Virus record (IMG/VR): IMGVR_UViG_3300042314_001187
Coordinates: 62,001 to 126,000 of that record
From: an uncultured virus (IMG/VR IMGVR_UViG_3300042314_001187)
Taxonomy: Duplodnaviria > Heunggongvirae > Uroviricota > Caudoviricetes
Strand: one strand, 5' to 3'
DNA length: 64,000 nucleotides
Shown: piece after piece, positions 1 to 64,000 of the stretch
How the letters are laid out: every line of letters begins with the position of its first letter
How positions within the stretch are numbered: the first letter of the stretch is position 1
Made by a program: the position numbers and the translations under genes
Notes under the pieces: generated by a model
The model's database searches: none
What the model was told of the DNA's origin: nothing
The model's input: the letters and a program-made list of their open reading frames with translations, nothing else

Positions 1-646
1 TCTGATAAATTTCAAAATTAACTCTTTCTTGAAATAAGAAGTTTAATTGTTTAGCACCAATTCTGGCTAAGTAAGAATCATTAGATAATTTACCATCACT
101 ACCTGTTGGGTCAGTAGATATTAATATTTCATACGGTGAATATAATGACGCTATGTAAGTTGCTGGTGTTACTGTATTATCTAAAACATATGGTAAAAAT
201 AATTTATTATTATTTTGTATGTCATTAACATTTATAACATATTGATAATTCCCTGTAAGTGGTATAAATTTGTTTTGTATTAATGGTGATGTTGGTAAAA
301 TATTTAAATATAAACCACCACTACTTAACACAGTACTTTGAAGTGGAGCGTAAGGTCCTTGATTTGGAATAATAGGTAACAATGGTCCGTTAAAACCAAT
401 AGTCTTATCAAAACCACCATCAGGCCCAAATTGATTTAAAGTATATAATTTATCAGCGAATGGGTCATTAGCAATTAAATCATTAGGGGAATCAACCACT
501 GCTGATTGATTCAAAATAATTTCATAATTTAGTGGACCTGCAGGTGGTGTATACACACCTGTCACACTGTATGTGGCTAAATTTTTAGCCATTAACGCAT
601 CTCTAAATGATGAAGATGAAGCAAATGATAGTGTACTATTCGGCAT
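1..646 (-). CDS. 5' part of a probable virion/baseplate protein, running off the left edge
   Basis: Not in the ORF track. ATG at 646 opens MPNSTLSFASSSSFRDALMAKNL..., open to the window edge. It follows the tape measure gene and has TATTTAT at 666-672. Confidence 0.6.
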   Translation of the reverse strand, partial: MPNSTLSFASSSSFRDALMAKNLATYSVTGVYTPPAGPLNYEIILNQSAVVDSPNDLIANDPFADKLYTLNQFGPDGGFDKTIGFNGPLLPIIPNQGPYAPLQSTVLSSGGLYLNILPTSPLIQNKFIPLTGNYQYVINVNDIQNNNKLFLPYVLDNTVTPATYIASLYSPYEILISTDPTGSDGKLSNDSYLARIGAKQLNFLFQERVNFEIYQ

Positions 647-681
647 TACTTATTTCTTTTATATTATAAATAGAATGTTTT

Positions 682-2586
682 TTATTTTCTTCCCATATAT
701 CCTTTAGCACCGTCATTAGTTTTAGCCGCGTGTATCGCATTTATAACCGCAGTACGAACTTTAGGGTCTTTTAACATAATTTCTAATTGTTTAACATCCA
801 TACCTGGAGGTGCATTAACATCTAATTTAAGAGTTATTTCACCGTTAATGTTATTAGTCTTACTTTCAACATCCAATATTTTCTCTAACTGTTGTTGACT
901 AATACCTGAACCAATAGAAACGTCTTTTAAAACATCAGTTGACGTTGTGGGATTTATTTTAGTTAATGTCGGTTCGGAAATTTCTTTTATGGTTTCTTTT
1001 TTTTTATTATCAATTAAATCAACATCAACTTTTTCAACTTTACCTGCGTACTCTACAAATTTATCTAAAATGGTAACAACCGCTTTAGCGTACTCATTTT
1101 TACCACCCATAATTTTTTCAGTCTCTTCAGTACCAAATTTTTTAACATCATCATATACTTTAGTAAGACCTTCACCAGTTTTTGTGGCAGCGTCCTTAAA
1201 TGCGTTTGCAACATCAGTCATAGAACCTTCACCTGTTGCTAATTTAGCTAAAGCTGTACTTATACCACCAACATTATCATCAAATCCTTTTCTGATACTC
1301 GATATATTTAACGCCTTATCGAATGTATTTGCAACACCCAAAACTAATTGATTTTCAGCTTCTAAAAATTTACCTGTTGTACTACTTGAAGCAATAGCTT
1401 TACCTGTTTTACCTCTTAATGCGTTTAAAGCATTAAGTTGTTCTTTTTCATAAGTATTTGACTCTCTTAACAACTCTTCAGTAGTCTTTGGTGTATTGGC
1501 TTCAAGTAATTCATTTAATTTGTTTTTATCACCACCAATATCCTGAAGAACTTTATTTAAGTCTTGCATTTGACCATTAACATTAATTTTCACTTCACCA
1601 TCTTTTAGTTGTGAAACATTAGTTAATAATTGTTTTTGTTCTTCAGAAATTCCTAAATCACTTGGGAATTGAATTTTCTGCATTTTAATCTCAGCCTCTT
1701 TCGCTGCTTTAGACATTTTAGATAACTCTCCTGTTGAAATACCCATTTCCTGAGCCAATTGTCTCATTTTTCGAATACTACCAGGTGCAATTCTAACATT
1801 ACCTTTAGCGTCTAACTCAGTCAAAGATTTACCCATTTCACCAAGTGACTTAGCAAATTGTTCAGGGTCATTCATTGACATATTCATCAATTTAAGTGGG
1901 TCTAACAATTCACTTTGGGTAACTCCTAATCTTTGGAATGCTGACGCCATTTTAATAGCACCTTCAGGGTCAAATGCTTTTTCAACAACACCCATTATCG
2001 TACCCATATCAACACGTAAAGTCGCAGTGGTTGCCGCCATTTTTGCTAAACCTTCAACACCACCTTGGAAATTATAGTCATCAAGTTTTCCCATATTTGA
2101 TAAAACTTGTTCGGTAACTTTTGATAAACTCACACCCATCTCACGAGCAGTGTTAAAAACACCATTCATTTCTTCACCAATGTTATACACACTGTAACCC
2201 GCATCAACAAACGCCTTTGTTAAAGTTGAAGTACTTTGACCTGCAACTTCAGCAGCTGCGAATAAATCGTCTTGATAATCAGTCGCTAATAATATGTTCC
2301 TACCTGTCGCTTCAATGAGTCCTTTGTGCATTTCTTCAATACTCTCAGCACTACCACCTAACTTAGCAACCTCAGAATACGCATCAGTCATCGCACGTTT
2401 TATCCCCTCAGCCGATTCACGACCGACACCCATTTGTTTCGCGAGTTTAGAATAAGATTCTTCCGCCGCAGTAACTTCTTTCATAATACTCCCAATTTTG
2501 GTATTACTATCTAAAATTTCTTGTACTTTTTTACTTTTACCGGCCAATCCTTCAGCCATACCGCCTACTGATTCTTCATCTTCCAT
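682..2586 (-). CDS. Tail tape measure protein (probable)
   Basis: 634 aa, Ala/Gly/Met/Lys-rich helical sequence with almost no Trp or Cys; canonical position after tube and chaperone genes. Confidence 0.7.
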   Translation of the reverse strand: MEDEESVGGMAEGLAGKSKKVQEILDSNTKIGSIMKEVTAAEESYSKLAKQMGVGRESAEGIKRAMTDAYSEVAKLGGSAESIEEMHKGLIEATGRNILLATDYQDDLFAAAEVAGQSTSTLTKAFVDAGYSVYNIGEEMNGVFNTAREMGVSLSKVTEQVLSNMGKLDDYNFQGGVEGLAKMAATTATLRVDMGTIMGVVEKAFDPEGAIKMASAFQRLGVTQSELLDPLKLMNMSMNDPEQFAKSLGEMGKSLTELDAKGNVRIAPGSIRKMRQLAQEMGISTGELSKMSKAAKEAEIKMQKIQFPSDLGISEEQKQLLTNVSQLKDGEVKINVNGQMQDLNKVLQDIGGDKNKLNELLEANTPKTTEELLRESNTYEKEQLNALNALRGKTGKAIASSSTTGKFLEAENQLVLGVANTFDKALNISSIRKGFDDNVGGISTALAKLATGEGSMTDVANAFKDAATKTGEGLTKVYDDVKKFGTEETEKIMGGKNEYAKAVVTILDKFVEYAGKVEKVDVDLIDNKKKETIKEISEPTLTKINPTTSTDVLKDVSIGSGISQQQLEKILDVESKTNNINGEITLKLDVNAPPGMDVKQLEIMLKDPKVRTAVINAIHAAKTNDGAKGYMGRK

Positions 2587-2607
2587 AATTAATATGTTTT
2601 ATAAATA

Positions 2608-2644
2608 AATACACCAAAGACGTAATTTAAGTCTTTGGTGTATT
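2608..2644 (-). terminator. 14-bp inverted repeat at the end of the chaperone locus (possible terminator)
   Basis: AATACACCAAAGAC-9nt-GTCTTTGGTGTATT; the U-tract is weak. Confidence 0.45.
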
Positions 2645-2809
2645 ATCTTCAATTATTCTATCTATGATATATTTTCGTATGTAAGTAGGGATTTTCAGGA
2701 ATTCGGAATATTGTGTCCTTAATATTTTTGACATTAAATAATATTCCTCTATTAAATGTTTTCCATAATCAGAAGAAAGGGCGAAAAAAGTCCACCCCAA
2801 AGGATACAT
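2627..2809 (-). CDS. Tail chaperone extension ORF (GT-like / small gp51-like), probably reached by frameshift
   Basis: Overlaps the 3' end of 2769..3527 in the +1 frame; EEYYLM..YSEFLKIPTYIRKYII resembles the small helical ORFs found before tape measure genes. Confidence 0.55.
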   Translation of the reverse strand: MYPLGWTFFALSSDYGKHLIEEYYLMSKILRTQYSEFLKIPTYIRKYIIDRIIEDNTPKT

Positions 2810-3527
2810 TAAATGTAACCAATTCTCCTGACGGGGCGTATACTTGTCTTTTTAAATCCAATTGAGGAACATTTTCTCTTAATATTTTTCTAATATGTTT
2901 TGAATCCATAATAGGTAGTGTAGTAACAAATTGAGATATGTTTCCAAGGTCAGAGTTTCCTTCAATAGAAACAATCTCTTTCATTAAACGATGTGTAATA
3001 ATTGGTGCAGTAACCCCTTTTGGATATTTTTCAGATAACTTATCCAACTCAACTGATTCATAAAAAGTTATCGGTCTTAATTTAACCTCAACATTTGATT
3101 TTGGTAAGACAGTACTAAATGTACCATTTTCATCTGGTTTTAATTCACATTCTTTTAAAGCCAAAGTATCAATAATCTCAGTATGCTCAAACAATTTATT
3201 TGTTTTAGGGTCAACCAAATTAAGTTTATATTCAGGTCCGAAAGATGAATTTCGTAAAAATATTAAAACAGATTCAACATCACTTTCAATAAGTTCTTCA
3301 GGTCTTAAATCGTGTTCATATATTTTATTTCTTAATAATGAAATTACAATATTTTCTTTATTATCATTACTCATTAAATAGTTTTCGTCACTAGCCGTCA
3401 AATAACCAACTTTTAATGATGATTTTTTTGACTTATAAAAAATACCTTGTGTTGGTAATTTAATAACGTCGTGTGGTAAAGTTAAACCTTCGGTCGCTGC
3501 CTTTAAAGTATTTTCATCCATTTCCAT
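2769..3527 (-). CDS. Tail assembly chaperone / T4 gp26-like baseplate hub assembly protein
   Basis: Lies between tube and tape measure; LP..G.FY, LTASDE, L.ESD...LIFLR..SFG and a C-terminal DFF pattern. Confidence 0.6.
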   Translation of the reverse strand: MEMDENTLKAATEGLTLPHDVIKLPTQGIFYKSKKSSLKVGYLTASDENYLMSNDNKENIVISLLRNKIYEHDLRPEELIESDVESVLIFLRNSSFGPEYKLNLVDPKTNKLFEHTEIIDTLALKECELKPDENGTFSTVLPKSNVEVKLRPITFYESVELDKLSEKYPKGVTAPIITHRLMKEIVSIEGNSDLGNISQFVTTLPIMDSKHIRKILRENVPQLDLKRQVYAPSGELVTFNVSFGVDFFRPFF

Positions 3528-3632
3528 ATTATGTCTTTTTTTTAAATATAATTCACATACTTTTTATATAAAGTATAAAACAAAAAAATCCACGCAAACC
3601 AAGTTACGTGGATTGAAATTATATTTGAATAA
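3519..3632. repeat. 114-bp direct repeat, copy A (terminator + promoter region + first 3 codons)
   Basis: Matches 4269..4382 with 7 mismatches counted by eye; offset exactly 750 bp. Confidence 0.95.
3582..3614 (-). terminator. Intrinsic terminator (copy A)
   Basis: AATCCACG/CGTGGATT stem followed by a T-run on the minus strand. Confidence 0.7.
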
Positions 3633-3650
3633 CTAAATGTATTAATTATT

Positions 3651-4277
3651 TTAAATTTTTTTGTGAACCGAATATTCGTTATACGAATTAATTAGAACTG
3701 TTTGATTATTTAAATGATTGTTAATTGAATTAATTACTCCCGGCCATGTAGTATCATCCATAATAATATAACCACCTTTCTTAACTAAAGGTAAGTAAAA
3801 TTGGATATCTTTAGTTACAAATTCTTCGTCGTGATTCCCGTCAATATGAAGAATATCAATAGATTCTTTTTCTATATTGGTATAGTAATCTTCTGATTTA
3901 CTTCTAACCAATGATATTGTGTTTTCTAAATTATTTTCACTTATAACTTTTGACAAACCATTATACAAATTGTCTAATACAATTTGCTCGTTAAATAAAA
4001 CCTCATAAGTATATTTTTGTATTTCTTTATCGGGTATTTCATTATATAATGTTTCCATTGAATATGGGTCAATACCAATTACTTTACCTTTAGTGATTTC
4101 TAATGCTTCTGCAAAGTACATTAACGAAGCTCCTTTTAAAACACCAATTTCAACACATAATTGAGCATTAGTTTCAATGATTAGGTTTTTAATAACAATC
4201 CCTTTAGTGTCATCACAACGTCCACCACCATCATATTGGTCCCGTATGATTAAATCATGTAAGTTTCTCATTTCCAT
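3651..4277 (-). CDS. Class I SAM-dependent methyltransferase (Methyltransf_24-like)
   Basis: VEIGVLKGAS (motif I), GIDPY, IDILHIDGNH, GGYIIMDD..WPGV. Confidence 0.85.
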   Translation of the reverse strand: MEMRNLHDLIIRDQYDGGGRCDDTKGIVIKNLIIETNAQLCVEIGVLKGASLMYFAEALEITKGKVIGIDPYSMETLYNEIPDKEIQKYTYEVLFNEQIVLDNLYNGLSKVISENNLENTISLVRSKSEDYYTNIEKESIDILHIDGNHDEEFVTKDIQFYLPLVKKGGYIIMDDTTWPGVINSINNHLNNQTVLINSYNEYSVHKKI

Positions 4278-4382
4278 ATTATATCTTTTTTTTTAATATA
4301 ATTTACTTTTTTTTTATATAAAGTATATAACAAAAAAATCCACGCAAACCAAGTTACGTGGATTGAAATTATATTTGAATAA
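4269..4382. repeat. 114-bp direct repeat, copy B
   Basis: Matches 3519..3632. Confidence 0.95.
4332..4364 (-). terminator. Intrinsic terminator after the tail tube gene (copy B)
   Basis: Same hairpin and T-run as 3582..3614. Confidence 0.7.
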
Positions 4383-4387
4383 TTTAA

Positions 4388-4876
4388 TTAGTACACTAAT
4401 ATACAACGGTCAGGTCTCAATGTTGCATTAATCTCAGCAATACCATCAGTACTATAACCTAACGAACCAAAGTCAACACTTGATAACCAAGCACCTTCTA
4501 AAATCCATTTCTCAACAACAACACCTGTTGGGTCCAAAAGTTCTAAGTCGATATTTTTCTTATAACCTGCAGCATAACCCATACGTCCTGTTACTGATTC
4601 CGCACATAAACGAACCCATTCCATTAACGCTTGTGATGCCGAAGGTCCGATTGGGTCTCTAAATTTAACATTTATATCACCCCAGTTAAAACGACCCGCA
4701 ACCCAAGTTGAAGTATTTAAGAATTGAATCTCAGTTGCTCCAATAGTTAATTTAGGTCTAGCCGTACTTTCCACAAACCATTCGTTAATTCCTAATGTTG
4801 AAGGGAAACGTAAAATAAACCTGTTTTGTCTTTTAGGTTCATATGGTATCGGCATTTTCATTAATAAATCAGCCAT
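4388..4876 (-). CDS. Tail tube protein (T4 gp19-like)
   Basis: 162 aa; EPKRQNRF, GRFNWGDINVKFRD, YKKNIDLELLDP.G.VVEKW.L.GAW; downstream of the sheath. Confidence 0.88.
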   Translation of the reverse strand: MADLLMKMPIPYEPKRQNRFILRFPSTLGINEWFVESTARPKLTIGATEIQFLNTSTWVAGRFNWGDINVKFRDPIGPSASQALMEWVRLCAESVTGRMGYAAGYKKNIDLELLDPTGVVVEKWILEGAWLSSVDFGSLGYSTDGIAEINATLRPDRCILVY

Positions 4877-4940
4877 CTTATCTTATTTTTAATTTTTATG
4901 TTTATTTTTGTATATAAATAGTCTTTGAAATATTTTTCTA

Positions 4941-4969
4941 TTGACTTTTATTTTTATTTTTTTTATAAT
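4941..4969 (+). promoter_or_regulatory. Sigma70-type promoter pointing antisense into the tail operon
   Basis: TTGACT-17 nt-TATAAT, with no plus-strand ORF downstream. Confidence 0.5.
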
Positions 4970-5022
4970 TCTAGTAATCTAGTTATAAATATTCTAGTTA
5001 ATTATTTTAATATATTAATTTA

Positions 5023-5979
5023 TTATAAATAGCTTAATATTTTATTAATCATATAATTTTCTAGTAAAGACTCAGAGTCTGCCTCATTGTTAAGTCTAGT
5101 TATAACTATTTTTTTCATTCCACCTTCAGAAGTATCTTTCACAACAAAATGTATTTCAGGATAAACTCTTGAAAGTTCATCTTCTATGTGTTGAACCATA
5201 CTCCTAACATTACTTATGTCGTCATCTGAAAATCCTAATGAAACCGAACCATATTTACCACTATCAATTAATCGACCTACTTTATAATATACTTGGTCTA
5301 AAAAGTCTGATAATGCTAATTTCTTATTATGTTCCGGACTAGACGCTCCTTTACTTGAATCCAATTTAAACCTCTGACCGAATTCTTTTGATGATACAGG
5401 GTAGTAATCACCTTTTTCATCTAAATACACGTCAATCAATTGAGAATCGTCTAAATCACCTGTTTTATAGTAACCTCCAATTTCTTCGAAGTCCAAAACG
5501 TCTTTGATGTTACTAATCATTTCTTGTTTTTCTTCCGGTGTTAATGCGATGTTGATAAATAATTTAACACCTTTTTTAATTACCTTTGGACTATGACCTC
5601 TTGCCGTGATAATTGAAAATGGATTTGCATAAATTAATGTTTCTTTGAATTTCTCAAAACTTGGGGAAAATCTATTATTTTTAACCGCTTTAATAGTGTC
5701 CCTTAAAAACGTTTCTGGATGTGTAAAATCTCTAAACGGGTCTTCATCAAAACCTAATATAGTTGACCCTTCATATTCAAAAGGTTCTTTACCTATTAAA
5801 TGTCTATATTCCGCAAAATGGTCCGTTGGCATACCAACAGAGTTACCCTCTTCATCTTTAAGATAAATTTTAGTTGGCATTCCTAAAATATTATCATCCC
5901 AATCTAAAGCATATAATCTTAAATTTCTTTCTTCGGCAACCTCTTTTAATATTTTTTTAATTAAATTTCTATTACTCAT
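5023..5979 (-). CDS. HAD-superfamily phosphatase-like protein
   Basis: DWDDNI (motif I), ITARGH (II), conserved K, GFSDDD (IV). Confidence 0.75.
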   Translation of the reverse strand: MSNRNLIKKILKEVAEERNLRLYALDWDDNILGMPTKIYLKDEEGNSVGMPTDHFAEYRHLIGKEPFEYEGSTILGFDEDPFRDFTHPETFLRDTIKAVKNNRFSPSFEKFKETLIYANPFSIITARGHSPKVIKKGVKLFINIALTPEEKQEMISNIKDVLDFEEIGGYYKTGDLDDSQLIDVYLDEKGDYYPVSSKEFGQRFKLDSSKGASSPEHNKKLALSDFLDQVYYKVGRLIDSGKYGSVSLGFSDDDISNVRSMVQHIEDELSRVYPEIHFVVKDTSEGGMKKIVITRLNNEADSESLLENYMINKILSYL

Positions 5980-6000
5980 ACCTATAAATATTATGTTATA

Positions 6001-6029
6001 AAAAAAAGGGAGAACTAGTCTCCCTTTTT
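6001..6029 (-). terminator. Intrinsic terminator after the sheath gene (potentially bidirectional)
   Basis: AAAAAAAGGGAGA-ACTAG-TCTCCCTTTTT. Confidence 0.85.
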
Positions 6030-6045
6030 ATTATAGAGTTGTTTG

Positions 6046-9000
6046 TTATATGTTTTCAAACGATGCTCCTGTCGGTGTAATGTAGAATGTGATATCAATG
6101 AACTCTAATGATTTAGTTGGTTTGATGAAAATCTTACCTGTCATTTGATTTCTATCTAAATCAGCAGTGTCTGACGATACAGTAACTCGGAAATCGTATA
6201 AACCTCTGTCTCTTCTAATTGAATCTAAGATAGGGTTAACCGCATTTAAGAAATCTTGTCTTACTTTTTGGTCGTTTTGTTCAAACAACAATCTCACTGA
6301 AACCGCTGAAATCAATTTACGAGCTTGTAATAACAATCTTCTTACGTTTATTCTGTCTAACGCTGATTCTCTAATTTGAAGAGTTTTGTTACCCCAAATT
6401 ACTGTACCCACGTCAGAGAATGTCGCGATTGGGTTAATTCTACCTTTATAAAGAGTATCTCTATCTTCTTGAGTCAATTTCTTACGAGCTTTAACCGCAT
6501 TTACGATACCTCTTGTGTAACCTGCCGCTGCGAACCAAGGGAACGCGATGTTATCTGTTAACGCTAAGTTTCTTGTTACCTCAGCAGTTGGTGGTAAATA
6601 AATTTGAGTATTATTAACACTATCTCTCGTTAATACCCAAGGGTAGTATGTTGCGGTGTAGTTAGAATCAATACCGGTTCCTTCTAAGTTATCTACCGCC
6701 TCTTGAGGGTAAATTAAATCATCAGGACTAAATGTTGGTGTAAACATTAGAGTATCAGGTGTTGTTGTGATATAGATTGAATCCGCTCTATCATTTTCAA
6801 TCATATCAATTGCGTACTCAACGATATCTGAATGGTTTATATAGTCAACACCAGGAGTTGCAAATACGTTAATATTAACCGCTTCAGGATTAGAAAAAGT
6901 TCTTTGACCTAATAAATAAGCGTAATAGTCAGTATTACCCCAATCTTGAGTGTTATCGTCAACAGTGATTTGTTTAAATGCTCCCCAACCTGTAGCTGTA
7001 GGGTATTTAACTGAAGGACAAGAGCCTTTTAAGTAACCATTTCTACCTAATGCAAATCTATCAGTATTTGTTCTTGAATCTCTATAGATATCCCATCCGT
7101 CAAAACCACCACCTACTACTAATGTGAATTTACGTGCGTAAAGTCTGTAGTAAGGGTTAGATTCATTTGATGGGTCAGAACTAAACTCAGCATTACCAGT
7201 AAAGAACTTAGTTGTTGCACTTGTGATTGCTGACATAACAAACTTGTTAGTTTGTGGGTCTAATACTTTTTCGTAGAATGTGTTATTAATCGTAATTGCT
7301 GACGCTCTGTTATCCATATGGTAACCTTTTGTTTTAGTATCCCAAATATTACCTGAAACTGCCGTACAAATATCTAACGGTAATTGTTTACCTTTATAAT
7401 TAACAAAATCAATATCGTAACCAACTGTATCTGAAAAACCTAAATATGTTCTTCTAACATTATCACCCGCAGTTTTGATAGTATCATCAGCACCTGATGA
7501 TAAACCAAATGGTGGGTTATAGATAACTTCACCAGGAAAGTCATATTTAGTTTTGAAAATTGGGAAAGGTGAACGTGCTCCGTTGTATGTTCTTGTATTA
7601 TATCCATCGAAACCACAAGGTAACGCATCTATTGGTGCCTCCTCGTTAACTTCAACCATAACATATCTCGAATTTAATTGGTATTCACCGTCAAGTGTAC
7701 CGATTTTTTTCGCGATATAGTTATTTTGATTTGGGTCCATCGAGCAGTTAGTGAATTTCTCAATAACTTGTGGTGCAGAATCGGTATCAAAATAATCTCT
7801 AACCATTACGTCAAATGTACCATTACCAAATGAGATATTCGCAATAGAAATTTTAATTTCCATATTAGCTGCGTAACCATCTGAAATTGTAGTGAACTTG
7901 AACAAGTTGTAAACTTTGTTACCTCTTAATTCTGAAACAACCCAAGGTGATTCAGGTGATTGATATTTCTCTAAATAGAAACCTATTGATGATGGGTCAC
8001 TACCTTGTCTAGCATTAGGTAAAGCCGTTAAATTAGGATTTAAACCTCTAATAAAACCTTTTCTCCAACCGTAATTTAATAAAGCTTGATATCTTTCCTC
8101 AACAAATAATGGAACTGATGTTCTATCTTTACTAAAGTTACTCATACCAAATAATTTAGTAACGTATTTAGCGTCAGAATTAGATAATGAAGTTTCAAAT
8201 GAATATTGAGTACCTGTTCTACCTGTTGCATTAACTAAGAATGTTAAGTAAGGGTTTTTAGTTACACCTGAATAAACACCTGACATATCTAAACTTACTT
8301 GAGTTAAACCAGATACTTCATAAACCGCACCATCATCATCACTATAATTAGCTAAACCTCTTGAACGTAAAGTTGTAACAACTAAATCGTCATAATCTTT
8401 ATACGATTCACCGTCATAATATACTAAATTACCAACAACTGTACCAGTGAAACAATTTGTAATTGTACCTGTGTTAATACTACCTATTGTACCTGTAGAT
8501 GCTGGATTACAAGGGTCATCATTTGTAACACATACTAACCAATTATTAGTTACTGTATTATCCTCAGATGTTAATGTATAAGTTAAACAAGTTGTAAAAT
8601 CATTTGAAGTATCACCACTTACTTGTGCTACCGCACCTATTTTAACATTTGACGTACAAGCACTGAATGATGATACTATTTGTGTTGGTGAAATTAATAA
8701 GTTATCAGGAAGATAAACAAATATTTCTTTTGTATTGTAATTAATGTTACCAACTGTTGAAGAAATTGCAACTATATCTAAAATTGCCGTTCCATCACCA
8801 CCGGCCACTGTTACAGTATCACCAACTTGATAACCTGTACCAGCAGAATAAACAGTTGCACCTGTTATTACACCACTATCAACACCAATATTAACTGTTA
8901 AACCAACACCATTACCTGTTGTTGTTGTTGCAACGTTAGTTGCGTTTGAATAAGTTGAACCTCCGTTGTTAATTTCAAGTGTAGTTACGTGACCGTTCAC

Positions 9001-9900
9001 ACTATAATTGTAGAAAGATGCACAGTTTGAAGCACTTGATGTTTGTGTTAAACCTGTTACATAAGTGTAGAAAGATGAACCTGTGTATTGACCACCACCG
9101 ATATTATCGAACATAGCGTAATACCAAGCATCATTTAATCTATCAGTATAATCAATTTCTTCTGAAATAAGATTTGTAACTTCAAATACATCAGTTCTTG
9201 CACTATAACCATTACTTGTGTTACCTGTATAATATTCATTAGGGACAGCACCAAAATAATAAATTGAACTACCTGATGTTGATGGTGTAACCATTGTATT
9301 AAACACTTGTGTCTTAATTTGACTCATCAACGTACTAACATCACCATTAAATTGTTCAAAAGGTAAATTTAATTTTGCGTTTAATTCAGGTGGGAATGGT
9401 GAAACATTTGTAATTGAAATACTTGATGTTCCATTAGTACAACCTGTGAAAGTCATTGTAAATGCTGAATTCAAATAATTAGTACATACTAACTCACAAT
9501 TAATTGTTTGAAGTGCACCCGGTTCACACATTGGTACTATCGTTGTTGGGTCAACATTCGCAACCGTTTTAATTGACCAAGAAGGACCTGCGTCATAACC
9601 CGAAAGACCTAAAATTCTAGTTACGAACAATTGATTTGATTGTTGTAAATAAGATTTAGCAATATATGCTGCTTCATATTTAGGAATTTGAGTGTTTACA
9701 AATTTCTCAGGTGAAGTTCCTCCAAAGAATGTTGAGAATTCGTCAAAGTTACGGATAAAGATAGGTTCAAAAGCGGGACCTTTCAAAGTCTCACCTACAA
9801 CACCTAATGTAGTTACCCCTACACTTTGAGCTACGAAACTCAAATCAACTTCAGAAGTATAAACACCTGGCGAAACGAATACTTTACTGTTTGTTGCCAT
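6046..9900 (-). CDS. Contractile tail sheath protein (gp18-like) with large insertion domains
   Basis: N-terminal FVSPGVYTSEVDLS..GPAFEP; C-terminal PWFAAAGYTRG, RDTLYKGRINPI, WGNKTLQ, LDRINVRRLL, LEFIDITF. Confidence 0.95.
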   Translation of the reverse strand: MATNSKVFVSPGVYTSEVDLSFVAQSVGVTTLGVVGETLKGPAFEPIFIRNFDEFSTFFGGTSPEKFVNTQIPKYEAAYIAKSYLQQSNQLFVTRILGLSGYDAGPSWSIKTVANVDPTTIVPMCEPGALQTINCELVCTNYLNSAFTMTFTGCTNGTSSISITNVSPFPPELNAKLNLPFEQFNGDVSTLMSQIKTQVFNTMVTPSTSGSSIYYFGAVPNEYYTGNTSNGYSARTDVFEVTNLISEEIDYTDRLNDAWYYAMFDNIGGGQYTGSSFYTYVTGLTQTSSASNCASFYNYSVNGHVTTLEINNGGSTYSNATNVATTTTGNGVGLTVNIGVDSGVITGATVYSAGTGYQVGDTVTVAGGDGTAILDIVAISSTVGNINYNTKEIFVYLPDNLLISPTQIVSSFSACTSNVKIGAVAQVSGDTSNDFTTCLTYTLTSEDNTVTNNWLVCVTNDDPCNPASTGTIGSINTGTITNCFTGTVVGNLVYYDGESYKDYDDLVVTTLRSRGLANYSDDDGAVYEVSGLTQVSLDMSGVYSGVTKNPYLTFLVNATGRTGTQYSFETSLSNSDAKYVTKLFGMSNFSKDRTSVPLFVEERYQALLNYGWRKGFIRGLNPNLTALPNARQGSDPSSIGFYLEKYQSPESPWVVSELRGNKVYNLFKFTTISDGYAANMEIKISIANISFGNGTFDVMVRDYFDTDSAPQVIEKFTNCSMDPNQNNYIAKKIGTLDGEYQLNSRYVMVEVNEEAPIDALPCGFDGYNTRTYNGARSPFPIFKTKYDFPGEVIYNPPFGLSSGADDTIKTAGDNVRRTYLGFSDTVGYDIDFVNYKGKQLPLDICTAVSGNIWDTKTKGYHMDNRASAITINNTFYEKVLDPQTNKFVMSAITSATTKFFTGNAEFSSDPSNESNPYYRLYARKFTLVVGGGFDGWDIYRDSRTNTDRFALGRNGYLKGSCPSVKYPTATGWGAFKQITVDDNTQDWGNTDYYAYLLGQRTFSNPEAVNINVFATPGVDYINHSDIVEYAIDMIENDRADSIYITTTPDTLMFTPTFSPDDLIYPQEAVDNLEGTGIDSNYTATYYPWVLTRDSVNNTQIYLPPTAEVTRNLALTDNIAFPWFAAAGYTRGIVNAVKARKKLTQEDRDTLYKGRINPIATFSDVGTVIWGNKTLQIRESALDRINVRRLLLQARKLISAVSVRLLFEQNDQKVRQDFLNAVNPILDSIRRDRGLYDFRVTVSSDTADLDRNQMTGKIFIKPTKSLEFIDITFYITPTGASFENI

Positions 9901-10023
9901 TATTTTTTGTTTTTTTCTAAAAAGATTTATTTATTTCATAAATATTCAGAAAAAAACCAAAATACTTTACTTTGATTGAACTATTTATATTTTAGGTAGA
10001 ATATTTTCTTCCTTTTTTATACT

Positions 10024-10188
10024 ATGTCTGAAGATAATAAAAAAGTAAAAAATTTAAAAATTAGTGAAGAGGTTCACGAAATTTTGAAAAACTATTGTGA
10101 TAAAAGAGGTATAAAAATATACCGATTTTTAGAGAAATTAATTGTTGAAAAGTGTAAAGATAAAAAGGATATTTACGGTGAAAATTAA
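10024..10188 (+). CDS. 54-aa ribbon-helix-helix-like DNA-binding protein (missing from the ORF track)
   Basis: MSEDNKKVKNLKISEEVHEILKNYCDKRGIKIYRFLEKLIVEKCKDKKDIYGEN; strand-helix-G-helix pattern; TATTTAT at 9982-9988. Confidence 0.65.
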   Translation: MSEDNKKVKNLKISEEVHEILKNYCDKRGIKIYRFLEKLIVEKCKDKKDIYGEN

Positions 10189-11228
10189 AGTAACTCGTTG
10201 TTAAATTTAATCGTCGAATCAATTGTGTTATCTTTTTTTGTTACAACAATTCTCAATATATCACCATAGTTAATTTGAATTTCACTAACGTCATTTCCAT
10301 AATATTGGTTATTAATATAAACCTCAAAAGTGGTTACGTTAACCATATCACCTAAGTTTAAATTAACATTGTACTCAAATAATTGAGTTATTGTATTGTT
10401 ACCAACAACAAACAATACATTTAGTTCAGTACTGTTAGGATTAGTATTTGGTTTATTTTGTTTTCTTGATTTATTAGTGTCAACCTCATAAACTTGTAAT
10501 AAACGATTTATTGCTGGAGAAACTTCAAATTCATCCTCATCAATTAAAAACCCTAACATTGTAAAGTCATAACTTTGAACATAGTATCTTCTTTTTTCTA
10601 AATCATTAACAGACTCATCGTTTATACCCATATTTACAATCGGAATGTAATGTCCTTTAATATTTGCGTAGGCTTGTCTTGATGCGAATTTTTCTAATAC
10701 AATTTGATTAAACTTATTTAATTCCCTCATTCTGTTACACACAATCTTAACTTGATATTGTATATCAACAGGAACAGGTTGAGGTATTTTGTAAATATCC
10801 ATACCATTTCTTTGACCGTCCCAAGTTGGAACTTGAGCATAAAAGTATTGTCTTCTATTTGGAATGTTATATACGGTGGAAGGGTTAGTCCCAAATTTAA
10901 CTTCAGGAATTCTAACAACAGTTATAAATGGAGGTTCAACATTCTTATCGAGATTTTGGATATCCCAAGTTTCAACAAATTGAGACCAATTTTGTGTTGT
11001 TATTAAAATATCAACCATTGGGATTGTTTTACCTTCAATAACAGTTTTCAATTCATTTTTTACAAAATCTAAAAAACCTTTATCTAAATCGGCATGCAAT
11101 AATGATTTAGGGAGGTAAGTTCCATCCCTATTAATCTTTTCCAATAATTCATACCTTCTTGGTAATAAAGTTTTTTCTTCCGTTAATGGAAGATTCTTTT
11201 TAATATTATTTTTCTTTGGTAATGCCAT
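10185..11228 (-). CDS. Probable tail completion/terminator or neck protein
   Basis: Immediately upstream of the sheath; PPFITVVR, PQPVPVDIQYQVKI pattern like gp15-type proteins. Confidence 0.5.
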   Translation of the reverse strand: MALPKKNNIKKNLPLTEEKTLLPRRYELLEKINRDGTYLPKSLLHADLDKGFLDFVKNELKTVIEGKTIPMVDILITTQNWSQFVETWDIQNLDKNVEPPFITVVRIPEVKFGTNPSTVYNIPNRRQYFYAQVPTWDGQRNGMDIYKIPQPVPVDIQYQVKIVCNRMRELNKFNQIVLEKFASRQAYANIKGHYIPIVNMGINDESVNDLEKRRYYVQSYDFTMLGFLIDEDEFEVSPAINRLLQVYEVDTNKSRKQNKPNTNPNSTELNVLFVVGNNTITQLFEYNVNLNLGDMVNVTTFEVYINNQYYGNDVSEIQINYGDILRIVVTKKDNTIDSTIKFNNELL

Positions 11229-11235
11229 TTGTTAT

Positions 11236-11751
11236 TTATAACCCTCTAAATTCATTATTAGTAACAGGTGACGCCACAATACTACGATAGAATGGTTTGT
11301 AACCACCATAAGTATGTTTGTTGTCAGAAACAATCCTACCATCATTATTAACCGTGTAATATCTAACAACATCTTCAGTTTCGTAATATGCTATATAATC
11401 ACCAAAATCAATATCAATACCTAACTCATCTAAATGTTTTTGGTAAACACCTACTTTAATATTACCCGGTTCAAACTGCTCTATCTTAGAATTACCAATC
11501 ATTTTGTTCTCAGGTGCTAATACTTGAACATAACCTTTAAACTCGACAGGTGATAAAAATTTAATACCATCACTAACCGTTTCACCATAAACATCATCAG
11601 TTTTAGTTTTAATTCGGTCAATACGATATAATACTAGTGTAAAGTTCATATCACCGTGTAACCACTCTTCACCCATATTAATATCAAGGTTATAATCTTC
11701 ACCACCGAAGAATTTACCTAAACGATTTATTGGAATTCTATTGTTAGACAT
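11236..11751 (-). CDS. Probable head closure/neck protein (gp14-like); start revised to 11751
   Basis: LYRID..KT..DDVYGE, GDYIAY...YYTV; the TATTTAT motif lies inside the track's 5' extension. Confidence 0.55.
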   Translation of the reverse strand: MSNNRIPINRLGKFFGGEDYNLDINMGEEWLHGDMNFTLVLYRIDRIKTKTDDVYGETVSDGIKFLSPVEFKGYVQVLAPENKMIGNSKIEQFEPGNIKVGVYQKHLDELGIDIDFGDYIAYYETEDVVRYYTVNNDGRIVSDNKHTYGGYKPFYRSIVASPVTNNEFRGL

Positions 11752-11798
11752 ATTGATAAATATCATAATATTTATTATTTTATAACAAACAGATTGTT

Positions 11799-13556
11799 TT
11801 GGAAGATAAAATAATTACAATAGAACAGAAAGCGATAAAGTTACTTGAATCATACTCAGGAGCAAACAACTATATAATTAAGTTAAAAAATCAAAAAGAA
11901 AAAAATAAAAACTTTTACCCAACTAGGTCTCAATCAGATTATATTATCAATTATTCAGAAACACAACCAAAAGTTGCAAAAAAATGGGTTGAGTTAGACC
12001 CTTACTTTGCAAAAAAAATTGCTAACGATAATTTATTCACTGAAATTCCAAAAGAAATGTGGGTTGAGAAATTATTGGTTGAGAAAGATAAATCATATCA
12101 TGTTTGGGGTAAGTTTTTTGAAAGTGAAACTATTCGTGATTTGTGGTTACCAAAAGGTGCGTTATTAAAAACTCATAGAACTGAAGATATTAATGTTGAT
12201 TACACGAAGTATTCTCACCGACCCCCATTAGAACATCAGAAAATTGCAATCGAATCATTAGCGGGTTCTAAACGATACATATTAGCAGATGATATGGGGT
12301 TAGGTAAAACAACTTCAACAATTATAGCGGCGTTAGAAACAGATGCAAAAAAGATATTGATTATCTGTCCCGCAACTTTAAAGATAAATTGGCAAAGAGA
12401 AATTGAGAATTATTCTGACAGACCTGTGTACATTTGTGAAGGTAAGAATTTCTCAACGGAACACGATTTTGTGATTGTTAATTACGACATTATTAAAAAC
12501 TTTTACGACCTCAAAGATAAACAAAATTCATTAATTACCCAAAGTAATTTTGATTTAGTTATCATTGATGAGGCTCACTATATACAGAACGCCCAGGCAC
12601 AGAGAACAAAATTAATTAATAGTTTTGCAAAAGACATCAATCGAGTTTGGTTATTAACAGGAACGCCTATGACCTCAAGACCGATGAACTATTTTAATCT
12701 ATTAAATATAATCGAAAGTCCCGTGGCACAAAATTGGATGGCTTATGCTATTAGATACTGTCAAGGTTACCAATTTAATGCGGGAAAACGAAAAATTTGG
12801 AATGTGTCAGGGGCGTCTAATTTAGAAGAACTAAGAGACCGTACATCAAGACAGGTGTTGAGGAGATTGAAAGAGGATGTATTAGATTTACCTGATAAAA
12901 TCATAACCCCCGTTTATCTTAGATTAAAATCGAAAGAATACGAAACAGAAGTTGGGGAATACTATGATTGGTATGAAAATAAAAAAGAAGAGTCTAAATC
13001 ATTAACAATACAGTTTAGTAGGTTAATGAAAGTTAGACAGATAATTGCGGAAGAGAAAATAAAGCAAACAATAGAACTAGCCGAAAATATTATAGAACAA
13101 GGTAAGAAAGTTATTATTTTTACTAACTTTACTGATACTTTGAGAAAGATACACGAACACTTTGGTAAACAATCAGTTTATTTAGATGGTTCTTGTACTA
13201 AACCACAAAGACAATATGCTGTGGACCAATTCCAAGAGAACGAAAAAATCAAAGTGTTTGTTGGAAACTTGAAAGCTGCGGGTGTTGGAATTACTCTCAC
13301 CGCTGGTGAGGCTTGTATTATGAATGACTTATCATTCGTCCCTTCAGACCATTCACAAGCTGAAGACCGAGCGTATAGATACGGACAAAAGTCTAACGTA
13401 TCAGTTTATTACCCAATATTTGAAAACACTATTGAGGGTATAATTTACGATATGTTAACAAACAAGAAAAATATCTTTGAAACGGTAATGGGGGATAATA
13501 TTGAGAAAGGTGACATTGTAGAACAGATGATGAATCTCATAAATCAAAGGAGATAA
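11799..13556 (+). CDS. SNF2-family helicase (SMARCAL1/HARP-like)
   Basis: LADDMGLGKT, DEAH, LTGTP, AAGVGITLT, QAEDRAYRYGQ. Confidence 0.92.
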   Translation: MEDKIITIEQKAIKLLESYSGANNYIIKLKNQKEKNKNFYPTRSQSDYIINYSETQPKVAKKWVELDPYFAKKIANDNLFTEIPKEMWVEKLLVEKDKSYHVWGKFFESETIRDLWLPKGALLKTHRTEDINVDYTKYSHRPPLEHQKIAIESLAGSKRYILADDMGLGKTTSTIIAALETDAKKILIICPATLKINWQREIENYSDRPVYICEGKNFSTEHDFVIVNYDIIKNFYDLKDKQNSLITQSNFDLVIIDEAHYIQNAQAQRTKLINSFAKDINRVWLLTGTPMTSRPMNYFNLLNIIESPVAQNWMAYAIRYCQGYQFNAGKRKIWNVSGASNLEELRDRTSRQVLRRLKEDVLDLPDKIITPVYLRLKSKEYETEVGEYYDWYENKKEESKSLTIQFSRLMKVRQIIAEEKIKQTIELAENIIEQGKKVIIFTNFTDTLRKIHEHFGKQSVYLDGSCTKPQRQYAVDQFQENEKIKVFVGNLKAAGVGITLTAGEACIMNDLSFVPSDHSQAEDRAYRYGQKSNVSVYYPIFENTIEGIIYDMLTNKKNIFETVMGDNIEKGDIVEQMMNLINQRR

Positions 13557-13597
13557 TTCAACCCTTCCGCTTATTTATGTTATATAAAATAAGCGAT

Positions 13598-15136
13598 ATG
13601 AATGTAATCGAAAAAAAAGTTGAAATAATAAATAAACAACTAAATGAGATTGAAGTTAAGAAAAACAAAGAATTGTTCTTAACTGAAATGAAGAAAATTG
13701 GAATTGAAAAGTTACCATACTCCTATACTGCCTTAAAACAATTTATTGATGCGGAAACGATGTCATACCATTATAATAAACATTATAAAGGATATGTTGA
13801 GAAGTTAAATAAAGCGTTATCAAAAGGGAAATACGGTGATTTGGAACTTGAGGATATTATTAAAAATATTGGTAAGTACAATAAAACAATTAGAAACAAT
13901 GCCGGTGGTGCTTTTAACCACGCGTTGTTTTGGAAGATGTTAACACCAACCACACAAAAACCATCAGGTGAAGTTTACAAAAAAATTATATCACAATTTA
14001 AAACTTTAGCGAATTTTAAAACTAAATTTGAGGAAGTTGCTAAAGATGGGTTTGGTTCAGGATGGGTTTGGTTGGTTTTATCAAGTAATAAGACATTAAA
14101 AATTATAACGACACCAAATCAAGATAATCCATTAATGAATATCATTAAGAATGGGGGTTATCCTTTGTTAGGGCTTGATTTATGGGAACACGCCTATTAT
14201 TTAAAATACCGTAACAAAAGAGACGAGTATATTAAAAACTTTTGGAAGTGTGTGAATTGGGAATTTGTTAACCAACTTTACTCAATGAAAACTAATAAAA
14301 CGTTAACTGAAAGTGTTAGGATTAATCAATTAATTATGGAACAAAAATCTGAAAAATGTAGTCCTTCTATTACTGAAGAAATTAGAAAGGTTTTTAATTC
14401 AAACCCCACTGTAAAATACATCTACAAACAATCAATAGATAGAATTCTTAAAGAAGTATTTCCTGATAACTACTATGGAGTTAATGAATATGGTGAAGGT
14501 GAAATGTCAGGTATTTATGACTTAGAAAATCAAGGTAGGTCCGTTATTAATAAATTAAACACTAATTACAGTTGTTTCTGTGTGTTATTAAACGATATTA
14601 ATACAGTTCTAAAAAAGAAAGGTATTAGTCCAATTTATTTAATTGGTAAATCAAAAACAGAACAAAATAATGCAACAGATAAATTTGTTAGTATCATTGA
14701 TAAATTTAAAGAAAGAATATTCAACACTGAATCATCAACATTTTTAAATTTAATGTCAATCTTAAACCAAACTAATAAGTGGGGTGATGTTAGAGAAGAT
14801 TTGGTGGTTAAAAAATTAAAACCAATTTTTGGTGAAAAAAATGTTACTAAGGTAGGTCAATTAGGTAGTCGTGAAGATATGATTGGTGGTATTGATTGTG
14901 AAATAATTATTGACGGAGTAAACAACACCGCACAAATCAAACCATTTACTTACACAAAAAATATCAACGGTTTTGTTACTGTTTTTGGTTCTGGTAATGT
15001 TAAAAAATATAATACCGACTTATTAATTTTTGCGAACAGTAAAGAACAGATTTTAGTTTTTAAAAATAGTGATTCTAAAATTGTTAATGGAACTTTTGTT
15101 TTTCCTGAAAACAATTTAATTTACACAGTAGATTGA
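13598..15136 (+). CDS. sodA: Fe/Mn superoxide dismutase (Mn-type signature) fused to a C-terminal PD-(D/E)XK-like domain
   Basis: LPYSY.AL, HYNKH, NNAGGAFNHALFW, GSGWVW, NQDNP, DLWEHAYY; C-terminal EDM..GID..AQIK. Start probably 13598. Confidence 0.85.
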   Translation: MNVIEKKVEIINKQLNEIEVKKNKELFLTEMKKIGIEKLPYSYTALKQFIDAETMSYHYNKHYKGYVEKLNKALSKGKYGDLELEDIIKNIGKYNKTIRNNAGGAFNHALFWKMLTPTTQKPSGEVYKKIISQFKTLANFKTKFEEVAKDGFGSGWVWLVLSSNKTLKIITTPNQDNPLMNIIKNGGYPLLGLDLWEHAYYLKYRNKRDEYIKNFWKCVNWEFVNQLYSMKTNKTLTESVRINQLIMEQKSEKCSPSITEEIRKVFNSNPTVKYIYKQSIDRILKEVFPDNYYGVNEYGEGEMSGIYDLENQGRSVINKLNTNYSCFCVLLNDINTVLKKKGISPIYLIGKSKTEQNNATDKFVSIIDKFKERIFNTESSTFLNLMSILNQTNKWGDVREDLVVKKLKPIFGEKNVTKVGQLGSREDMIGGIDCEIIIDGVNNTAQIKPFTYTKNINGFVTVFGSGNVKKYNTDLLIFANSKEQILVFKNSDSKIVNGTFVFPENNLIYTVD

Positions 15137-15158
15137 TATTTATATAGAAAACACTATC

Positions 15159-16286
15159 ATGGCAGTAATTTCAGAACCACATAGAAGTGAGTTATATCGT
15201 AAAGTTAGGCACTTACTTGGAGCACCATTACGTTCAGTCGAATTAGATGATGAACAAATGGACACTCTTTTAGAATTCTCTATTGATGATTATTCGGAGC
15301 AAATCCAAAATTGGTTAACAGAATCACAATGGACTTCCTTAAATAATTTGAACTTAGATACTCAATCGTTATCTAAAGCGTTTGTTACTAAAAGTATTGA
15401 TTATGAAACAAGATATACGTACGCATATTCTAAGATAGTTGGTTTACAAGCCGGTGGTGATTGGGTATTGAAAAAAGATTATATTGAATTACAAAGAAAT
15501 CAACAAATATACGAAATTCCGGCTAATAGAGAAATTAATGAAATTTTGTGGTTTTCACCAGCAGAATTAAATAACGCAATGTTTGACCCTTGGTCTTTCG
15601 GTGCTTTAGGTGCCGGTGGTGGACTTGGTGGTGGGGGTGGTCTCGCTCAAATGGGTAATACAGGTGGTAGTTTCTTATTAATGCCGGCATTCGATATGTT
15701 ATTGAGAATGCAAGAGATTAATATACAAAGAAGGATTATAACAGGTGAATTAACTTATAAGATAACCGCATTACCTGATGGTAAAAAAGCATTACATTTA
15801 ATGAATACACCGGGTGGTAAATTTGACTTTGGTAATTCCACAATGATGAGAGGTAAAGTTTGGTATCATTATTATGATGCGGGTCCTGATGATAGAGACA
15901 AGTGTTTAAAAGATAATCCTGATATAATCAAATTACCGTCAGACGTACCTTTCGATAAAATGAATTGGACAGATTTAAATCAACCAGCACAAGTTTGGGT
16001 TAGACGTTGGTTTGTTGCGTCTTGTAAAGAAACTTTATCAAAAGTTAGAGGTAAATATAGTGGTAACTTAAAAACACCTGATTCTGAATTAACTATGGAT
16101 TATCAAACTTTAGCAACTGAAGGTAAAGATGAAAAAACTAAATTAATTGAAGAGTTAACGGGTGCTGAAGGTAAATTAACAAGATTAAAACCTGATAAAG
16201 TTATGGAACGTGAAGCTTTACTAGCTGAAAATTTAAATAAACATTTAAAATTTAGAGCGATGCCGAGAGGTATCTATGTTATTTAA
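15159..16286 (+). CDS. Neck/head-tail adaptor protein (gp13-like)
   Basis: LGAP..SVELDDEQ N-terminus; WVRRW..A..KETL..VRGKY..L.MDY..L..EG..E...L.EEL C-terminus. Confidence 0.7.
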   Translation: MAVISEPHRSELYRKVRHLLGAPLRSVELDDEQMDTLLEFSIDDYSEQIQNWLTESQWTSLNNLNLDTQSLSKAFVTKSIDYETRYTYAYSKIVGLQAGGDWVLKKDYIELQRNQQIYEIPANREINEILWFSPAELNNAMFDPWSFGALGAGGGLGGGGGLAQMGNTGGSFLLMPAFDMLLRMQEINIQRRIITGELTYKITALPDGKKALHLMNTPGGKFDFGNSTMMRGKVWYHYYDAGPDDRDKCLKDNPDIIKLPSDVPFDKMNWTDLNQPAQVWVRRWFVASCKETLSKVRGKYSGNLKTPDSELTMDYQTLATEGKDEKTKLIEELTGAEGKLTRLKPDKVMEREALLAENLNKHLKFRAMPRGIYVI

Positions 16287-16287
16287 T

Positions 16288-16632
16288 ATGGAACATCCAA
16301 GAAATACTGACAAAAAACGAATTAGTGAAAAATATTATTTAAGAGGGATTGGTAATCCTATTAGCCGAATTGTTAGAGATGAGGTTTATAAAACTGATGG
16401 TGAATATTTTATAGTTGTTAAAGATGTTGAAAATTGTCGATTACAACTTGATTCAAACACTACTAATCATATCAGAATTAAAGCGTTATCGAGAATATTA
16501 GTATCACCATTAGTTGGTAGTATTGATGAAGAATACGACGAAATATTAATGGAAATAGGTTCTTGTGTTGAGTTCTTACATATTGAGGGGACTTGGTATA
16601 TTGTGTCGTCTGACGGATTGAAACTGAACTAG
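16288..16632 (+). CDS. Hypothetical small beta-rich protein, probably structural
   Basis: ATG 2 nt after the neck gene stop; IDEEYDEI..GSCVEF..GTWYI. Confidence 0.6.
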   Translation: MEHPRNTDKKRISEKYYLRGIGNPISRIVRDEVYKTDGEYFIVVKDVENCRLQLDSNTTNHIRIKALSRILVSPLVGSIDEEYDEILMEIGSCVEFLHIEGTWYIVSSDGLKLN

Positions 16633-16637
16633 TTAAG

Positions 16638-16669
16638 TTCACAGAGGGAAATTGACTTCCCTCTGTGAA
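16638..16669. terminator. Perfect 13-bp hairpin between convergent genes
   Basis: TTCACAGAGGGAA-ATTGAC-TTCCCTCTGTGAA. Confidence 0.8.
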
Positions 16670-16670
16670 A

Positions 16671-19613
16671 TTATACAAACACCTCATAACCATCACTAGC
16701 CAAATCATAAATGTAATCAGGACTAACATTAATGTTATTCCAAAATTCAACTTCTTTCTCAGTAATTGTTAATAAATCCTCAACAGTGTCTTGGTCTTCA
16801 GGTTTAAACGGTTGACCATTAGTTAACTGACATTGGTCAGTAGTAAAGAAACCTCTATCTTCAGGGTCAGTAACTAATAAGTTTTTTCTAACATCTTCAT
16901 TAAAAACAATCAATAACGGTTCGATACGTTTATTAAATGTTGTTATAGCTCTCGGAACATTATATTCACCTAACATATCAGGGTTATTCTCGATATCTGA
17001 TGTGTTTAGTATGTAACAATTTAACTTAACCGCCGACTCCATAGTATCACCGTTTGCGAATCTATAAGCAACATCCGTAGGGACACCTGTGTTAGCTTCT
17101 TTATTATTCGCGTCACTACGAACCCAGTTATCTTCAGACCAAGATTTTTCCCAACCATTTTTAAGTAGAAATTTTTCCATTTCTTTATAACTTTCATTAT
17201 TTGTGTTAAACAAATCAAGTTGTTCTTGTTTCCAACCATTTTTTGGTTTGTTAACTTTTTGAACATCACCGTGAGACGGACGAATACCATTGTTAACATA
17301 ATAGATAACATCACCTAACTGAGTGTTCATATTATGTTTAATTGCCAATTCCATATGTGCCATTCTTGACATTGACCCACCTGATTTAGTCTTTTGTGTT
17401 GTTCTTGTTAAATAATCTTTAATTGATAATTTAACTTTTGCTCGTTGGGCAATTTGCATCAACGGGATTTCTTGGTTAAATATTTTAGTTACGTATTCAT
17501 AATACCACTCAACAAATTCTTTACCTTGACCTTCTAACAAATGGTTAACCCCCTTGTCTAAGAATTTCTCAATATACAATGGTAACTTTTTAGATTTGAT
17601 AGTATTACCTGTTAATTTAACTTTCCCTTTGTGTTCCATAGTTGCGTAGTTCTTTCTTGCTAAGTTGATACAAGATTTCCAAGTTCCATCACAGTCAAGA
17701 CCCATAGCACCTCTCATAAACAAATCATTAAACTCAGCAACATCAGCGTCATACCCTGTGTATTCTTTACCTTCTTTAACTAACCAATTCAGACCTTTAC
17801 CAACATATTTTCTATCGTCAACACCACCTTCAGGTAATGAGAAGTTCATACCATCGGTATCACATACAAGTGGAGTGTAACCACGTTTTCTAAAGAACAA
17901 CAACATTTGTCTTAGGTATTGTCTACCGGTACAAGTAATCTTCTCACCTTTATCCATATCCCCCCAAGCGAATACTTGTGGTGCGGATAACGCACCGAAT
18001 AGGGAGTTGATGAAAATCTTAATCGGTAATTGTTTACGGTCAAATTTAAGTGATGTCTTTTTATCCTTACTTTCCCATTCTTTCGCCAAGTTTTTATACA
18101 TAATACGAGAGTTACGGAAATATGCTAACATTCCTTTCATCGCACCTGTAACGTCACACTCAGGGAACACATCGTGAACCAACTGAATTGATGGATATAG
18201 AGACGAGTAATCGAGTTTTAGTACGTCTTTCGAATAACCAACCATTAAGAGACGAGAAAGTCCTCCTACGAAGTCCCTTTTCTCTTGTTTCTTGGGGATT
18301 GCTAATTTGTGTTTATAAGACCACGCTAACATAATCATCTTCCATAATGTTGCGGTTCCCATTGTTGATACACGTTCATAAGTTGTTGGAACTAAGGATG
18401 CTAATAGAAACGTTCCTTGGTTGAATTCCTCATCCACCAATAACGTTTCCTCAAGGTCATCGTCAAGATAACGCTCAACTAAATCATCACCTGTTGTTTT
18501 AATGTAAACATCAGGATGACGTTCACAAACCTCATCAATCTTTTCACTAAACCCAACTTTTTTATAGTTACCGTTCTCAACATTTAACCAATATTCTTCT
18601 TTCTTCGCATAGAAAGGTCCGATATCTAAGTGGTCGATATATACACGGTCTTTAGCTTCAGCATCAATATATTTGGTAATATACTTCAAACCCGCAGATT
18701 TAATACCTGAATTGATTGCTTGAGCTCTACGAACAGAGTGGATGATATCAATAACATTATATCCCCACATACCAACTTGGTTGTATCTCTCAACCTCATT
18801 CGCTAACTTTAATAAGTTCTCAGATTGTTTAATTGAGTGTTTAGGGTTTAATGTCTTACAGATTCTTTTAATATCAATATTAAGAGCTTTACATCTTTCG
18901 AATATCCAAAACCAATCGAAGTTTGCTGAGTTATACCCACCAATAATACTTGGTTTAAGTTCATCAATAATATTGAAGAATTCCACAAGACCTCTACGTT
19001 CTGAATCATCATCAGGACATTCGATTACTTTCTTGAATCCTTTATTGGTTTTTATTCCAATCATAAAGATACGACCGTCTTTAGGTTCTAATGCGGTCGT
19101 CTCTAAGTCGAATCCAAACCTCGTAAGGTCATTGTATTCTTCGAATCCTTTAAATAATCTTTTTTCTCGTGAAATTAAGTATTGTTCTACCGGTGGTAGA
19201 ATCATAATTCTATCTTTTGATTTTTCACCCCAAGGTTCTAATCCACCTTCTTTGAAGAATTGAATTAATGAACGGTAACCTTTTAAAGATTTAACCAAAT
19301 ACTTTAATCCTTCTTCTAATCTTTCATTGGGGGTTCCATCTTCATTCTCAGTTCTTAAACGCTCAATGATGATGTTATGTTTTGACATACCGGCTTTTTG
19401 TTCGTGTTTAGAGGAGTTATAAAAATTTAATCCTCTTAAATCTCCAACCCACGCAAATGCGGTAAACGTATCTTTTTTGATTTCTTTTCCTTTCCCAGGA
19501 ATCTCTTTGATTTTGTAAACACAATCACCCGCATAGTCAAATTCTATAGCGACGATATGTTCTTCAGGGTCATTCCCTTCTAGGAATGATTTGATTTCTT
19601 CTTCACTAATCAT
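16671..19613 (-). CDS. Family B DNA polymerase with 3'-5' exonuclease; start revised to 19613 (MISEEE)
   Basis: Exo FDLETT, GYNSANFD, YLDDD; Pol LDYSSLYPSI, KIFINSLFG, CDTDG, KNYA. Confidence 0.95.
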   Translation of the reverse strand: MISEEEIKSFLEGNDPEEHIVAIEFDYAGDCVYKIKEIPGKGKEIKKDTFTAFAWVGDLRGLNFYNSSKHEQKAGMSKHNIIIERLRTENEDGTPNERLEEGLKYLVKSLKGYRSLIQFFKEGGLEPWGEKSKDRIMILPPVEQYLISREKRLFKGFEEYNDLTRFGFDLETTALEPKDGRIFMIGIKTNKGFKKVIECPDDDSERRGLVEFFNIIDELKPSIIGGYNSANFDWFWIFERCKALNIDIKRICKTLNPKHSIKQSENLLKLANEVERYNQVGMWGYNVIDIIHSVRRAQAINSGIKSAGLKYITKYIDAEAKDRVYIDHLDIGPFYAKKEEYWLNVENGNYKKVGFSEKIDEVCERHPDVYIKTTGDDLVERYLDDDLEETLLVDEEFNQGTFLLASLVPTTYERVSTMGTATLWKMIMLAWSYKHKLAIPKKQEKRDFVGGLSRLLMVGYSKDVLKLDYSSLYPSIQLVHDVFPECDVTGAMKGMLAYFRNSRIMYKNLAKEWESKDKKTSLKFDRKQLPIKIFINSLFGALSAPQVFAWGDMDKGEKITCTGRQYLRQMLLFFRKRGYTPLVCDTDGMNFSLPEGGVDDRKYVGKGLNWLVKEGKEYTGYDADVAEFNDLFMRGAMGLDCDGTWKSCINLARKNYATMEHKGKVKLTGNTIKSKKLPLYIEKFLDKGVNHLLEGQGKEFVEWYYEYVTKIFNQEIPLMQIAQRAKVKLSIKDYLTRTTQKTKSGGSMSRMAHMELAIKHNMNTQLGDVIYYVNNGIRPSHGDVQKVNKPKNGWKQEQLDLFNTNNESYKEMEKFLLKNGWEKSWSEDNWVRSDANNKEANTGVPTDVAYRFANGDTMESAVKLNCYILNTSDIENNPDMLGEYNVPRAITTFNKRIEPLLIVFNEDVRKNLLVTDPEDRGFFTTDQCQLTNGQPFKPEDQDTVEDLLTITEKEVEFWNNINVSPDYIYDLASDGYEVFV

Positions 19614-19675
19614 ATACTTTATTTTAAATGGTCCATTAGCTGTCGTAACCAAACGACATTTACCTTACTAAATAA

Positions 19676-19704
19676 AGTATATGATTAAAATGGGTCATTG
19701 TCAA
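19676..19704 (-). promoter_or_regulatory. Sigma70-type promoter of the DNA polymerase gene
   Basis: TTGACA-17 nt-TATACT on the minus strand. Confidence 0.7.
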
Positions 19705-19895
19705 TTTCTTCTTAGGTTAAAAGATGTGTATATTTTTAAATCATTTTCTTGATATGTGTTTAATAGTAAACTCATAATATTTTTAAATTCGTCAATATTA
19801 AACATTTTACTTTCATTAATATTATCAACCCATATATTTTCATCTAACGACAATAAAAATTTTTGGTCTATATTTCTTTGTATTTTTTTAAACAT
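19701..19895 (-). CDS. Hypothetical protein (64 aa)
   Basis: Co-oriented ORF filling the gap after 19903..20598. Confidence 0.45.
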   Translation of the reverse strand: MFKKIQRNIDQKFLLSLDENIWVDNINESKMFNIDEFKNIMSLLLNTYQENDLKIYTSFNLRRN

Positions 19896-19902
19896 AATTT
19901 TT

Positions 19903-20598
19903 TTATTTATAAACGATTATTTCTACAGGTGTGTTATTTAGGTTATTTGATACAAGACCTGAACCTGGGTCTAAAATATACATAACACCAGCTAATATTT
20001 GTCTATCAATAGTTGTTAATATGTTAGGTATTGTTGGTGAAAAATCATAAGGTATTGTTGGTTGAGCATTTATGAAACTCCTATCAGGTAAAAAACCACC
20101 TGTTGGTAAGTCCGGATAAAAAACAACCACACCGTTTAACACACCAAATCCCGGATATTCCACAATAACATCAAAACCTAATGTGTTTTCTAAAACATTA
20201 ACAATCATATCACCTTGTGATGTGATTTGAGAACTAACCCAAGTCGTTGGGAAAAAATAATCAGTATAGGTTGAACCTGTAACTTTAAATACACAACCTG
20301 TTGTGTTGATAACTCCTGACAACACTTGTGCGATATTTGAAAAATTATCACCTGATGTGTAAGAATTTATAGTATAAATCTCGTTTAATACTAAACCACC
20401 ATATAAATTGGGGTCAGTACTTCCTGTAAATGTTTGAGGACCTGTTTGTGTTAATAACGCTCTCCATTTTGTTATTGGTTGTAAATTATTTTGTGTTGAT
20501 TTATAAGTCTCACCTAAATAGTATACAGGTATATAAGTACCGGCACTATAACTTTCTAATAAAGGTAATTCGTTAATTGTTTTCCCTGTTAAACTCAT
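19903..20598 (-). CDS. Hypothetical virion-associated protein
   Basis: N-terminal GKTINELP motif common in phage fibre/structural proteins; TATTTAT upstream. Confidence 0.55.
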   Translation of the reverse strand: MSLTGKTINELPLLESYSAGTYIPVYYLGETYKSTQNNLQPITKWRALLTQTGPQTFTGSTDPNLYGGLVLNEIYTINSYTSGDNFSNIAQVLSGVINTTGCVFKVTGSTYTDYFFPTTWVSSQITSQGDMIVNVLENTLGFDVIVEYPGFGVLNGVVVFYPDLPTGGFLPDRSFINAQPTIPYDFSPTIPNILTTIDRQILAGVMYILDPGSGLVSNNLNNTPVEIIVYK

Positions 20599-20634
20599 TT
20601 GTTCTATTTTTTTATATAAATATTATTTTAATTT

Positions 20635-21276
20635 TTAAAATGTTAAATATTGATTTTCACCAACCTCAAAATAAGTGTCAGGGTCTATTAAAACCGGATT
20701 ATCAAATACTTGTTGAGTTGGTGTTGATGAAGGTGTTGGTGTTGGTGTAGGTGTTCTTGTTGGTGTTGTTGTTGGTGTTACACTAATTGTTGGTGTTGGT
20801 GTTGTTTGAGGACCACAACTAGGACAAGGTGTTGTTGTTGTTGTTGTAACATAAGGACCATTAACACAACAAGGGAATTCAGACACATAACAACTTTCGT
20901 ATGTTAAATCGTTAGCAATAAATGATTCCTGAACGTAAACATTTAGTTTTTCACGTATTGGTAATATTAAAACACCCTCATCACTTCTTAATAGAAATTG
21001 ACCTTCATATTTACCAACACGGTTAGTGTCAGTTGAAGTTAACTGATAGTATATATAATATTCAGGTTCCGCATTAGGGTCTATAAATGTTTTCTCAACA
21101 AATCCTCCTGGTTTAGAACTTATTTTAGGTATTCCCGTATCAACATCCACCATAGAAAAAAAGATTGCCGATAATTCTATTGTTTTCATAAAATTATCAA
21201 AATCACTTCTTCCGTTATTAACGACTTGTAACTTTAATAAAGGTAATGTTGCATTTTTTTTTATAAAAAAATCCAT
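20635..21276 (-). CDS. BppU-N-like Ig-fold structural protein with a Cys/Thr-Pro tail
   Basis: FFIKKNATLP.L.L...YYQ....DT...GKYEGQF...P; then CC, TTTTTTPCPSC and TPT repeats. Confidence 0.55.
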   Translation of the reverse strand: MDFFIKKNATLPLLKLQVVNNGRSDFDNFMKTIELSAIFFSMVDVDTGIPKISSKPGGFVEKTFIDPNAEPEYYIYYQLTSTDTNRVGKYEGQFLLRSDEGVLILPIREKLNVYVQESFIANDLTYESCYVSEFPCCVNGPYVTTTTTTPCPSCGPQTTPTPTISVTPTTTPTRTPTPTPTPSSTPTQQVFDNPVLIDPDTYFEVGENQYLTF

Positions 21277-21316
21277 CTACTATTTTTAATTATAAATAGT
21301 TTGATATTAAAAAAAC

Positions 21317-21340
21317 AAAAGAGGTATTACTACCTCTTTT
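21317..21340 (-). terminator. Intrinsic terminator ending the glycosyltransferase operon
   Basis: AAAAGAGGTA-TTAC-TACCTCTTTT plus an A-run at the 21339 stop. Confidence 0.75.
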
Positions 21341-23054
21341 AACTTTCTTTTCTTAAATCTCTACTGTAATGGTCGAATCTGTTATGTTCGGTTGGTGTTA
21401 ATAACAACAAACCAAAATTTAAATTACCTTTCTTTAGCTCCTGATACATAAAACTCATCCAAGTTTGTTCATATGGGTGAGCCCAAGTTGTATTTAAAAA
21501 CATTTTTTTACTTCCTGATTTTGAGACTAATTGAGGCCAATTACAATAATAAATGTCACCTGTAACATATGGTACACCATCTAATGATTTAACATTTTCA
21601 TACCTCACTTTAGGAGCGTTAGGGTCAGTACCTTGTTCTGGTAACTTAGGGTATTCAGGCCAATACTCATCTCTAACAACTTGAGGTACATTATACCAAG
21701 ACCATTGAACTGAATTATCTCCAAAAAACTCACTGAAATTTAATTTTAAAAAATCAAAATTTTCGTTCTTAGATATTTTAATTGATTTCTCATATAGGTT
21801 ATCAACCATACGATTAAACCCGTTTCTACACACTTCACCTTTTTTAGGGTAGAAGAACATATCATCTTCAAAAAAGAACATATATTCTAAATCAGATTTT
21901 TCAAAATGTTCGGCAATCCATTGTCTACCACCACAGATTCCTAAATTATCTTTTTTAATGTGTTCAAAACCATATTTAGAACACAACTCACTATAAATAG
22001 GTGTTGTTGTTAAATCAGTTGAGTTATCTAATAATATTTTTCTTGGTTTGTCAATAAAATCTTTATCATACTCTAACATAGAATCAATTAATGTTTGTAA
22101 TTGATTTGGACTATTAAATCCGATAACGTATAAACCAACCTTATCATTAACTACAGTTTGATATGTAATTGGTGATATTGAAGGTGTTACACTATTTGAT
22201 AAGTTAGAAATTACTTGAACTGTTTGTTTTAATTCTAAATTATCATTCTTTAGATTTTCAAAAAACGTACCTATTAAACCATTTTTTTCAATTTCAAAAA
22301 AGCTTGTTAATTCAGGGTGTTTATACAATAGAATTGAAAATAAACTTTCTTCAGTACCCATCAAATCATTATTTAATGTTTCATTTAATAATGAATAATA
22401 AACACCATTGATATTTGATATTGTGTCTTTATGACCACCGAAAAAACCACCTCTACCAACTATCTCAACTTTGTTCCCTGCGTATTTGTTAATTTCAGAA
22501 TAATTAAATCCGTGAATTTCTGTTTCAGCGTCATACGGAAACGCAACAAATGTGAATTTTTTTAAATACTTAGGTAATTTTTCTAATACTTTATCGTGAG
22601 TAAAATATCCAGGATGAACTGTATTAGTGATACCGGCATCTAACCAAAATAAATAATCAGAATTAAATTTATCCATAATTCTGGCGTCATTAAGTAAAAA
22701 CATTTTACTCATCACCAATGGATTATATAACTCTAATTTGGATTGTGTAGAATCTTTTAACCAACTTACTTGATTAGACCACTCAGGGTTATTTCTTATT
22801 TTTTGTATTTTATCGTAATAATCATTGTTTTTAAACCAATCTGTGTTACGTAAAATAAATTGAGTGTTACTATTTTCTCTGTTTTTATTGACAAACTGTT
22901 GAAGGTTCTCATCACCAAAAATGATTAAGTTAACATCAATCTTTAATAAATCAGATAGTTTATCTAAATAATGTTTATAGTTACGAGACCAATCATTATT
23001 TAAATGTTCTCTACCAATATCCCATAAACCTGTAACGATTGTTAGTTTTTCCAT
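21339..23054 (-). CDS. HtrL/WlaTC-family glycosyltransferase fused to a GT-A domain
   Basis: TIVTGLWDIGR, YN..VMSKMF, FWLDAG, GGFFGG, MGTEE; second domain LLDNS, NLGICGGRQ, FFEDD. Confidence 0.75.
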   Translation of the reverse strand: MEKLTIVTGLWDIGREHLNNDWSRNYKHYLDKLSDLLKIDVNLIIFGDENLQQFVNKNRENSNTQFILRNTDWFKNNDYYDKIQKIRNNPEWSNQVSWLKDSTQSKLELYNPLVMSKMFLLNDARIMDKFNSDYLFWLDAGITNTVHPGYFTHDKVLEKLPKYLKKFTFVAFPYDAETEIHGFNYSEINKYAGNKVEIVGRGGFFGGHKDTISNINGVYYSLLNETLNNDLMGTEESLFSILLYKHPELTSFFEIEKNGLIGTFFENLKNDNLELKQTVQVISNLSNSVTPSISPITYQTVVNDKVGLYVIGFNSPNQLQTLIDSMLEYDKDFIDKPRKILLDNSTDLTTTPIYSELCSKYGFEHIKKDNLGICGGRQWIAEHFEKSDLEYMFFFEDDMFFYPKKGEVCRNGFNRMVDNLYEKSIKISKNENFDFLKLNFSEFFGDNSVQWSWYNVPQVVRDEYWPEYPKLPEQGTDPNAPKVRYENVKSLDGVPYVTGDIYYCNWPQLVSKSGSKKMFLNTTWAHPYEQTWMSFMYQELKKGNLNFGLLLLTPTEHNRFDHYSRDLRKES

Positions 23055-23055
23055 A

Positions 23056-23940
23056 TTAATTTAATTCTTCTAAAATTTTATAAAAACTTTTATTAATTTT
23101 TAAGTGTTCATCCATCACAAGACCGGCAATTCTTTCATCTTCATGCCACCAAGTGTCAAACTCATAACTTAAAAATAAGTCAGGATGATTTCTAAACATT
23201 AATGTCATAATATCTTCTTCGTGATATAGGTAATTATCCGATTCGGTTACCTCATTAACATACTTTTCAAATAATTCTAACACATTAACCCATAACTCTT
23301 TTTTACCACCAAAAAAACCACCAATTACGTGTCTACTTCTATCATAACCATTAATAAAATGTTTTGGGTTAACAGTACCCGACCAATAATTCCTGTCGTT
23401 TTCTTTACTAACAATAGTGAATTTATCTTCACTTTTAGATATTAAATTACTTAAAAAGTTATTATTAAACAAATCACTTGAATAATATTGACTATTATGA
23501 ATTCCTGTTTTTGATAAATGTTTATTAGGTATTAATCCACAATGAGATAAACCGGCATCAAACCAAAAATAATGGTCATATGACATGTCCTCGTTTTTAA
23601 ACCATATAAATTTCATATATTGGATTTCGATACATCTATCACTACCATTTTTATCACACGCATCATAGTTTTTGTATTTTTTAAATAATTCTAAAAAATA
23701 ATGATTTTCTAAATCGTATGTTACTAATTTTAATTTATCCCTATCTACGTTGTTTTCAACATAGAAAAAAGTTTCTAATCCTTCAATTTCTCGTTCCGAC
23801 GTGTAACAAATGAAATCGGCATCAGACATTTTTAATAATGATAATAAACTCCATCTATAATGGCCACCTCTACTTGGTCTACCACCAAATTTAGTTCTAA
23901 ATAAATCACTATAAATTGATGTTATAATTTTAACTGACAT
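23056..23940 (-). CDS. HtrL/WlaTC-family glycosyltransferase
   Basis: YFWFDAG, IGGFFGG, HEEDIM; paralogous to the N-domain of 21339..23054. Confidence 0.7.
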   Translation of the reverse strand: MSVKIITSIYSDLFRTKFGGRPSRGGHYRWSLLSLLKMSDADFICYTSEREIEGLETFFYVENNVDRDKLKLVTYDLENHYFLELFKKYKNYDACDKNGSDRCIEIQYMKFIWFKNEDMSYDHYFWFDAGLSHCGLIPNKHLSKTGIHNSQYYSSDLFNNNFLSNLISKSEDKFTIVSKENDRNYWSGTVNPKHFINGYDRSRHVIGGFFGGKKELWVNVLELFEKYVNEVTESDNYLYHEEDIMTLMFRNHPDLFLSYEFDTWWHEDERIAGLVMDEHLKINKSFYKILEELN

Positions 23941-24664
23941 AATTAAATTCTTTATGTATATTATTCTTTTTTATTTGTTGATTAGATTCGTAATTTAAAA
24001 ATTCTGAATCTATTTTATATGGGGAATATAAGTTCCAATTGTATGTTTGTAGATAAAAATTACTATAATTACCTTGGGTAACATCTGAGAAATCACTTTT
24101 TTGAGGGGCTATTGGTAATATTGGGCAATAACTTTGTTTGATTGGTAATACTTTAAGATAAATATACTCATCAATTGGGTAATAACCATGTAAATTTTCA
24201 GTTATAATTCCCTTAACATTCTCATATATTGATTTATGATATACAATCATATTTGTCGCATAAACACCCCTATGTATTTCTTCTTTTGGTGGATAATTAG
24301 TAATATCTATTAACATTTTATCTTTCACACTAATTTCAACAGGTCGATTATGTGTTGGGGATAAATTTAGAATCCCAAATTCGGTATTTTCTAAAACAAC
24401 ATTTAATTGTTTTATAAATGATTTAGCGTTAGGTAAAAATGAGCAATCATCTTCAATTACCATAACGTATTCATAATCTCTTTCAATCGCTAAATCAATA
24501 ATGGCAACATGAGATAATGTACATCCTACATGACACCCTGTGTCAATCGCTTTAAATAATTCATAGTCCCACCCAATGTACGACATTTCCTGTTTAATAT
24601 GTTCTAATCTATCGGTTCTTTTTTCTAAGTTTAGGACAAATTTTGGTATTTCATTTAAGTTCAT
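23930..24664 (-). CDS. GT25-like glycosyltransferase (beta-galactosyltransferase family)
   Basis: VLNLEKRTDR, F.AID, GCTLSH, VIEDD, PID. Confidence 0.85.
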   Translation of the reverse strand: MNLNEIPKFVLNLEKRTDRLEHIKQEMSYIGWDYELFKAIDTGCHVGCTLSHVAIIDLAIERDYEYVMVIEDDCSFLPNAKSFIKQLNVVLENTEFGILNLSPTHNRPVEISVKDKMLIDITNYPPKEEIHRGVYATNMIVYHKSIYENVKGIITENLHGYYPIDEYIYLKVLPIKQSYCPILPIAPQKSDFSDVTQGNYSNFYLQTYNWNLYSPYKIDSEFLNYESNQQIKKNNIHKEFNYVS

Positions 24665-24677
24665 ATTATGTGTGTTT

Positions 24678-25457
24678 TTATATTATTAACCAATTATCAG
24701 GATAAAGGTCGTCTGTTATGTATGAACTATAAGACGGACCAAACCATTTACGGGGGGAGATAACGATATTTTCTTTTTTATTTAACCAAGCACCCCACCA
24801 ACTAAAACTACTATTAGCAATTACATTGTTATCACAAAATGACATTAAGTATAATTCTTCATAATCTTCTAAACCTTCAATATAAATTTTATTTTTAATG
24901 AAGTCAAAGTTGGTTTTACAAAATTCAATATCATCTGAAAATATAAGATATGTCGAATCCTCACCAATAATATTATAAGATTCTTCATAAAAATCAAAAG
25001 ATAAAACAGGGTGGTAATTATTTAAATGAAGATAATCACCTCTTCGAATATGAACTGAACAAGTTTTAGTTTTTAAAATATCATTATATTTAATTAACAA
25101 TTTTTCTTTAATTTCGTTATTACACTCGAAAATCTCTAATATTTTTTCTCGGTTTTTCTTAAAATATTTATCACTTTGGAAATATCCTGATAATTTAATG
25201 TTTCTATCAAAATTAGGTAATTCACAATAATGAAAATGTGGAACATTATATACATCATAATGTATTTTGTTATATGATAATTTTATTCTTTGGAAGATAT
25301 TGTTAACATATTTGGATATCGGGTGATGATTATTATAAAGTTCCGTAATATCAACAATAAAATCAGAATTTTCATCTAATGATTTTGAATATCCTGTTGC
25401 TATTTGAAACATTGTGTTACCTAGACCTCCAAATATTTTTGATGCTATAACATTCAC
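24678..25457 (-). CDS. GT11 alpha-1,2-fucosyltransferase-like protein
   Basis: GGLGNTMFQ, GYFQS.KYF, SVHIRRGDY, FSDD, IANSSFSWWGAWL. Confidence 0.92.
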   Translation of the reverse strand: MNVIASKIFGGLGNTMFQIATGYSKSLDENSDFIVDITELYNNHHPISKYVNNIFQRIKLSYNKIHYDVYNVPHFHYCELPNFDRNIKLSGYFQSDKYFKKNREKILEIFECNNEIKEKLLIKYNDILKTKTCSVHIRRGDYLHLNNYHPVLSFDFYEESYNIIGEDSTYLIFSDDIEFCKTNFDFIKNKIYIEGLEDYEELYLMSFCDNNVIANSSFSWWGAWLNKKENIVISPRKWFGPSYSSYITDDLYPDNWLII

Positions 25458-25471
25458 TTTATTTAATATTT

Positions 25472-26719
25472 TTATAAACTACCTGTTAATCTATCACCCC
25501 ATCCTTTAGATGTCGAGTACGGCCAAACAACCCAATACTTTGGTTTATGTGTTGTTTGAAATTCTCTCCATACTTTACAATATCCGTCAGGGTCATTTTT
25601 CATACGATTAATTTCGTTAATATCAGCATCTTGTCTATGAATTGTTTCATCATTTTCATCGTGGAAAGCAACTACCCAAAATTCATAATCTGTTTCAGGT
25701 ACTGAGTCATAACCAACATCAATACAATGTTTAAATATTGTAGCAAAACTATCTTCCCATTCCTCTTCGGTTTCAAATATAAATGGATTTGGTGGGTAGT
25801 TTTTATCTAACGTGTATTGTTGAACCGCACGTCTTGAAAATCTTAAACCTGAGTAAATTTCATATTCTTTAAGTGTTCTCTCAGTACCAAAACCGTAAAT
25901 ACCAAAATCAACATCAGATAATTCGCCATCCATACCAAACAATTTTCTGTTTTTACTATGTGACACATTATTTCTCATTACCCATTCTTTATCATCATCC
26001 CATTGTTTTGTTCTACCTTTTCTTGTGTATTCGTGCCAAATCAATGTTTTATGTGGGTGGAACAAATCATATCCGTGAGTATAAGCTCTAGCGGCGATTG
26101 AAATCTCTTCTCCGTGAAAATAAAATTCAGGGTCGTGTTGTACCTCAGTACTAAATTGACCTACAGTAAAGGCAAAGTGAGCTGAGTAAAATCTTGATGT
26201 TACAGGTTCTTTTAATTGTTCCCAACCTGGTATTGTTTCAGGTAAAAAGAATACCGCACCTTCGGGGATAAAACGGTCAAACACCATTCTCCAAGGTTCT
26301 TTAATTCTTTCAGCCGGGTCATTTTCAGGGTTAAATGATGATACATACCCCGTTAATAAAGGTTTTTTAAATCCTTTTTTCTGTAATTGTTTAACCATTT
26401 TAATAAATTCATCATCCCAATTTTTTTCAAATCTCATATGTGAATCTATCTGAAGTGTGTATTCCTCACCACCATATAATTGTTGTACTTGATTTCTAGC
26501 CCAACAAACACCTTTAGATTCGTTATATAAAACATCTAATATTCTAAATTTTTTATCTTTTCTAAATTCATTTAAGGTATCAAAACCATCTTCAGGGTGG
26601 TATTGTCTACAAACACCAATTCTAAGATTGTTAGGTTTTTTAGCATTCTCAATCATGCTTTTAATTGTGTTCTCCAATTCAGGGTCTCTATACGATGCAA
26701 TTTGCACAAAAATTTTCAT
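25472..26719 (-). CDS. GT60-like polypeptide alpha-N-acetylglucosaminyltransferase (Gnt1/Gnt2/OGNT family)
   Basis: IFVQIASYRDPE, GVCWAR, QIDSHMRF..NWD (DxH), YFHGEE, R.YTHGYD, H.Y, GTERTL..Y. Confidence 0.85.
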   Translation of the reverse strand: MKIFVQIASYRDPELENTIKSMIENAKKPNNLRIGVCRQYHPEDGFDTLNEFRKDKKFRILDVLYNESKGVCWARNQVQQLYGGEEYTLQIDSHMRFEKNWDDEFIKMVKQLQKKGFKKPLLTGYVSSFNPENDPAERIKEPWRMVFDRFIPEGAVFFLPETIPGWEQLKEPVTSRFYSAHFAFTVGQFSTEVQHDPEFYFHGEEISIAARAYTHGYDLFHPHKTLIWHEYTRKGRTKQWDDDKEWVMRNNVSHSKNRKLFGMDGELSDVDFGIYGFGTERTLKEYEIYSGLRFSRRAVQQYTLDKNYPPNPFIFETEEEWEDSFATIFKHCIDVGYDSVPETDYEFWVVAFHDENDETIHRQDADINEINRMKNDPDGYCKVWREFQTTHKPKYWVVWPYSTSKGWGDRLTGSL

Positions 26720-26771
26720 ACTTCATTTTTTTTTAAAAAATAAGTTTATTATTATATAAATAAAGATTTAA

Positions 26772-29700
26772 TTATAAACCAAATCTATCTTTTTGACTGT
26801 TAAAATTAGACAATACCTCATCGGAAGTTAACGCTCTATTATATATTCTAAATATTGACATATAACCTTGATAGTGGAAGTTAGAATTGTCACCTGTAAA
26901 ACAACCAATATCAAGTGGTAAGTTATAGTCTTGTATTAATAATGACAAGTTTAAATCATATCCTGAATCAACACCGTTAATATATGTGTAGAAACCTGTT
27001 GATGTCCATACACCAACAACTTGATTCCATTGGTTTAATGTTGTTGTTCCTGTACTTGTGTATGTGCCAAAACCAATTCCAGGTGCATTTGCTCCCAACA
27101 TCCATAAGTGACCTGTTGGGTCAATTCTCATTCTTATCCCATCATTACTACCTTTACTGAAAATTTCTCGATTGGCAAATAATGTTGGTTTCAACCAAAC
27201 CTCAACTGATACTGTGTTAGTAATTGCTGATAATGTTGATGTGTTAGGAATTGCGAATTTTTGATTACTACCATTAAAACTAAAATTACCCATTTTATCT
27301 GATGAAAAAACCGTTGCGGCATTTGTTGGTACTAATGATTGGTAAAATGTTGAGTTATTATTATTATCCGTAATATCGTTCCACGCAGTTCCCAAACTAG
27401 GCCAAGATAAATCAGAACCAGCATCTAACCATACTACAAGACCCGACACTTCAATTGGGTATTGAGGTTCTGAACTAATCATAATATATGGTCCACTTGA
27501 TAAATCAACCCATTGATTAAATGGTCCACTGATTGGTTGTGTAGGCGATGAACTCTCTAAATAAGAATATAAAGTACCTGAACCTAACACAGATGAATTA
27601 TACCAATTTGTTGTTGGGGTATCATACCAAACATAAGAAACTGTTGAAGTATAATTATTATTAGGTACTTCATAATATCTTCTACCATTCCAAACACCAG
27701 GTGATTCTGACATTGTGAAGATATTATCTTCGGTAAATGAATCATACCATGTCCATCTCCAAGGATTGGGAATTGTAAATGAGGGGCAAGGTTCAAATCC
27801 ACATTGATATTGAATAAATGGCGGTACAGGTAGTACTGTTACCTGACTTTTTAAATTAAAATATATCACACCATTAGCTAAGCTAGAAACTGAATATGTG
27901 TAATATTGGTTATCACATCTTGATGTATAATCACCTGATAAATATCCGACACCCCATTTGATTCCTGGAAAATAGACATCAATAGTAACACCTACACCAA
28001 CTGTTATAGAATTTAAGACTGTGTATGTCGTACCGGTAGCGTCAACTACTGAAGATAAAGTAACCCAAGGTCCGTTATTAACACGATATACCATACTTGT
28101 TGAGGTAACTATGTCACAATTGGCGTATAAAGGTAAATCAGTTTGTGCTAATATTTGAACTGTAATTGAGTTACTACAGTTTTGACAATCAACAAATGTT
28201 GTAGAACCACTTTGATATAACATTGGTCCTATGTAAGGGCTATTTATCGGGTTTTCTTGTATTGTTCTATAACATAAACCATTATTATCTTTAACAACCG
28301 TATTGCTTGGTAATGATTCAGGTAATACCATAACATAACTATTGGCTAAACAACTTATTTGTAATGGTTCGGTTATTTGTTCAATTATTGGTTCTGTAAC
28401 AATGTTTTCGGTCTCACTTAAACTTAATGGACCTGATGGTAATGTATAATTTCTATATTTAAAAAATTGAAATGCTGGTAAATATAATCCTATTTTGGTA
28501 AAAACGGAATTTCCTAATAATAATGTGCTTTTTTTACTACTTGATATATTCCTAATTTGGTTCATAACAAGTAATAATTGGTTTATACTTTGTGCAACAC
28601 AACTAGTATTGTTAATGTCAGTCCAAGTATTAGTTGTTGGATTCCAAAAATAAGTTGATTGTGTTGCTCCTGTTGTTACAATTAAACGACCATTAACACT
28701 AGGTGTTGGTGCTAATGATATGTTGTTAATTGGTGGTAAATAAGTAAAACCTGTTATTGGTCCAAATATTGTTGATAGTGATGTTGTACAAAAAGTTGGT
28801 GTGGTCCAAGATTCATAATAATTTAACGGTCTATACCACTTATAATTAACTAATCTAAGTTTAGTTCTGGAAAATTTGGAACTATTACTACCAAAAAATT
28901 GGTAATAAGAAGTTAATGAGTTAACATCTGTAGTCCAACCATTATATCTATAATCTAAATTTTGAAGATACTTTTGTAAAAATTCATTTCTGTTAATGGC
29001 GATGTTCTCATCAACGTCAGTCCAATTACTATCACAATCAAAACATTCAAGGTCTGAGGTAGTAATCTGAAAGAAACTGTCATCTAAAAAGTTTATATCA
29101 ATATTTGGTATACTGACCATATATGATGGGTCATTACAGGTTGAAGGTAAAACACAATTTGACTCAGGATAAACACGATTTAAACTACAACAAGGTACAA
29201 CACAATATAATGAAGAACAAGATATTTCATAAACATAACCACTCATAGAACATAGACGAGGTACTGGTGTTTTTGTTGGTGTTTGAGTTAGCGTTTTTGT
29301 TGGTGTTTGTGTTCTTGTAGGTGTTTTTGTTACACTTGGTGTATTTGTTGCGGTTTTTGTCACACTTGGCGTTTGTGTAGGTGTTTTTGTCACACTTGGG
29401 GTTTGTGTTCTTGTAGGTGTTTTTGTTGGGGTTTGTGTTCTTGTCTGTGTTGGTGTTTGTGTCGGACAAGGATTTGTTTGTAAACAGATACCGCATTGTT
29501 CACCAATTGGGTCATAAGCGGGTTGTGCACCATTCCATATTTTATTTGCAACACCTGTCGTTGATTCAAAAATTTGATAACATTGTCCTAATGTATCTTT
29601 AACTACATAAGTAAAATACGGGAATTGACTTGGTGTGTAAATTGTTGGTAGTAACATTTTGTGAAGAGTTACCAAATCACAACAACTAATAACGTTGAAT

Positions 29701-32700
29701 AATGTGTATGGTGTTGTTGGGGTTTGTGTTTGAGTTCTAGTTGGCGTTTGTGTTCTTGTGTTTGTTGGTGTTTGGGTTCTAGTTGGGGTTTTTGTTTGTG
29801 TTCTTGTTATTGTGTTTGTTGGGGTTTTTGTTACACTTGGGGTTTGTGTTCTTGTAGGTGTTTTTGTTGGGGTTGGTGTTTGAGTTCTTGTTATTGTGTT
29901 AGTTGGTGTAACCGTTCTTGTTGGTGTTTGAGTTCTTGTTATTGTGTTTGTTGGGGTTTTTGTTACACTTGGGGTTTGAGTTCTTGTTATTGTATTTGTT
30001 GGTGTAACCGTTCTTGTTGGGGTTTGAGTTCTTGTTATTGTATTTGTTGGGGTTTGAGTTCTTGTTATTGTATTTGTTGGTGTTGGGGTTTTAGTTGGTG
30101 TTTGTGTTGGTGTTTGTGTTGGTGTTAATGTTGGACAAACATTTGATGGTACACATAATGTACAAGGGTCAGGAGCCCAAGGTAGATTTTGTGTTGGTGT
30201 GGCGTTATTCCATATCTTATTTGGTGTGCCAGTTGACACTCCAAGTATTTTATAACAAAGACCATCGGTTGCAATAACTGACCAAGTTATTGTTAAAAAT
30301 TGTTGGTTGTCATAATATGGTGTGTAAATTGTTGGTAATGACATTAAATGTAATGATGAATTACAACAACTTTGAATTTGAAATAATGAATATGGGGTTG
30401 TTGGTGTTTGGGTTTGGGTTCTTGTTGGTGTTTGGGTTTGGGTTCTTGTTGGTGTTTGGGTTCGGGTTTGAGTTCTTGTTGGTGTTTGGGTTTTAGTTGT
30501 GGTATTTGTAGGTGTTGTGGTATTTGTAGGTGTTGGTGTTGGTGTCGGACAAACACCTAATGTTGACTGAGTAATATAATAAATACCCCCCTCAACAGTC
30601 CATAAAAAAGGAGTGTTATTTATTGGGTATTGTGGTGTTCCGATACCACCTGTAAGAACTGAATAGGTTTCACCACCGTTTAATAATGAGGAGAAAAACC
30701 ATTCCTCCGCACCTGGTGAGAGGTAAACATACCCTATTAAAATTGAATTTGAGTCATAAATTGGATAATAAGGGTAACCATTAAAAAATCCTAAAGAACT
30801 TACGTTAGAAGTCCAAGTTACAAAACCTGTTGAAACTGTGAAACAAATTAATGGTGGTTGTGTAATTGTTGGAGTTTGTGTTCTTGTTATTGTGTTTGTT
30901 GGGGTTTGTGTTCTTGTTGGAGTTTGTGTTTGTGTTCTTGTTATTGTGTTTGTTGGGGTTTGTGTTCTTGTTGGAGTTTGGGTACGAGTATTTGTTGGGG
31001 TTTGAGTTCTTGTTGGTGTATTTGTTGGGGTTTGAGTTCTTGTATTTGTTGGGGTTTGAGTTCTTGTAATTGTATTAGTTGGTGTAACCGTTCTTGTTGG
31101 TGTGTTAGTTGGTGTTGAAGTATTTGTTGGCGTTTGAGTTCTTGTAATTGTATTTGTTGGCGTTTGAGTCCTTGTAATTGTATTTGTTGGAGTTTGAGTT
31201 CTTGTAATTGTATTTGTTGGTGTTTGAGTTCTTGTAATGGTATTAGTTGGTGTTGGGGTTTGAGTTGGGGTTTGAGATGGTAGGATAGTATAATCACAAA
31301 TACATATAATGATACCTAAAATATTACCACCCCCATTTATACCAAAATCTTGAATATATAATTCCCAAGTACCATTTGCGTTAGCAGCTGAGGTTCCGAT
31401 AAATGTTGTTAAACTATTACCATTTTGAGTTGCGGTATAATCAGGTAAACCTGAGGTGTTCCACGCAATTGATTTATACACGTAAGTGTCGTTAGTGTAA
31501 GTACCTGAACTATAACCATCCCATAATGTTGGTGAATAGTCAGTTAAAATTGTATTAACATTATTAACAGGTTGGATTGATGTTCCTTGTCTACCTGTTA
31601 ACAAAGCGGTGTTACCGTTTGGTGATTTTAAAATCATTGCGACATCACTAGAGTCTGCGTGTGAGTAACCACTAATTCTAACTTCAATTCTAGTTACAGG
31701 TGAATCTAAACCAGATACGTTAAACGTTATTGGGTAAGGTGAGGCGTTACCTAAAGACGGTATTATTATACCTGAAGGTGTATTTGTGGCGTTAAAACAA
31801 TGACATTCTATTGGTGGTGTTGGTGATGGTGTTGATGTATTTGTTGGAGTTTTAGTTCTTGTAATTGTATTTGTTGGCGTTTGTGTTCTTGTAATTGTGT
31901 TTGTTGGCGTTTGTGTTCTTGTGTTAGTTGGTGTTTGGGTCCTTGTTATTGTATTGGTTGGTGTAACTGTTCTTGTTATTGTGTTTGTTGGTGTGACTGT
32001 TCTTGTTGGTGTGACTGTTCTTGTTGGGGTATTGGTTGGTGTTTGAGTTCTTGTCGGGGTATTTGTGTTAGTAGGTGTTTTTGTCCTTGTTATTGTATTT
32101 GTTGGTGTGACTGTTCTTGTTGGGGTATTGGTTGGTGTTTGAGTTCTTGTCGGGGTATTTGTGTTAGTAGGTGTTTTTGTCCTTGTTATTGTATTTGTTG
32201 GTGTTTGTGTTTGTGTTATAGTGTTAGTTGGTGTTTGTGTTCTTGTTGGTGTTTGTGTTCTAGTTGGTGTTATAGTTCTAGTTGGTGTGACAGTTCTAGT
32301 TGGTGTATTTGTAACAGTGTTAGTAGGTGTTGATGTTACTGTTGAGGTAACAGTGTTAGTAGGTGTTGATGTTACTGTTGGTGTTGGAGTTGGTGTTGGA
32401 CACGGATTGAAAGTGTTACATTGAATACAAGGGTTGGTGTTAATACCCTCATACACTTGACCGTAGTTACCATTCCAAAATTTGTTAGGGGGTAATGGTG
32501 AAGTTATTAATTCATTAACAACAAAACACTGACCGGTTGTGTCAACAACTGAATATGAGTAACTATTACCACCAGGAGGTCCTATGATAGGTTGAAATAT
32601 AGTTGGTAACGACATATAGTAAGTAACCGGAGATGAAAAACAACAACTTGAAACTTTAAAGATTGAATAAGGTGTTGTTGGAGTTTGTGTTTGGGTTTTA

Positions 32701-35700
32701 GTTTGTGTAGGTGTATTAGTTGAAGTTTGTGTTCTTGTATTTGTTGGGGTTTGTGTTCTTGTATTTGTTGGGGTTTGTGTTCTTGTATTTGTTGGGGTTT
32801 GTGTTTGTGTTCTTGTATTTGTTGGGGTTTGTGTTTGTGTTCTTGTGTTTGTTGGGGTTTGTGTGTTAGTGTTTGTTGGGGTTTGAGTAATAGTATTTGT
32901 TGGTGTACTAGTGTTAGTTTTAGTTATAGTATTAGTTGGGGTTTTTGTATTAGTAGGTGTTTGTGTGATAGTATTTGTTGGTGTACTAGTATTAGTTATA
33001 GTATTTGTTGGCGTTACAGTTTTAGTTGGTGTTTGTGTTCTTGTGTTAGTCGGTGTTTGTGTTCTTGTGTTAGTCGGTGTTTGTGTTTGTGTTCTTGTGT
33101 TTGTTGGGGTTTGGGTTTGTGTTCTTGTGTTTGTTGGGGTTTGGGTTTGAGTTGTGGTATTAGTTGGGGTATTAGTTTGTGTGTTAGTTTGTGTTTGAGT
33201 GTTAGTTGGAGTTGATGTTTGGGTAGGGGTTGACGTTGGTTCAATACAAGGTATTTTACTAAAACATCCGCTGGAAATGTCATATGTGAATGTTCCAACG
33301 CACTGATTATTAGGACAGTTTAAACCTGTGATTGTTGATTGTGGGAAATTTCTTTGAGCTAATAAAACACCACCAACATTTATGAAACCAAAATTGGTGT
33401 TACTAATCATAGTACCTCCAGAATAAGCGTACATAGTAATGTTTAACGCTCCTGTAGTGAATGATGTTAACCAATTTGCTTTAGAGGTTAATTGTATTGA
33501 TGATAGTGTGGGGTATGCTGTTTTTAAAGAAGTAACGCTAACATAAATTGACTCAGAACCTTGTGAGTTAGTATTATCACCACCCCAAAATAAATATGGA
33601 CCACCATAAATACCTGAAGGTTGAGAACCTGTAACACAATAACCTAAAGGACCTTGGGTTAATGGGTTTATTAATGTTGTCTCAGTATTTAAACCAAAAC
33701 CTGACCCCGGAGGGAAATTATAAACCAAAACAATATAATCAGCTCCTGGATAACAAGCATTTGTTGGGGTTGGGGTTTGTGTCGTTGTAGGTGTTGGTGT
33801 GTTTGTTTGAGTTCTTGTGTTAGTTGGGGTTTGTGTTGGTGTGTTTGTTTGAGTTCTTGTGTTAGTCGGTGTTTGGGTTATTGTATTAGTTGGGGTAACT
33901 GTTTTTGTTGGGGTAACTGTTTTTGTTGGTGTTTGTGTTCTTGTATTAGTAGGTGTTTGTGTAATAGTGTTAGTAGGAGTTTGTGTTTGTGTTATTGTAT
34001 TAGTAGGTGTTTGAGTAATGGTTTTTGTTGGGGTTTGTGTAATTGTATTTGTTGGTGTTTGTGTTCTTGTTGGTGTTTGTGTAATTGTGTTAGTTGGTGT
34101 TTGTGTACGAGTATTTGTTGGCGTATTAGTGTTAGTTGGGGTTTGAGTTCTTGTTTGTGTTTGTGTTGAAGTAATTGTGTTTGTTGGTGTGGAAGTTTTG
34201 GTTGGTGTTTGAGTGTTAGTATTTGTTGGGGTTTGTGTAATTGTGTTTGTTGGTGTAACTGTGTTTGTTGGTGTAACTGTGTTAGTCGGTGTTTGTGTGA
34301 TTGTGTTTGTTGGGGTTTGTGTGATTGTGTTTGTTGGTGTTTGTGTTCTAGTATTTGTTGGTGTTTGTGTTCTAGTATTTGTTGGTGTTTGAGTAATAGT
34401 ATTTGTTGGTGTTTGAGTTCTAGTATTTGTTGGTGTTTGAGTTCTAGTATTTGTTGGTGTAACAGTTCTTGTCGGTGTATTTGTTGGGGTTATCGTATTT
34501 GTTGGGGTTATCGTATTTGTTGGTGTTTGGGTTTGAGTTGAGGCGGGTGTTGCACCTGGACTTTTGGTTGGTGTTTGGGTAACATTTGAAGTTCTTGTTA
34601 CCGTTGACGTATTTGTGTTGGTTGGTGTGTTTGTTGGAGTCTGAGTTTGAGTGTTAGTTGGTGTTTGAGTAATTGTTTGAGTTTGTGTAATTGTGTTGGT
34701 TGGTGTCTGTGTAATTGTGTTGGTTGGTGTCTGTGTTCTAGTATTTGTTGGAGTCTGTGTTCTAGTATTTGTTGGAGTCTGTGTCTGAGTTTTGGTTGGT
34801 GTCTGTGTAATTGTGTTGGTTGGAGTCTGTGTTCTAGTATTTGTTGGTGTAACAGTGTTAGTTGGAGTTTGTGTTCTTGTCTGTGTTTGGGTTTTAGTTT
34901 GTGTAGGTGTCTGAGTGATAGTATTTGTTGGGGTTTGGGTAATGGTATTTGTTGGGGTTTGGGTAATAGTGTTAGTTGGTGTTGATGTGTTAGTTTGTGT
35001 TACAGTGTTAGTTGGTGTTTGTGTTATTGTGTTTGTTGGTGTTTGGGTGTTAGTTGGTGTTGATGTGATAGTATTTGTTGGTGTGACTGTTTTGGTTGGT
35101 GTTGATGTGTTAGTTGATGTTTGTGTACGAGTGTTAGTCGGTGTTTGTGTACGAGTGTTAGTCGGTGTTACAGTTTTGGTTGGTGTTTGAGTGATAGTAT
35201 TTGTGGGAGTGTTAGTTTGTGTGTTAGTTTGTGTGTTAGTTGGTGTGTTAGTTGGGGTTTGTGTTTGAGTATTAGTTGGGGTTTGTGTTTGAGTATTAGT
35301 TGGTGTTTTAGTATTTGTTGGTGTTGGTGTTGGTGTGGAACAAATACCAATGTTGGAGGATAACATAGAATTACCGTCAAATGAACCTGTCCAATTATGT
35401 AAAGAATTACTTACCGGATATTCACTATCTAAATTTAAAATACTGAATATTATCCCACTACCAATTGATTCTGAATATTTCCAAATTTGTAATGTAGGGT
35501 CAAACCAAACATAACCAATAACGGTAAATGAATCTATAATACCATAGTAAGGTTTACCATAGATAAAACCTCCGGCAGTTGTATTGTACAGAATTTGACC
35601 TGATGTTATGTTATTTGTGTATCTAAAACAAATTAATGGTGGCAATGTTGGGGTTGGAGTCTGTGTTCTAGTATTTGTTGGTGTTTGTGTTCTTGTGTTA

Positions 35701-38159
35701 GTTGGTGTTTGTGTTTGGGTTTTAGTGTTAGTTGGGGTTTGGGTTGGTGTTTTAGTGTTAGTCGGTGTTTTAGTGTTAGTCGGTGTTTGTGTTCTTGTTG
35801 GTGTAGGTGTTGCGGTAGGACAAGGGTGAACTAAAATACAATTCACACATCCGTTACCCGTGTCAACGTATACGTCGTTATAATTACCATTCCAAAATAA
35901 GTCAGGTGTTTCACCACCAGGACCTGATGATATGATTTTATAACAAAATCCATTAGTATCTGAAACAACAAATGATGAAAAACTTGGGAAAAAAGTTGGT
36001 GTGAAACTAATTGGTAATTCCATAAACCCTGTTGTATTATTACAACAACTTTCAACGATAAATAAATCATATGGTGTTGTTGGTGTTGGTGTTTGAGTTG
36101 TGGTTGGGGTGTTTGTTGTGGTATTTGTTGGTGTTTGGGTTATAGTATTTGTTGGTGTTTGTGTTTGAGTTCTTGTGTTAGTTGGTGTTATGGTTACTGT
36201 GGGTGTTTGTGTTTTTGTTGGCGTATTTGTTGGGGTTTGTGTTCTTGTTTGTGTTCTTGTTATTGTATTTGTTGGGGTTTGAGTTCTTGTATTTGTTGGG
36301 GTTTGAGTTCTTGTCTGTGTTTGTGTTATTGTGTTTGTTGGTGTACTCGTATTAGTATTTGTTGGGGTTTGAGTTCTTGTCTGTGTTTGAGTGTTTGTTT
36401 GTGTGATAGTATTAGTTGGAGTTTGAGTAATAGTGTTAGTTGGGGTCTGTGTGTTAGTATTAGTTGGGGTCTGTGTGTTAGTCGGTGTCTGTGTGTTAGT
36501 ATTTGTTGGGGTTTGTGTGATAGTATTAGTAGGTGTTTGTGTTTGAGTTATAGTATTAGTTGGTGTTTGTGTCTTTGTTTGAGTTATAGTATTAGTTGGT
36601 GTTTGTGTTTTTGTAGGTGTTTGTGTACGAGTATTAGTTGGTGTTTGTGTACGAGTATTTGTTGGTGTTTGTGTTATTGTGTTTGTTGGTGTTTGTGTAC
36701 GAGTATTTGTTGGTGTTTGTGTTTGTGTTTTTGTTGGAGTTTGTGTTCTTGTATTAGTTGGTGTGTTGGTTGATGTTATTGTGTTTGTTGGTGTTTGTGT
36801 TGATGTTATTGTGTTTGTTGGTGTTTGTGTTCTTGTATTTGTTGGTGTTTGTGTTCTAGTATTTGTCGGGGTTTGTGTTTGAGTTATAGTATTAGTTGGC
36901 GTTTGTGTTTGTGTTCTTGTGTTAGTAGGTGTAATAGTATTTGTTGGTGTATTTGTGTTGGTTGGTGTGTTAGTAGGGGTTTCAGTATTAGTTGGAGTTT
37001 GTGTGTTAGTGTTAGTTGGAGTTTGTGTTTTGGTTTGTGTGTTAGTATTTGTTGGTGTTTGAGTTCTTGTGTTAGTCGGTGTTTGAGTTCTTGTGTTAGT
37101 CGGTGTTTGTGTTCTTGTTATTGTATTTGTTGGTGTAACAGTTTGTGTTATAGTTTGCGTTGGTGTTTCGGTAACAGTTGGGGTTACAGTTTGAGTTGGT
37201 GTTTCGGTAACAGTTGGCGTTTGAGTTGGTGTTTCGGTAACAGTTGGTGTTTGAGTTGGTGTTTCGGTAACAGTTGGTGTTTGAGTATTAGTGTTTGTAG
37301 GTGTTTGAGTTGGTGTTTCGGTATTTGTTGGAGTCACCGTCGGGGTGACAGTATTAGTGGTGGTAACTGTCGGGGTTGGGGTTGGGGTTAAACACAAATA
37401 AGATGGGTTTTCAATTTGACAATCATAACAATTAGTTGATTGACCCATAAATTGGTGTTGGAATATTATCGGTGAGGTTGTACTCCCAATATATTGAGCA
37501 CATCCTTCAAAGTTTGTATTTGAAATAAAATAAGTACCATTTAATGGTGAGTACGACCCAGGAATGTTTGATATTCTAAATTCATAAGATGAATCACAAC
37601 AACTTCTAAAGTTACCAATAACTGGTGGTAAAGTAGGTGTGACTGTTGGTGTTGGAGTTGACGTTGGGTATGGTTCAGGGCATCCGTTGACATCACAACC
37701 AAATTTAGGTGTTAAAATATACACAGGTGACTCAACGACAACATCATAACCACAATAATATAATGTGGTATCCCCGTCAATATCAGTAATTAATGTATTA
37801 CCATCACATAAAGTTATTTGAAATGGTAATGGGTCATTCGTTGGGTTAATAATTGTGTAACACTTACACTTATTAGGTGTTGGGGTTACTGTTGGTGTGA
37901 CCGTATTAGTAGGTGTTGGGGTTGGTGTTGGTTCACAAGATAAGTATAAGAATTCTTCACAACCTGTTGAATCGGTAACAATAACTAAGACTTCAGATAA
38001 CGGTTCACCTTCAATAGGTTCAAACGCGGGTATCTCCAATACAGGGGGGACCGAAACGACACCTGTTAAGACAACTTCACAGTATGTTCTAGTTAAATCA
38101 CAGATTGTTATGTCGTAAGGTGAATGACCTGTTAAACTTGTTATATATATTACACTCAT
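26772..38159 (-). CDS. Giant 3,795-aa mucin-like virion fibre protein: Thr/Pro tracts, Cys-rich modules, P-domain, C-terminal LamG/ConA-like domain
   Basis: Uninterrupted ORF with (T-x)n-TP repeats; SPYP..F.VSG..SH...D....L.SP.G..NGTW.LYIQD (P-domain); [33 protein letters not shown] (LamG). Confidence 0.85.
29265..37385 (-). repeat. Degenerate Thr/Pro coding repeat tracts ([22 protein letters not shown] units) interrupted by globular modules
   Basis: Plus strand almost all G/T (gttggtgtttgtgtt...); unit lengths are multiples of 6 nt. Confidence 0.95.
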
Positions 38160-38240
38160 TTAAAAAATAAATACCTAAAAAGTTGATATTTTAACATTTT
38201 TATTATTAAAATAATAAGTTTTTTTTAAAATTCTTAAATA

Positions 38241-39407
38241 TTAAAAATCAACACAATTAACACTGTTAAACATTTCACATATTGTGTTTTGTAAAAATGT
38301 TGTAATTTGATTATTAGGTATTATTGTCGACGGTAACGATGGGTTATATTTTGATAATAATATCATACCAATAAATCCATTTTCACCTATGACTGTTACG
38401 GTCGAATCTAATTGATTTGGATTTGATACGCTACCTCTATTATCGGAAACACTAGAAATGACTGTATTCCAATCGGTTGATTCAACAGTAAACCAAACAT
38501 ATTCGATTGATGGGCAAGGTGTTTGTCCTGATAAAAATATAGGGTTAACACCGATATTACTATAACGATACCAACTACCAGTGATGTTATTACAACTATA
38601 AGTTCCTTCGGTTAATGTAACCTCACGAGTAATAGTGTATGGTCCATAAGTTGGGTCATTACCTGAAATAATCGACGGTAAACCAATTTCCGATATTGAA
38701 TGTGGACTAATGGTTGTACCTAAATTAATTAATGTTATTTGAGGCCAAATATTTGGTTTACTAATTAAAAAATCAGTACCAACAGTTCCATAGACTTTTG
38801 GAAATGGGTTACTAAATAAAATGGTATTACCGACATTAAACATTGATAATCCTCCTGTACTAATAAACGTTGAGCTAGGTAAGTATGAATAAGTATAATA
38901 ATTAGTAATTGATGAATATGATAAAAATGAATGTGTATTCCACCAATTATTATATTTTTGAAAACAAGATAACGGTGTTAATGTTGGAGTTGGGGTTTTA
39001 GTTAATGTTGGAGTTGGGGTTTTAGTTAATGTTGGGGTTACTGTTGGAGTTACTGTTGATGTTGGTGTTGGAGAAATTAAACAAGGGTTGGGTGTTATAG
39101 TTGGAGTTGGAGTTTTAGTAGGGGTTTTAGTTACTGTAGGTGTAATTGTTTTAGTTGGCGTTTGTGTTGGTGTTGGTCTAACAACGTTCATAAAATTAGG
39201 ACATTTTGAATTATCAACTAATATTGTGTACGTTCCAAATACATCACGAGGGGGTATTAAAGTTGAGGGGTCAAACGTATATGGTAATATAATTTGACCG
39301 AATTCTTTATTTAAATTTATAGTGACATTATCATTGTCGGGTTTAAATAATATATTAGCTGACTCACCGTCATAATTAACACTTGATATTACTATTGTAT
39401 TACTCAT
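38241..39407 (-). CDS. Thr/Pro-repeat structural protein
   Basis: N-module shared with 39412..40800, a TPT tract, then a beta-rich C-domain. Confidence 0.65.
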   Translation of the reverse strand: MSNTIVISSVNYDGESANILFKPDNDNVTINLNKEFGQIILPYTFDPSTLIPPRDVFGTYTILVDNSKCPNFMNVVRPTPTQTPTKTITPTVTKTPTKTPTPTITPNPCLISPTPTSTVTPTVTPTLTKTPTPTLTKTPTPTLTPLSCFQKYNNWWNTHSFLSYSSITNYYTYSYLPSSTFISTGGLSMFNVGNTILFSNPFPKVYGTVGTDFLISKPNIWPQITLINLGTTISPHSISEIGLPSIISGNDPTYGPYTITREVTLTEGTYSCNNITGSWYRYSNIGVNPIFLSGQTPCPSIEYVWFTVESTDWNTVISSVSDNRGSVSNPNQLDSTVTVIGENGFIGMILLSKYNPSLPSTIIPNNQITTFLQNTICEMFNSVNCVDF

Positions 39408-39411
39408 CTAA

Positions 39412-40800
39412 TTAAAAATTATTTTCGATTGCTAAACAAACTTCACCATTCATTGATATTAATCTTGACATATCATTGAATGAGATAAATGCGTGTCCTT
39501 GTTTACCCCAAGTTTGTCCCCAGCTATTTTTTATTCTAAAAAGTTTTTTTTCTTTATCAACACCATTTATTAAATATGCGTGTCCTCCGACAATACCACC
39601 TGTCACTCTAATTAACCCGTTTGAGTTAGGGTAAAACATTCCTGAATACCAATAAGTACCAACAACTACAGGGCCTAATTCAAACACTGAATTAATTAAC
39701 GTGTTTAAGTCGTAACCCCAATAGTATGATTTAATTACGTTTTTAGATTGTAAATATTTTGCACCTGCTCTAACTGATGTACCTGCATAATTTTCTCCCG
39801 GCCATTCATCAATTTTTTGAGCTTCGTTATAGATTGTAACAGGTGAAATTATTGGTGGAGTACCTTCGTGACCTACAGGACCATCTTCAACCCAATGAGC
39901 CCAAGAATAACCAACACAATGAGGTAAATTACGTTGATTACCCCACCAACCATCTGAGTCCCAATACTTAAATTGATAAACAGGTGTTTTTGATGGTGTT
40001 GGCGTAACTAATACCGGTTTAGATTTTGTTGGTGTTCTTGTTGGTGTTCTTGTTGGTGTTGGTGTTGGTAATATTGGTCTACTTTTACTTGGTGTTGGTG
40101 TTATTTTATATTTATTAACAATAGGTCTAGCACGAACAATACTAAGTAGATAATCATAGTTATCCTTAATTAGGTAATTTTTATCTCTAATATCAGGGAT
40201 ATACATTCTACCTAATAGTGAAACATCCGGCTTAATTTCTAACGGTGGTTCTAATTCTTGTGTGTTATTAATTACATATGTAAAATCATTAATAGCACAA
40301 CTGTCTGTAGAACAATCAGGACAATCAGGATTGAACATTATAAATGGGTTCTTCAATAAACTAAAATTGTGTTTAACTTCAGGTGCGGATAGGGGTGATG
40401 TGTAAAATCTAAATTGAGATATTGCACCTTCAAAAGAACCTGCAAAATATTTGTTAATTAATATATTAGTATTTAAACCACTAAATGTGGTTGGACTTAA
40501 ATCCATATCTGAAAAATTCTCAGGGTCTTGAGTATACCTTTGAAATAAATCATATTCAACGGTTGTTGCCGTTATTGTTTGAGGTGAGGGTATAGGGTTA
40601 GATGATGAAATGGTAAAGTCACAAGTGAAATTATAAGCTGAAAAAAATAATTCATACTTACCAAAAAAATAATCAGTTGTATAATTGTAAGGAACAACTT
40701 GTATTCCAACATTTATTGTACCGCCTGTTTCTGGGTAAAATGTAATTTCGGCAGTTTCACCACTATAATTTCTAGTTCCTATAACTACTGTTGATGCCAT
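39412..40800 (-). CDS. Multidomain protein: N-module, LamG C-terminal fragment, TPT linker, papain-like (C1A) cysteine peptidase
   Basis: NQ....HCVGYSW (Gln/Cys), GGHAYLING (His), IKNSWG..WG..G (Asn). Confidence 0.8.
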   Translation of the reverse strand: MASTVVIGTRNYSGETAEITFYPETGGTINVGIQVVPYNYTTDYFFGKYELFFSAYNFTCDFTISSSNPIPSPQTITATTVEYDLFQRYTQDPENFSDMDLSPTTFSGLNTNILINKYFAGSFEGAISQFRFYTSPLSAPEVKHNFSLLKNPFIMFNPDCPDCSTDSCAINDFTYVINNTQELEPPLEIKPDVSLLGRMYIPDIRDKNYLIKDNYDYLLSIVRARPIVNKYKITPTPSKSRPILPTPTPTRTPTRTPTKSKPVLVTPTPSKTPVYQFKYWDSDGWWGNQRNLPHCVGYSWAHWVEDGPVGHEGTPPIISPVTIYNEAQKIDEWPGENYAGTSVRAGAKYLQSKNVIKSYYWGYDLNTLINSVFELGPVVVGTYWYSGMFYPNSNGLIRVTGGIVGGHAYLINGVDKEKKLFRIKNSWGQTWGKQGHAFISFNDMSRLISMNGEVCLAIENNF

Positions 40801-40822
40801 TACTTTTTAATTATAAATATGT

Positions 40823-43800
40823 TTATAAACCATAATTAGATTTACTACTATTATAGTTTTGGGTTACTTCAGATGAATTGATTCCCCTGTTATAAACATT
40901 AAATCCTCCAAATCTAAACGTTGATGCGGGTCCTTGACCTATACCGCCAGGTGTTGTAACCAAGTTAGTTGACGTTGGATATCCTAAGTAATAATACATA
41001 TTTAAACCATTACTGTTATATGGTGTTTCTCTATTCACTGTGTAAGTACCAACTGATGAACCGTTAACGTACGCTGTTAATGTTGTTCCATTATATGTCC
41101 AACCGACATAGTACCAATTATTTAATGGGTATATACTAGGTGAAGTAATCAGTGCGGTTCCGTTTATAACATATGGCCAAATTGCAAATAAGAAATTACC
41201 ACTTGAATTTCGTTGTATTTGAGCATCAAACCAAGATGAATCAGGTGTTGTAGTTCCTTGTTCACATAATAAAATACCATTAGTTATTGGGTAAACCCAC
41301 ATAAATAATGACATTACTTCACCTGTGTTAACAGGTGATAGATACGCATTAAGACCTCCGGTTCTTATATATTCGGTTGTTGAACCTTCAATAGTTAAAT
41401 AATTAGGACTTCCACTACTATAAGTAATAGTTCCTGTTATAACACCATTAGAGTTACCTTCCAAATCAGTTATAACAGACCCCGACCCATTATAAGATAA
41501 CGTATTTTGAATATCCCAATCTAAAATTAATCCACTTTGTGTTATTCCTAATGTTGAACTTGGTGTTATTGTATTAGTTGGTGTTGGGGTATTTGTTGAG
41601 GTTATTGTATTAGTCGGAGTTGGTGTTGGTGTTTCGGTATTTGTTGGTGTAATTGTGTTAGTTGGTGTAATTGTGTTAGTTGGTGTAATTGTGTTAGTTG
41701 GTGTAATTGTGTTAGTTGGTGTTGGTGTTGGTGTTTCAGTATTTGTTGGGGTTATTGTATTTGTAGGTGTTATTGTATTTGTAGGTGTTGGTGTTGGTGT
41801 TTCAGTATTTGTTGGGGTGATGGTTTGAGTATTAGTATTAGTTGGTGTTATTGTCTGAGTCGGTGTTTTAGTTTGAGTAACTGTATTTGTTGGGGTTTGA
41901 GTATTAGTTGGTGTTTGAGTATTTGTTGGGGTTTGAGTATTAGTTGGTGTTGGTGTTGGTGTTGCAAATATTGGTGGGTTAGCGTTAATGTTACAACATT
42001 TAGATAGTGTTGGGTTTGTTGCATCAACAGAGGTAAATGTTGTTATACCATTCAAGTTATTATAATCATCGGGTAAACTAACAAGTGTTGTTCCCGTAGT
42101 TTGACCTGAGTTAATTGTTACACCCGTGATTATTTCAATTGGGTTACCTGTTTTAACATCTAATATGTGTTTAAAATCAACAGTTAAATCTTCGTTAAGT
42201 ATTGATGATGATGTTAACGTGTAAGTAATTTTTATTGAACCCGGTAAAATTTCAGAAGTCAAAACAACATTAATTAACACACCACCAACAATGTCACAAA
42301 CAGGTACTTGTTTTGGGATTAGATGTTCTCTTAAACCTTGAGTTCCCCCACCCCAAGAAATATTAAATGGTACACCAACTTGTTTTTCTTTTTCAGTTGG
42401 TAAAGCTCTTGGTATTAATTCTTCAATATTCTCAAACGTTTGAAACAATTTACCATTTATGTAAATTTTTAAACGACCATTTCGATATTTTTTATTAATT
42501 AACCATTTTTCATTTAACTTAACTAAATCAATTGTTTTAGCTGGTGTAGCACCTTCGTGGTTATAAAATGGGGTTATTAATATCTGTGAATTATTCGCTA
42601 ACGATTCTAAATATAATTTTTCGGTAATATCGTCTAATCCACCTCTATATTTTAAATCACAATCATCCAACCAAGTATAACGTTCCCATACAGCATTAAA
42701 TTGAAACCAATGTTCTTCTTCTAACCACGCGGGGTTTTCAATTTGACATCTAGGGTAAATTGGTAAAGTACAATGTTCGTCAACTGTGTATCCTGTGGTG
42801 TACGTAATCCCTGTTGTGGTACAAGACCCGCTAGTTTCACAATCACCGGTAATTCTTAATATTCTAACACAAATACTTGGATTTTTTGGGTCACCCGAAA
42901 GTTTAAATGATAACGCATTTGACATTGAGTCATCTAATGGGTTACTTTCACAAGTACTCTGTATTGATGAGGTTGTACCTGTTCCACAACTATGTGTTTT
43001 ACATTCCCATCCACAACTTTCATATTCTTCAGGTGGACAACCACATCCTGAACAATTACCACCATTAGTTTTTGTATCACAACCACATACATTACATCCG
43101 TAATTTTTATGTGAGTCGTGTTTACCATCATTTGACCTTGGAGGGTAAACATAAATACAGTCACTATTAGTTACACCTGTATTACAACAAGCACAAGTCT
43201 CAAGACTAACTAAAGGTTTTGTGATTCTAGTATAACCTGTTAATGAACTTGGTGAACCATCAGCGTGATGGTAATATTTGTTTTCGGCTCTTGCTCCAAA
43301 ATAGAAAAATGTGTCTTTGTTGTTTGGGTAAATTTCGTTTAATGTGGTTTCACCCGGACCAGGTGAGTATTCATCAACCAATCTTGGCTTCAATAGCATT
43401 TCAACTGACCATCCCTTATTCATTCTTTCAGGAAAAATATCATAATCGTACCCAAATAATTTATAGAAACCTTGATAAAAACCACCATATAATTCGTGAT
43501 ATCTACCAATATACGGACTGTTTTTACTTACAACTTCATATAAAATATTGTCTTCAAAACCTGAAAATCTAAAATTAGGTGTATTGGTATACCCTGTAAC
43601 TTGAAACATTTTGAATCGTCTATCAAAAATTAAACGATTGAACTTATCTGAATCATTAACTAAACCATTTGTAAATGTTATTGTTTGTGCGGTCATACCG
43701 GTAACTAAACCGTTATCAGTTCCTGTTAAACCAATATCACAAGATGTTTTTGCTGTGAAACAACTTAAATCCTCTGAATCATTTATTTTAAAATTTTGAG

Positions 43801-44044
43801 ATACAAAAACGTTATTAAAATTATAGTTTTTATATGATAATACTAAATTTTGGGCGGTTAATGTATTATTGATATCAAAATATATTGGTAATCTATTACC
43901 GTATGTTTGAGCGATTAAATAAGGTGAATACACAACTTCTTGATTGAAGTCTCTCTCATCTGATGATAAAGACATATCGTATGAGTCCAAACTAAGTTTT
44001 AAACCCACACTTGAATTTTGATATTGATAAATATTTTGACTCAC
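40823..44044 (-). CDS. Large Cys-rich structural protein with LamG/ConA-like domains and a TPT tract (GTG start)
   Basis: GWSVEMLLKP..GRLKIYING..ISWGGG (incomplete LamG), Cys clusters, TPT tract, complete C-terminal LamG (GLILDWD..WYYVGWTY..YVNG..VYNR..EV..NY). Confidence 0.75.
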   Translation of the reverse strand: MSQNIYQYQNSSVGLKLSLDSYDMSLSSDERDFNQEVVYSPYLIAQTYGNRLPIYFDINNTLTAQNLVLSYKNYNFNNVFVSQNFKINDSEDLSCFTAKTSCDIGLTGTDNGLVTGMTAQTITFTNGLVNDSDKFNRLIFDRRFKMFQVTGYTNTPNFRFSGFEDNILYEVVSKNSPYIGRYHELYGGFYQGFYKLFGYDYDIFPERMNKGWSVEMLLKPRLVDEYSPGPGETTLNEIYPNNKDTFFYFGARAENKYYHHADGSPSSLTGYTRITKPLVSLETCACCNTGVTNSDCIYVYPPRSNDGKHDSHKNYGCNVCGCDTKTNGGNCSGCGCPPEEYESCGWECKTHSCGTGTTSSIQSTCESNPLDDSMSNALSFKLSGDPKNPSICVRILRITGDCETSGSCTTTGITYTTGYTVDEHCTLPIYPRCQIENPAWLEEEHWFQFNAVWERYTWLDDCDLKYRGGLDDITEKLYLESLANNSQILITPFYNHEGATPAKTIDLVKLNEKWLINKKYRNGRLKIYINGKLFQTFENIEELIPRALPTEKEKQVGVPFNISWGGGTQGLREHLIPKQVPVCDIVGGVLINVVLTSEILPGSIKITYTLTSSSILNEDLTVDFKHILDVKTGNPIEIITGVTINSGQTTGTTLVSLPDDYNNLNGITTFTSVDATNPTLSKCCNINANPPIFATPTPTPTNTQTPTNTQTPTNTQTPTNTVTQTKTPTQTITPTNTNTQTITPTNTETPTPTPTNTITPTNTITPTNTETPTPTPTNTITPTNTITPTNTITPTNTITPTNTETPTPTPTNTITSTNTPTPTNTITPSSTLGITQSGLILDWDIQNTLSYNGSGSVITDLEGNSNGVITGTITYSSGSPNYLTIEGSTTEYIRTGGLNAYLSPVNTGEVMSLFMWVYPITNGILLCEQGTTTPDSSWFDAQIQRNSSGNFLFAIWPYVINGTALITSPSIYPLNNWYYVGWTYNGTTLTAYVNGSSVGTYTVNRETPYNSNGLNMYYYLGYPTSTNLVTTPGGIGQGPASTFRFGGFNVYNRGINSSEVTQNYNSSKSNYGL

Positions 44045-44057
44045 AATCTTTTTTATG

Positions 44058-44084
44058 ATAAATACTCTATATCGTGGTATTTAT
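44058..44084. promoter_or_regulatory. Back-to-back TATTTAT candidate late promoters at the strand switch
   Basis: ATAAATA at 44058-44064 (minus-strand gene) and TATTTAT at 44078-44084 (plus-strand gene). Confidence 0.6.
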
Positions 44085-44098
44085 TAATAAAAAAGAAG

Positions 44099-44929
44099 AT
44101 GATTAAGTATAATACTGGATATTTTGGTAATAATTGTTACTTCTATTTAAAGGAGGGAAGTGAGAATATTACACTATATTATTCAACAGGTGAGACTTTA
44201 AATGAATCTAAAAAAGATTTTGAAAAACAATCTTTTAAAAAGAACGATGCTAAAAAAGTTGTTGACTCTTTAAGAAAAATTTTAAAAAGTAAAAAGAAAT
44301 ATAGCAAAAGTGATATTAAAAAAGAATTAACTAAAAAACCATCAGGTGAAATTGATGAATTAGTTGATTCTGATGGTACTATGTTATCATCTAGAATACC
44401 TAATTTAAATCAAACATTAACTCCTCATAAAACTATGGACCAAACGATTGCTATGACTAGACAAGCGGGTAATCCTGTGTTACGAGGTTATCGTGTTTAT
44501 TATGGTGAAAGTGTTGAAGATAGTGATAATGTTATGTCAGAAGTTGATTACTCAGACGCGTTTGGATATGAGGAAACTGAAGATATGGATTATAAAAACA
44601 CCGTAAAAACTTTGAAAAAGATGGGTGTTGAAAATGCTGAGGAAAGGGCTAAACAATTTGGTAAATTACCTAAAATTAAAAGAAAAGGTAATTTCCTAAA
44701 ACAACGTTTAGTTGAGAAAGACCAACTTGATGAAGAACAAAGACAGAAAATGGTTAAAATGGTTGAAGATATCTTAACTAAAAAAAATAAATCGGATTCT
44801 GATGTTATCTCAAAATCAAATCCGGTTAGTAAAATATTAGCAAAAAATTTACAAACCATTAAAAAAATTGCCGACAAAGAAGGTATTAGTGTTAGTGAAT
44901 TAATTAAAATTTTAAAATCTAATGAATAA
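44099..44929 (+). CDS. Hypothetical late protein; start revised to 44099
   Basis: Charged ORF ending IKKIADKEGISVSELIKIL; the track start overlaps the divergent gene. Confidence 0.65.
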   Translation: MIKYNTGYFGNNCYFYLKEGSENITLYYSTGETLNESKKDFEKQSFKKNDAKKVVDSLRKILKSKKKYSKSDIKKELTKKPSGEIDELVDSDGTMLSSRIPNLNQTLTPHKTMDQTIAMTRQAGNPVLRGYRVYYGESVEDSDNVMSEVDYSDAFGYEETEDMDYKNTVKTLKKMGVENAEERAKQFGKLPKIKRKGNFLKQRLVEKDQLDEEQRQKMVKMVEDILTKKNKSDSDVISKSNPVSKILAKNLQTIKKIADKEGISVSELIKILKSNE

Positions 44930-45392
44930 AGATTTATACGGAAATACTGTTAATTTACCTGAAGACGTTCTTAAATATTTAGATGAATGTTTTAACTCGG
45001 CTATTGGGGCTGACGATTCAACTGAAGGTTTTAGACGAAATAAAGAATTGAGGGATAAAGGTAATATTTCTTACCAACAATTAAAAAGAATGAAGAATTG
45101 GTTTGATAACTTTAATGGACATCAAAATGATTTACCTTTTATTTTAAATGGTGGTGATTATGTGAAAAATTGGGTTAACAATACTTTAACATCTATGAGA
45201 GGTGACGTTCATCGTTCTAAAGAAATTAAATCAATAGGGTTGGATAACCAATTTATTGCTCCTCACGAAAAAAACAACGTTGTTAATCAAAATAGACCAA
45301 GTAAAGACCATCACTCAAATCTTGAAAAATATGATTTAGCCGTAACAGAAAGTTTACGTAGAATAAACGATTTAATAAAAAAAATAATTTAA
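44922..45392 (+). CDS. Hypothetical protein
   Basis: Translationally coupled ORF, 156 aa. Confidence 0.65.
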   Translation: MNKDLYGNTVNLPEDVLKYLDECFNSAIGADDSTEGFRRNKELRDKGNISYQQLKRMKNWFDNFNGHQNDLPFILNGGDYVKNWVNNTLTSMRGDVHRSKEIKSIGLDNQFIAPHEKNNVVNQNRPSKDHHSNLEKYDLAVTESLRRINDLIKKII

Positions 45393-45393
45393 T

Positions 45394-45690
45394 ATGCCAT
45401 CAAACGAACCATTAAATTTTGAACAACCTAAAAATAGATTGTCAGAAATTGCAGAAACAGAAAGAAAAAGATTAATCCCTAAAAATGATTATAACCAAAC
45501 AGGTAACTTATATTCGGCAGTTAATCCTGATGCGTTAGCTGATGGTGATGCTAGAGGTAGAGGTACAGGTGGTGATTTAGATGTTCATAATGAATCGGCA
45601 GGTACTTTACTTGACATTGTTGAACGTAAAAATGAAATAAAATTAAACTTTTATAAATCTGTATCACCATATACAACACCAAGTGCGTAA
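45394..45690 (+). CDS. Hypothetical protein
   Basis: Coupled ORF, 98 aa, with a DALADGD.RGRGTG motif. Confidence 0.6.
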   Translation: MPSNEPLNFEQPKNRLSEIAETERKRLIPKNDYNQTGNLYSAVNPDALADGDARGRGTGGDLDVHNESAGTLLDIVERKNEIKLNFYKSVSPYTTPSA

Positions 45691-46097
45691 TGAAACTTTA
45701 CAATACATTTAAATCTCTTATTTTAGAAGTGGCGTCAGTTGACTCGATAGTTGATGCTATTAAGAAAAGAAAGAAGATAGTGATTTACTATGATGGTGAT
45801 GAACCTGGTGGTCGAGGATTACGTGAGATTGAACCTGTTTGTTTTGGATATAGTAAGGCTGATAACCCAATATTAAGGGCTTGGGATTATGAAGGTGCTT
45901 CACATACAGGATACAAAGGAGAACAACCATTACCGGGATGGAGAATTTTTAGAATTGATAAGATACTTTCATTTAAACCAACGGGTGAGGATTTTAATGA
46001 AATGAGACCTGGTTATAACCCTAGAGGTGATAAAAGTATGACGAGAGTTATAATTAACGCAATTTTTGATAATAACCCTAATAATGAAAATGTTTAA
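45690..46097 (+). CDS. Stand-alone WYL-domain protein
   Basis: AI...K.IVIYY..R.IEP..G..LRAW..GWRIFRIDKI. Confidence 0.8.
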   Translation: MKLYNTFKSLILEVASVDSIVDAIKKRKKIVIYYDGDEPGGRGLREIEPVCFGYSKADNPILRAWDYEGASHTGYKGEQPLPGWRIFRIDKILSFKPTGEDFNEMRPGYNPRGDKSMTRVIINAIFDNNPNNENV

Positions 46098-46107
46098 TTT
46101 TTAAAAT

Positions 46108-46755
46108 ATGACAAATGAAAATGATTTAATGATGAAGTTGGTTAACGCCAAAAAAATTATGAATAAACATAATGAGATTGGTCGTGGTGGTTTACCAACA
46201 ACAATTAATGAAACACCAAGAGTTGATACTTACAATCAACCTAATGCGACTTATAATATCCCACAGGAATATATGAATGAGTCAATGACTATGGGACATA
46301 TACAAAATGATGATATTGATTACCCATTGTTATCTGAGAGTGCGATGAACGAAAAAAACTTAACTAAAACATATTCACCAGCACCTAGTGAAAGAATTAT
46401 GTCATCAAAATTACCTGATGCAATTAAACAATTAATGATTGAACATCCAATACATCAACCTGACAATCCATTATCAGGTGGGGCTCAAATTTCAAATGAA
46501 TTGGTTGAGAAAGCGTCTCGTTTAATGGGTACAAATGCTAAAGGAGAACAACAACCACAACGAAGACCCGTTCAGGAACAATATACCCAACCTACAGGTG
46601 ATTTAAAAACAATGATTAGAGAGGCGGTTAGAGAAGTATTATCTGAAAATGGTTTAATTACCGAATCAGTTTCCAAGGCTAACGATGTCTTCACATTTAG
46701 AGTTGGTTCTCACGTATTTGAAGGTAAGGTAACCAAAATTAAAAAAGTAAAATAA
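46108..46755 (+). CDS. Hypothetical protein
   Basis: 215 aa; SKLPDAIKQLMIEHPI, IREAVREVL. Confidence 0.65.
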   Translation: MTNENDLMMKLVNAKKIMNKHNEIGRGGLPTTINETPRVDTYNQPNATYNIPQEYMNESMTMGHIQNDDIDYPLLSESAMNEKNLTKTYSPAPSERIMSSKLPDAIKQLMIEHPIHQPDNPLSGGAQISNELVEKASRLMGTNAKGEQQPQRRPVQEQYTQPTGDLKTMIREAVREVLSENGLITESVSKANDVFTFRVGSHVFEGKVTKIKKVK

Positions 46756-46761
46756 CTTAAC

Positions 46762-46790
46762 AACCCTCACTGAAAAGTGAGGGTTTTTTT
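46762..46790 (+). terminator. Intrinsic terminator
   Basis: AACCCTCACT-GAAA-AGTGAGGGTT-TTTTT. Confidence 0.9.
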
Positions 46791-46851
46791 ATGTGATATC
46801 TTTATTCTAACAAATTTAATGATTATTATTTTGGATAATTAAATTAAATTT

Positions 46852-48069
46852 ATGAAAGAAAAAATTAAGGTATTAGTTCTCCCATCCGATACAACAGGTG
46901 TTGGTAAATTCCGTTCAGTTGACCCTCACACGTTTTTGCAAGATATGTATGGTGAAGATTTTCACGTTGATATTGATTATAACCCAAAAATTAATGATTT
47001 AAACTATTGGAAAAATTATCAAATAGTTCACGTTCACAGAAATATCGGGCATGATTATGATTCATCGCCTTTGATAATTAAAAATTTACAATCAATGGGG
47101 ATTGTTGTTATCGTTGATATCGACGACTATTGGTTACCAACAAAAGAACACCCAATACATAGTATTATATTAGCTAATAAATTACACGAAAAAATAGTAG
47201 CTAACTTAAAAGTTGCTGATTATGTGACAACCACAACAATAGTGTTTGCTGAAGAAATTAAAAAATTTAACAAAAACGTAGTTGTTTTCCCTAACGCTAT
47301 TAACCCTAAAGAACCACAGTTCAATGAACCAACACCTAAATCAGATAGAATTAGAATTGGTTGGTTAGGTGGTTCTTCACATCTACACGATTTAAAATTA
47401 TTAGATGGTATGGTTAATAAAAACGCATCTCTTAAAGACGACGTTCAATACGTTATTTGTGGATTTGATACACGAGGAACTGTGACTGAACTTAATAGAG
47501 AAACAGGAGAGCAAAAACAAAGACCGATTAAACCTGAAGAAACCGTTTGGGTTCAATATGAGAAAATTTTTACAAACAACTATAAAATAATTGACGAGGA
47601 ATACTTAAAATTTTTAAATACCTTCAAGGAGGGTGATTATGAAAATTTTCAAGATTTACCGTATCGACGTGTTTGGACTTTACCTGTTAATACATATGCT
47701 ATTAATTATTCTAAATTTGACATATCTTTAGCACCTATTAAAAATCACATCTTTAATAGAATGAAGTCACAACTTAAAGTTATTGAAGCGGGATTTTATA
47801 AAAAAGCTTTAATAGCTTCTAATGTTGGTCCATACACAATTGACTTGAAACATTCATTAAATAATGGTAACTTTGTTGATGGAAATGCTTTATTAGTGAA
47901 TGAACATAATAACCATAGTGATTGGGCTAAGTTTACAAAAAAATTAGTTCAAAACCCTAACTTAATTGAGGATATGGGTAATCGTTTGTATGAAACGGTG
48001 AAAGATACATATGATTTAAATAAAGTGACTAAGGATAGGGCGGAATTTTACAAATCGTTAATTAAATAA
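46852..48069 (+). CDS. GT-B (GT4-like) glycosyltransferase
   Basis: DIDDYW, AD.VTTT, V.PNAI, RIGW.GGSSH, DISLAP...FN..KSQLK.IEAG...IAS.VGPY. Confidence 0.8.
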   Translation: MKEKIKVLVLPSDTTGVGKFRSVDPHTFLQDMYGEDFHVDIDYNPKINDLNYWKNYQIVHVHRNIGHDYDSSPLIIKNLQSMGIVVIVDIDDYWLPTKEHPIHSIILANKLHEKIVANLKVADYVTTTTIVFAEEIKKFNKNVVVFPNAINPKEPQFNEPTPKSDRIRIGWLGGSSHLHDLKLLDGMVNKNASLKDDVQYVICGFDTRGTVTELNRETGEQKQRPIKPEETVWVQYEKIFTNNYKIIDEEYLKFLNTFKEGDYENFQDLPYRRVWTLPVNTYAINYSKFDISLAPIKNHIFNRMKSQLKVIEAGFYKKALIASNVGPYTIDLKHSLNNGNFVDGNALLVNEHNNHSDWAKFTKKLVQNPNLIEDMGNRLYETVKDTYDLNKVTKDRAEFYKSLIK

Positions 48070-48071
48070 AA

Positions 48072-48803
48072 ATGATAAAAATACCTTTAACAAAAATTTT
48101 ATTTCTTGACATTGAGACTGTTGGGATTGAAAAAGATTATGATACTTGTCTTGAAAAAAGACCTGAATTGGCAAATCAATTTATGAAGTATTACGATTGG
48201 TTTCAGAAAAGATTTCCTGAAGACCATATTAATCCTCCAAACAATATTGATGAACGAACTAAAAGGATTAATGAGGTTTTTAGTAGAAGAACCGCATTAG
48301 TTCCTGAGTTTGCAAAAATTGTTTGTGTAAATGTTCAGTTTGTTACTGACAATGGTGATGTTAAATCACAATCATTTTCGGGGGATGATGAAAAAGAATT
48401 ATTACGTAATTGTAAAAAAGTGTTAGATAAATGTTATAAATTGGATTTTCACATTTGTGGTCACAATCTAAAGAATTTTGATATTCCAATGTTGGCTAAA
48501 CGAATGATAATCAATGGGATAGCACCTTCATCAATGTTACCGTCATATGATACTAAACCTTGGGAGGTTAAGGCCATTGATACTAAGGATGTTTGGCAAT
48601 ATGGTGCTTATAGTGCGATAGGTTCGTTAGATTTACTTTGTACTTCATTAGGTGTTCCTTCACCAAAAGAAGGTGAGATTACGGGTGATAAAGTACACAC
48701 GGCATATTGGAATGATGGTAAATTAAAAGAAATCACCGAATACTGTGAACGTGATGTTAGAGTATTAATTGATATAATTATAAAATTAAAAGAATTAGAA
48801 TAG
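48072..48803 (+). CDS. PolB-type 3'-5' exonuclease (DEDDy)
   Basis: FLDIET, GHN.K.FDIP, EYCERDV. Confidence 0.85.
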   Translation: MIKIPLTKILFLDIETVGIEKDYDTCLEKRPELANQFMKYYDWFQKRFPEDHINPPNNIDERTKRINEVFSRRTALVPEFAKIVCVNVQFVTDNGDVKSQSFSGDDEKELLRNCKKVLDKCYKLDFHICGHNLKNFDIPMLAKRMIINGIAPSSMLPSYDTKPWEVKAIDTKDVWQYGAYSAIGSLDLLCTSLGVPSPKEGEITGDKVHTAYWNDGKLKEITEYCERDVRVLIDIIIKLKELE

Positions 48804-49408
48804 TGGATTTTAACGGAAATTTAAATAGTTTTTTATCTGATGATGAAATTAAAAAATTATTAGGGAATGAATTTAGTGATTCTGAAGAATTAGATATTAA
48901 TTCTGAGTTATCTAAAATGGGTGTTGATTTAAAAGAACTTGAAACAAGTTTTAATAATTATCAACCTAAACTCGAACTTGGATATACGGTTTCACATACT
49001 GATGCGGTAGAACCTAAATACAATTACGACAGTGATTCTGGTTTTGATTTACACTCAACAACTGATTTGGAAATTCCGGCATTTGGTAGAGTATTAGTAC
49101 CAACGGGTTTGTCTTTTGACATTAAAGACGGTTATGAAATACAAGTTAGGTCAAAAAGTGGATTGGCCCTTAAACAAGGGTTAATGGTTTTAAATTCACC
49201 AGGAACGGTTGATAATGGATATGTTGGAGAAGTTCAAGTAATTGTATTTAACACAAATAATTACACAGTAACAATACCTAAAGGGATGAAAGTAGGTCAA
49301 GCAGTTTTATGTCCTGTTGTTAATGGGAAATGGGTTAATTTAGTTAAGAAAACAAAAATAAACGAAAAAGAACGAGGAGAAAATGGATTCGGTTCAACGG
49401 GTATCTAA
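48803..49408 (+). CDS. dut: Trimeric dUTPase with an N-terminal extension (GTG start)
   Basis: SGFDL, VRSKSGLA, NSPGTVDNGYVGE, GQ, ERGENGFGSTG. Confidence 0.92.
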   Translation: MDFNGNLNSFLSDDEIKKLLGNEFSDSEELDINSELSKMGVDLKELETSFNNYQPKLELGYTVSHTDAVEPKYNYDSDSGFDLHSTTDLEIPAFGRVLVPTGLSFDIKDGYEIQVRSKSGLALKQGLMVLNSPGTVDNGYVGEVQVIVFNTNNYTVTIPKGMKVGQAVLCPVVNGKWVNLVKKTKINEKERGENGFGSTGI

Positions 49409-49551
49409 ACCAACCGAAACTGAAATTATAGATATTCATCAACTTAAAGATTTGGCAACCCCTTTTTATTTTGAAATGTCAAAAAATTTTAATACAATTT
49501 TAAGTGAGATAAATGATGAAAATAATAAACTATTTAATATAAATTAAACAT

Positions 49552-50184
49552 ATGTCAAACGGGATTTATAAAATAACCGAAGATTTTGAAAAAGACCTTT
49601 CCGACTACACGGGAGCACCTTATGTTGTTACAGTTGATAATCAAAGTAACGCCTTGTTTTTATCGTTAATGTATGAAAAAGTAAAAGGTCTTGAAATTGA
49701 AATACCTTGTCGTACTTATCCTTCAGTTCCTTGTGAGATAATTCACGCTGGTGGTAAGGTTAAATTTAAACAAGTTGAAGGTAAAACATTAAAGGGTTCG
49801 TATCAATTAAGTCCTACAAAAGTTTGGGATTCGGCATTATCCTTTACCCATAATATGTATAAACCAAATACCCATATGTGTATTTCATTCACGGGTCCAT
49901 ATAAACACTTTAAATTATCAAAGGGTGGTGCAATACTAACTGATGATTATGACGCTTATTTGTGGTTTAAACGGGCTAGATATAGTGGGAGAAGAGAATG
50001 TTCTTATCACGATGACCATTTTGACATGATTGGTTGGAATTTTTATATGATGCCTGAGTTAGCGGCCAGAGGAGTTTTACTTATGAAACAATTTTACAAC
50101 TTTGATGGTACACCTAAACATAATGAGGATTTGGAATTACCATATCCGGATTTGTCTAAATTTAAAATATACATTGGTGAATAA
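49552..50184 (+). CDS. Short DegT/DnrJ/EryC1/StrS-family PLP aminotransferase
   Basis: FE..L..YTGA.Y.V.V....AL.LSL, P..TY.S, DSA, SF...K....KGGAILTDD, G.NFYM....AA.G. Confidence 0.75.
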   Translation: MSNGIYKITEDFEKDLSDYTGAPYVVTVDNQSNALFLSLMYEKVKGLEIEIPCRTYPSVPCEIIHAGGKVKFKQVEGKTLKGSYQLSPTKVWDSALSFTHNMYKPNTHMCISFTGPYKHFKLSKGGAILTDDYDAYLWFKRARYSGRRECSYHDDHFDMIGWNFYMMPELAARGVLLMKQFYNFDGTPKHNEDLELPYPDLSKFKIYIGE

Positions 50185-50887
50185 ACATATTTGTGTATTT
50201 ATATGTTACAATAATTTTGAACATATAGTTGAGTGTTTTGAATCGGTAAAAAATTTACCTTTGGACTTTTTTATCGTTGAGAATTTCTCAGAAAACTCAG
50301 ATAAGATTGAATCGTATTTTAAAAAACAAAACCTTATAGGGCACATTCGTTTTGAAAAAAATATCACCAACAACTCAGTTGATATTATTAAAAAAGATTA
50401 TGAGAATTTGTTTGAAACCTACGAATATATAACATTTTCTGATTGTGATTTACTTGTTACAAATTCTAAACTATTATTAGATGAAATTTATTTAATTTTG
50501 GATTATGAAGATGTTGGTGTTTGTGCGTCCTCATTATGTTTGGATAACTTACCGAATGTTCCAGGTTCTAATGGTTGGATTCCAGCACCAATATCAATAC
50601 ACGAAGATTATATAAACACAAACACCGGTGTTCATTTTATAACAATTAAGCAAAAAAATTATAAAATAATAAAAAACATAAAATTTTTAGATTCATTAAT
50701 GTGTTCAGAAATGAGAAGTAAAGATTTAAAATGGGTTGCAACAAAAAAAAATAACGTTAAACACTTAACTTGGGATTTATATCAGGTTGATAATGAGTAT
50801 CATAACTTTAAATTAAATCGGGCTCATAATTTGTGGACACATAATGAAGTGTCAGAATATATTGTTTTAACATATAAAAATAAATAA
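50177..50887 (+). CDS. GT-A (GT2-like) glycosyltransferase; start revised to GTG at 50177
   Basis: ICYNN, VENFS, YITFSDCD (DxD), HLTW. Confidence 0.6.
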   Translation: MNKHICVFICYNNFEHIVECFESVKNLPLDFFIVENFSENSDKIESYFKKQNLIGHIRFEKNITNNSVDIIKKDYENLFETYEYITFSDCDLLVTNSKLLLDEIYLILDYEDVGVCASSLCLDNLPNVPGSNGWIPAPISIHEDYINTNTGVHFITIKQKNYKIIKNIKFLDSLMCSEMRSKDLKWVATKKNNVKHLTWDLYQVDNEYHNFKLNRAHNLWTHNEVSEYIVLTYKNK

Positions 50888-50893
50888 AATATA

Positions 50894-50932
50894 ATGAATA
50901 CTGAATTTTTTATCGAAAACGGATTTGTTTAA
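50894..50932 (+). repeat. Duplicated 5' end of the dioxygenase gene (12-codon minigene MNTEFFIENGFV)
   Basis: First 33 bp identical to 52118..52150. Confidence 0.9.
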
Positions 50933-50943
50933 ATTTAAAATAT

Positions 50944-52068
50944 ATGAAAATGAGTAAAAATTATAGAGGATTAATTGTTGATATTTTATTCCCAAACAGA
51001 TATTCTATATGGAGGAACGTAGAAATAAAAAATTTTATTCAAGAATATGATGTTGACATTTTAGTTAGTAAAGTAAACAGTTACGCGGGTATTACCTTCG
51101 ATTTTGATTGGGAATTTATTAACTCAGATGGCTTATTGCAAGATTATAATATTCTTATTTTTGATAATAAATATAACTTTATAAATATGTGGAACTCAAA
51201 TCTGGATGGTACTCAGTATAATACAAATAATGGTTTTTCATATTTGATAACGAAAAAAAATGTTTTTGATTTGAGTTCTTATGATTTTATTTATCATATA
51301 TTTTTGATGTGTTATGACCGTTTTAATCAAGTGTTTAATTATGATATAAATAAACAATTTATTCATTTATATCCAGGTGGGGGATTTTTTGGTGACGTTA
51401 CTCGATTACCTAATGACGTTAATTTAATTTCAACACATCCAGTAACAACTAAAAAAATAGAATTAAATAACCATACTAATTTTATTAATGCTTGGACTGC
51501 CCCATTAATGGGTAAAAATGAAAAATTTGTCAAATCTAAAAATAGGGATAACCGAGACTTCACTGTTTGTTTTTCAAGTATGGGTCCGGCGAATGAAAAG
51601 GGTTTAACTGAGTACCATTTATTATCTTCAGAATATTCATCATTATATCCTAATGATAATGTTAGATTTATCACTATAGGTAATAACAACTCAACTTATG
51701 GTCCAATGGATTATATTTCTCTGCTTGATTTTTATGAGAAAAATGTTGATATTTATATTAATTTATCAACAAAAGAAGCATTTAATGGGTGGCCATTAGG
51801 TTTAGATTCGGTAATTAGAGGGTGTGTGTTAATAACTACTGACCCTGATAATATAAAAAACGAATATAAACCATTAACTGATGATGAATTTTACATAGTA
51901 AATGATTATAAAGATTCAATACCTATTATAAAATTATTATTTGAAGATGTTGAAATCTTAAACAAGAAATCAAATCAATGTCAAGATTATTTTAAAGACT
52001 ATTTTGATTACGATAATAATCAAGAAAAAATTTTTAATTTCATAAACAATAAAATGTTACACCGGTAA
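50944..52068 (+). CDS. GT-B-like glycosyltransferase
   Basis: LYPGGGF, EKG, DIYINLS....NGWPLG......G..LITTD. Confidence 0.6.
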   Translation: MKMSKNYRGLIVDILFPNRYSIWRNVEIKNFIQEYDVDILVSKVNSYAGITFDFDWEFINSDGLLQDYNILIFDNKYNFINMWNSNLDGTQYNTNNGFSYLITKKNVFDLSSYDFIYHIFLMCYDRFNQVFNYDINKQFIHLYPGGGFFGDVTRLPNDVNLISTHPVTTKKIELNNHTNFINAWTAPLMGKNEKFVKSKNRDNRDFTVCFSSMGPANEKGLTEYHLLSSEYSSLYPNDNVRFITIGNNNSTYGPMDYISLLDFYEKNVDIYINLSTKEAFNGWPLGLDSVIRGCVLITTDPDNIKNEYKPLTDDEFYIVNDYKDSIPIIKLLFEDVEILNKKSNQCQDYFKDYFDYDNNQEKIFNFINNKMLHR

Positions 52069-52087
52069 TGTTGTTTTAATATAAAGG

Positions 52088-52116
52088 AATAAATAAATAA
52101 ATAAATAAATAAATAA
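52088..52116 (+). repeat. (AAAT)n microsatellite, about 7 units, in the translation initiation region
   Basis: aataaataaataaataaataaataaataa directly before ATG 52118. Confidence 0.85.
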
Positions 52117-52117
52117 A

Positions 52118-52984
52118 ATGAATACTGAATTTTTTATCGAAAACGGATTTTTTAAATTAAAAAATATTTCAAAAGAATTATGCGAAGAGTCTTTAAGTAT
52201 TATTAAAAATAATAGGATTTTCGGACCTAATTTATTTTTAGATGAGTCTGAGTTTAATAACCAAACAGTTAGATGGGGGACAAATCCAAAACCTGGTAGG
52301 AATTTAACTGAGAAATTAAATATTGACTTAATTATTGATGAAATAAAAGATGAAATAACTGAAGTTTTAGGTGACGGTTTTGAAATGATGTTTCCTAAAG
52401 TTATTTGTGGTGTACCTGAATCGTGGTTACCTGAATATGTTAAAGAAGAAATACATATGAATGCAATCCCTAATTTAGGTGCTTTTATAAAACCTGAATA
52501 TAGAGATATAACCTATTTTCACGGTATTGATTACCATCAAGACATTATAGATTATAAAGATAGAGTTACTGATTTTATCACACTTTATGTTTATTTAGAT
52601 GATGTTAGTGAAAATGACGCACCATTATACATTTTACCTAAAACCCATATCCAAGGATGTCACACATTTCCACACGATTTAACATCGGAAGATAATAAAA
52701 GTTACATATATAATGGGACTCAAATAACTGAAGAATTGGTTTTAACAGGTGATGTAGGTACGTGTTATTTTTGGCATTCGTGTTTATTACATGGGACACA
52801 ACCAACTAAAAATAGTAAAGAAAGAATATCGTTACGTTTTTTAATTTCTAGAAAAAGGAGTTTGATTGATTTATGTAATGACAAAATAAATGGTGACTTA
52901 AAATTAACCGTAACTAGAATTGATGTTGATGAAAATCATGTTCCAATAATTAAGGGTAATATACTAAGAAATAAAACTAATTAA
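52118..52984 (+). CDS. PhyH-family Fe(II)/2-oxoglutarate dioxygenase
   Basis: F.ENG, YHQD, TLYVYLDDV, L.ILPKTH, G....WHS.LLHG......R.SL. Confidence 0.85.
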   Translation: MNTEFFIENGFFKLKNISKELCEESLSIIKNNRIFGPNLFLDESEFNNQTVRWGTNPKPGRNLTEKLNIDLIIDEIKDEITEVLGDGFEMMFPKVICGVPESWLPEYVKEEIHMNAIPNLGAFIKPEYRDITYFHGIDYHQDIIDYKDRVTDFITLYVYLDDVSENDAPLYILPKTHIQGCHTFPHDLTSEDNKSYIYNGTQITEELVLTGDVGTCYFWHSCLLHGTQPTKNSKERISLRFLISRKRSLIDLCNDKINGDLKLTVTRIDVDENHVPIIKGNILRNKTN

Positions 52985-52986
52985 TT

Positions 52987-53547
52987 ATGTTTATTAAAGA
53001 TGTGGAATCAATTGGGTTTAAGAACGTTGGTAAAAATGTTCTAATCTCAGACAAATCAACTATTTATAATGCTAAAAATATTGAAATTGGCGATAACGTT
53101 AGGATTGATGATTTTTGTGTTATTAGTGCAGGTGAAGGTGGTATTAAATTAGGAAACAACATCCATATTGCGGTGTTTTGTTCGATAATTGGTAATGGGG
53201 GTGTCATTATGAATGATTTTTCAGGTCTATCATCCAGAGTTTCGATTTATAGTTCGACCGACGATTATAGTGGTAATTATTTGACAAACCCAACTATAGA
53301 TAAAAAATTTACTAATGTGATATCAGGTGATGTGTATATTGGTAAACATGTAATTATTGGGTCAGGTACAATAGTATTACCTAATGTTAAAATAAATGAT
53401 TATAGTTCTGTGGGTGCTTTATCTTTAATTAATAAAGATGTTGATGAATTAAAAATTGTTGCTGGTGTTCCCGCAAAAGAAATTAAAAATAGAAATAAAA
53501 ACCTGATAAAATTAGAAAATGATTTTTTAAATTATATTAAAAAATAA
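52987..53547 (+). CDS. vioB: VioB-like hexapeptide-repeat amino-sugar N-acyltransferase
   Basis: GFK.VG.NV.ISDK, IG.NVRIDDFCV.SAGEGGI, IHIAV, SSRVSIYSS..YSGNY..NP, IGKHVIIG, GALS, G.PAK; matches my recollection of VioB. Confidence 0.7.
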   Translation: MFIKDVESIGFKNVGKNVLISDKSTIYNAKNIEIGDNVRIDDFCVISAGEGGIKLGNNIHIAVFCSIIGNGGVIMNDFSGLSSRVSIYSSTDDYSGNYLTNPTIDKKFTNVISGDVYIGKHVIIGSGTIVLPNVKINDYSSVGALSLINKDVDELKIVAGVPAKEIKNRNKNLIKLENDFLNYIKK

Positions 53548-53551
53548 AAAT

Positions 53552-54256
53552 ATGAAATTAGCTATCAACATACCAACCTATTATAGAAGTGATGGAAAAT
53601 CAATATCATTTTTAAAAACAGCGTTAGATTCGGTGTTTAATCAAACACACCAAGATTTTAAAATATATTTAATTGGTGATAAATATGAAAATGAACCTGA
53701 ACTTATTGATTTGGTTTCAACTTACGATTCAGATAGATTATTTTTTAAAAACTTACCATATGCAAAAGAAAGAGATAAATACATTGATAATAAATGGGCA
53801 TTATGGTCATATGGGGGTATAAACGCAACTAATATTGGGGTTGAGGCAGCATTAAACGATGGTTATGAATACATTTGTCATTTAGACCACGATGATTGGT
53901 GGTTATCAAATCATTTATTTGAGATTAATAAATGTATTGAAGAAACAAATGCTGATTGGATTTGTACTAAATCAACGTATGAACATTCGTATTTACCAAA
54001 CATTGAAAGTTCTGAACTATATCACGAATTTCTCCCCAAAAATGCGGGATTAATACATTCTTCAGTTTGTATGAATTTTAAAACAATACCTCTTAGATAT
54101 CGTGATTTATTTGAATTAAATAACTTTGTTGGGTTACCAGCTGATGCGGATTTATGGGAAAGATGTCGAATGGTGATACAATCGTCAAATTTAAAGAGTA
54201 TCTTTATTAATAAATTAACATGTCGACATGATGAAGAGGGGTATCATAAACCTTAA
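53552..54256 (+). CDS. GT2 glycosyltransferase
   Basis: IPTY, ALDSVFNQT..DF, ICHLDHDD.W...HL, HSS, D.DLW.R. Confidence 0.85.
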   Translation: MKLAINIPTYYRSDGKSISFLKTALDSVFNQTHQDFKIYLIGDKYENEPELIDLVSTYDSDRLFFKNLPYAKERDKYIDNKWALWSYGGINATNIGVEAALNDGYEYICHLDHDDWWLSNHLFEINKCIEETNADWICTKSTYEHSYLPNIESSELYHEFLPKNAGLIHSSVCMNFKTIPLRYRDLFELNNFVGLPADADLWERCRMVIQSSNLKSIFINKLTCRHDEEGYHKP

Positions 54257-54274
54257 ATAAAAATAAAAATAAAA

Positions 54275-54934
54275 ATGATGAATAAAACATTAAACGAACT
54301 TGAGTTTCAAATTACTGAAGAATCAATAAATAATTTAAACGAGATTATCTCAACAATGGACGGTAAAACATTCCATAACCATTATCATATTTTATATGAC
54401 ATCTGTAATTCAATTGAACATGATGATGTAACATACTTTGAAATTGGTGCGTATGGTGGTGGTTCGGCATCATTAATGTCAAGTAACCCTAAAGTTAAAA
54501 AGTCATATAGTTTAGATATTGGTGTTCCAATTAATAAACAAATACCAATAAATAATGTTAATAGATTTAAACATAATGATTGTGTGTATGAATATATTGA
54601 AGGTGACTCGACCAATAATGAAATTGTTAAATTAGTGAGTGAAAAGGTAAATAATGTCGATATTTTATTTATTGATGGTGACCATAGTAGAAATGCGGTA
54701 ATTAATGATTTTAATAATTATGAAAAAATTGTTAAAAAAAATGGTTACATTGTTTTTGATGATTATATGGATGAAGTGTATAGTCCAGAAGTTTTTGGTG
54801 CGGTTAATGACATTGTTAGAGGATTAAATCCCGATGAATATAAGATAATAGGTAGTATTCAATATGATTTAATACAAAAAACAAATTGTCCTTATTTAAA
54901 AAGTAGTAATGAATTTATAATTCAAAAAATATAA
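54275..54934 (+). CDS. Class I SAM methyltransferase (Methyltransf_24-like), tandem copy 1
   Basis: YFEIGAYGGGS, GDS, DILFIDGDH, GYIVFDDY. Confidence 0.85.
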   Translation: MMNKTLNELEFQITEESINNLNEIISTMDGKTFHNHYHILYDICNSIEHDDVTYFEIGAYGGGSASLMSSNPKVKKSYSLDIGVPINKQIPINNVNRFKHNDCVYEYIEGDSTNNEIVKLVSEKVNNVDILFIDGDHSRNAVINDFNNYEKIVKKNGYIVFDDYMDEVYSPEVFGAVNDIVRGLNPDEYKIIGSIQYDLIQKTNCPYLKSSNEFIIQKI

Positions 54935-54950
54935 TAACCCTTAAATAAAA

Positions 54951-55610
54951 ATGATGAATAAAACATTAAACGAACTTGAGTTTCAAATTACTGAAGAATC
55001 AATAAATATATTAAATAATATTGTTAATAATATTGGAGCTCACCAACTACATAATCATAACCATATATTATATGACATCTGTAATTCAATTGAACATGAT
55101 GATGTAACATACTTTGAAATTGGTTCATATGCAGGTGCTTCGGCGTCATTAATGTCAAGTAACCCTAAAGTTAAAAAGTCGTATAGTTTAGATAACGGAG
55201 ACTCAATCAATAAAGAAGTCCCAATAAATAATGTTAATAGATTTAAACATAATGATTGTGTTTATGAACATATTGAAGGGGATTCGGCAAATGATGAAAT
55301 TGTTAAATTAGTTAATGAGAAGGTAAATAATGTTGATATCTTATATATTGACGGAGACCATAGTGAGAGTTACGTTATTAATGATTTTAATAATTATGAA
55401 AAAATTGTTAAAAAAAATGGTTATATTGTTTTTGATGATTATATGGATAATGTGTATTGTCCTCAAGTCTTCGGGGCGGTTAATGATATTGTTAGAAATT
55501 TAAATCCAAATGAATATAAAATAATAGGTAGTATTCAATATGATTTAATACAAAAAACAAATTGTCCTTATTTAAAAAGTAGTAATTTATTTATAATTAA
55601 AAAAATATGA
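54951..55610 (+). CDS. Class I SAM methyltransferase (Methyltransf_24-like), tandem copy 2
   Basis: YFEIGSYAGAS, DILYIDGDH, GYIVFDDY; same length as copy 1, with long identical stretches. Confidence 0.85.
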   Translation: MMNKTLNELEFQITEESINILNNIVNNIGAHQLHNHNHILYDICNSIEHDDVTYFEIGSYAGASASLMSSNPKVKKSYSLDNGDSINKEVPINNVNRFKHNDCVYEHIEGDSANDEIVKLVNEKVNNVDILYIDGDHSESYVINDFNNYEKIVKKNGYIVFDDYMDNVYCPQVFGAVNDIVRNLNPNEYKIIGSIQYDLIQKTNCPYLKSSNLFIIKKI

Positions 55611-57121
55611 TAACTGTTATATATTCAACTCACAAAGACTCTGAGTATAATAAAAAATTTAAAAAACATATTTTAGAATCTATCGGTGTTAAAAATCCTC
55701 AGATTTTAGAAGTCGAAAATCGAAATGAATATTCATTGTCGACAGTTTATAATTTAGGGTTAGAAATCTCGGAAAATAATATTATCGTTTGTTGTCATAA
55801 TGACATTAAACTTGAGAAAAATTGGGGAAAAAGATTATTAGAGGATTTCAATAGTAATCCCGATTATGGGATTATTGGTAAGGCGGGTAGTTGTTATTTT
55901 CCTGAGTCAGGTGTTTATTGGGAAAGGATGAATCAAACAATGGTCGGTCAAGTTTATCATCACCCTGATGGGTCTAAAAAATGGTTAAGTAAATACTCTC
56001 CAAAATTACCATTTTTAATTCCAGTAGTAACTATTGATGGTTTATTTATATCGTTTGATAAAACAAAAATTAAACATCAATTCGATGAATCAATTGGTAG
56101 ATTTCATTTCTACGACCATTTATTTTGTTTACCAAATTATTTGTCAGGTGTTAAAATTGGTGTCACATCGTCCTTTGAAATAACACATCAATCAGTCGGT
56201 CAACCAAATCAAGAATTTTTTCAATCAAAAGAATTATTCCTTAAAAAATATGGTAAAAACCTACCCTTAGAATTAAAACCTGAAACTATTTTCGTACCAA
56301 CAATTAATGAAAAACCATTAAAAAATATTGGTAAAATGGCGGTTATTATACCAACAAAAGGTAAAGTTGATATGTTACTTAATTGTGTTAATTCTTTTTA
56401 TCAGTATTGTAATTCTGACTTATTTGATATCTACATTGCTGACACAGGGTCAACTAACGAAGAAAAAGATTGGATTAGAAATAATATTTTAAATATGGGT
56501 AACATCAAATTACTTGAGTTTGATTATTATAATTTTGCCAAAATTAATAATGAAGTGGTTAAAAATCATATTGGTGATGAATATGAGTTTTTATTGTTTT
56601 GTAACAACGATATCAAATTATTAAATAATGTTGTTTATGGTATGTTAAAAACGTTTAAAGAAAAACTTAAAACCGGTACAATTGGTTGTCGATTACATTT
56701 TGAGGATAATACAGTACAACACGACGGTGTAAGAATATTTTTCAATCAAAAAAATAATAGCTTAGGTTTAACACATTATGGGTTAGGTAATTATTTTAAT
56801 TACACAATTAGTAATAAAAACGGTATCGGGTCAACAGGTGCATTATTGGGTGTTAGAAGAAAATCATTTATAAATGCCGGAATGTTTAATGAAGATTATA
56901 ATAATTGTTTTGAAGACGTTGAATTAAATTTAAAATTAATAATTTTAGGTTTTGAAAATGTTTTTGACGGTTCTTTAGTTGCATATCATTACGAAAGTCA
57001 GACAAGAAAAGAATTAAGTAATCATAATGAAACTATGGGTAAAGACTTAAATAATACGTTATTACCTTTTATTTATAAAAACAATAAATATTTTAAACAA
57101 TTTATTGACGTTGTACAATAA
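55607..57121 (+). CDS. Two-domain GT-A glycosyltransferase
   Basis: Domain 1 YN.G, CCHND, IDG, FHFYD; domain 2 VIIPT, DTGS, NFAKINN, CNND, TGA, FNE, EDV. Confidence 0.85.
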   Translation: MITVIYSTHKDSEYNKKFKKHILESIGVKNPQILEVENRNEYSLSTVYNLGLEISENNIIVCCHNDIKLEKNWGKRLLEDFNSNPDYGIIGKAGSCYFPESGVYWERMNQTMVGQVYHHPDGSKKWLSKYSPKLPFLIPVVTIDGLFISFDKTKIKHQFDESIGRFHFYDHLFCLPNYLSGVKIGVTSSFEITHQSVGQPNQEFFQSKELFLKKYGKNLPLELKPETIFVPTINEKPLKNIGKMAVIIPTKGKVDMLLNCVNSFYQYCNSDLFDIYIADTGSTNEEKDWIRNNILNMGNIKLLEFDYYNFAKINNEVVKNHIGDEYEFLLFCNNDIKLLNNVVYGMLKTFKEKLKTGTIGCRLHFEDNTVQHDGVRIFFNQKNNSLGLTHYGLGNYFNYTISNKNGIGSTGALLGVRRKSFINAGMFNEDYNNCFEDVELNLKLIILGFENVFDGSLVAYHYESQTRKELSNHNETMGKDLNNTLLPFIYKNNKYFKQFIDVVQ

Positions 57122-57205
57122 TAAATAAGAATCAAAAATTGATGAATTTAAATAGTTATTGTATTTTTAATATATTAACTATTTATTGTTATAAAAAAAA
57201 ATTAT

Positions 57206-57979
57206 ATGGGTAGAGGTAGAAAACCAATTACAACCCCAACATCTGAGGTTGAGAAATTACCAACAAAAGTTTTAGTAGTTGATAAAAAAGAATTTGATAC
57301 TGCTAAACTTTTAGACCACATCAGTGTGAGAGTCCAATGTAAAAACGAGACTCAAAAAAAATTAATCAAAACTATTAAGGAAAAAGAAATTACAATCGTC
57401 TCAGGTTTACCTGGAACGGGTAAGACTTTCTTAGCGTGTGCTGAAGCTCTTAAAATGGTTAAAAATCACGAATTTAAACAAATCATTTTAGTTAAGTCAG
57501 TAACACAATTAAAAGGTGAAGAAACAGGTTTCTTACCCGGTGATATTAAAGAAAAGTTAGAACCATTTATGATTTCATTTATTGATAACTTTGAGAAAAT
57601 TGTTGGTGAAGAAATTACTAATAAGTTAAGGGAATCCGGTATTATAAAAATACAACCATTAGCTTTTATTAGGGGACGTTCAATTGATAATTCAATTATC
57701 ATTGCGGATGAGTGTCAAAATATAACATTAGAAAATATGAAGACATTACTAACTAGAATTGGTGATAATTCTAAAATGGTAATTCTTGGTGATACAAAAC
57801 AAAAAGACATCAGAAATAAAAAAGAATCTTCATTAGAAATTGTCTATAAAATGTTTGAAGACGAGTCTGAGTTTGGTTGTGTTTCATTAAATAATCCTGA
57901 TGAAATTGTAAGAAACAAGATTATAAAAATCATCGAACAAAAATTCGACGATTACGAAGAAAATAAAGGTAAATTATAA
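57206..57979 (+). CDS. phoH: PhoH-family ATPase
   Basis: GLPGTGKT, GFLPGD..EK..P, FIRGRS, DECQN, TRIG..SK....GD..Q.D. Confidence 0.93.
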   Translation: MGRGRKPITTPTSEVEKLPTKVLVVDKKEFDTAKLLDHISVRVQCKNETQKKLIKTIKEKEITIVSGLPGTGKTFLACAEALKMVKNHEFKQIILVKSVTQLKGEETGFLPGDIKEKLEPFMISFIDNFEKIVGEEITNKLRESGIIKIQPLAFIRGRSIDNSIIIADECQNITLENMKTLLTRIGDNSKMVILGDTKQKDIRNKKESSLEIVYKMFEDESEFGCVSLNNPDEIVRNKIIKIIEQKFDDYEENKGKL

Positions 57980-58018
57980 TATTGTTTACAAATTTAATAT
58001 TCTAAATATATTGGTATT

Positions 58019-58636
58019 ATGGAAAAGCCAAAATTTAGAATCGGATTTGATATTAATGGTGTTTTAAGAAATACCATTGGTAAAATAGAACAAACCTATG
58101 AGAAATATTATTTATCAAAAACCGACGGTATTGACGATGATGAAAGTTTCGAATATGAAATGAATTTACCGGTAACTTCGTTAGAGTTAAAAGAACATTT
58201 TAAATTTAAAAACGATGAAGAACTTTATTCTTTTTTGTATGAAGAATTTGCTATGGAAATTTTTGGACATGCACAATCTACTGAATATTCAACATTTAAT
58301 GATTTACACAATTTATATTTAACATATCGGGACAATAATGATTTAGTTATTGTTTCTGATGAAATTGGTAAATCAAAACCGGCAACACTATTTTTCCTAT
58401 CTAAGTTTATTTGTCAGATTGAAAAAATAAAATTCTATAGTAATATAACAATAAATTCAATGTGGGATGAGATAGATGTTTTACTTACGTCTAATCCTAT
58501 ATTATTATTAGATAAACCTTCAGATAAGATTGTGGTTAAGTATGAGACAGAATATAACAAAAATGTTGATTGTGAACATACCGTTAAAACATTAAACGAG
58601 TTTGATGATAAATTAAAACAACTATTAAAATGTTAA
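58019..58636 (+). CDS. HAD-fold 5'(3')-deoxyribonucleotidase-like protein, degenerate motif
   Basis: IGFDINGVLRN (D-x-N in place of DxD), T..FL.K, YN. Confidence 0.55.
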   Translation: MEKPKFRIGFDINGVLRNTIGKIEQTYEKYYLSKTDGIDDDESFEYEMNLPVTSLELKEHFKFKNDEELYSFLYEEFAMEIFGHAQSTEYSTFNDLHNLYLTYRDNNDLVIVSDEIGKSKPATLFFLSKFICQIEKIKFYSNITINSMWDEIDVLLTSNPILLLDKPSDKIVVKYETEYNKNVDCEHTVKTLNEFDDKLKQLLKC

Positions 58637-58890
58637 AAGTATTAAATGAACATTATTATTTAGATGTTGACAGATTGGAAGAATGTGTTAACATTGAAAA
58701 ATCATCGTCAACAGGTGAAACACAAGTTAACTTAGTTAAATATGAAATGTATAAAACTATGGTTGAAATTCTTGTGACAGAAAGTGATGAGGTTGACGAA
58801 ACATTAGGAGCTAAAAGTTCTGAATTATCTATCCCTTTTAAACTCGCGTTTAATACGCTAATAAATAAAAAAATAATAAATAAGTACTAG
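58630..58890 (+). CDS. Hypothetical protein
   Basis: Coupled ORF, 86 aa. Confidence 0.65.
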   Translation: MLKVLNEHYYLDVDRLEECVNIEKSSSTGETQVNLVKYEMYKTMVEILVTESDEVDETLGAKSSELSIPFKLAFNTLINKKIINKY

Positions 58891-58891
58891 T

Positions 58892-59953
58892 ATGAATCAA
58901 GAACAAATTTCAAAGGTCGAACAATCTATTGAAAACTTAAAAAACAAAACATCTAAAATTTATTTTATTGTACAAGACACTAAAGGAAATGCTAAAGCAT
59001 CTGTTGAGTACATATATAATTTTGCTTTAGCATTACAAGAAAATGATTACAACCCCGTTATTTTACACGAAAAATCGGATTATTTAGGTGTATCATCTTG
59101 GTTAGGTAATAAGTATGAATCATTACCTCATCAACCAATTGAAGGTGGTACTTTACAAGTCGCACCTGATGATTTCATTGTGGTTCCTGAATTATTTGGT
59201 TTTGTTATGGAACAAATTAAACAATTACCATGCGGTAAAATTGTATTATCACAAGCGTATGATAATATCTTAGAAACTTTAAAACCAGGTGAGACTTGGG
59301 CTCAATTTGGGTTTTTAAAATGTATTACTACGTCAGAAGAACAAAAAGAATACATTCAACAAATTATGAAAAATGTTTCTTTTGATATTTTAAAACCATT
59401 TATTTCTGATGAATTTAAACCTAATTCATTACCGGCAAAACCAATTGTATCGGTTCATTCTAGAGACCAAAGAGATACTGTTAATTTAATTAAAACATTT
59501 TATGTTAAATATCCACAATATAGATGGATAACATTACGAGATTTAAGAGGTTTATCTAAAGATGAATTTGCTGAGAAATTAAGTGAAGGGTTTGTTTCTG
59601 TTTGGATTGATGAAACAAGTTCATATGGCACATATCCACTAGAATCATTGAAGTCAAATGTTCCTGTAATTGGTTTAGTACCTAATATATTACCATCGTG
59701 GATTAATGAAAATAACGGTATTTGGGTTAACAATAAAACACATTTAGTTGATGTAATTGCTGACCATTTACAAAATTGGTTAGAAGACAACATTAGTGAT
59801 GAATTATTCACTAATATGAATGAAACAGTTAATTCTTTACAATCTAAAGAAGATTTTAATAAACAATCGGTTTCTTTATTTGATGAATATTTTTCTATTA
59901 GATTAAAATCATTTGAAGACCAAATCTCTAAACTACAAACAATAGAAGAATAA
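58892..59953 (+). CDS. GT-B-like glycosyltransferase
   Basis: D.IVVPE, SSYGTYPLESL....PVIG donor-binding-like segment. Confidence 0.65.
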   Translation: MNQEQISKVEQSIENLKNKTSKIYFIVQDTKGNAKASVEYIYNFALALQENDYNPVILHEKSDYLGVSSWLGNKYESLPHQPIEGGTLQVAPDDFIVVPELFGFVMEQIKQLPCGKIVLSQAYDNILETLKPGETWAQFGFLKCITTSEEQKEYIQQIMKNVSFDILKPFISDEFKPNSLPAKPIVSVHSRDQRDTVNLIKTFYVKYPQYRWITLRDLRGLSKDEFAEKLSEGFVSVWIDETSSYGTYPLESLKSNVPVIGLVPNILPSWINENNGIWVNNKTHLVDVIADHLQNWLEDNISDELFTNMNETVNSLQSKEDFNKQSVSLFDEYFSIRLKSFEDQISKLQTIEE

Positions 59954-59954
59954 T

Positions 59955-60758
59955 ATGGAAAAATTTGATGTATCAGTAATCTTACCTATTAAATCGTCAA
60001 AAAATCTTAATTTTGATGAATACTTTAATAAGGCAATTCAATCAATTAAAAATCAAAAATTAGGAATCAATGAATTGATTATAGTTCATACAAATGAAAC
60101 GTCATTAGTTGAATATTTAAACTCATTTGATTTTGGTGATATTAAAGTTGAGAAAGTAGAATGGACTAAAGAACCCAATTACGCATCACAAATTAACTAC
60201 GGTGCTCGTTCAGCAAATTCTAAATGGGTTTCTTTATTCGAATTTGATGATGAGTATTCATCAATTTGGTTTAAAAATGTTGCAAAATATGTTGAATCAT
60301 ATCCTGAGTATGATGCGTTTTTACCAATAGTTGTTGATACTACAGATAAAGAAATATTTGCGGGGTTTACAAATGAGGCAACATTTGCAGCTAACTTCAG
60401 TAGTGAAATGGGAGTATTAACTAACGAAACGTTACAGTCATATCAGAACTTTCAACCATCAGGTATTGTTATTAAAAAAGATAAATTTCTTGATTTTGGT
60501 TTAATTAAACCTTCAATCAAATTAACGTTTGGTTATGAATTTTTCTTACGTATGACATATAACTCAGTTAAAATTATGTCAATTCCAAGAATAGGATACA
60601 AACACACAAATTTACGTGAGGGGTCTATCTTTTGGAATTACAAAAATGGTGAGAATGTGTTAACTGATGATGAGGTTAGTTTTTGGGTTGATTCGGCTAA
60701 GAAAGAATATTTCTTCATTAATGACAGAGCCATAAAATATGAACCCCAAGAAATTTAA
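59955..60758 (+). CDS. GT2-like glycosyltransferase
   Basis: VSVILP, AIQSIKNQ, IN.G, FEFDDEY, EFFLR. Confidence 0.7.
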   Translation: MEKFDVSVILPIKSSKNLNFDEYFNKAIQSIKNQKLGINELIIVHTNETSLVEYLNSFDFGDIKVEKVEWTKEPNYASQINYGARSANSKWVSLFEFDDEYSSIWFKNVAKYVESYPEYDAFLPIVVDTTDKEIFAGFTNEATFAANFSSEMGVLTNETLQSYQNFQPSGIVIKKDKFLDFGLIKPSIKLTFGYEFFLRMTYNSVKIMSIPRIGYKHTNLREGSIFWNYKNGENVLTDDEVSFWVDSAKKEYFFINDRAIKYEPQEI

Positions 60759-61504
60759 TGAGTACTAATGAAGTAGTAAATGAAACAAGTACGGAGTTAA
60801 AAAAGAAAGGTAGAAAACCAACACAAGAAAATTATTTTGATGTTAGAGAGGAGTTAGCGGTTATAAATTATTTAACCGCTTCTTCATTTGAAGAAAAGAA
60901 TAAAATTTACAATGACTTTTTACGTAAACCTTTAGATAAGATGATATCTTCAATTATTCGAAGATATAAATTATATAGAAAAGATATGGATTTCTATGAA
61001 ATACATATAGACACACACTCCTTTTTAATGACCAAAATAGATAAGTTCAAACCTTCAAAAGAAAAGAAGGCATATTCTTATTTTGGAACTATCTGTAAAA
61101 ATTATTTGATGGGTCAAATAATTAAAGACCAAAAAGAGACTAATCGAAAAATTTCATATGAAGATATATCGTATGATTTAGAAAATAGTAATGATTTTGC
61201 GTATCATATTGAAAGTGATGTGATTGATGCCACAACAATAATAAATCAATTTTTAATTGAGTTAGACGAATTTTTAAAGTCACCTAATTTATCTGAAAAT
61301 GAAATTAAATTAGGACACGCACTATATGATTTATTTGATAATTATAATGAAGTTTTTATCGGTAATGATAACAATAAATTTAATAAAAATATTGTGTTAC
61401 TATCGTTAAGAGAGATGACAAATTTATCAACAAAAGAAATAAGAAGTTCTATGAAAAAGTTCAAGAACATATATTATTGCTTAATACAGAAAATGGTTAA
61501 ATAA
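60758..61504 (+). CDS. Phage sigma factor (gp55-like candidate late sigma)
   Basis: NYF..., region-2-like IDKFKPSKEKKAYSYFGTICKNYL, C-terminal HTH-like LREMTNLSTKEIR. Confidence 0.7.
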   Translation: MSTNEVVNETSTELKKKGRKPTQENYFDVREELAVINYLTASSFEEKNKIYNDFLRKPLDKMISSIIRRYKLYRKDMDFYEIHIDTHSFLMTKIDKFKPSKEKKAYSYFGTICKNYLMGQIIKDQKETNRKISYEDISYDLENSNDFAYHIESDVIDATTIINQFLIELDEFLKSPNLSENEIKLGHALYDLFDNYNEVFIGNDNNKFNKNIVLLSLREMTNLSTKEIRSSMKKFKNIYYCLIQKMVK

Positions 61505-61518
61505 GTATTTATGTTATT

Positions 61519-61896
61519 ATGGGAAGACCGGCAAAAAAAGAAATTAATTTAACTAAAGAATCTATCTTATCGTTAATGCAAGAAATCTACAATGAACTTG
61601 TGGAACAAAGAAATACTGCAATCAGAATACAAAATAAAATGTTGTCCTTAATGAAGGAGGTTGAGGATATGACTTTGATTGGTCCTATTATTGAAAAACA
61701 ACAAAAAATCATAAATGAATGTGTCGAGAAAAAACTTTCTCTATCTAAATTACAATCAAGTATTTGGGAAAAAACTAATACAACAACAAACAATGACAAT
61801 TTTACACTATCAGATATTGATTTAGATGATGATGTTATTAAAAGTTTGATTGATAAAGATACTGACACATCAAAGGGTTCTTATAAATTAAAATAA
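61519..61896 (+). CDS. Hypothetical coiled-coil protein
   Basis: 125 aa helical ORF with TATTTAT upstream. Confidence 0.65.
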   Translation: MGRPAKKEINLTKESILSLMQEIYNELVEQRNTAIRIQNKMLSLMKEVEDMTLIGPIIEKQQKIINECVEKKLSLSKLQSSIWEKTNTTTNNDNFTLSDIDLDDDVIKSLIDKDTDTSKGSYKLK

Positions 61897-61897
61897 T

Positions 61898-63829
61898 ATG
61901 GGGTTAGATTTAGATAGTAGTTATAAAGAAGTTAAAGATAAAATTAATTCGGCTAAAGCGTATACTGATTTAAAAAGTCAATATGATTCCTTAAAGAAAA
62001 GTGCGGGTAATTCATTTGATGAACGTAAAGATTTAGCGGAACAAAAAATCAATGATTTAAAGGCGAATGCTAAAAAGTATCAAAAAGAATTAAAAAATCA
62101 ATTCGAACAATTGCTTGATATTAAAAAAGTTCTTTCGGGTAAAGGTGGTAGTACCACAAAATATTTAAAAAGACTTTTAATGAGGACTCTACGTAAAGTG
62201 GAGCCAAAAATTGCTAACATATTAATGGCGGAATGTTTATCGGTTGTTGGTTGTGACCAACAACAAGCGTTCTCACCACAAGTGTTATATATTAAAGTTA
62301 GTTCAATTGACTTAGGTAAATTATTAAGAAAAGATTATCAAACAAGTCCGGGTAAAGCGTTGTATGAAAAACAACCATTAAGTGCAACACAATCGTATCC
62401 ATATCCAATGAATAAACAATTATACCAACGTATCCAAAGTAACGACCCATATTCAACAGATAATGGGGGTTCATTATATATGGGTAGGTCAGGTCAACCA
62501 TTATTTGACATTGAGTATACTGAAGTAAATGATTTGGGTGAAACAGGTAGTTTTTATAAAGTAACTTTACAACAAAGGGTTACGTTGAACCGTTTAAATA
62601 ATGTCGGAGAATTTATTCAAGATTATTATAAAACAATTAAAGTTGTTGATTTTAATTCAACATTAGCGTGGATTTTAGAATGTTTGTTAGGTGCAATCTC
62701 AATTCAAGGGGATGTTGGTCTTAAACAAGTTGAAGATGTTAGTAAAGTAATGGCTATAATTCAAAGAATCTTAGGTATCTGTTTTGACAATAGAAAAACT
62801 ATTGATGTTAGTGGTGTTGCTAAATTATCTGAAATTGACGATACTGATAATTCATTTTACGAATTAAATAGTATGGATTTACGTAAGATAGAAGAAAGAG
62901 TTAGTAATATTAAGAATGGTGTAGTTAAATTTGTAACCTGTAATAATGTTGCATTACCATTAGATACTAATACAATCTTTGAAGCGTTAGATAATATCAC
63001 ATTTATTGAGGATGAGGATAAACAAATTGATGCTGCGGATAAACTGACTGACGATATTGTAAATAACCCTGATTGGAATGGGTTTGCTCTTGACGGTAGT
63101 TTAAAAGCCGAATTAGATTTGAACTTCATAAAAAATATGATAATGGGATTGGCAATATCTTTATTCTCACCCAAAATTTTATTACCGTTAGCCGTAATGT
63201 TAAAAGCGTTAGGTAACACAATTTTAGAATCAATTAAATCTTTTTCAGATTTTGTTAAAAGATTTTCCACATTTTTTAAAAATGTTGTATCTAAAATTGC
63301 CGGAATTTTTATTAAAGAATTATTTAAAGAAATTAAAAAAGATATTCGTAATTTAATACAATCAATTTTAGTTGATTTAGCAAAAGAAAAAGCATCTAAA
63401 AAAATTACTCTAATTTTAAAATTGATTCAGTTATTAATAACTATTGGTCAGTTTATTAGTGATTGGAGAGAATGTAAAAGTGTGGTTGATGAAATATTAT
63501 GGTTACTCAAGATAGCCACTTCGTCTTGGGGAGGGTTATCCGCACAAAATGATATTCCATTACCACTATTGTTTGCCGCCCAATTATTAGATGGGTTCTC
63601 AGAAACTAGAGCATTTATTAATACAATTCAGGAGTTACAAAAAGTGGGTATACCAACTGGCCCTATGCCGGATGGTAGTCCTAATTTAACAGTGTTGAGT
63701 ATGTATTCGTCAATAAAAGGACAAGGTTCTGAAATGTCAAACTCAAAAATACAAGTGGCGATACCACCATTAACGATGACACCGGCTGGATTTACAATAC
63801 CTTCGGCAGGGTATGGACTTTCAATGTAA
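61898..63829 (+). CDS. Hypothetical large protein, possibly virion-associated
   Basis: 643 aa; N-terminal coiled coil and amphipathic/hydrophobic helices near the C-terminus. Confidence 0.65.
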   Translation: MGLDLDSSYKEVKDKINSAKAYTDLKSQYDSLKKSAGNSFDERKDLAEQKINDLKANAKKYQKELKNQFEQLLDIKKVLSGKGGSTTKYLKRLLMRTLRKVEPKIANILMAECLSVVGCDQQQAFSPQVLYIKVSSIDLGKLLRKDYQTSPGKALYEKQPLSATQSYPYPMNKQLYQRIQSNDPYSTDNGGSLYMGRSGQPLFDIEYTEVNDLGETGSFYKVTLQQRVTLNRLNNVGEFIQDYYKTIKVVDFNSTLAWILECLLGAISIQGDVGLKQVEDVSKVMAIIQRILGICFDNRKTIDVSGVAKLSEIDDTDNSFYELNSMDLRKIEERVSNIKNGVVKFVTCNNVALPLDTNTIFEALDNITFIEDEDKQIDAADKLTDDIVNNPDWNGFALDGSLKAELDLNFIKNMIMGLAISLFSPKILLPLAVMLKALGNTILESIKSFSDFVKRFSTFFKNVVSKIAGIFIKELFKEIKKDIRNLIQSILVDLAKEKASKKITLILKLIQLLITIGQFISDWRECKSVVDEILWLLKIATSSWGGLSAQNDIPLPLLFAAQLLDGFSETRAFINTIQELQKVGIPTGPMPDGSPNLTVLSMYSSIKGQGSEMSNSKIQVAIPPLTMTPAGFTIPSAGYGLSM

Positions 63830-63837
63830 ACAAAATT

Positions 63838-64000
63838 ATGACTAAAGAAGATGTTGCAAAAAAAACAATTGATGTTATAAATAACCCCTCAAATTCGTCT
63901 AATAGTGATTTACAAATGGCTATGGATGTAATTCAAAAAGATTTTGAAACAGTTAAAAATGATATTATAAAATTAACTTATCATTTGGATAGTTTAGAAG
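63838..64000 (+). CDS. Partial hypothetical protein running off the right edge
   Basis: ATG 63838: MTKEDVAKKTIDVINNPSNSSNSDLQ..., open to the end. Confidence 0.55.
   Translation, partial: MTKEDVAKKTIDVINNPSNSSNSDLQMAMDVIQKDFETVKNDIIKLTYHLDSLE

Follow-up and report, generated by a model that had tools for sequence, protein, structure and literature searches.

In Gram-positive cocci, serine-rich-repeat adhesins are glycosylated by GtfA/GtfB together with accessory glycosyltransferases. This system resembles the pathway proposed here in that a very long Ser/Thr-rich repeat protein is O-glycosylated stepwise in the cytoplasm, without a lipid carrier and by transferases encoded adjacent to it, but its initiator belongs to family GT4, its substrate is exported via the accessory Sec system, and it is non-viral. 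The mycobacteriophage systems of Freeman et al. 2023 (Cell Host Microbe) reportedly modify capsid and tail-tube subunits of siphoviruses with enzymes that are not GT60, and are said to contain no giant mucin-like protein, HtrL fusion or bookended hypervariable cassette. Mycobacteriophages have been described to encode glycosyltransferases that modify their own virion proteins (PMC10568470, PMC12582341, PMC11256854), and the phage studied here would share this feature.

The CAZy family GT60 has been described in protists. In Dictyostelium and Trypanosoma cruzi its members attach alpha-GlcNAc within Thr-rich mucin domains of polypeptides, and Gnt1 acts on hydroxyproline of the cytoplasmic protein Skp1 (PMC8724618, PMC6939170). 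The Thr/Pro domain of T. cruzi gp72 is reported to be heavily glycosylated (PMC3630849). Animal mucin-type O-glycosylation relies on the GT27 ppGalNAc-transferases and the PTS domains of mucins.

The window analyzed was a 64-kb part of a contig of 131.6 kb from an uncultured jumbo myovirus with a low GC content. The contig represents only ~45% of the genome, hence further parts of the pathway may lie off the contig. An earlier note on this DNA had claimed a co-oriented minus-strand block of four tract proteins, followed by GT60-GT11-GT25-HtrL-HtrL/GT-A and a fifth tract protein, and all ORF calls and family names were found to hold. A second, larger sugar-biosynthesis cluster was located at 46852-61504 of the window.

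The 415-aa protein (25472-26719, minus strand, as are all genes given below) matched PF11397 ("GlcNAc"), the family of the protist GT60 enzymes, with an E value of 5.3e-70 and a score of 237 bits (cut-off 21), as the earlier GT60 assignment had predicted. The GT-A catalytic domain (aa 1-328) was followed by a beta domain of ~90 aa (aa 329-415) without an assigned fold, which is an extra C-terminal part relative to the protist enzymes. The residues D92, H94, E204, E205 and H229 were invariant in 40 aligned relatives of 36-52% identity. The predicted structure (pLDDT 95.6) had its nearest fold among the mucin-type polypeptide GalNAc-transferases, although the identity to GT27 was only 11-15%. 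The phage enzyme had no ricin-type lectin domain, and it was predicted to be soluble and cytoplasmic in the manner of Gnt1 (PMC6939170); the absence of both the lectin domain and a secretory pathway distinguishes it from the animal system. In contrast to the protist enzymes it is phage-encoded, and its family comprised about 966 prokaryotic or viral clusters (50% identity, E <= 1e-30). The protein was proposed to be a GT60-like polypeptide HexNAc-transferase that would act as the initiator.

The 259-aa protein (24678-25457) matched GT11 (PF01531, 1.1e-22; phrog_2644, 2.7e-55) and the 244-aa protein (23930-24664) matched GT25 (PF01755, 1.4e-15), which are the alpha-1,2-fucosyltransferase and the beta-galactosyltransferase/LOS families, respectively. 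The 294-aa protein (23056-23940) had no Pfam match, while an hhalign comparison with the 571-aa family aligned it to the HtrL domain there (probability 96.2%, E 2e-9, columns 12-264); as judged by this profile match, it is a single-domain HtrL-like protein, paralogous to the N-terminal domain of its 571-aa neighbour. The latter (21339-23054) consisted of an HtrL-like domain (aa 1-280; Pfam HtrL_YibB at residues 4-251, 1.3e-15) and a GT-A domain (aa 305-571) with an invariant E396-D397-D398, and its structure was predicted as two confident domains (pLDDT 87.3). The best Foldseek matches of this fusion, with E values of 5e-11 to 2e-7, were tandem two-GT-A enzymes, namely E. coli K4 chondroitin polymerase, LARGE1, Pasteurella heparosan synthase 2, LH3/COLGALT1 and Mimivirus R699. 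However, a different domain arrangement kept the TM-scores low (0.22-0.32), and the HtrL domain of the fusion had no canonical DxD, D139 being its sole invariant residue. A polymerase activity of the fusion would be speculation based on these structural matches. The pairing of GT60 with an HtrL+GT-A fusion is a further difference from the protists, and we know of no protist pathway that contains such a fusion.

The five enzymes had no TM-like segments, the highest 19-residue Kyte-Doolittle mean being at most 1.33 in each. No Wzx/flippase, Wzy/polymerase, oligosaccharyltransferase, ligase or polyprenyl-phosphate glycosyltransferase family was found in the window. Both observations fit the "cytoplasmic, lipid-carrier-free" pathway that had been suggested earlier. 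No gene of the prolyl hydroxylase (P4H) family was found in the block, which also differs from the protist systems.

The tract proteins of the block were 1073 aa (40823-44044), 462 aa (39412-40800), 388 aa (38241-39407), 3795 aa (26772-38159) and 213 aa (20635-21276) long, and their tracts comprised 143, 20, 72, 1780 (over 31 tracts) and 51 aa, respectively. Four more tract proteins, of 375, 879 (687 tract residues), 810 and 122 aa, were encoded on the contig beyond the window. A strict (Thr-x)n alternation is a better description of the tracts than Thr/Pro repeats, and it contrasts with the irregular PTS sequence of animal mucins. In the 3795-aa protein, which contained 1111 Thr in total, 825 of the 871 tract threonines were followed by x-Thr, the longest perfect T-x run was 413 aa, and the tracts contained 49% Thr, 16% Pro and, unlike animal mucins, almost no Ser (1%). 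The PTVT- and TETP-like units noted earlier were indeed present: there were 10 copies of PTVT, an acceptor of Dictyostelium GT60, 6 of TETP and 39 of TPTNTRTQ. Tandem Repeats Finder returned 80 rows with periods of 18-132 nt, and the tracts produced a GC skew of up to +0.63.

The 1073-aa protein was composed of an N-terminal part of 688 aa with no assigned fold, a tract (aa 689-831) in which T-x alternated perfectly over 134 aa, and, at the C-terminus, a Laminin_G_3/ConA-like domain (matches of 2.7e-9 and 7.3e-8). The 462-aa and 388-aa proteins had a common N-terminal module (E 3e-5 and 1e-4). In the former it was joined by a short TP linker (aa 241-260) to a C-terminal papain-like (C1) peptidase (Pfam Peptidase_C1, 6.1e-6; phrog_16701 peptidase, 1.3e-49), and in the latter it was followed by a tract (aa 76-147) and a C-terminal domain without a family. 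The 31 tracts of the 3795-aa protein were broken up by modules, which included a five-Cys module of ~80 aa in four copies and a ~95-aa module in three copies (repeats at E 1e-7 to 6e-14) as well as one P-domain-like module (P_proprotein, 2.5e-5). The protein ended in a Laminin_G_3 domain (4.9e-19), and this part shared ~30% identity with proteins annotated as virion structural in S-PM2 and in Flavobacterium phages. The 213-aa protein was globular at its N-terminus and carried a C-terminal Thr/Pro tail (aa 139-189). Its N-terminal part, like that of the 1073-aa protein, had no match in the phage collection.

The motif TATTTAT had been noted upstream of both the block and the GT60 gene. It was present there, 43 nt upstream of the GT60 start (26756-26762) and in equivalent copies at 44058-44064, 40813-40819, 38167-38173, 21292-21298 and 20616-20622 (all on the minus strand), but it was not specific to the block, being a genome-wide promoter-like motif. 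The window contained 74 copies against 53.5 +/- 7.1 expected, a number reached in 1 of 100 shuffles, and a sense-strand copy lay within 80 nt upstream of 27 of the 102 contig ORFs, mostly 19-27 nt from the start codon. The genes with the motif included those of the sheath, tube and baseplate, of the 1073-, 462-, 3795-, 213- and 231-aa proteins and of GT60, while the 388-aa, GT11, GT25, 294-aa and 571-aa genes had none. Being genome-wide, the motif does not specifically tie the tract genes to the GT60 operon. The 231-aa protein (19903-20598), whose gene comes after the module in relatives (p231 in many loci), had no family match in Pfam or PHROG searches and is possibly of fibre type, a guess from its N-terminal sequence. 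LamG similarity, the common N-terminal modules and the late-type promoter motif weakly suggest that the tract proteins may be mounted on the virion.

A GT60 relative was encoded on 401 viral contigs, and synteny was counted in the best 80 viral loci, which represented 64 distinct architectures. As expected from the earlier proposal of co-occurrence, the same-strand gene directly upstream of GT60 had a tract in 53 of the 64. The HtrL fusion came after GT60 in 61 of 64, and the gene after the fusion had a tract in 39 of 56. These loci are not independent, since the synteny was inherited within one viral clade. No relatives with tract genes but without the glycosyltransferase module were clearly seen, a comparison confounded by adjacency. 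Between GT60 and the HtrL fusion, which stay in place as bookends, lay a hypervariable cassette of 265 proteins in 113 clusters. A Pfam family was found in 48 of the 111 scanned cassette representatives, 25 being glycosyltransferases (GT2, GT10, GT25, GT31, GT34 and PLOD-GT among the families) and 23 sugar-modifying enzymes. The GT11 and GT25 genes of the window are both members of the variable cassette; GT25 occurred in 8 of 111 representatives, and GT11 was confined to the window-type locus within the best 80. The Wzx, Wzy, oligosaccharyltransferase and polyprenyl-phosphate glycosyltransferase families were absent from the 111 of 113 representatives that were scanned. In nearly all relatives the module adjoined a PolB gene.

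Only 4 of 50,697 phage records, those of the cultured Xanthomonas jumbo phage XacN1 and of the likewise cultured Xoo-sp13, CM1 and RAS14, contained GT60, and a full-length HtrL fusion was found only in the same four, 5-6 kb from GT60. Their GT60 and HtrL fusion were 44-48% and 40-42% identical to those of the present phage. XacN1 had PT tracts in giant proteins, with 7 (PT)4 sites (in ORF232, 236, 237, 325 and 384) against 0 for a control pattern. Further likenesses were a carbamoyltransferase of the kind found in the relatives' cassettes and, in the ORF334-ORF330 cluster, the 294-aa-like ORF332, which was matched by eye. XacN1 differs in its high-GC host, in its short and plain (PT)n tracts, and in the place of its tract genes, which do not lie immediately upstream of GT60. 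It also encodes a second glycosyltransferase, ORF328. In purified XacN1 virions, Schiff staining was reported to reveal two or more glycoprotein bands (PMC5852040, Suppl. Fig. S4), tentatively ascribed by the authors to ORF328/ORF334; that paper names neither the glycosyltransferase family, the acceptor nor the stained proteins.

In cellular genomes, a tract of at least 30 aa was found in 15 of the 174 proteins encoded no more than two genes from GT60 and in 7 of 352 farther away (odds ratio 4.6, p 7e-4). T6SS clusters accounted for 20 of the 78 cellular GT60 loci. In these, GT60 lay among genes of the structural core (TssA, a fimbrial-like gene, DotU) with VgrG adjacent, and 9 of 13 VgrGs had TP tracts, which mostly took the form of (Thr-Pro)n tails at the C-terminus, up to 145 aa in length. 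Four of the 78 loci were eCIS clusters, and in these the gene immediately upstream of GT60 encoded a TP-tract protein.

Fibre proteins of phages and bacteria often contain Thr/Pro linkers, whether or not they are glycosylated, which counts against glycosylation of the phage's own fibres. The tracts might be such plain linkers lying near an operon that remodels a host glycan (LPS/LOS, capsule or S-layer), for instance to block superinfection. The GT11, GT25 and HtrL families are described mainly from LPS/LOS loci, a jumbo-phage review reads variable phage glycosyltransferase clusters as outer-polysaccharide modifiers (PMC7824862), the window has its second sugar cluster, and, by naive ORF calls in related, non-independent genomes, only 13 of 59 cellular GT60 loci had a tract protein within two genes, 46 having none. 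This explanation was nevertheless considered unlikely, given an initiating enzyme of polypeptide-transferase family and fold, five enzymes without membrane segments, no lipid-carrier machinery in the window or the cassettes, and a tract-GT60 pairing that is met again in T6SS, eCIS and further unrelated contexts. It is rather unlikely, too, that GT60 modifies some other protein, either a host or phage regulator or, as an effector, a protein of the target cell. The Gnt1 branch does modify a single hydroxyproline of one cytoplasmic protein (PMC6939170), and bacterial GT60 genes occur in injection-system loci, for which glycosyltransferase effectors such as the glycosyltransferase domain of Afp18 are described. 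However, GT60 in the T6SS loci sits among structural genes beside a tailed VgrG, the block has no P4H-family gene, and the phage enzyme heads an elongating and sugar-decorating operon, which suits a dense glycan rather than a single regulatory mark.

The tract proteins might also be glycosylated by the operon and act outside the virion, as a decoy or matrix released at lysis or placed on the infected cell. The N-termini of the 1073-aa and 213-aa proteins do not resemble any known structural protein, one tract protein carries a papain-like peptidase, and the homologous C1 peptidase of XacN1 is not among the virion enzymes reported (PMC5852040). Such a role was given a low probability, in view of the motif common to the tract genes and the sheath, tube and baseplate genes, LamG tips that resemble virion structural proteins, N-terminal modules in common, as would be expected of fibres docking on one adaptor, and the XacN1 glycoproteins detected in purified virions. 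The position beside PolB could instead reflect glycosylation of hypermodified bases in the phage DNA against restriction. The 571-aa protein matched weakly a beta-glucosyl-HMC glucosyltransferase PHROG (6e-4) and a TET-associated glycosyltransferase family (E 0.14), and a jumbo-like phage with a ~1 kDa thymidine substituent has been described (PMC9023294). Even so, this role is very improbable: no base hydroxymethylase or related family was found on the 131.6-kb contig of this incomplete genome, GT60 is a polypeptide-transferase family with a fold nearest to the ppGalNAc-transferases, and the T6SS and eCIS loci with TP tails would be left unexplained.

We favor, with reasonable though not high confidence, the reading that the phage encodes a soluble, stepwise protein O-glycosylation pathway together with its substrates, the putative virion fibres. 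The earlier idea of phage-encoded mucins with their own glycosylation pathway is supported by the GT60 HMM match, the fold and the tract co-occurrence that includes XacN1 and bacteria; the attachment of sugar itself is inferred. The GT60-like enzyme, predicted to be a retaining GT-A transferase built like the mucin-type polypeptide GalNAc-transferases, would transfer HexNAc from a UDP-sugar to threonines of the (Thr-x)n tracts inside the infected cell, and the donated sugar may be GlcNAc, as in the protists. The variable cassette would then extend this sugar; by their family names, GT25 and GT11 may here add Gal and a Fuc cap, so that the three enzymes could make a Fuc-Gal-HexNAc core similar to the Skp1 glycan. 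The conserved HtrL-like enzymes might, speculatively, add further sugars, and a repeating chain is conceivable from the two-GT-A build that the fusion shares with disaccharide polymerases. The modified proteins, with lectin-like LamG tips and common N-terminal docking modules, would be displayed on the virion as extended fibres of a bottle-brush type.

The phage probably sugar-coats its own fibres. The occurrence of bacterial GT60 in T6SS loci beside VgrG proteins with (Thr-Pro)n tails, and in eCIS loci, is new.

The ten genes of the block were found on the minus strand between window positions 44044 and 20635, in the order proposed by the earlier note. Proteins of 1073, 462, 388 and 3795 aa, all carrying strictly alternating, Thr/Pro-rich (Thr-x)n tracts, were followed by five enzyme genes, GT60-GT11-GT25-HtrL-HtrL/GT-A, and by a 213-aa protein, so that tract proteins stood on both flanks of the glycosyltransferase (GT) genes. 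The order of the enzymes was borne out by Pfam names and by one profile alignment. After GT60 came the GT11 protein (E 1.1e-22) and then the GT25 protein (E 1.4e-15), and in the 571-aa protein the N-terminal half was assigned to HtrL_YibB (E 1.3e-15). The 294-aa protein, p294, had no Pfam match, but hhalign (96.2%, E 2e-9) aligned it with the HtrL domain found in the 571-aa family. No match was obtained in NCBIfam for the GT60, GT11, GT25 or p294 proteins, and the HtrL match fell far under the equivalog cut-off. The available computational tests all supported the interpretation, and it is rather probable that the enzymes of this putative operon attach O-glycans to (Thr-x)n fibre proteins of the phage itself.

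The window corresponds to bases 62001-126000 of a viral record of 131,650 bp, the completeness of which was estimated by CheckV as ~45%, implying a genome near 290 kb. The contig encoded a tail sheath, a tail tube, a baseplate hub and wedge, PolB, a DnaB-like helicase, a primase, a UvsX-like recombinase, RNR, PhoH and dUTPase; based on this set of tail, baseplate and replication genes, the virus was considered to be a jumbo myovirus. The GC content of the window was 26-37%, and no tRNA genes were found in it. A near-identical record was absent from the phage collection, and the whole block had no match by megablast. Two other long proteins of the window were noted. The tail sheath protein (6046-9900, minus strand) comprised 1284 aa, with the sheath-family match confined to the last ~300 aa and the remaining ~950 N-terminal residues matching no sheath family. 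A superoxide dismutase of 519 aa (13577-15136, plus strand), long for a phage, contained a complete Fe/Mn enzyme at residues 43-233 and ~285 other residues belonging to no known family.

The 415-aa protein (25472..26719), which the earlier note had taken for a GT60 enzyme, was recognized as such in an HMM search by PF11397 'GlcNAc' (E 5.3e-70), scoring 237.1 bits where the cut-off is 21. The match spanned profile positions 2-43 and 94-350 of 352. Residues D92, H94, E204, E205 and H229 were invariant in 40 aligned sequences of 36-52% identity; hence, judging from the alignment, a metal-binding DxH motif, a downstream His and an acidic GEE-type motif appear to be conserved. The AlphaFold model (pLDDT 95.6, pTM 0.90) found its best Foldseek matches among polypeptide GalNAc-transferases (E 5.8e-11 onward), and the enzyme is thus predicted to adopt a GT-A fold most similar to that of the GT27 polypeptide GalNAc-transferases. 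This fold match covered residues 1-328, beyond which a C-terminal beta domain (~329-415) was modeled. A sequence search of the PDB returned only chance-level matches to T7 RNA polymerase (E ≥0.07). According to passages of PMC8724618 and PMC6939170, GT60 enzymes of Dictyostelium and T. cruzi are pp-alpha-GlcNAc-transferases initiating mucin-type glycans on Thr-rich domains. The same passages place in GT60 the cytoplasmic Skp1 hydroxyproline GlcNAc-transferase Gnt1, the product of which is extended to Fuc-alpha1,2-Gal-beta1,3-GlcNAc. The PTVT sequence was found in a paper on T. cruzi gp72. Among the related sequences, giant proteins of 1,600-2,500 aa (P0125, P0127, P0128, P0132 and P0137) contained up to four GT60-like stretches each and are multi-GT60 fusions.

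A long, Thr-rich, low-complexity domain of the acceptor type was indeed encoded beside the enzymes. The tracts amounted to 1780 residues in the neighboring 3795-aa protein and to 143, 20, 72 and 51 residues in the 1073-, 462-, 388- and 213-aa proteins, respectively. The alternation was strict, as 825 of the 871 tract threonines of the giant protein were followed by x-Thr, and its longest perfect (Thr-x)n run was 413 aa. Position x was occupied in the tracts of this protein by P (243), Q (173), N (168), R (87), I (59), V (33) and K (29), and Ser made up 1% of the tract residues. Four more tract proteins were located on the contig beyond the window edges, including, in locus L004, an 879-aa protein (G000:C1:13257-15896, plus strand) with a perfect (Thr-x)n run of 583 aa and a 375-aa protein (contig 7640-8767, plus strand) with four tracts. 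Therefore, the substrates of the system would not be confined to the reported block.

The layout of the 3795-aa protein, as read from its sequence, appears mucin-like. Its tracts were spaced by a five-Cys module of ~80 aa present in 4 copies (pairwise E 1e-7 to 6e-14), and a further module of ~95 aa in 3 copies, a proprotein-convertase P-domain-like module (E 2.5e-5) and a C-terminal Laminin_G_3 (LamG) domain (E 4.9e-19) were also detected. The N-terminal 70 aa were common to the giant protein and the 879-aa tract protein (35% identity, E 1e-5), and another N-terminal module was common to the 388- and 462-aa proteins.

In the model of the 571-aa HtrL fusion (pLDDT 87.3), a disordered linker connects a first domain at aa 1-280 with a second one at aa 305-571. 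The best Foldseek matches were K4 chondroitin polymerase (5e-11), Mimivirus R699, LARGE1, LH3, COLGALT1 and heparosan synthase 2. The TM-scores were only 0.22-0.32, and so the predicted likeness to tandem two-GT-A enzymes informs on the architecture of the protein rather than on its activity. Polymerases of the K4CP/LARGE1/PmHS2 type have a catalytic acidic motif in each of their two GT-A domains. In the 571-aa protein, an invariant E396-D397-D398 was found in the second domain, but the HtrL domain lacked a canonical DxD and had D139 alone as invariant. The Atlas clusters of this protein comprised 3,145 and 124 members, 99% of them viral.

Relatives of the GT60 protein were encoded on 401 viral contigs, and clustering at 90% identity placed them in more than 7,451 protein clusters. 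The synteny was analyzed in the best 80 loci (74-100% identity), which were reduced to 64 distinct architectures. In the common layout, one or more tract proteins came before GT60, and 1-13 cassette genes separated it from the HtrL fusion, after which a small tract protein and PolB were encoded. The co-occurrence of GT60 and tract genes anticipated in the earlier note held across these relatives: the same-strand upstream neighbor of GT60 carried a tract in 53 of the 64 architectures. Among the 11 exceptions, the tract protein lay one gene further upstream in 7 and three genes upstream in 1, 2 ended at a contig edge, and 1 had no tract protein in view. The HtrL fusion was present in 61 of the 64 architectures, and the gene following it carried a tract in 39 of 56. 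The background frequency of tracts in the viral loci was 194 of 1,044 proteins of at least 100 aa. To look for relatives with tract genes but no GT module, a count anchored on PolB, made in loci with at least 4 kb upstream (30 further loci with less than 4 kb were left out), gave 41 loci with both HtrL and a tract, 2 with HtrL without a tract, 1 with a tract without HtrL and 5 with neither; as an independent test this count was uninformative, since the tract gene adjoins the HtrL gene and loci reach both or neither.

The cassette between these two bookends was hypervariable, its 265 proteins falling into 113 clusters at 50% identity. The Pfam scan covered 111 of the 113 representatives, the GT11 and GT25 of the window itself being left out, and a family was assigned to 48 of the 111. 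The glycosyltransferases were GT25 (8), GT10 (6), GT34/DUF273 (5), GT2 (3), PLOD-GT (2) and GT31 (1). Methyltransferases were of the FkbM type (7) or other sugar types (7), and GNAT (2), DegT (2) and one each of a hexapeptide acetyltransferase, a carbamoyltransferase, an epimerase, a HAD plus nucleotidyltransferase protein and DUF3431 were also recorded. Fixed bookends around a fast-changing interior suggest that the initiating and finishing steps are conserved and that the glycan built between them diversifies.

GT60 was encoded in only 4 of 50,697 phage records, namely XacN1, Xoo-sp13, CM1 and RAS14 (44-48% identity), and the full-length HtrL fusion was limited to the same four, 5-6 kb from GT60; CM1 and RAS14 are cultured Stenotrophomonas phages. 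The operon of XacN1, a cultured Xanthomonas jumbo phage, consisted of GT60, a carbamoyltransferase, a p294-like protein, ORF331 and the HtrL fusion. Its genome encoded 7 (PT)4 sites versus 0 for the reversed control pattern, with ORF232, 236, 237, ORF325 (3313 aa) and ORF384 as the proteins concerned. As stated in PMC5852040, at least two Schiff-stained glycoproteins, seen as bands without protein names, were present in purified XacN1 virions, and the phage glycosyltransferases ORF328/ORF334 were suggested by its authors to make them. For glycans on the tracts themselves, these bands are the sole evidence, and an indirect one.

The virion status of the tract proteins is the weakest link of the interpretation. 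A putative virion location was proposed from the LamG tip of the 3795-aa protein, ~30% identical to proteins that are annotated as virion structural in S-PM2 and in phages of Flavobacterium, from the common N-terminal modules and from the TATTTAT motif, which the genes have in common with tail genes. Counted against it were the N-terminal parts of the 1073-aa and 213-aa proteins, both without a tblastn match in the 50,697 phage records.

The motif itself was enriched in the window (74 copies versus 53.5 ± 7.1 expected) and concentrated between genes, with 38 copies in the 5,789 intergenic bases of the contig versus 85 in its 125,861 coding bases. Of the 102 contig ORFs, 27 had a sense-strand copy no more than 80 nt upstream, in most cases 19-27 nt ahead of the start codon. 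The sheath, tube, 1073, 462, 3795, GT60, 213 and 231-aa genes were preceded by it, but the genes inside the GT operon were not. The motif was thus present both at the block and at GT60, as the earlier note had stated, without being specific to the block. That it privately links the operon with the tract genes was ruled out by the sheath and tube genes among the 27 ORFs; it is plausibly a promoter element, by which the GT operon would be grouped with the structural genes. Seven overlapping copies formed a (TATT)n-like microsatellite at 52089-52115 (minus strand), just upstream of a PhyH-like gene.

That gene (PhyH-family 2OG oxygenase, 52118-52984), ~25 kb away from GT60, belongs to a second sugar cluster on the plus strand, window 46852-61504. 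The cluster also encoded a glycosyltransferase (phrog_7162), a hexapeptide acetyltransferase, three GT2-type proteins, two CmcI-like methyltransferases and a GT1-like protein, with PhoH in its middle. A short DegT-like ORF overlapped the next ORF, possibly as a split aminotransferase. Its enzymes may provide unusual sugars for the glycan of the block, or decorate them.

As had been proposed, the pathway seems to be free of lipid carriers: no flippase, polymerase, oligosaccharyltransferase or polyprenyl-phosphate glycosyltransferase was detected in 47 window proteins, from a contig ~45% complete, or in the 111 cassette representatives. In contrast, en-bloc O-glycosylation of the PglL/Bacteroidota type employs a polyprenyl-phosphate glycosyltransferase, a flippase and an oligosaccharyltransferase, none of which was among the 47 proteins scanned. 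No TM-like segment was found in the five block enzymes. Taken by their family names, GT60, GT25 and GT11 would build a HexNAc-Gal-Fuc core like the Skp1 glycan.

In cellular organisms, each species being represented by one genome, at least 584 matches to the profile were obtained, and 78 loci were kept. The closest (60-70% identity), with an HtrL fusion adjoining at 45-59%, came from Saprospiraceae, Lewinellaceae and other Bacteroidota MAGs of ~34% GC. This hints at Saprospiraceae/Lewinellaceae as the host lineage, a source or sink of gene transfer being possible as well. The nearest GT60 and HtrL-fusion pairs were those of loci L100, L101, L098, L103 and L110, one of them beside genes for a T9SS-sorted protein, a sulfotransferase and OmpA/Omp85. 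The two genes were at most two genes apart in 19 of the 59 loci with a BLAST-labelled GT60, and these 19 belonged to Bacteroidota, Gemmatimonadota, Acidobacteriota and Alpha-, Beta- and Gammaproteobacteria. With rising gene distance from GT60, proteins with a tract of at least 30 aa numbered 9/89, 6/85, 5/86, 1/76, 1/64 and 0/126, that is, 15/174 within two genes versus 7/352 further out (odds ratio 4.6, p 7e-4, from naive ORF calls and many related loci). This enrichment is modest evidence, and the injection-system contexts were more telling.

T6SS clusters accounted for 20 of the 78 loci, with TssF, TssG, TssA, a fimbrial-like gene, DotU and TagF, in Burkholderiales (Paraburkholderia, Cupriavidus, Achromobacter, Ralstonia, Trinickia and Paraherbaspirillum) and one Neisseriaceae genome. 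Of the 13 VgrGs visible at these loci, 9 carried tracts, mostly as C-terminal (Thr-Pro)n tails of 45-145 residues. Four of the 78 loci were eCIS clusters of Sphingomonadaceae, where a 1,200-aa tract protein was encoded directly upstream of two GT60 genes. Elsewhere, GT60 accompanied a LamG tract protein or Rv2525c-like tract proteins and, on a probable phage contig, tract proteins with a crAss-muzzle domain. Examples of the bacterial loci are L134 (L134:10267-13131, minus strand), L145, L142, L154, L149 and L112. Thus, GT60 was associated with Thr-Pro tracts in three types of contractile-tail machine, and the T6SS and eCIS contexts suggest, at the level of gene content, that parts of injection devices may be glycosylated.

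These contexts bear on a rival explanation, in which the operon remodels a host-surface glycan. Families of the LOS type are present in the operon, and phage GT islands have been interpreted as host-surface modifiers in PMC7824862, a published view with which such a role agrees; it fits poorly with the polypeptide-transferase fold, with the missing lipid-carrier machinery and with the T6SS and eCIS loci. Glycosylation of DNA was suggested only by the PolB neighborhood and two weak family matches.

Other alternatives concern the acceptor. It is possible that GT60 acts on a different protein, as Gnt1 does, or on an effector-like one. Hydroxyproline could also be the acceptor instead of Thr; the second sugar cluster has the PhyH-family oxygenase, and in one Lewinellaceae locus a 2OG-FeII_Oxy_3 (P4H-type) gene lay two genes from GT60. 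The Skp1 pathway (P4H, Gnt1, PgtA) includes a prolyl 4-hydroxylase, whereas the block had no prolyl hydroxylase, and no 2OG-oxygenase family was found among the 12 proteins scanned.

Glycosylation of virion proteins by virus-encoded enzymes is described for chloroviruses (work cited in PMC5852040) and, as reported in papers citing Freeman 2023, for mycobacteriophages. GT60 was named among viral auxiliary genes, without interpretation, in one preprint. A literature search covering few subscription journals found no GT60-initiated system, no giant (Thr-x)n mucin-like phage proteins, no GT60/HtrL-fusion bookends around a hypervariable cassette and no GT60 with T6SS VgrG tails or eCIS loci. We tentatively raise the possibility, itself rather doubtful, that GT60-initiated (Thr-x)n O-glycosylation is a general and so far unrecognised modification of contractile-tail nanomachines. 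Phage fibres, (Thr-Pro)n-tailed VgrG and eCIS parts would then be prokaryotic and viral 'mucins', the phage bookends and cassette would give strain-specific glycan coats, and the HtrL fusion would perhaps polymerise repeats into proteoglycan-like fibres.

Phage particles are usually regarded as bare protein. If the proposal is true, environmental jumbo phages, very abundant as judged from the enzyme's occurrence in 401 viral contigs and over 7,400 protein clusters at 90% identity, would build eukaryote-style mucins with strain-variable glycan coats and without a membrane or a lipid carrier. Since cultured relatives exist, the idea is directly testable. It would also offer a compact, soluble enzyme set for the production of mucin-like glycoproteins in bacteria, and the link to T6SS VgrG tails and eCIS suggests that the same chemistry decorates bacterial injection devices. 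For the phages themselves, it would bear on protease resistance, on sticking to or avoiding surfaces and mucus, and on the diversification of the particle surface under selection.
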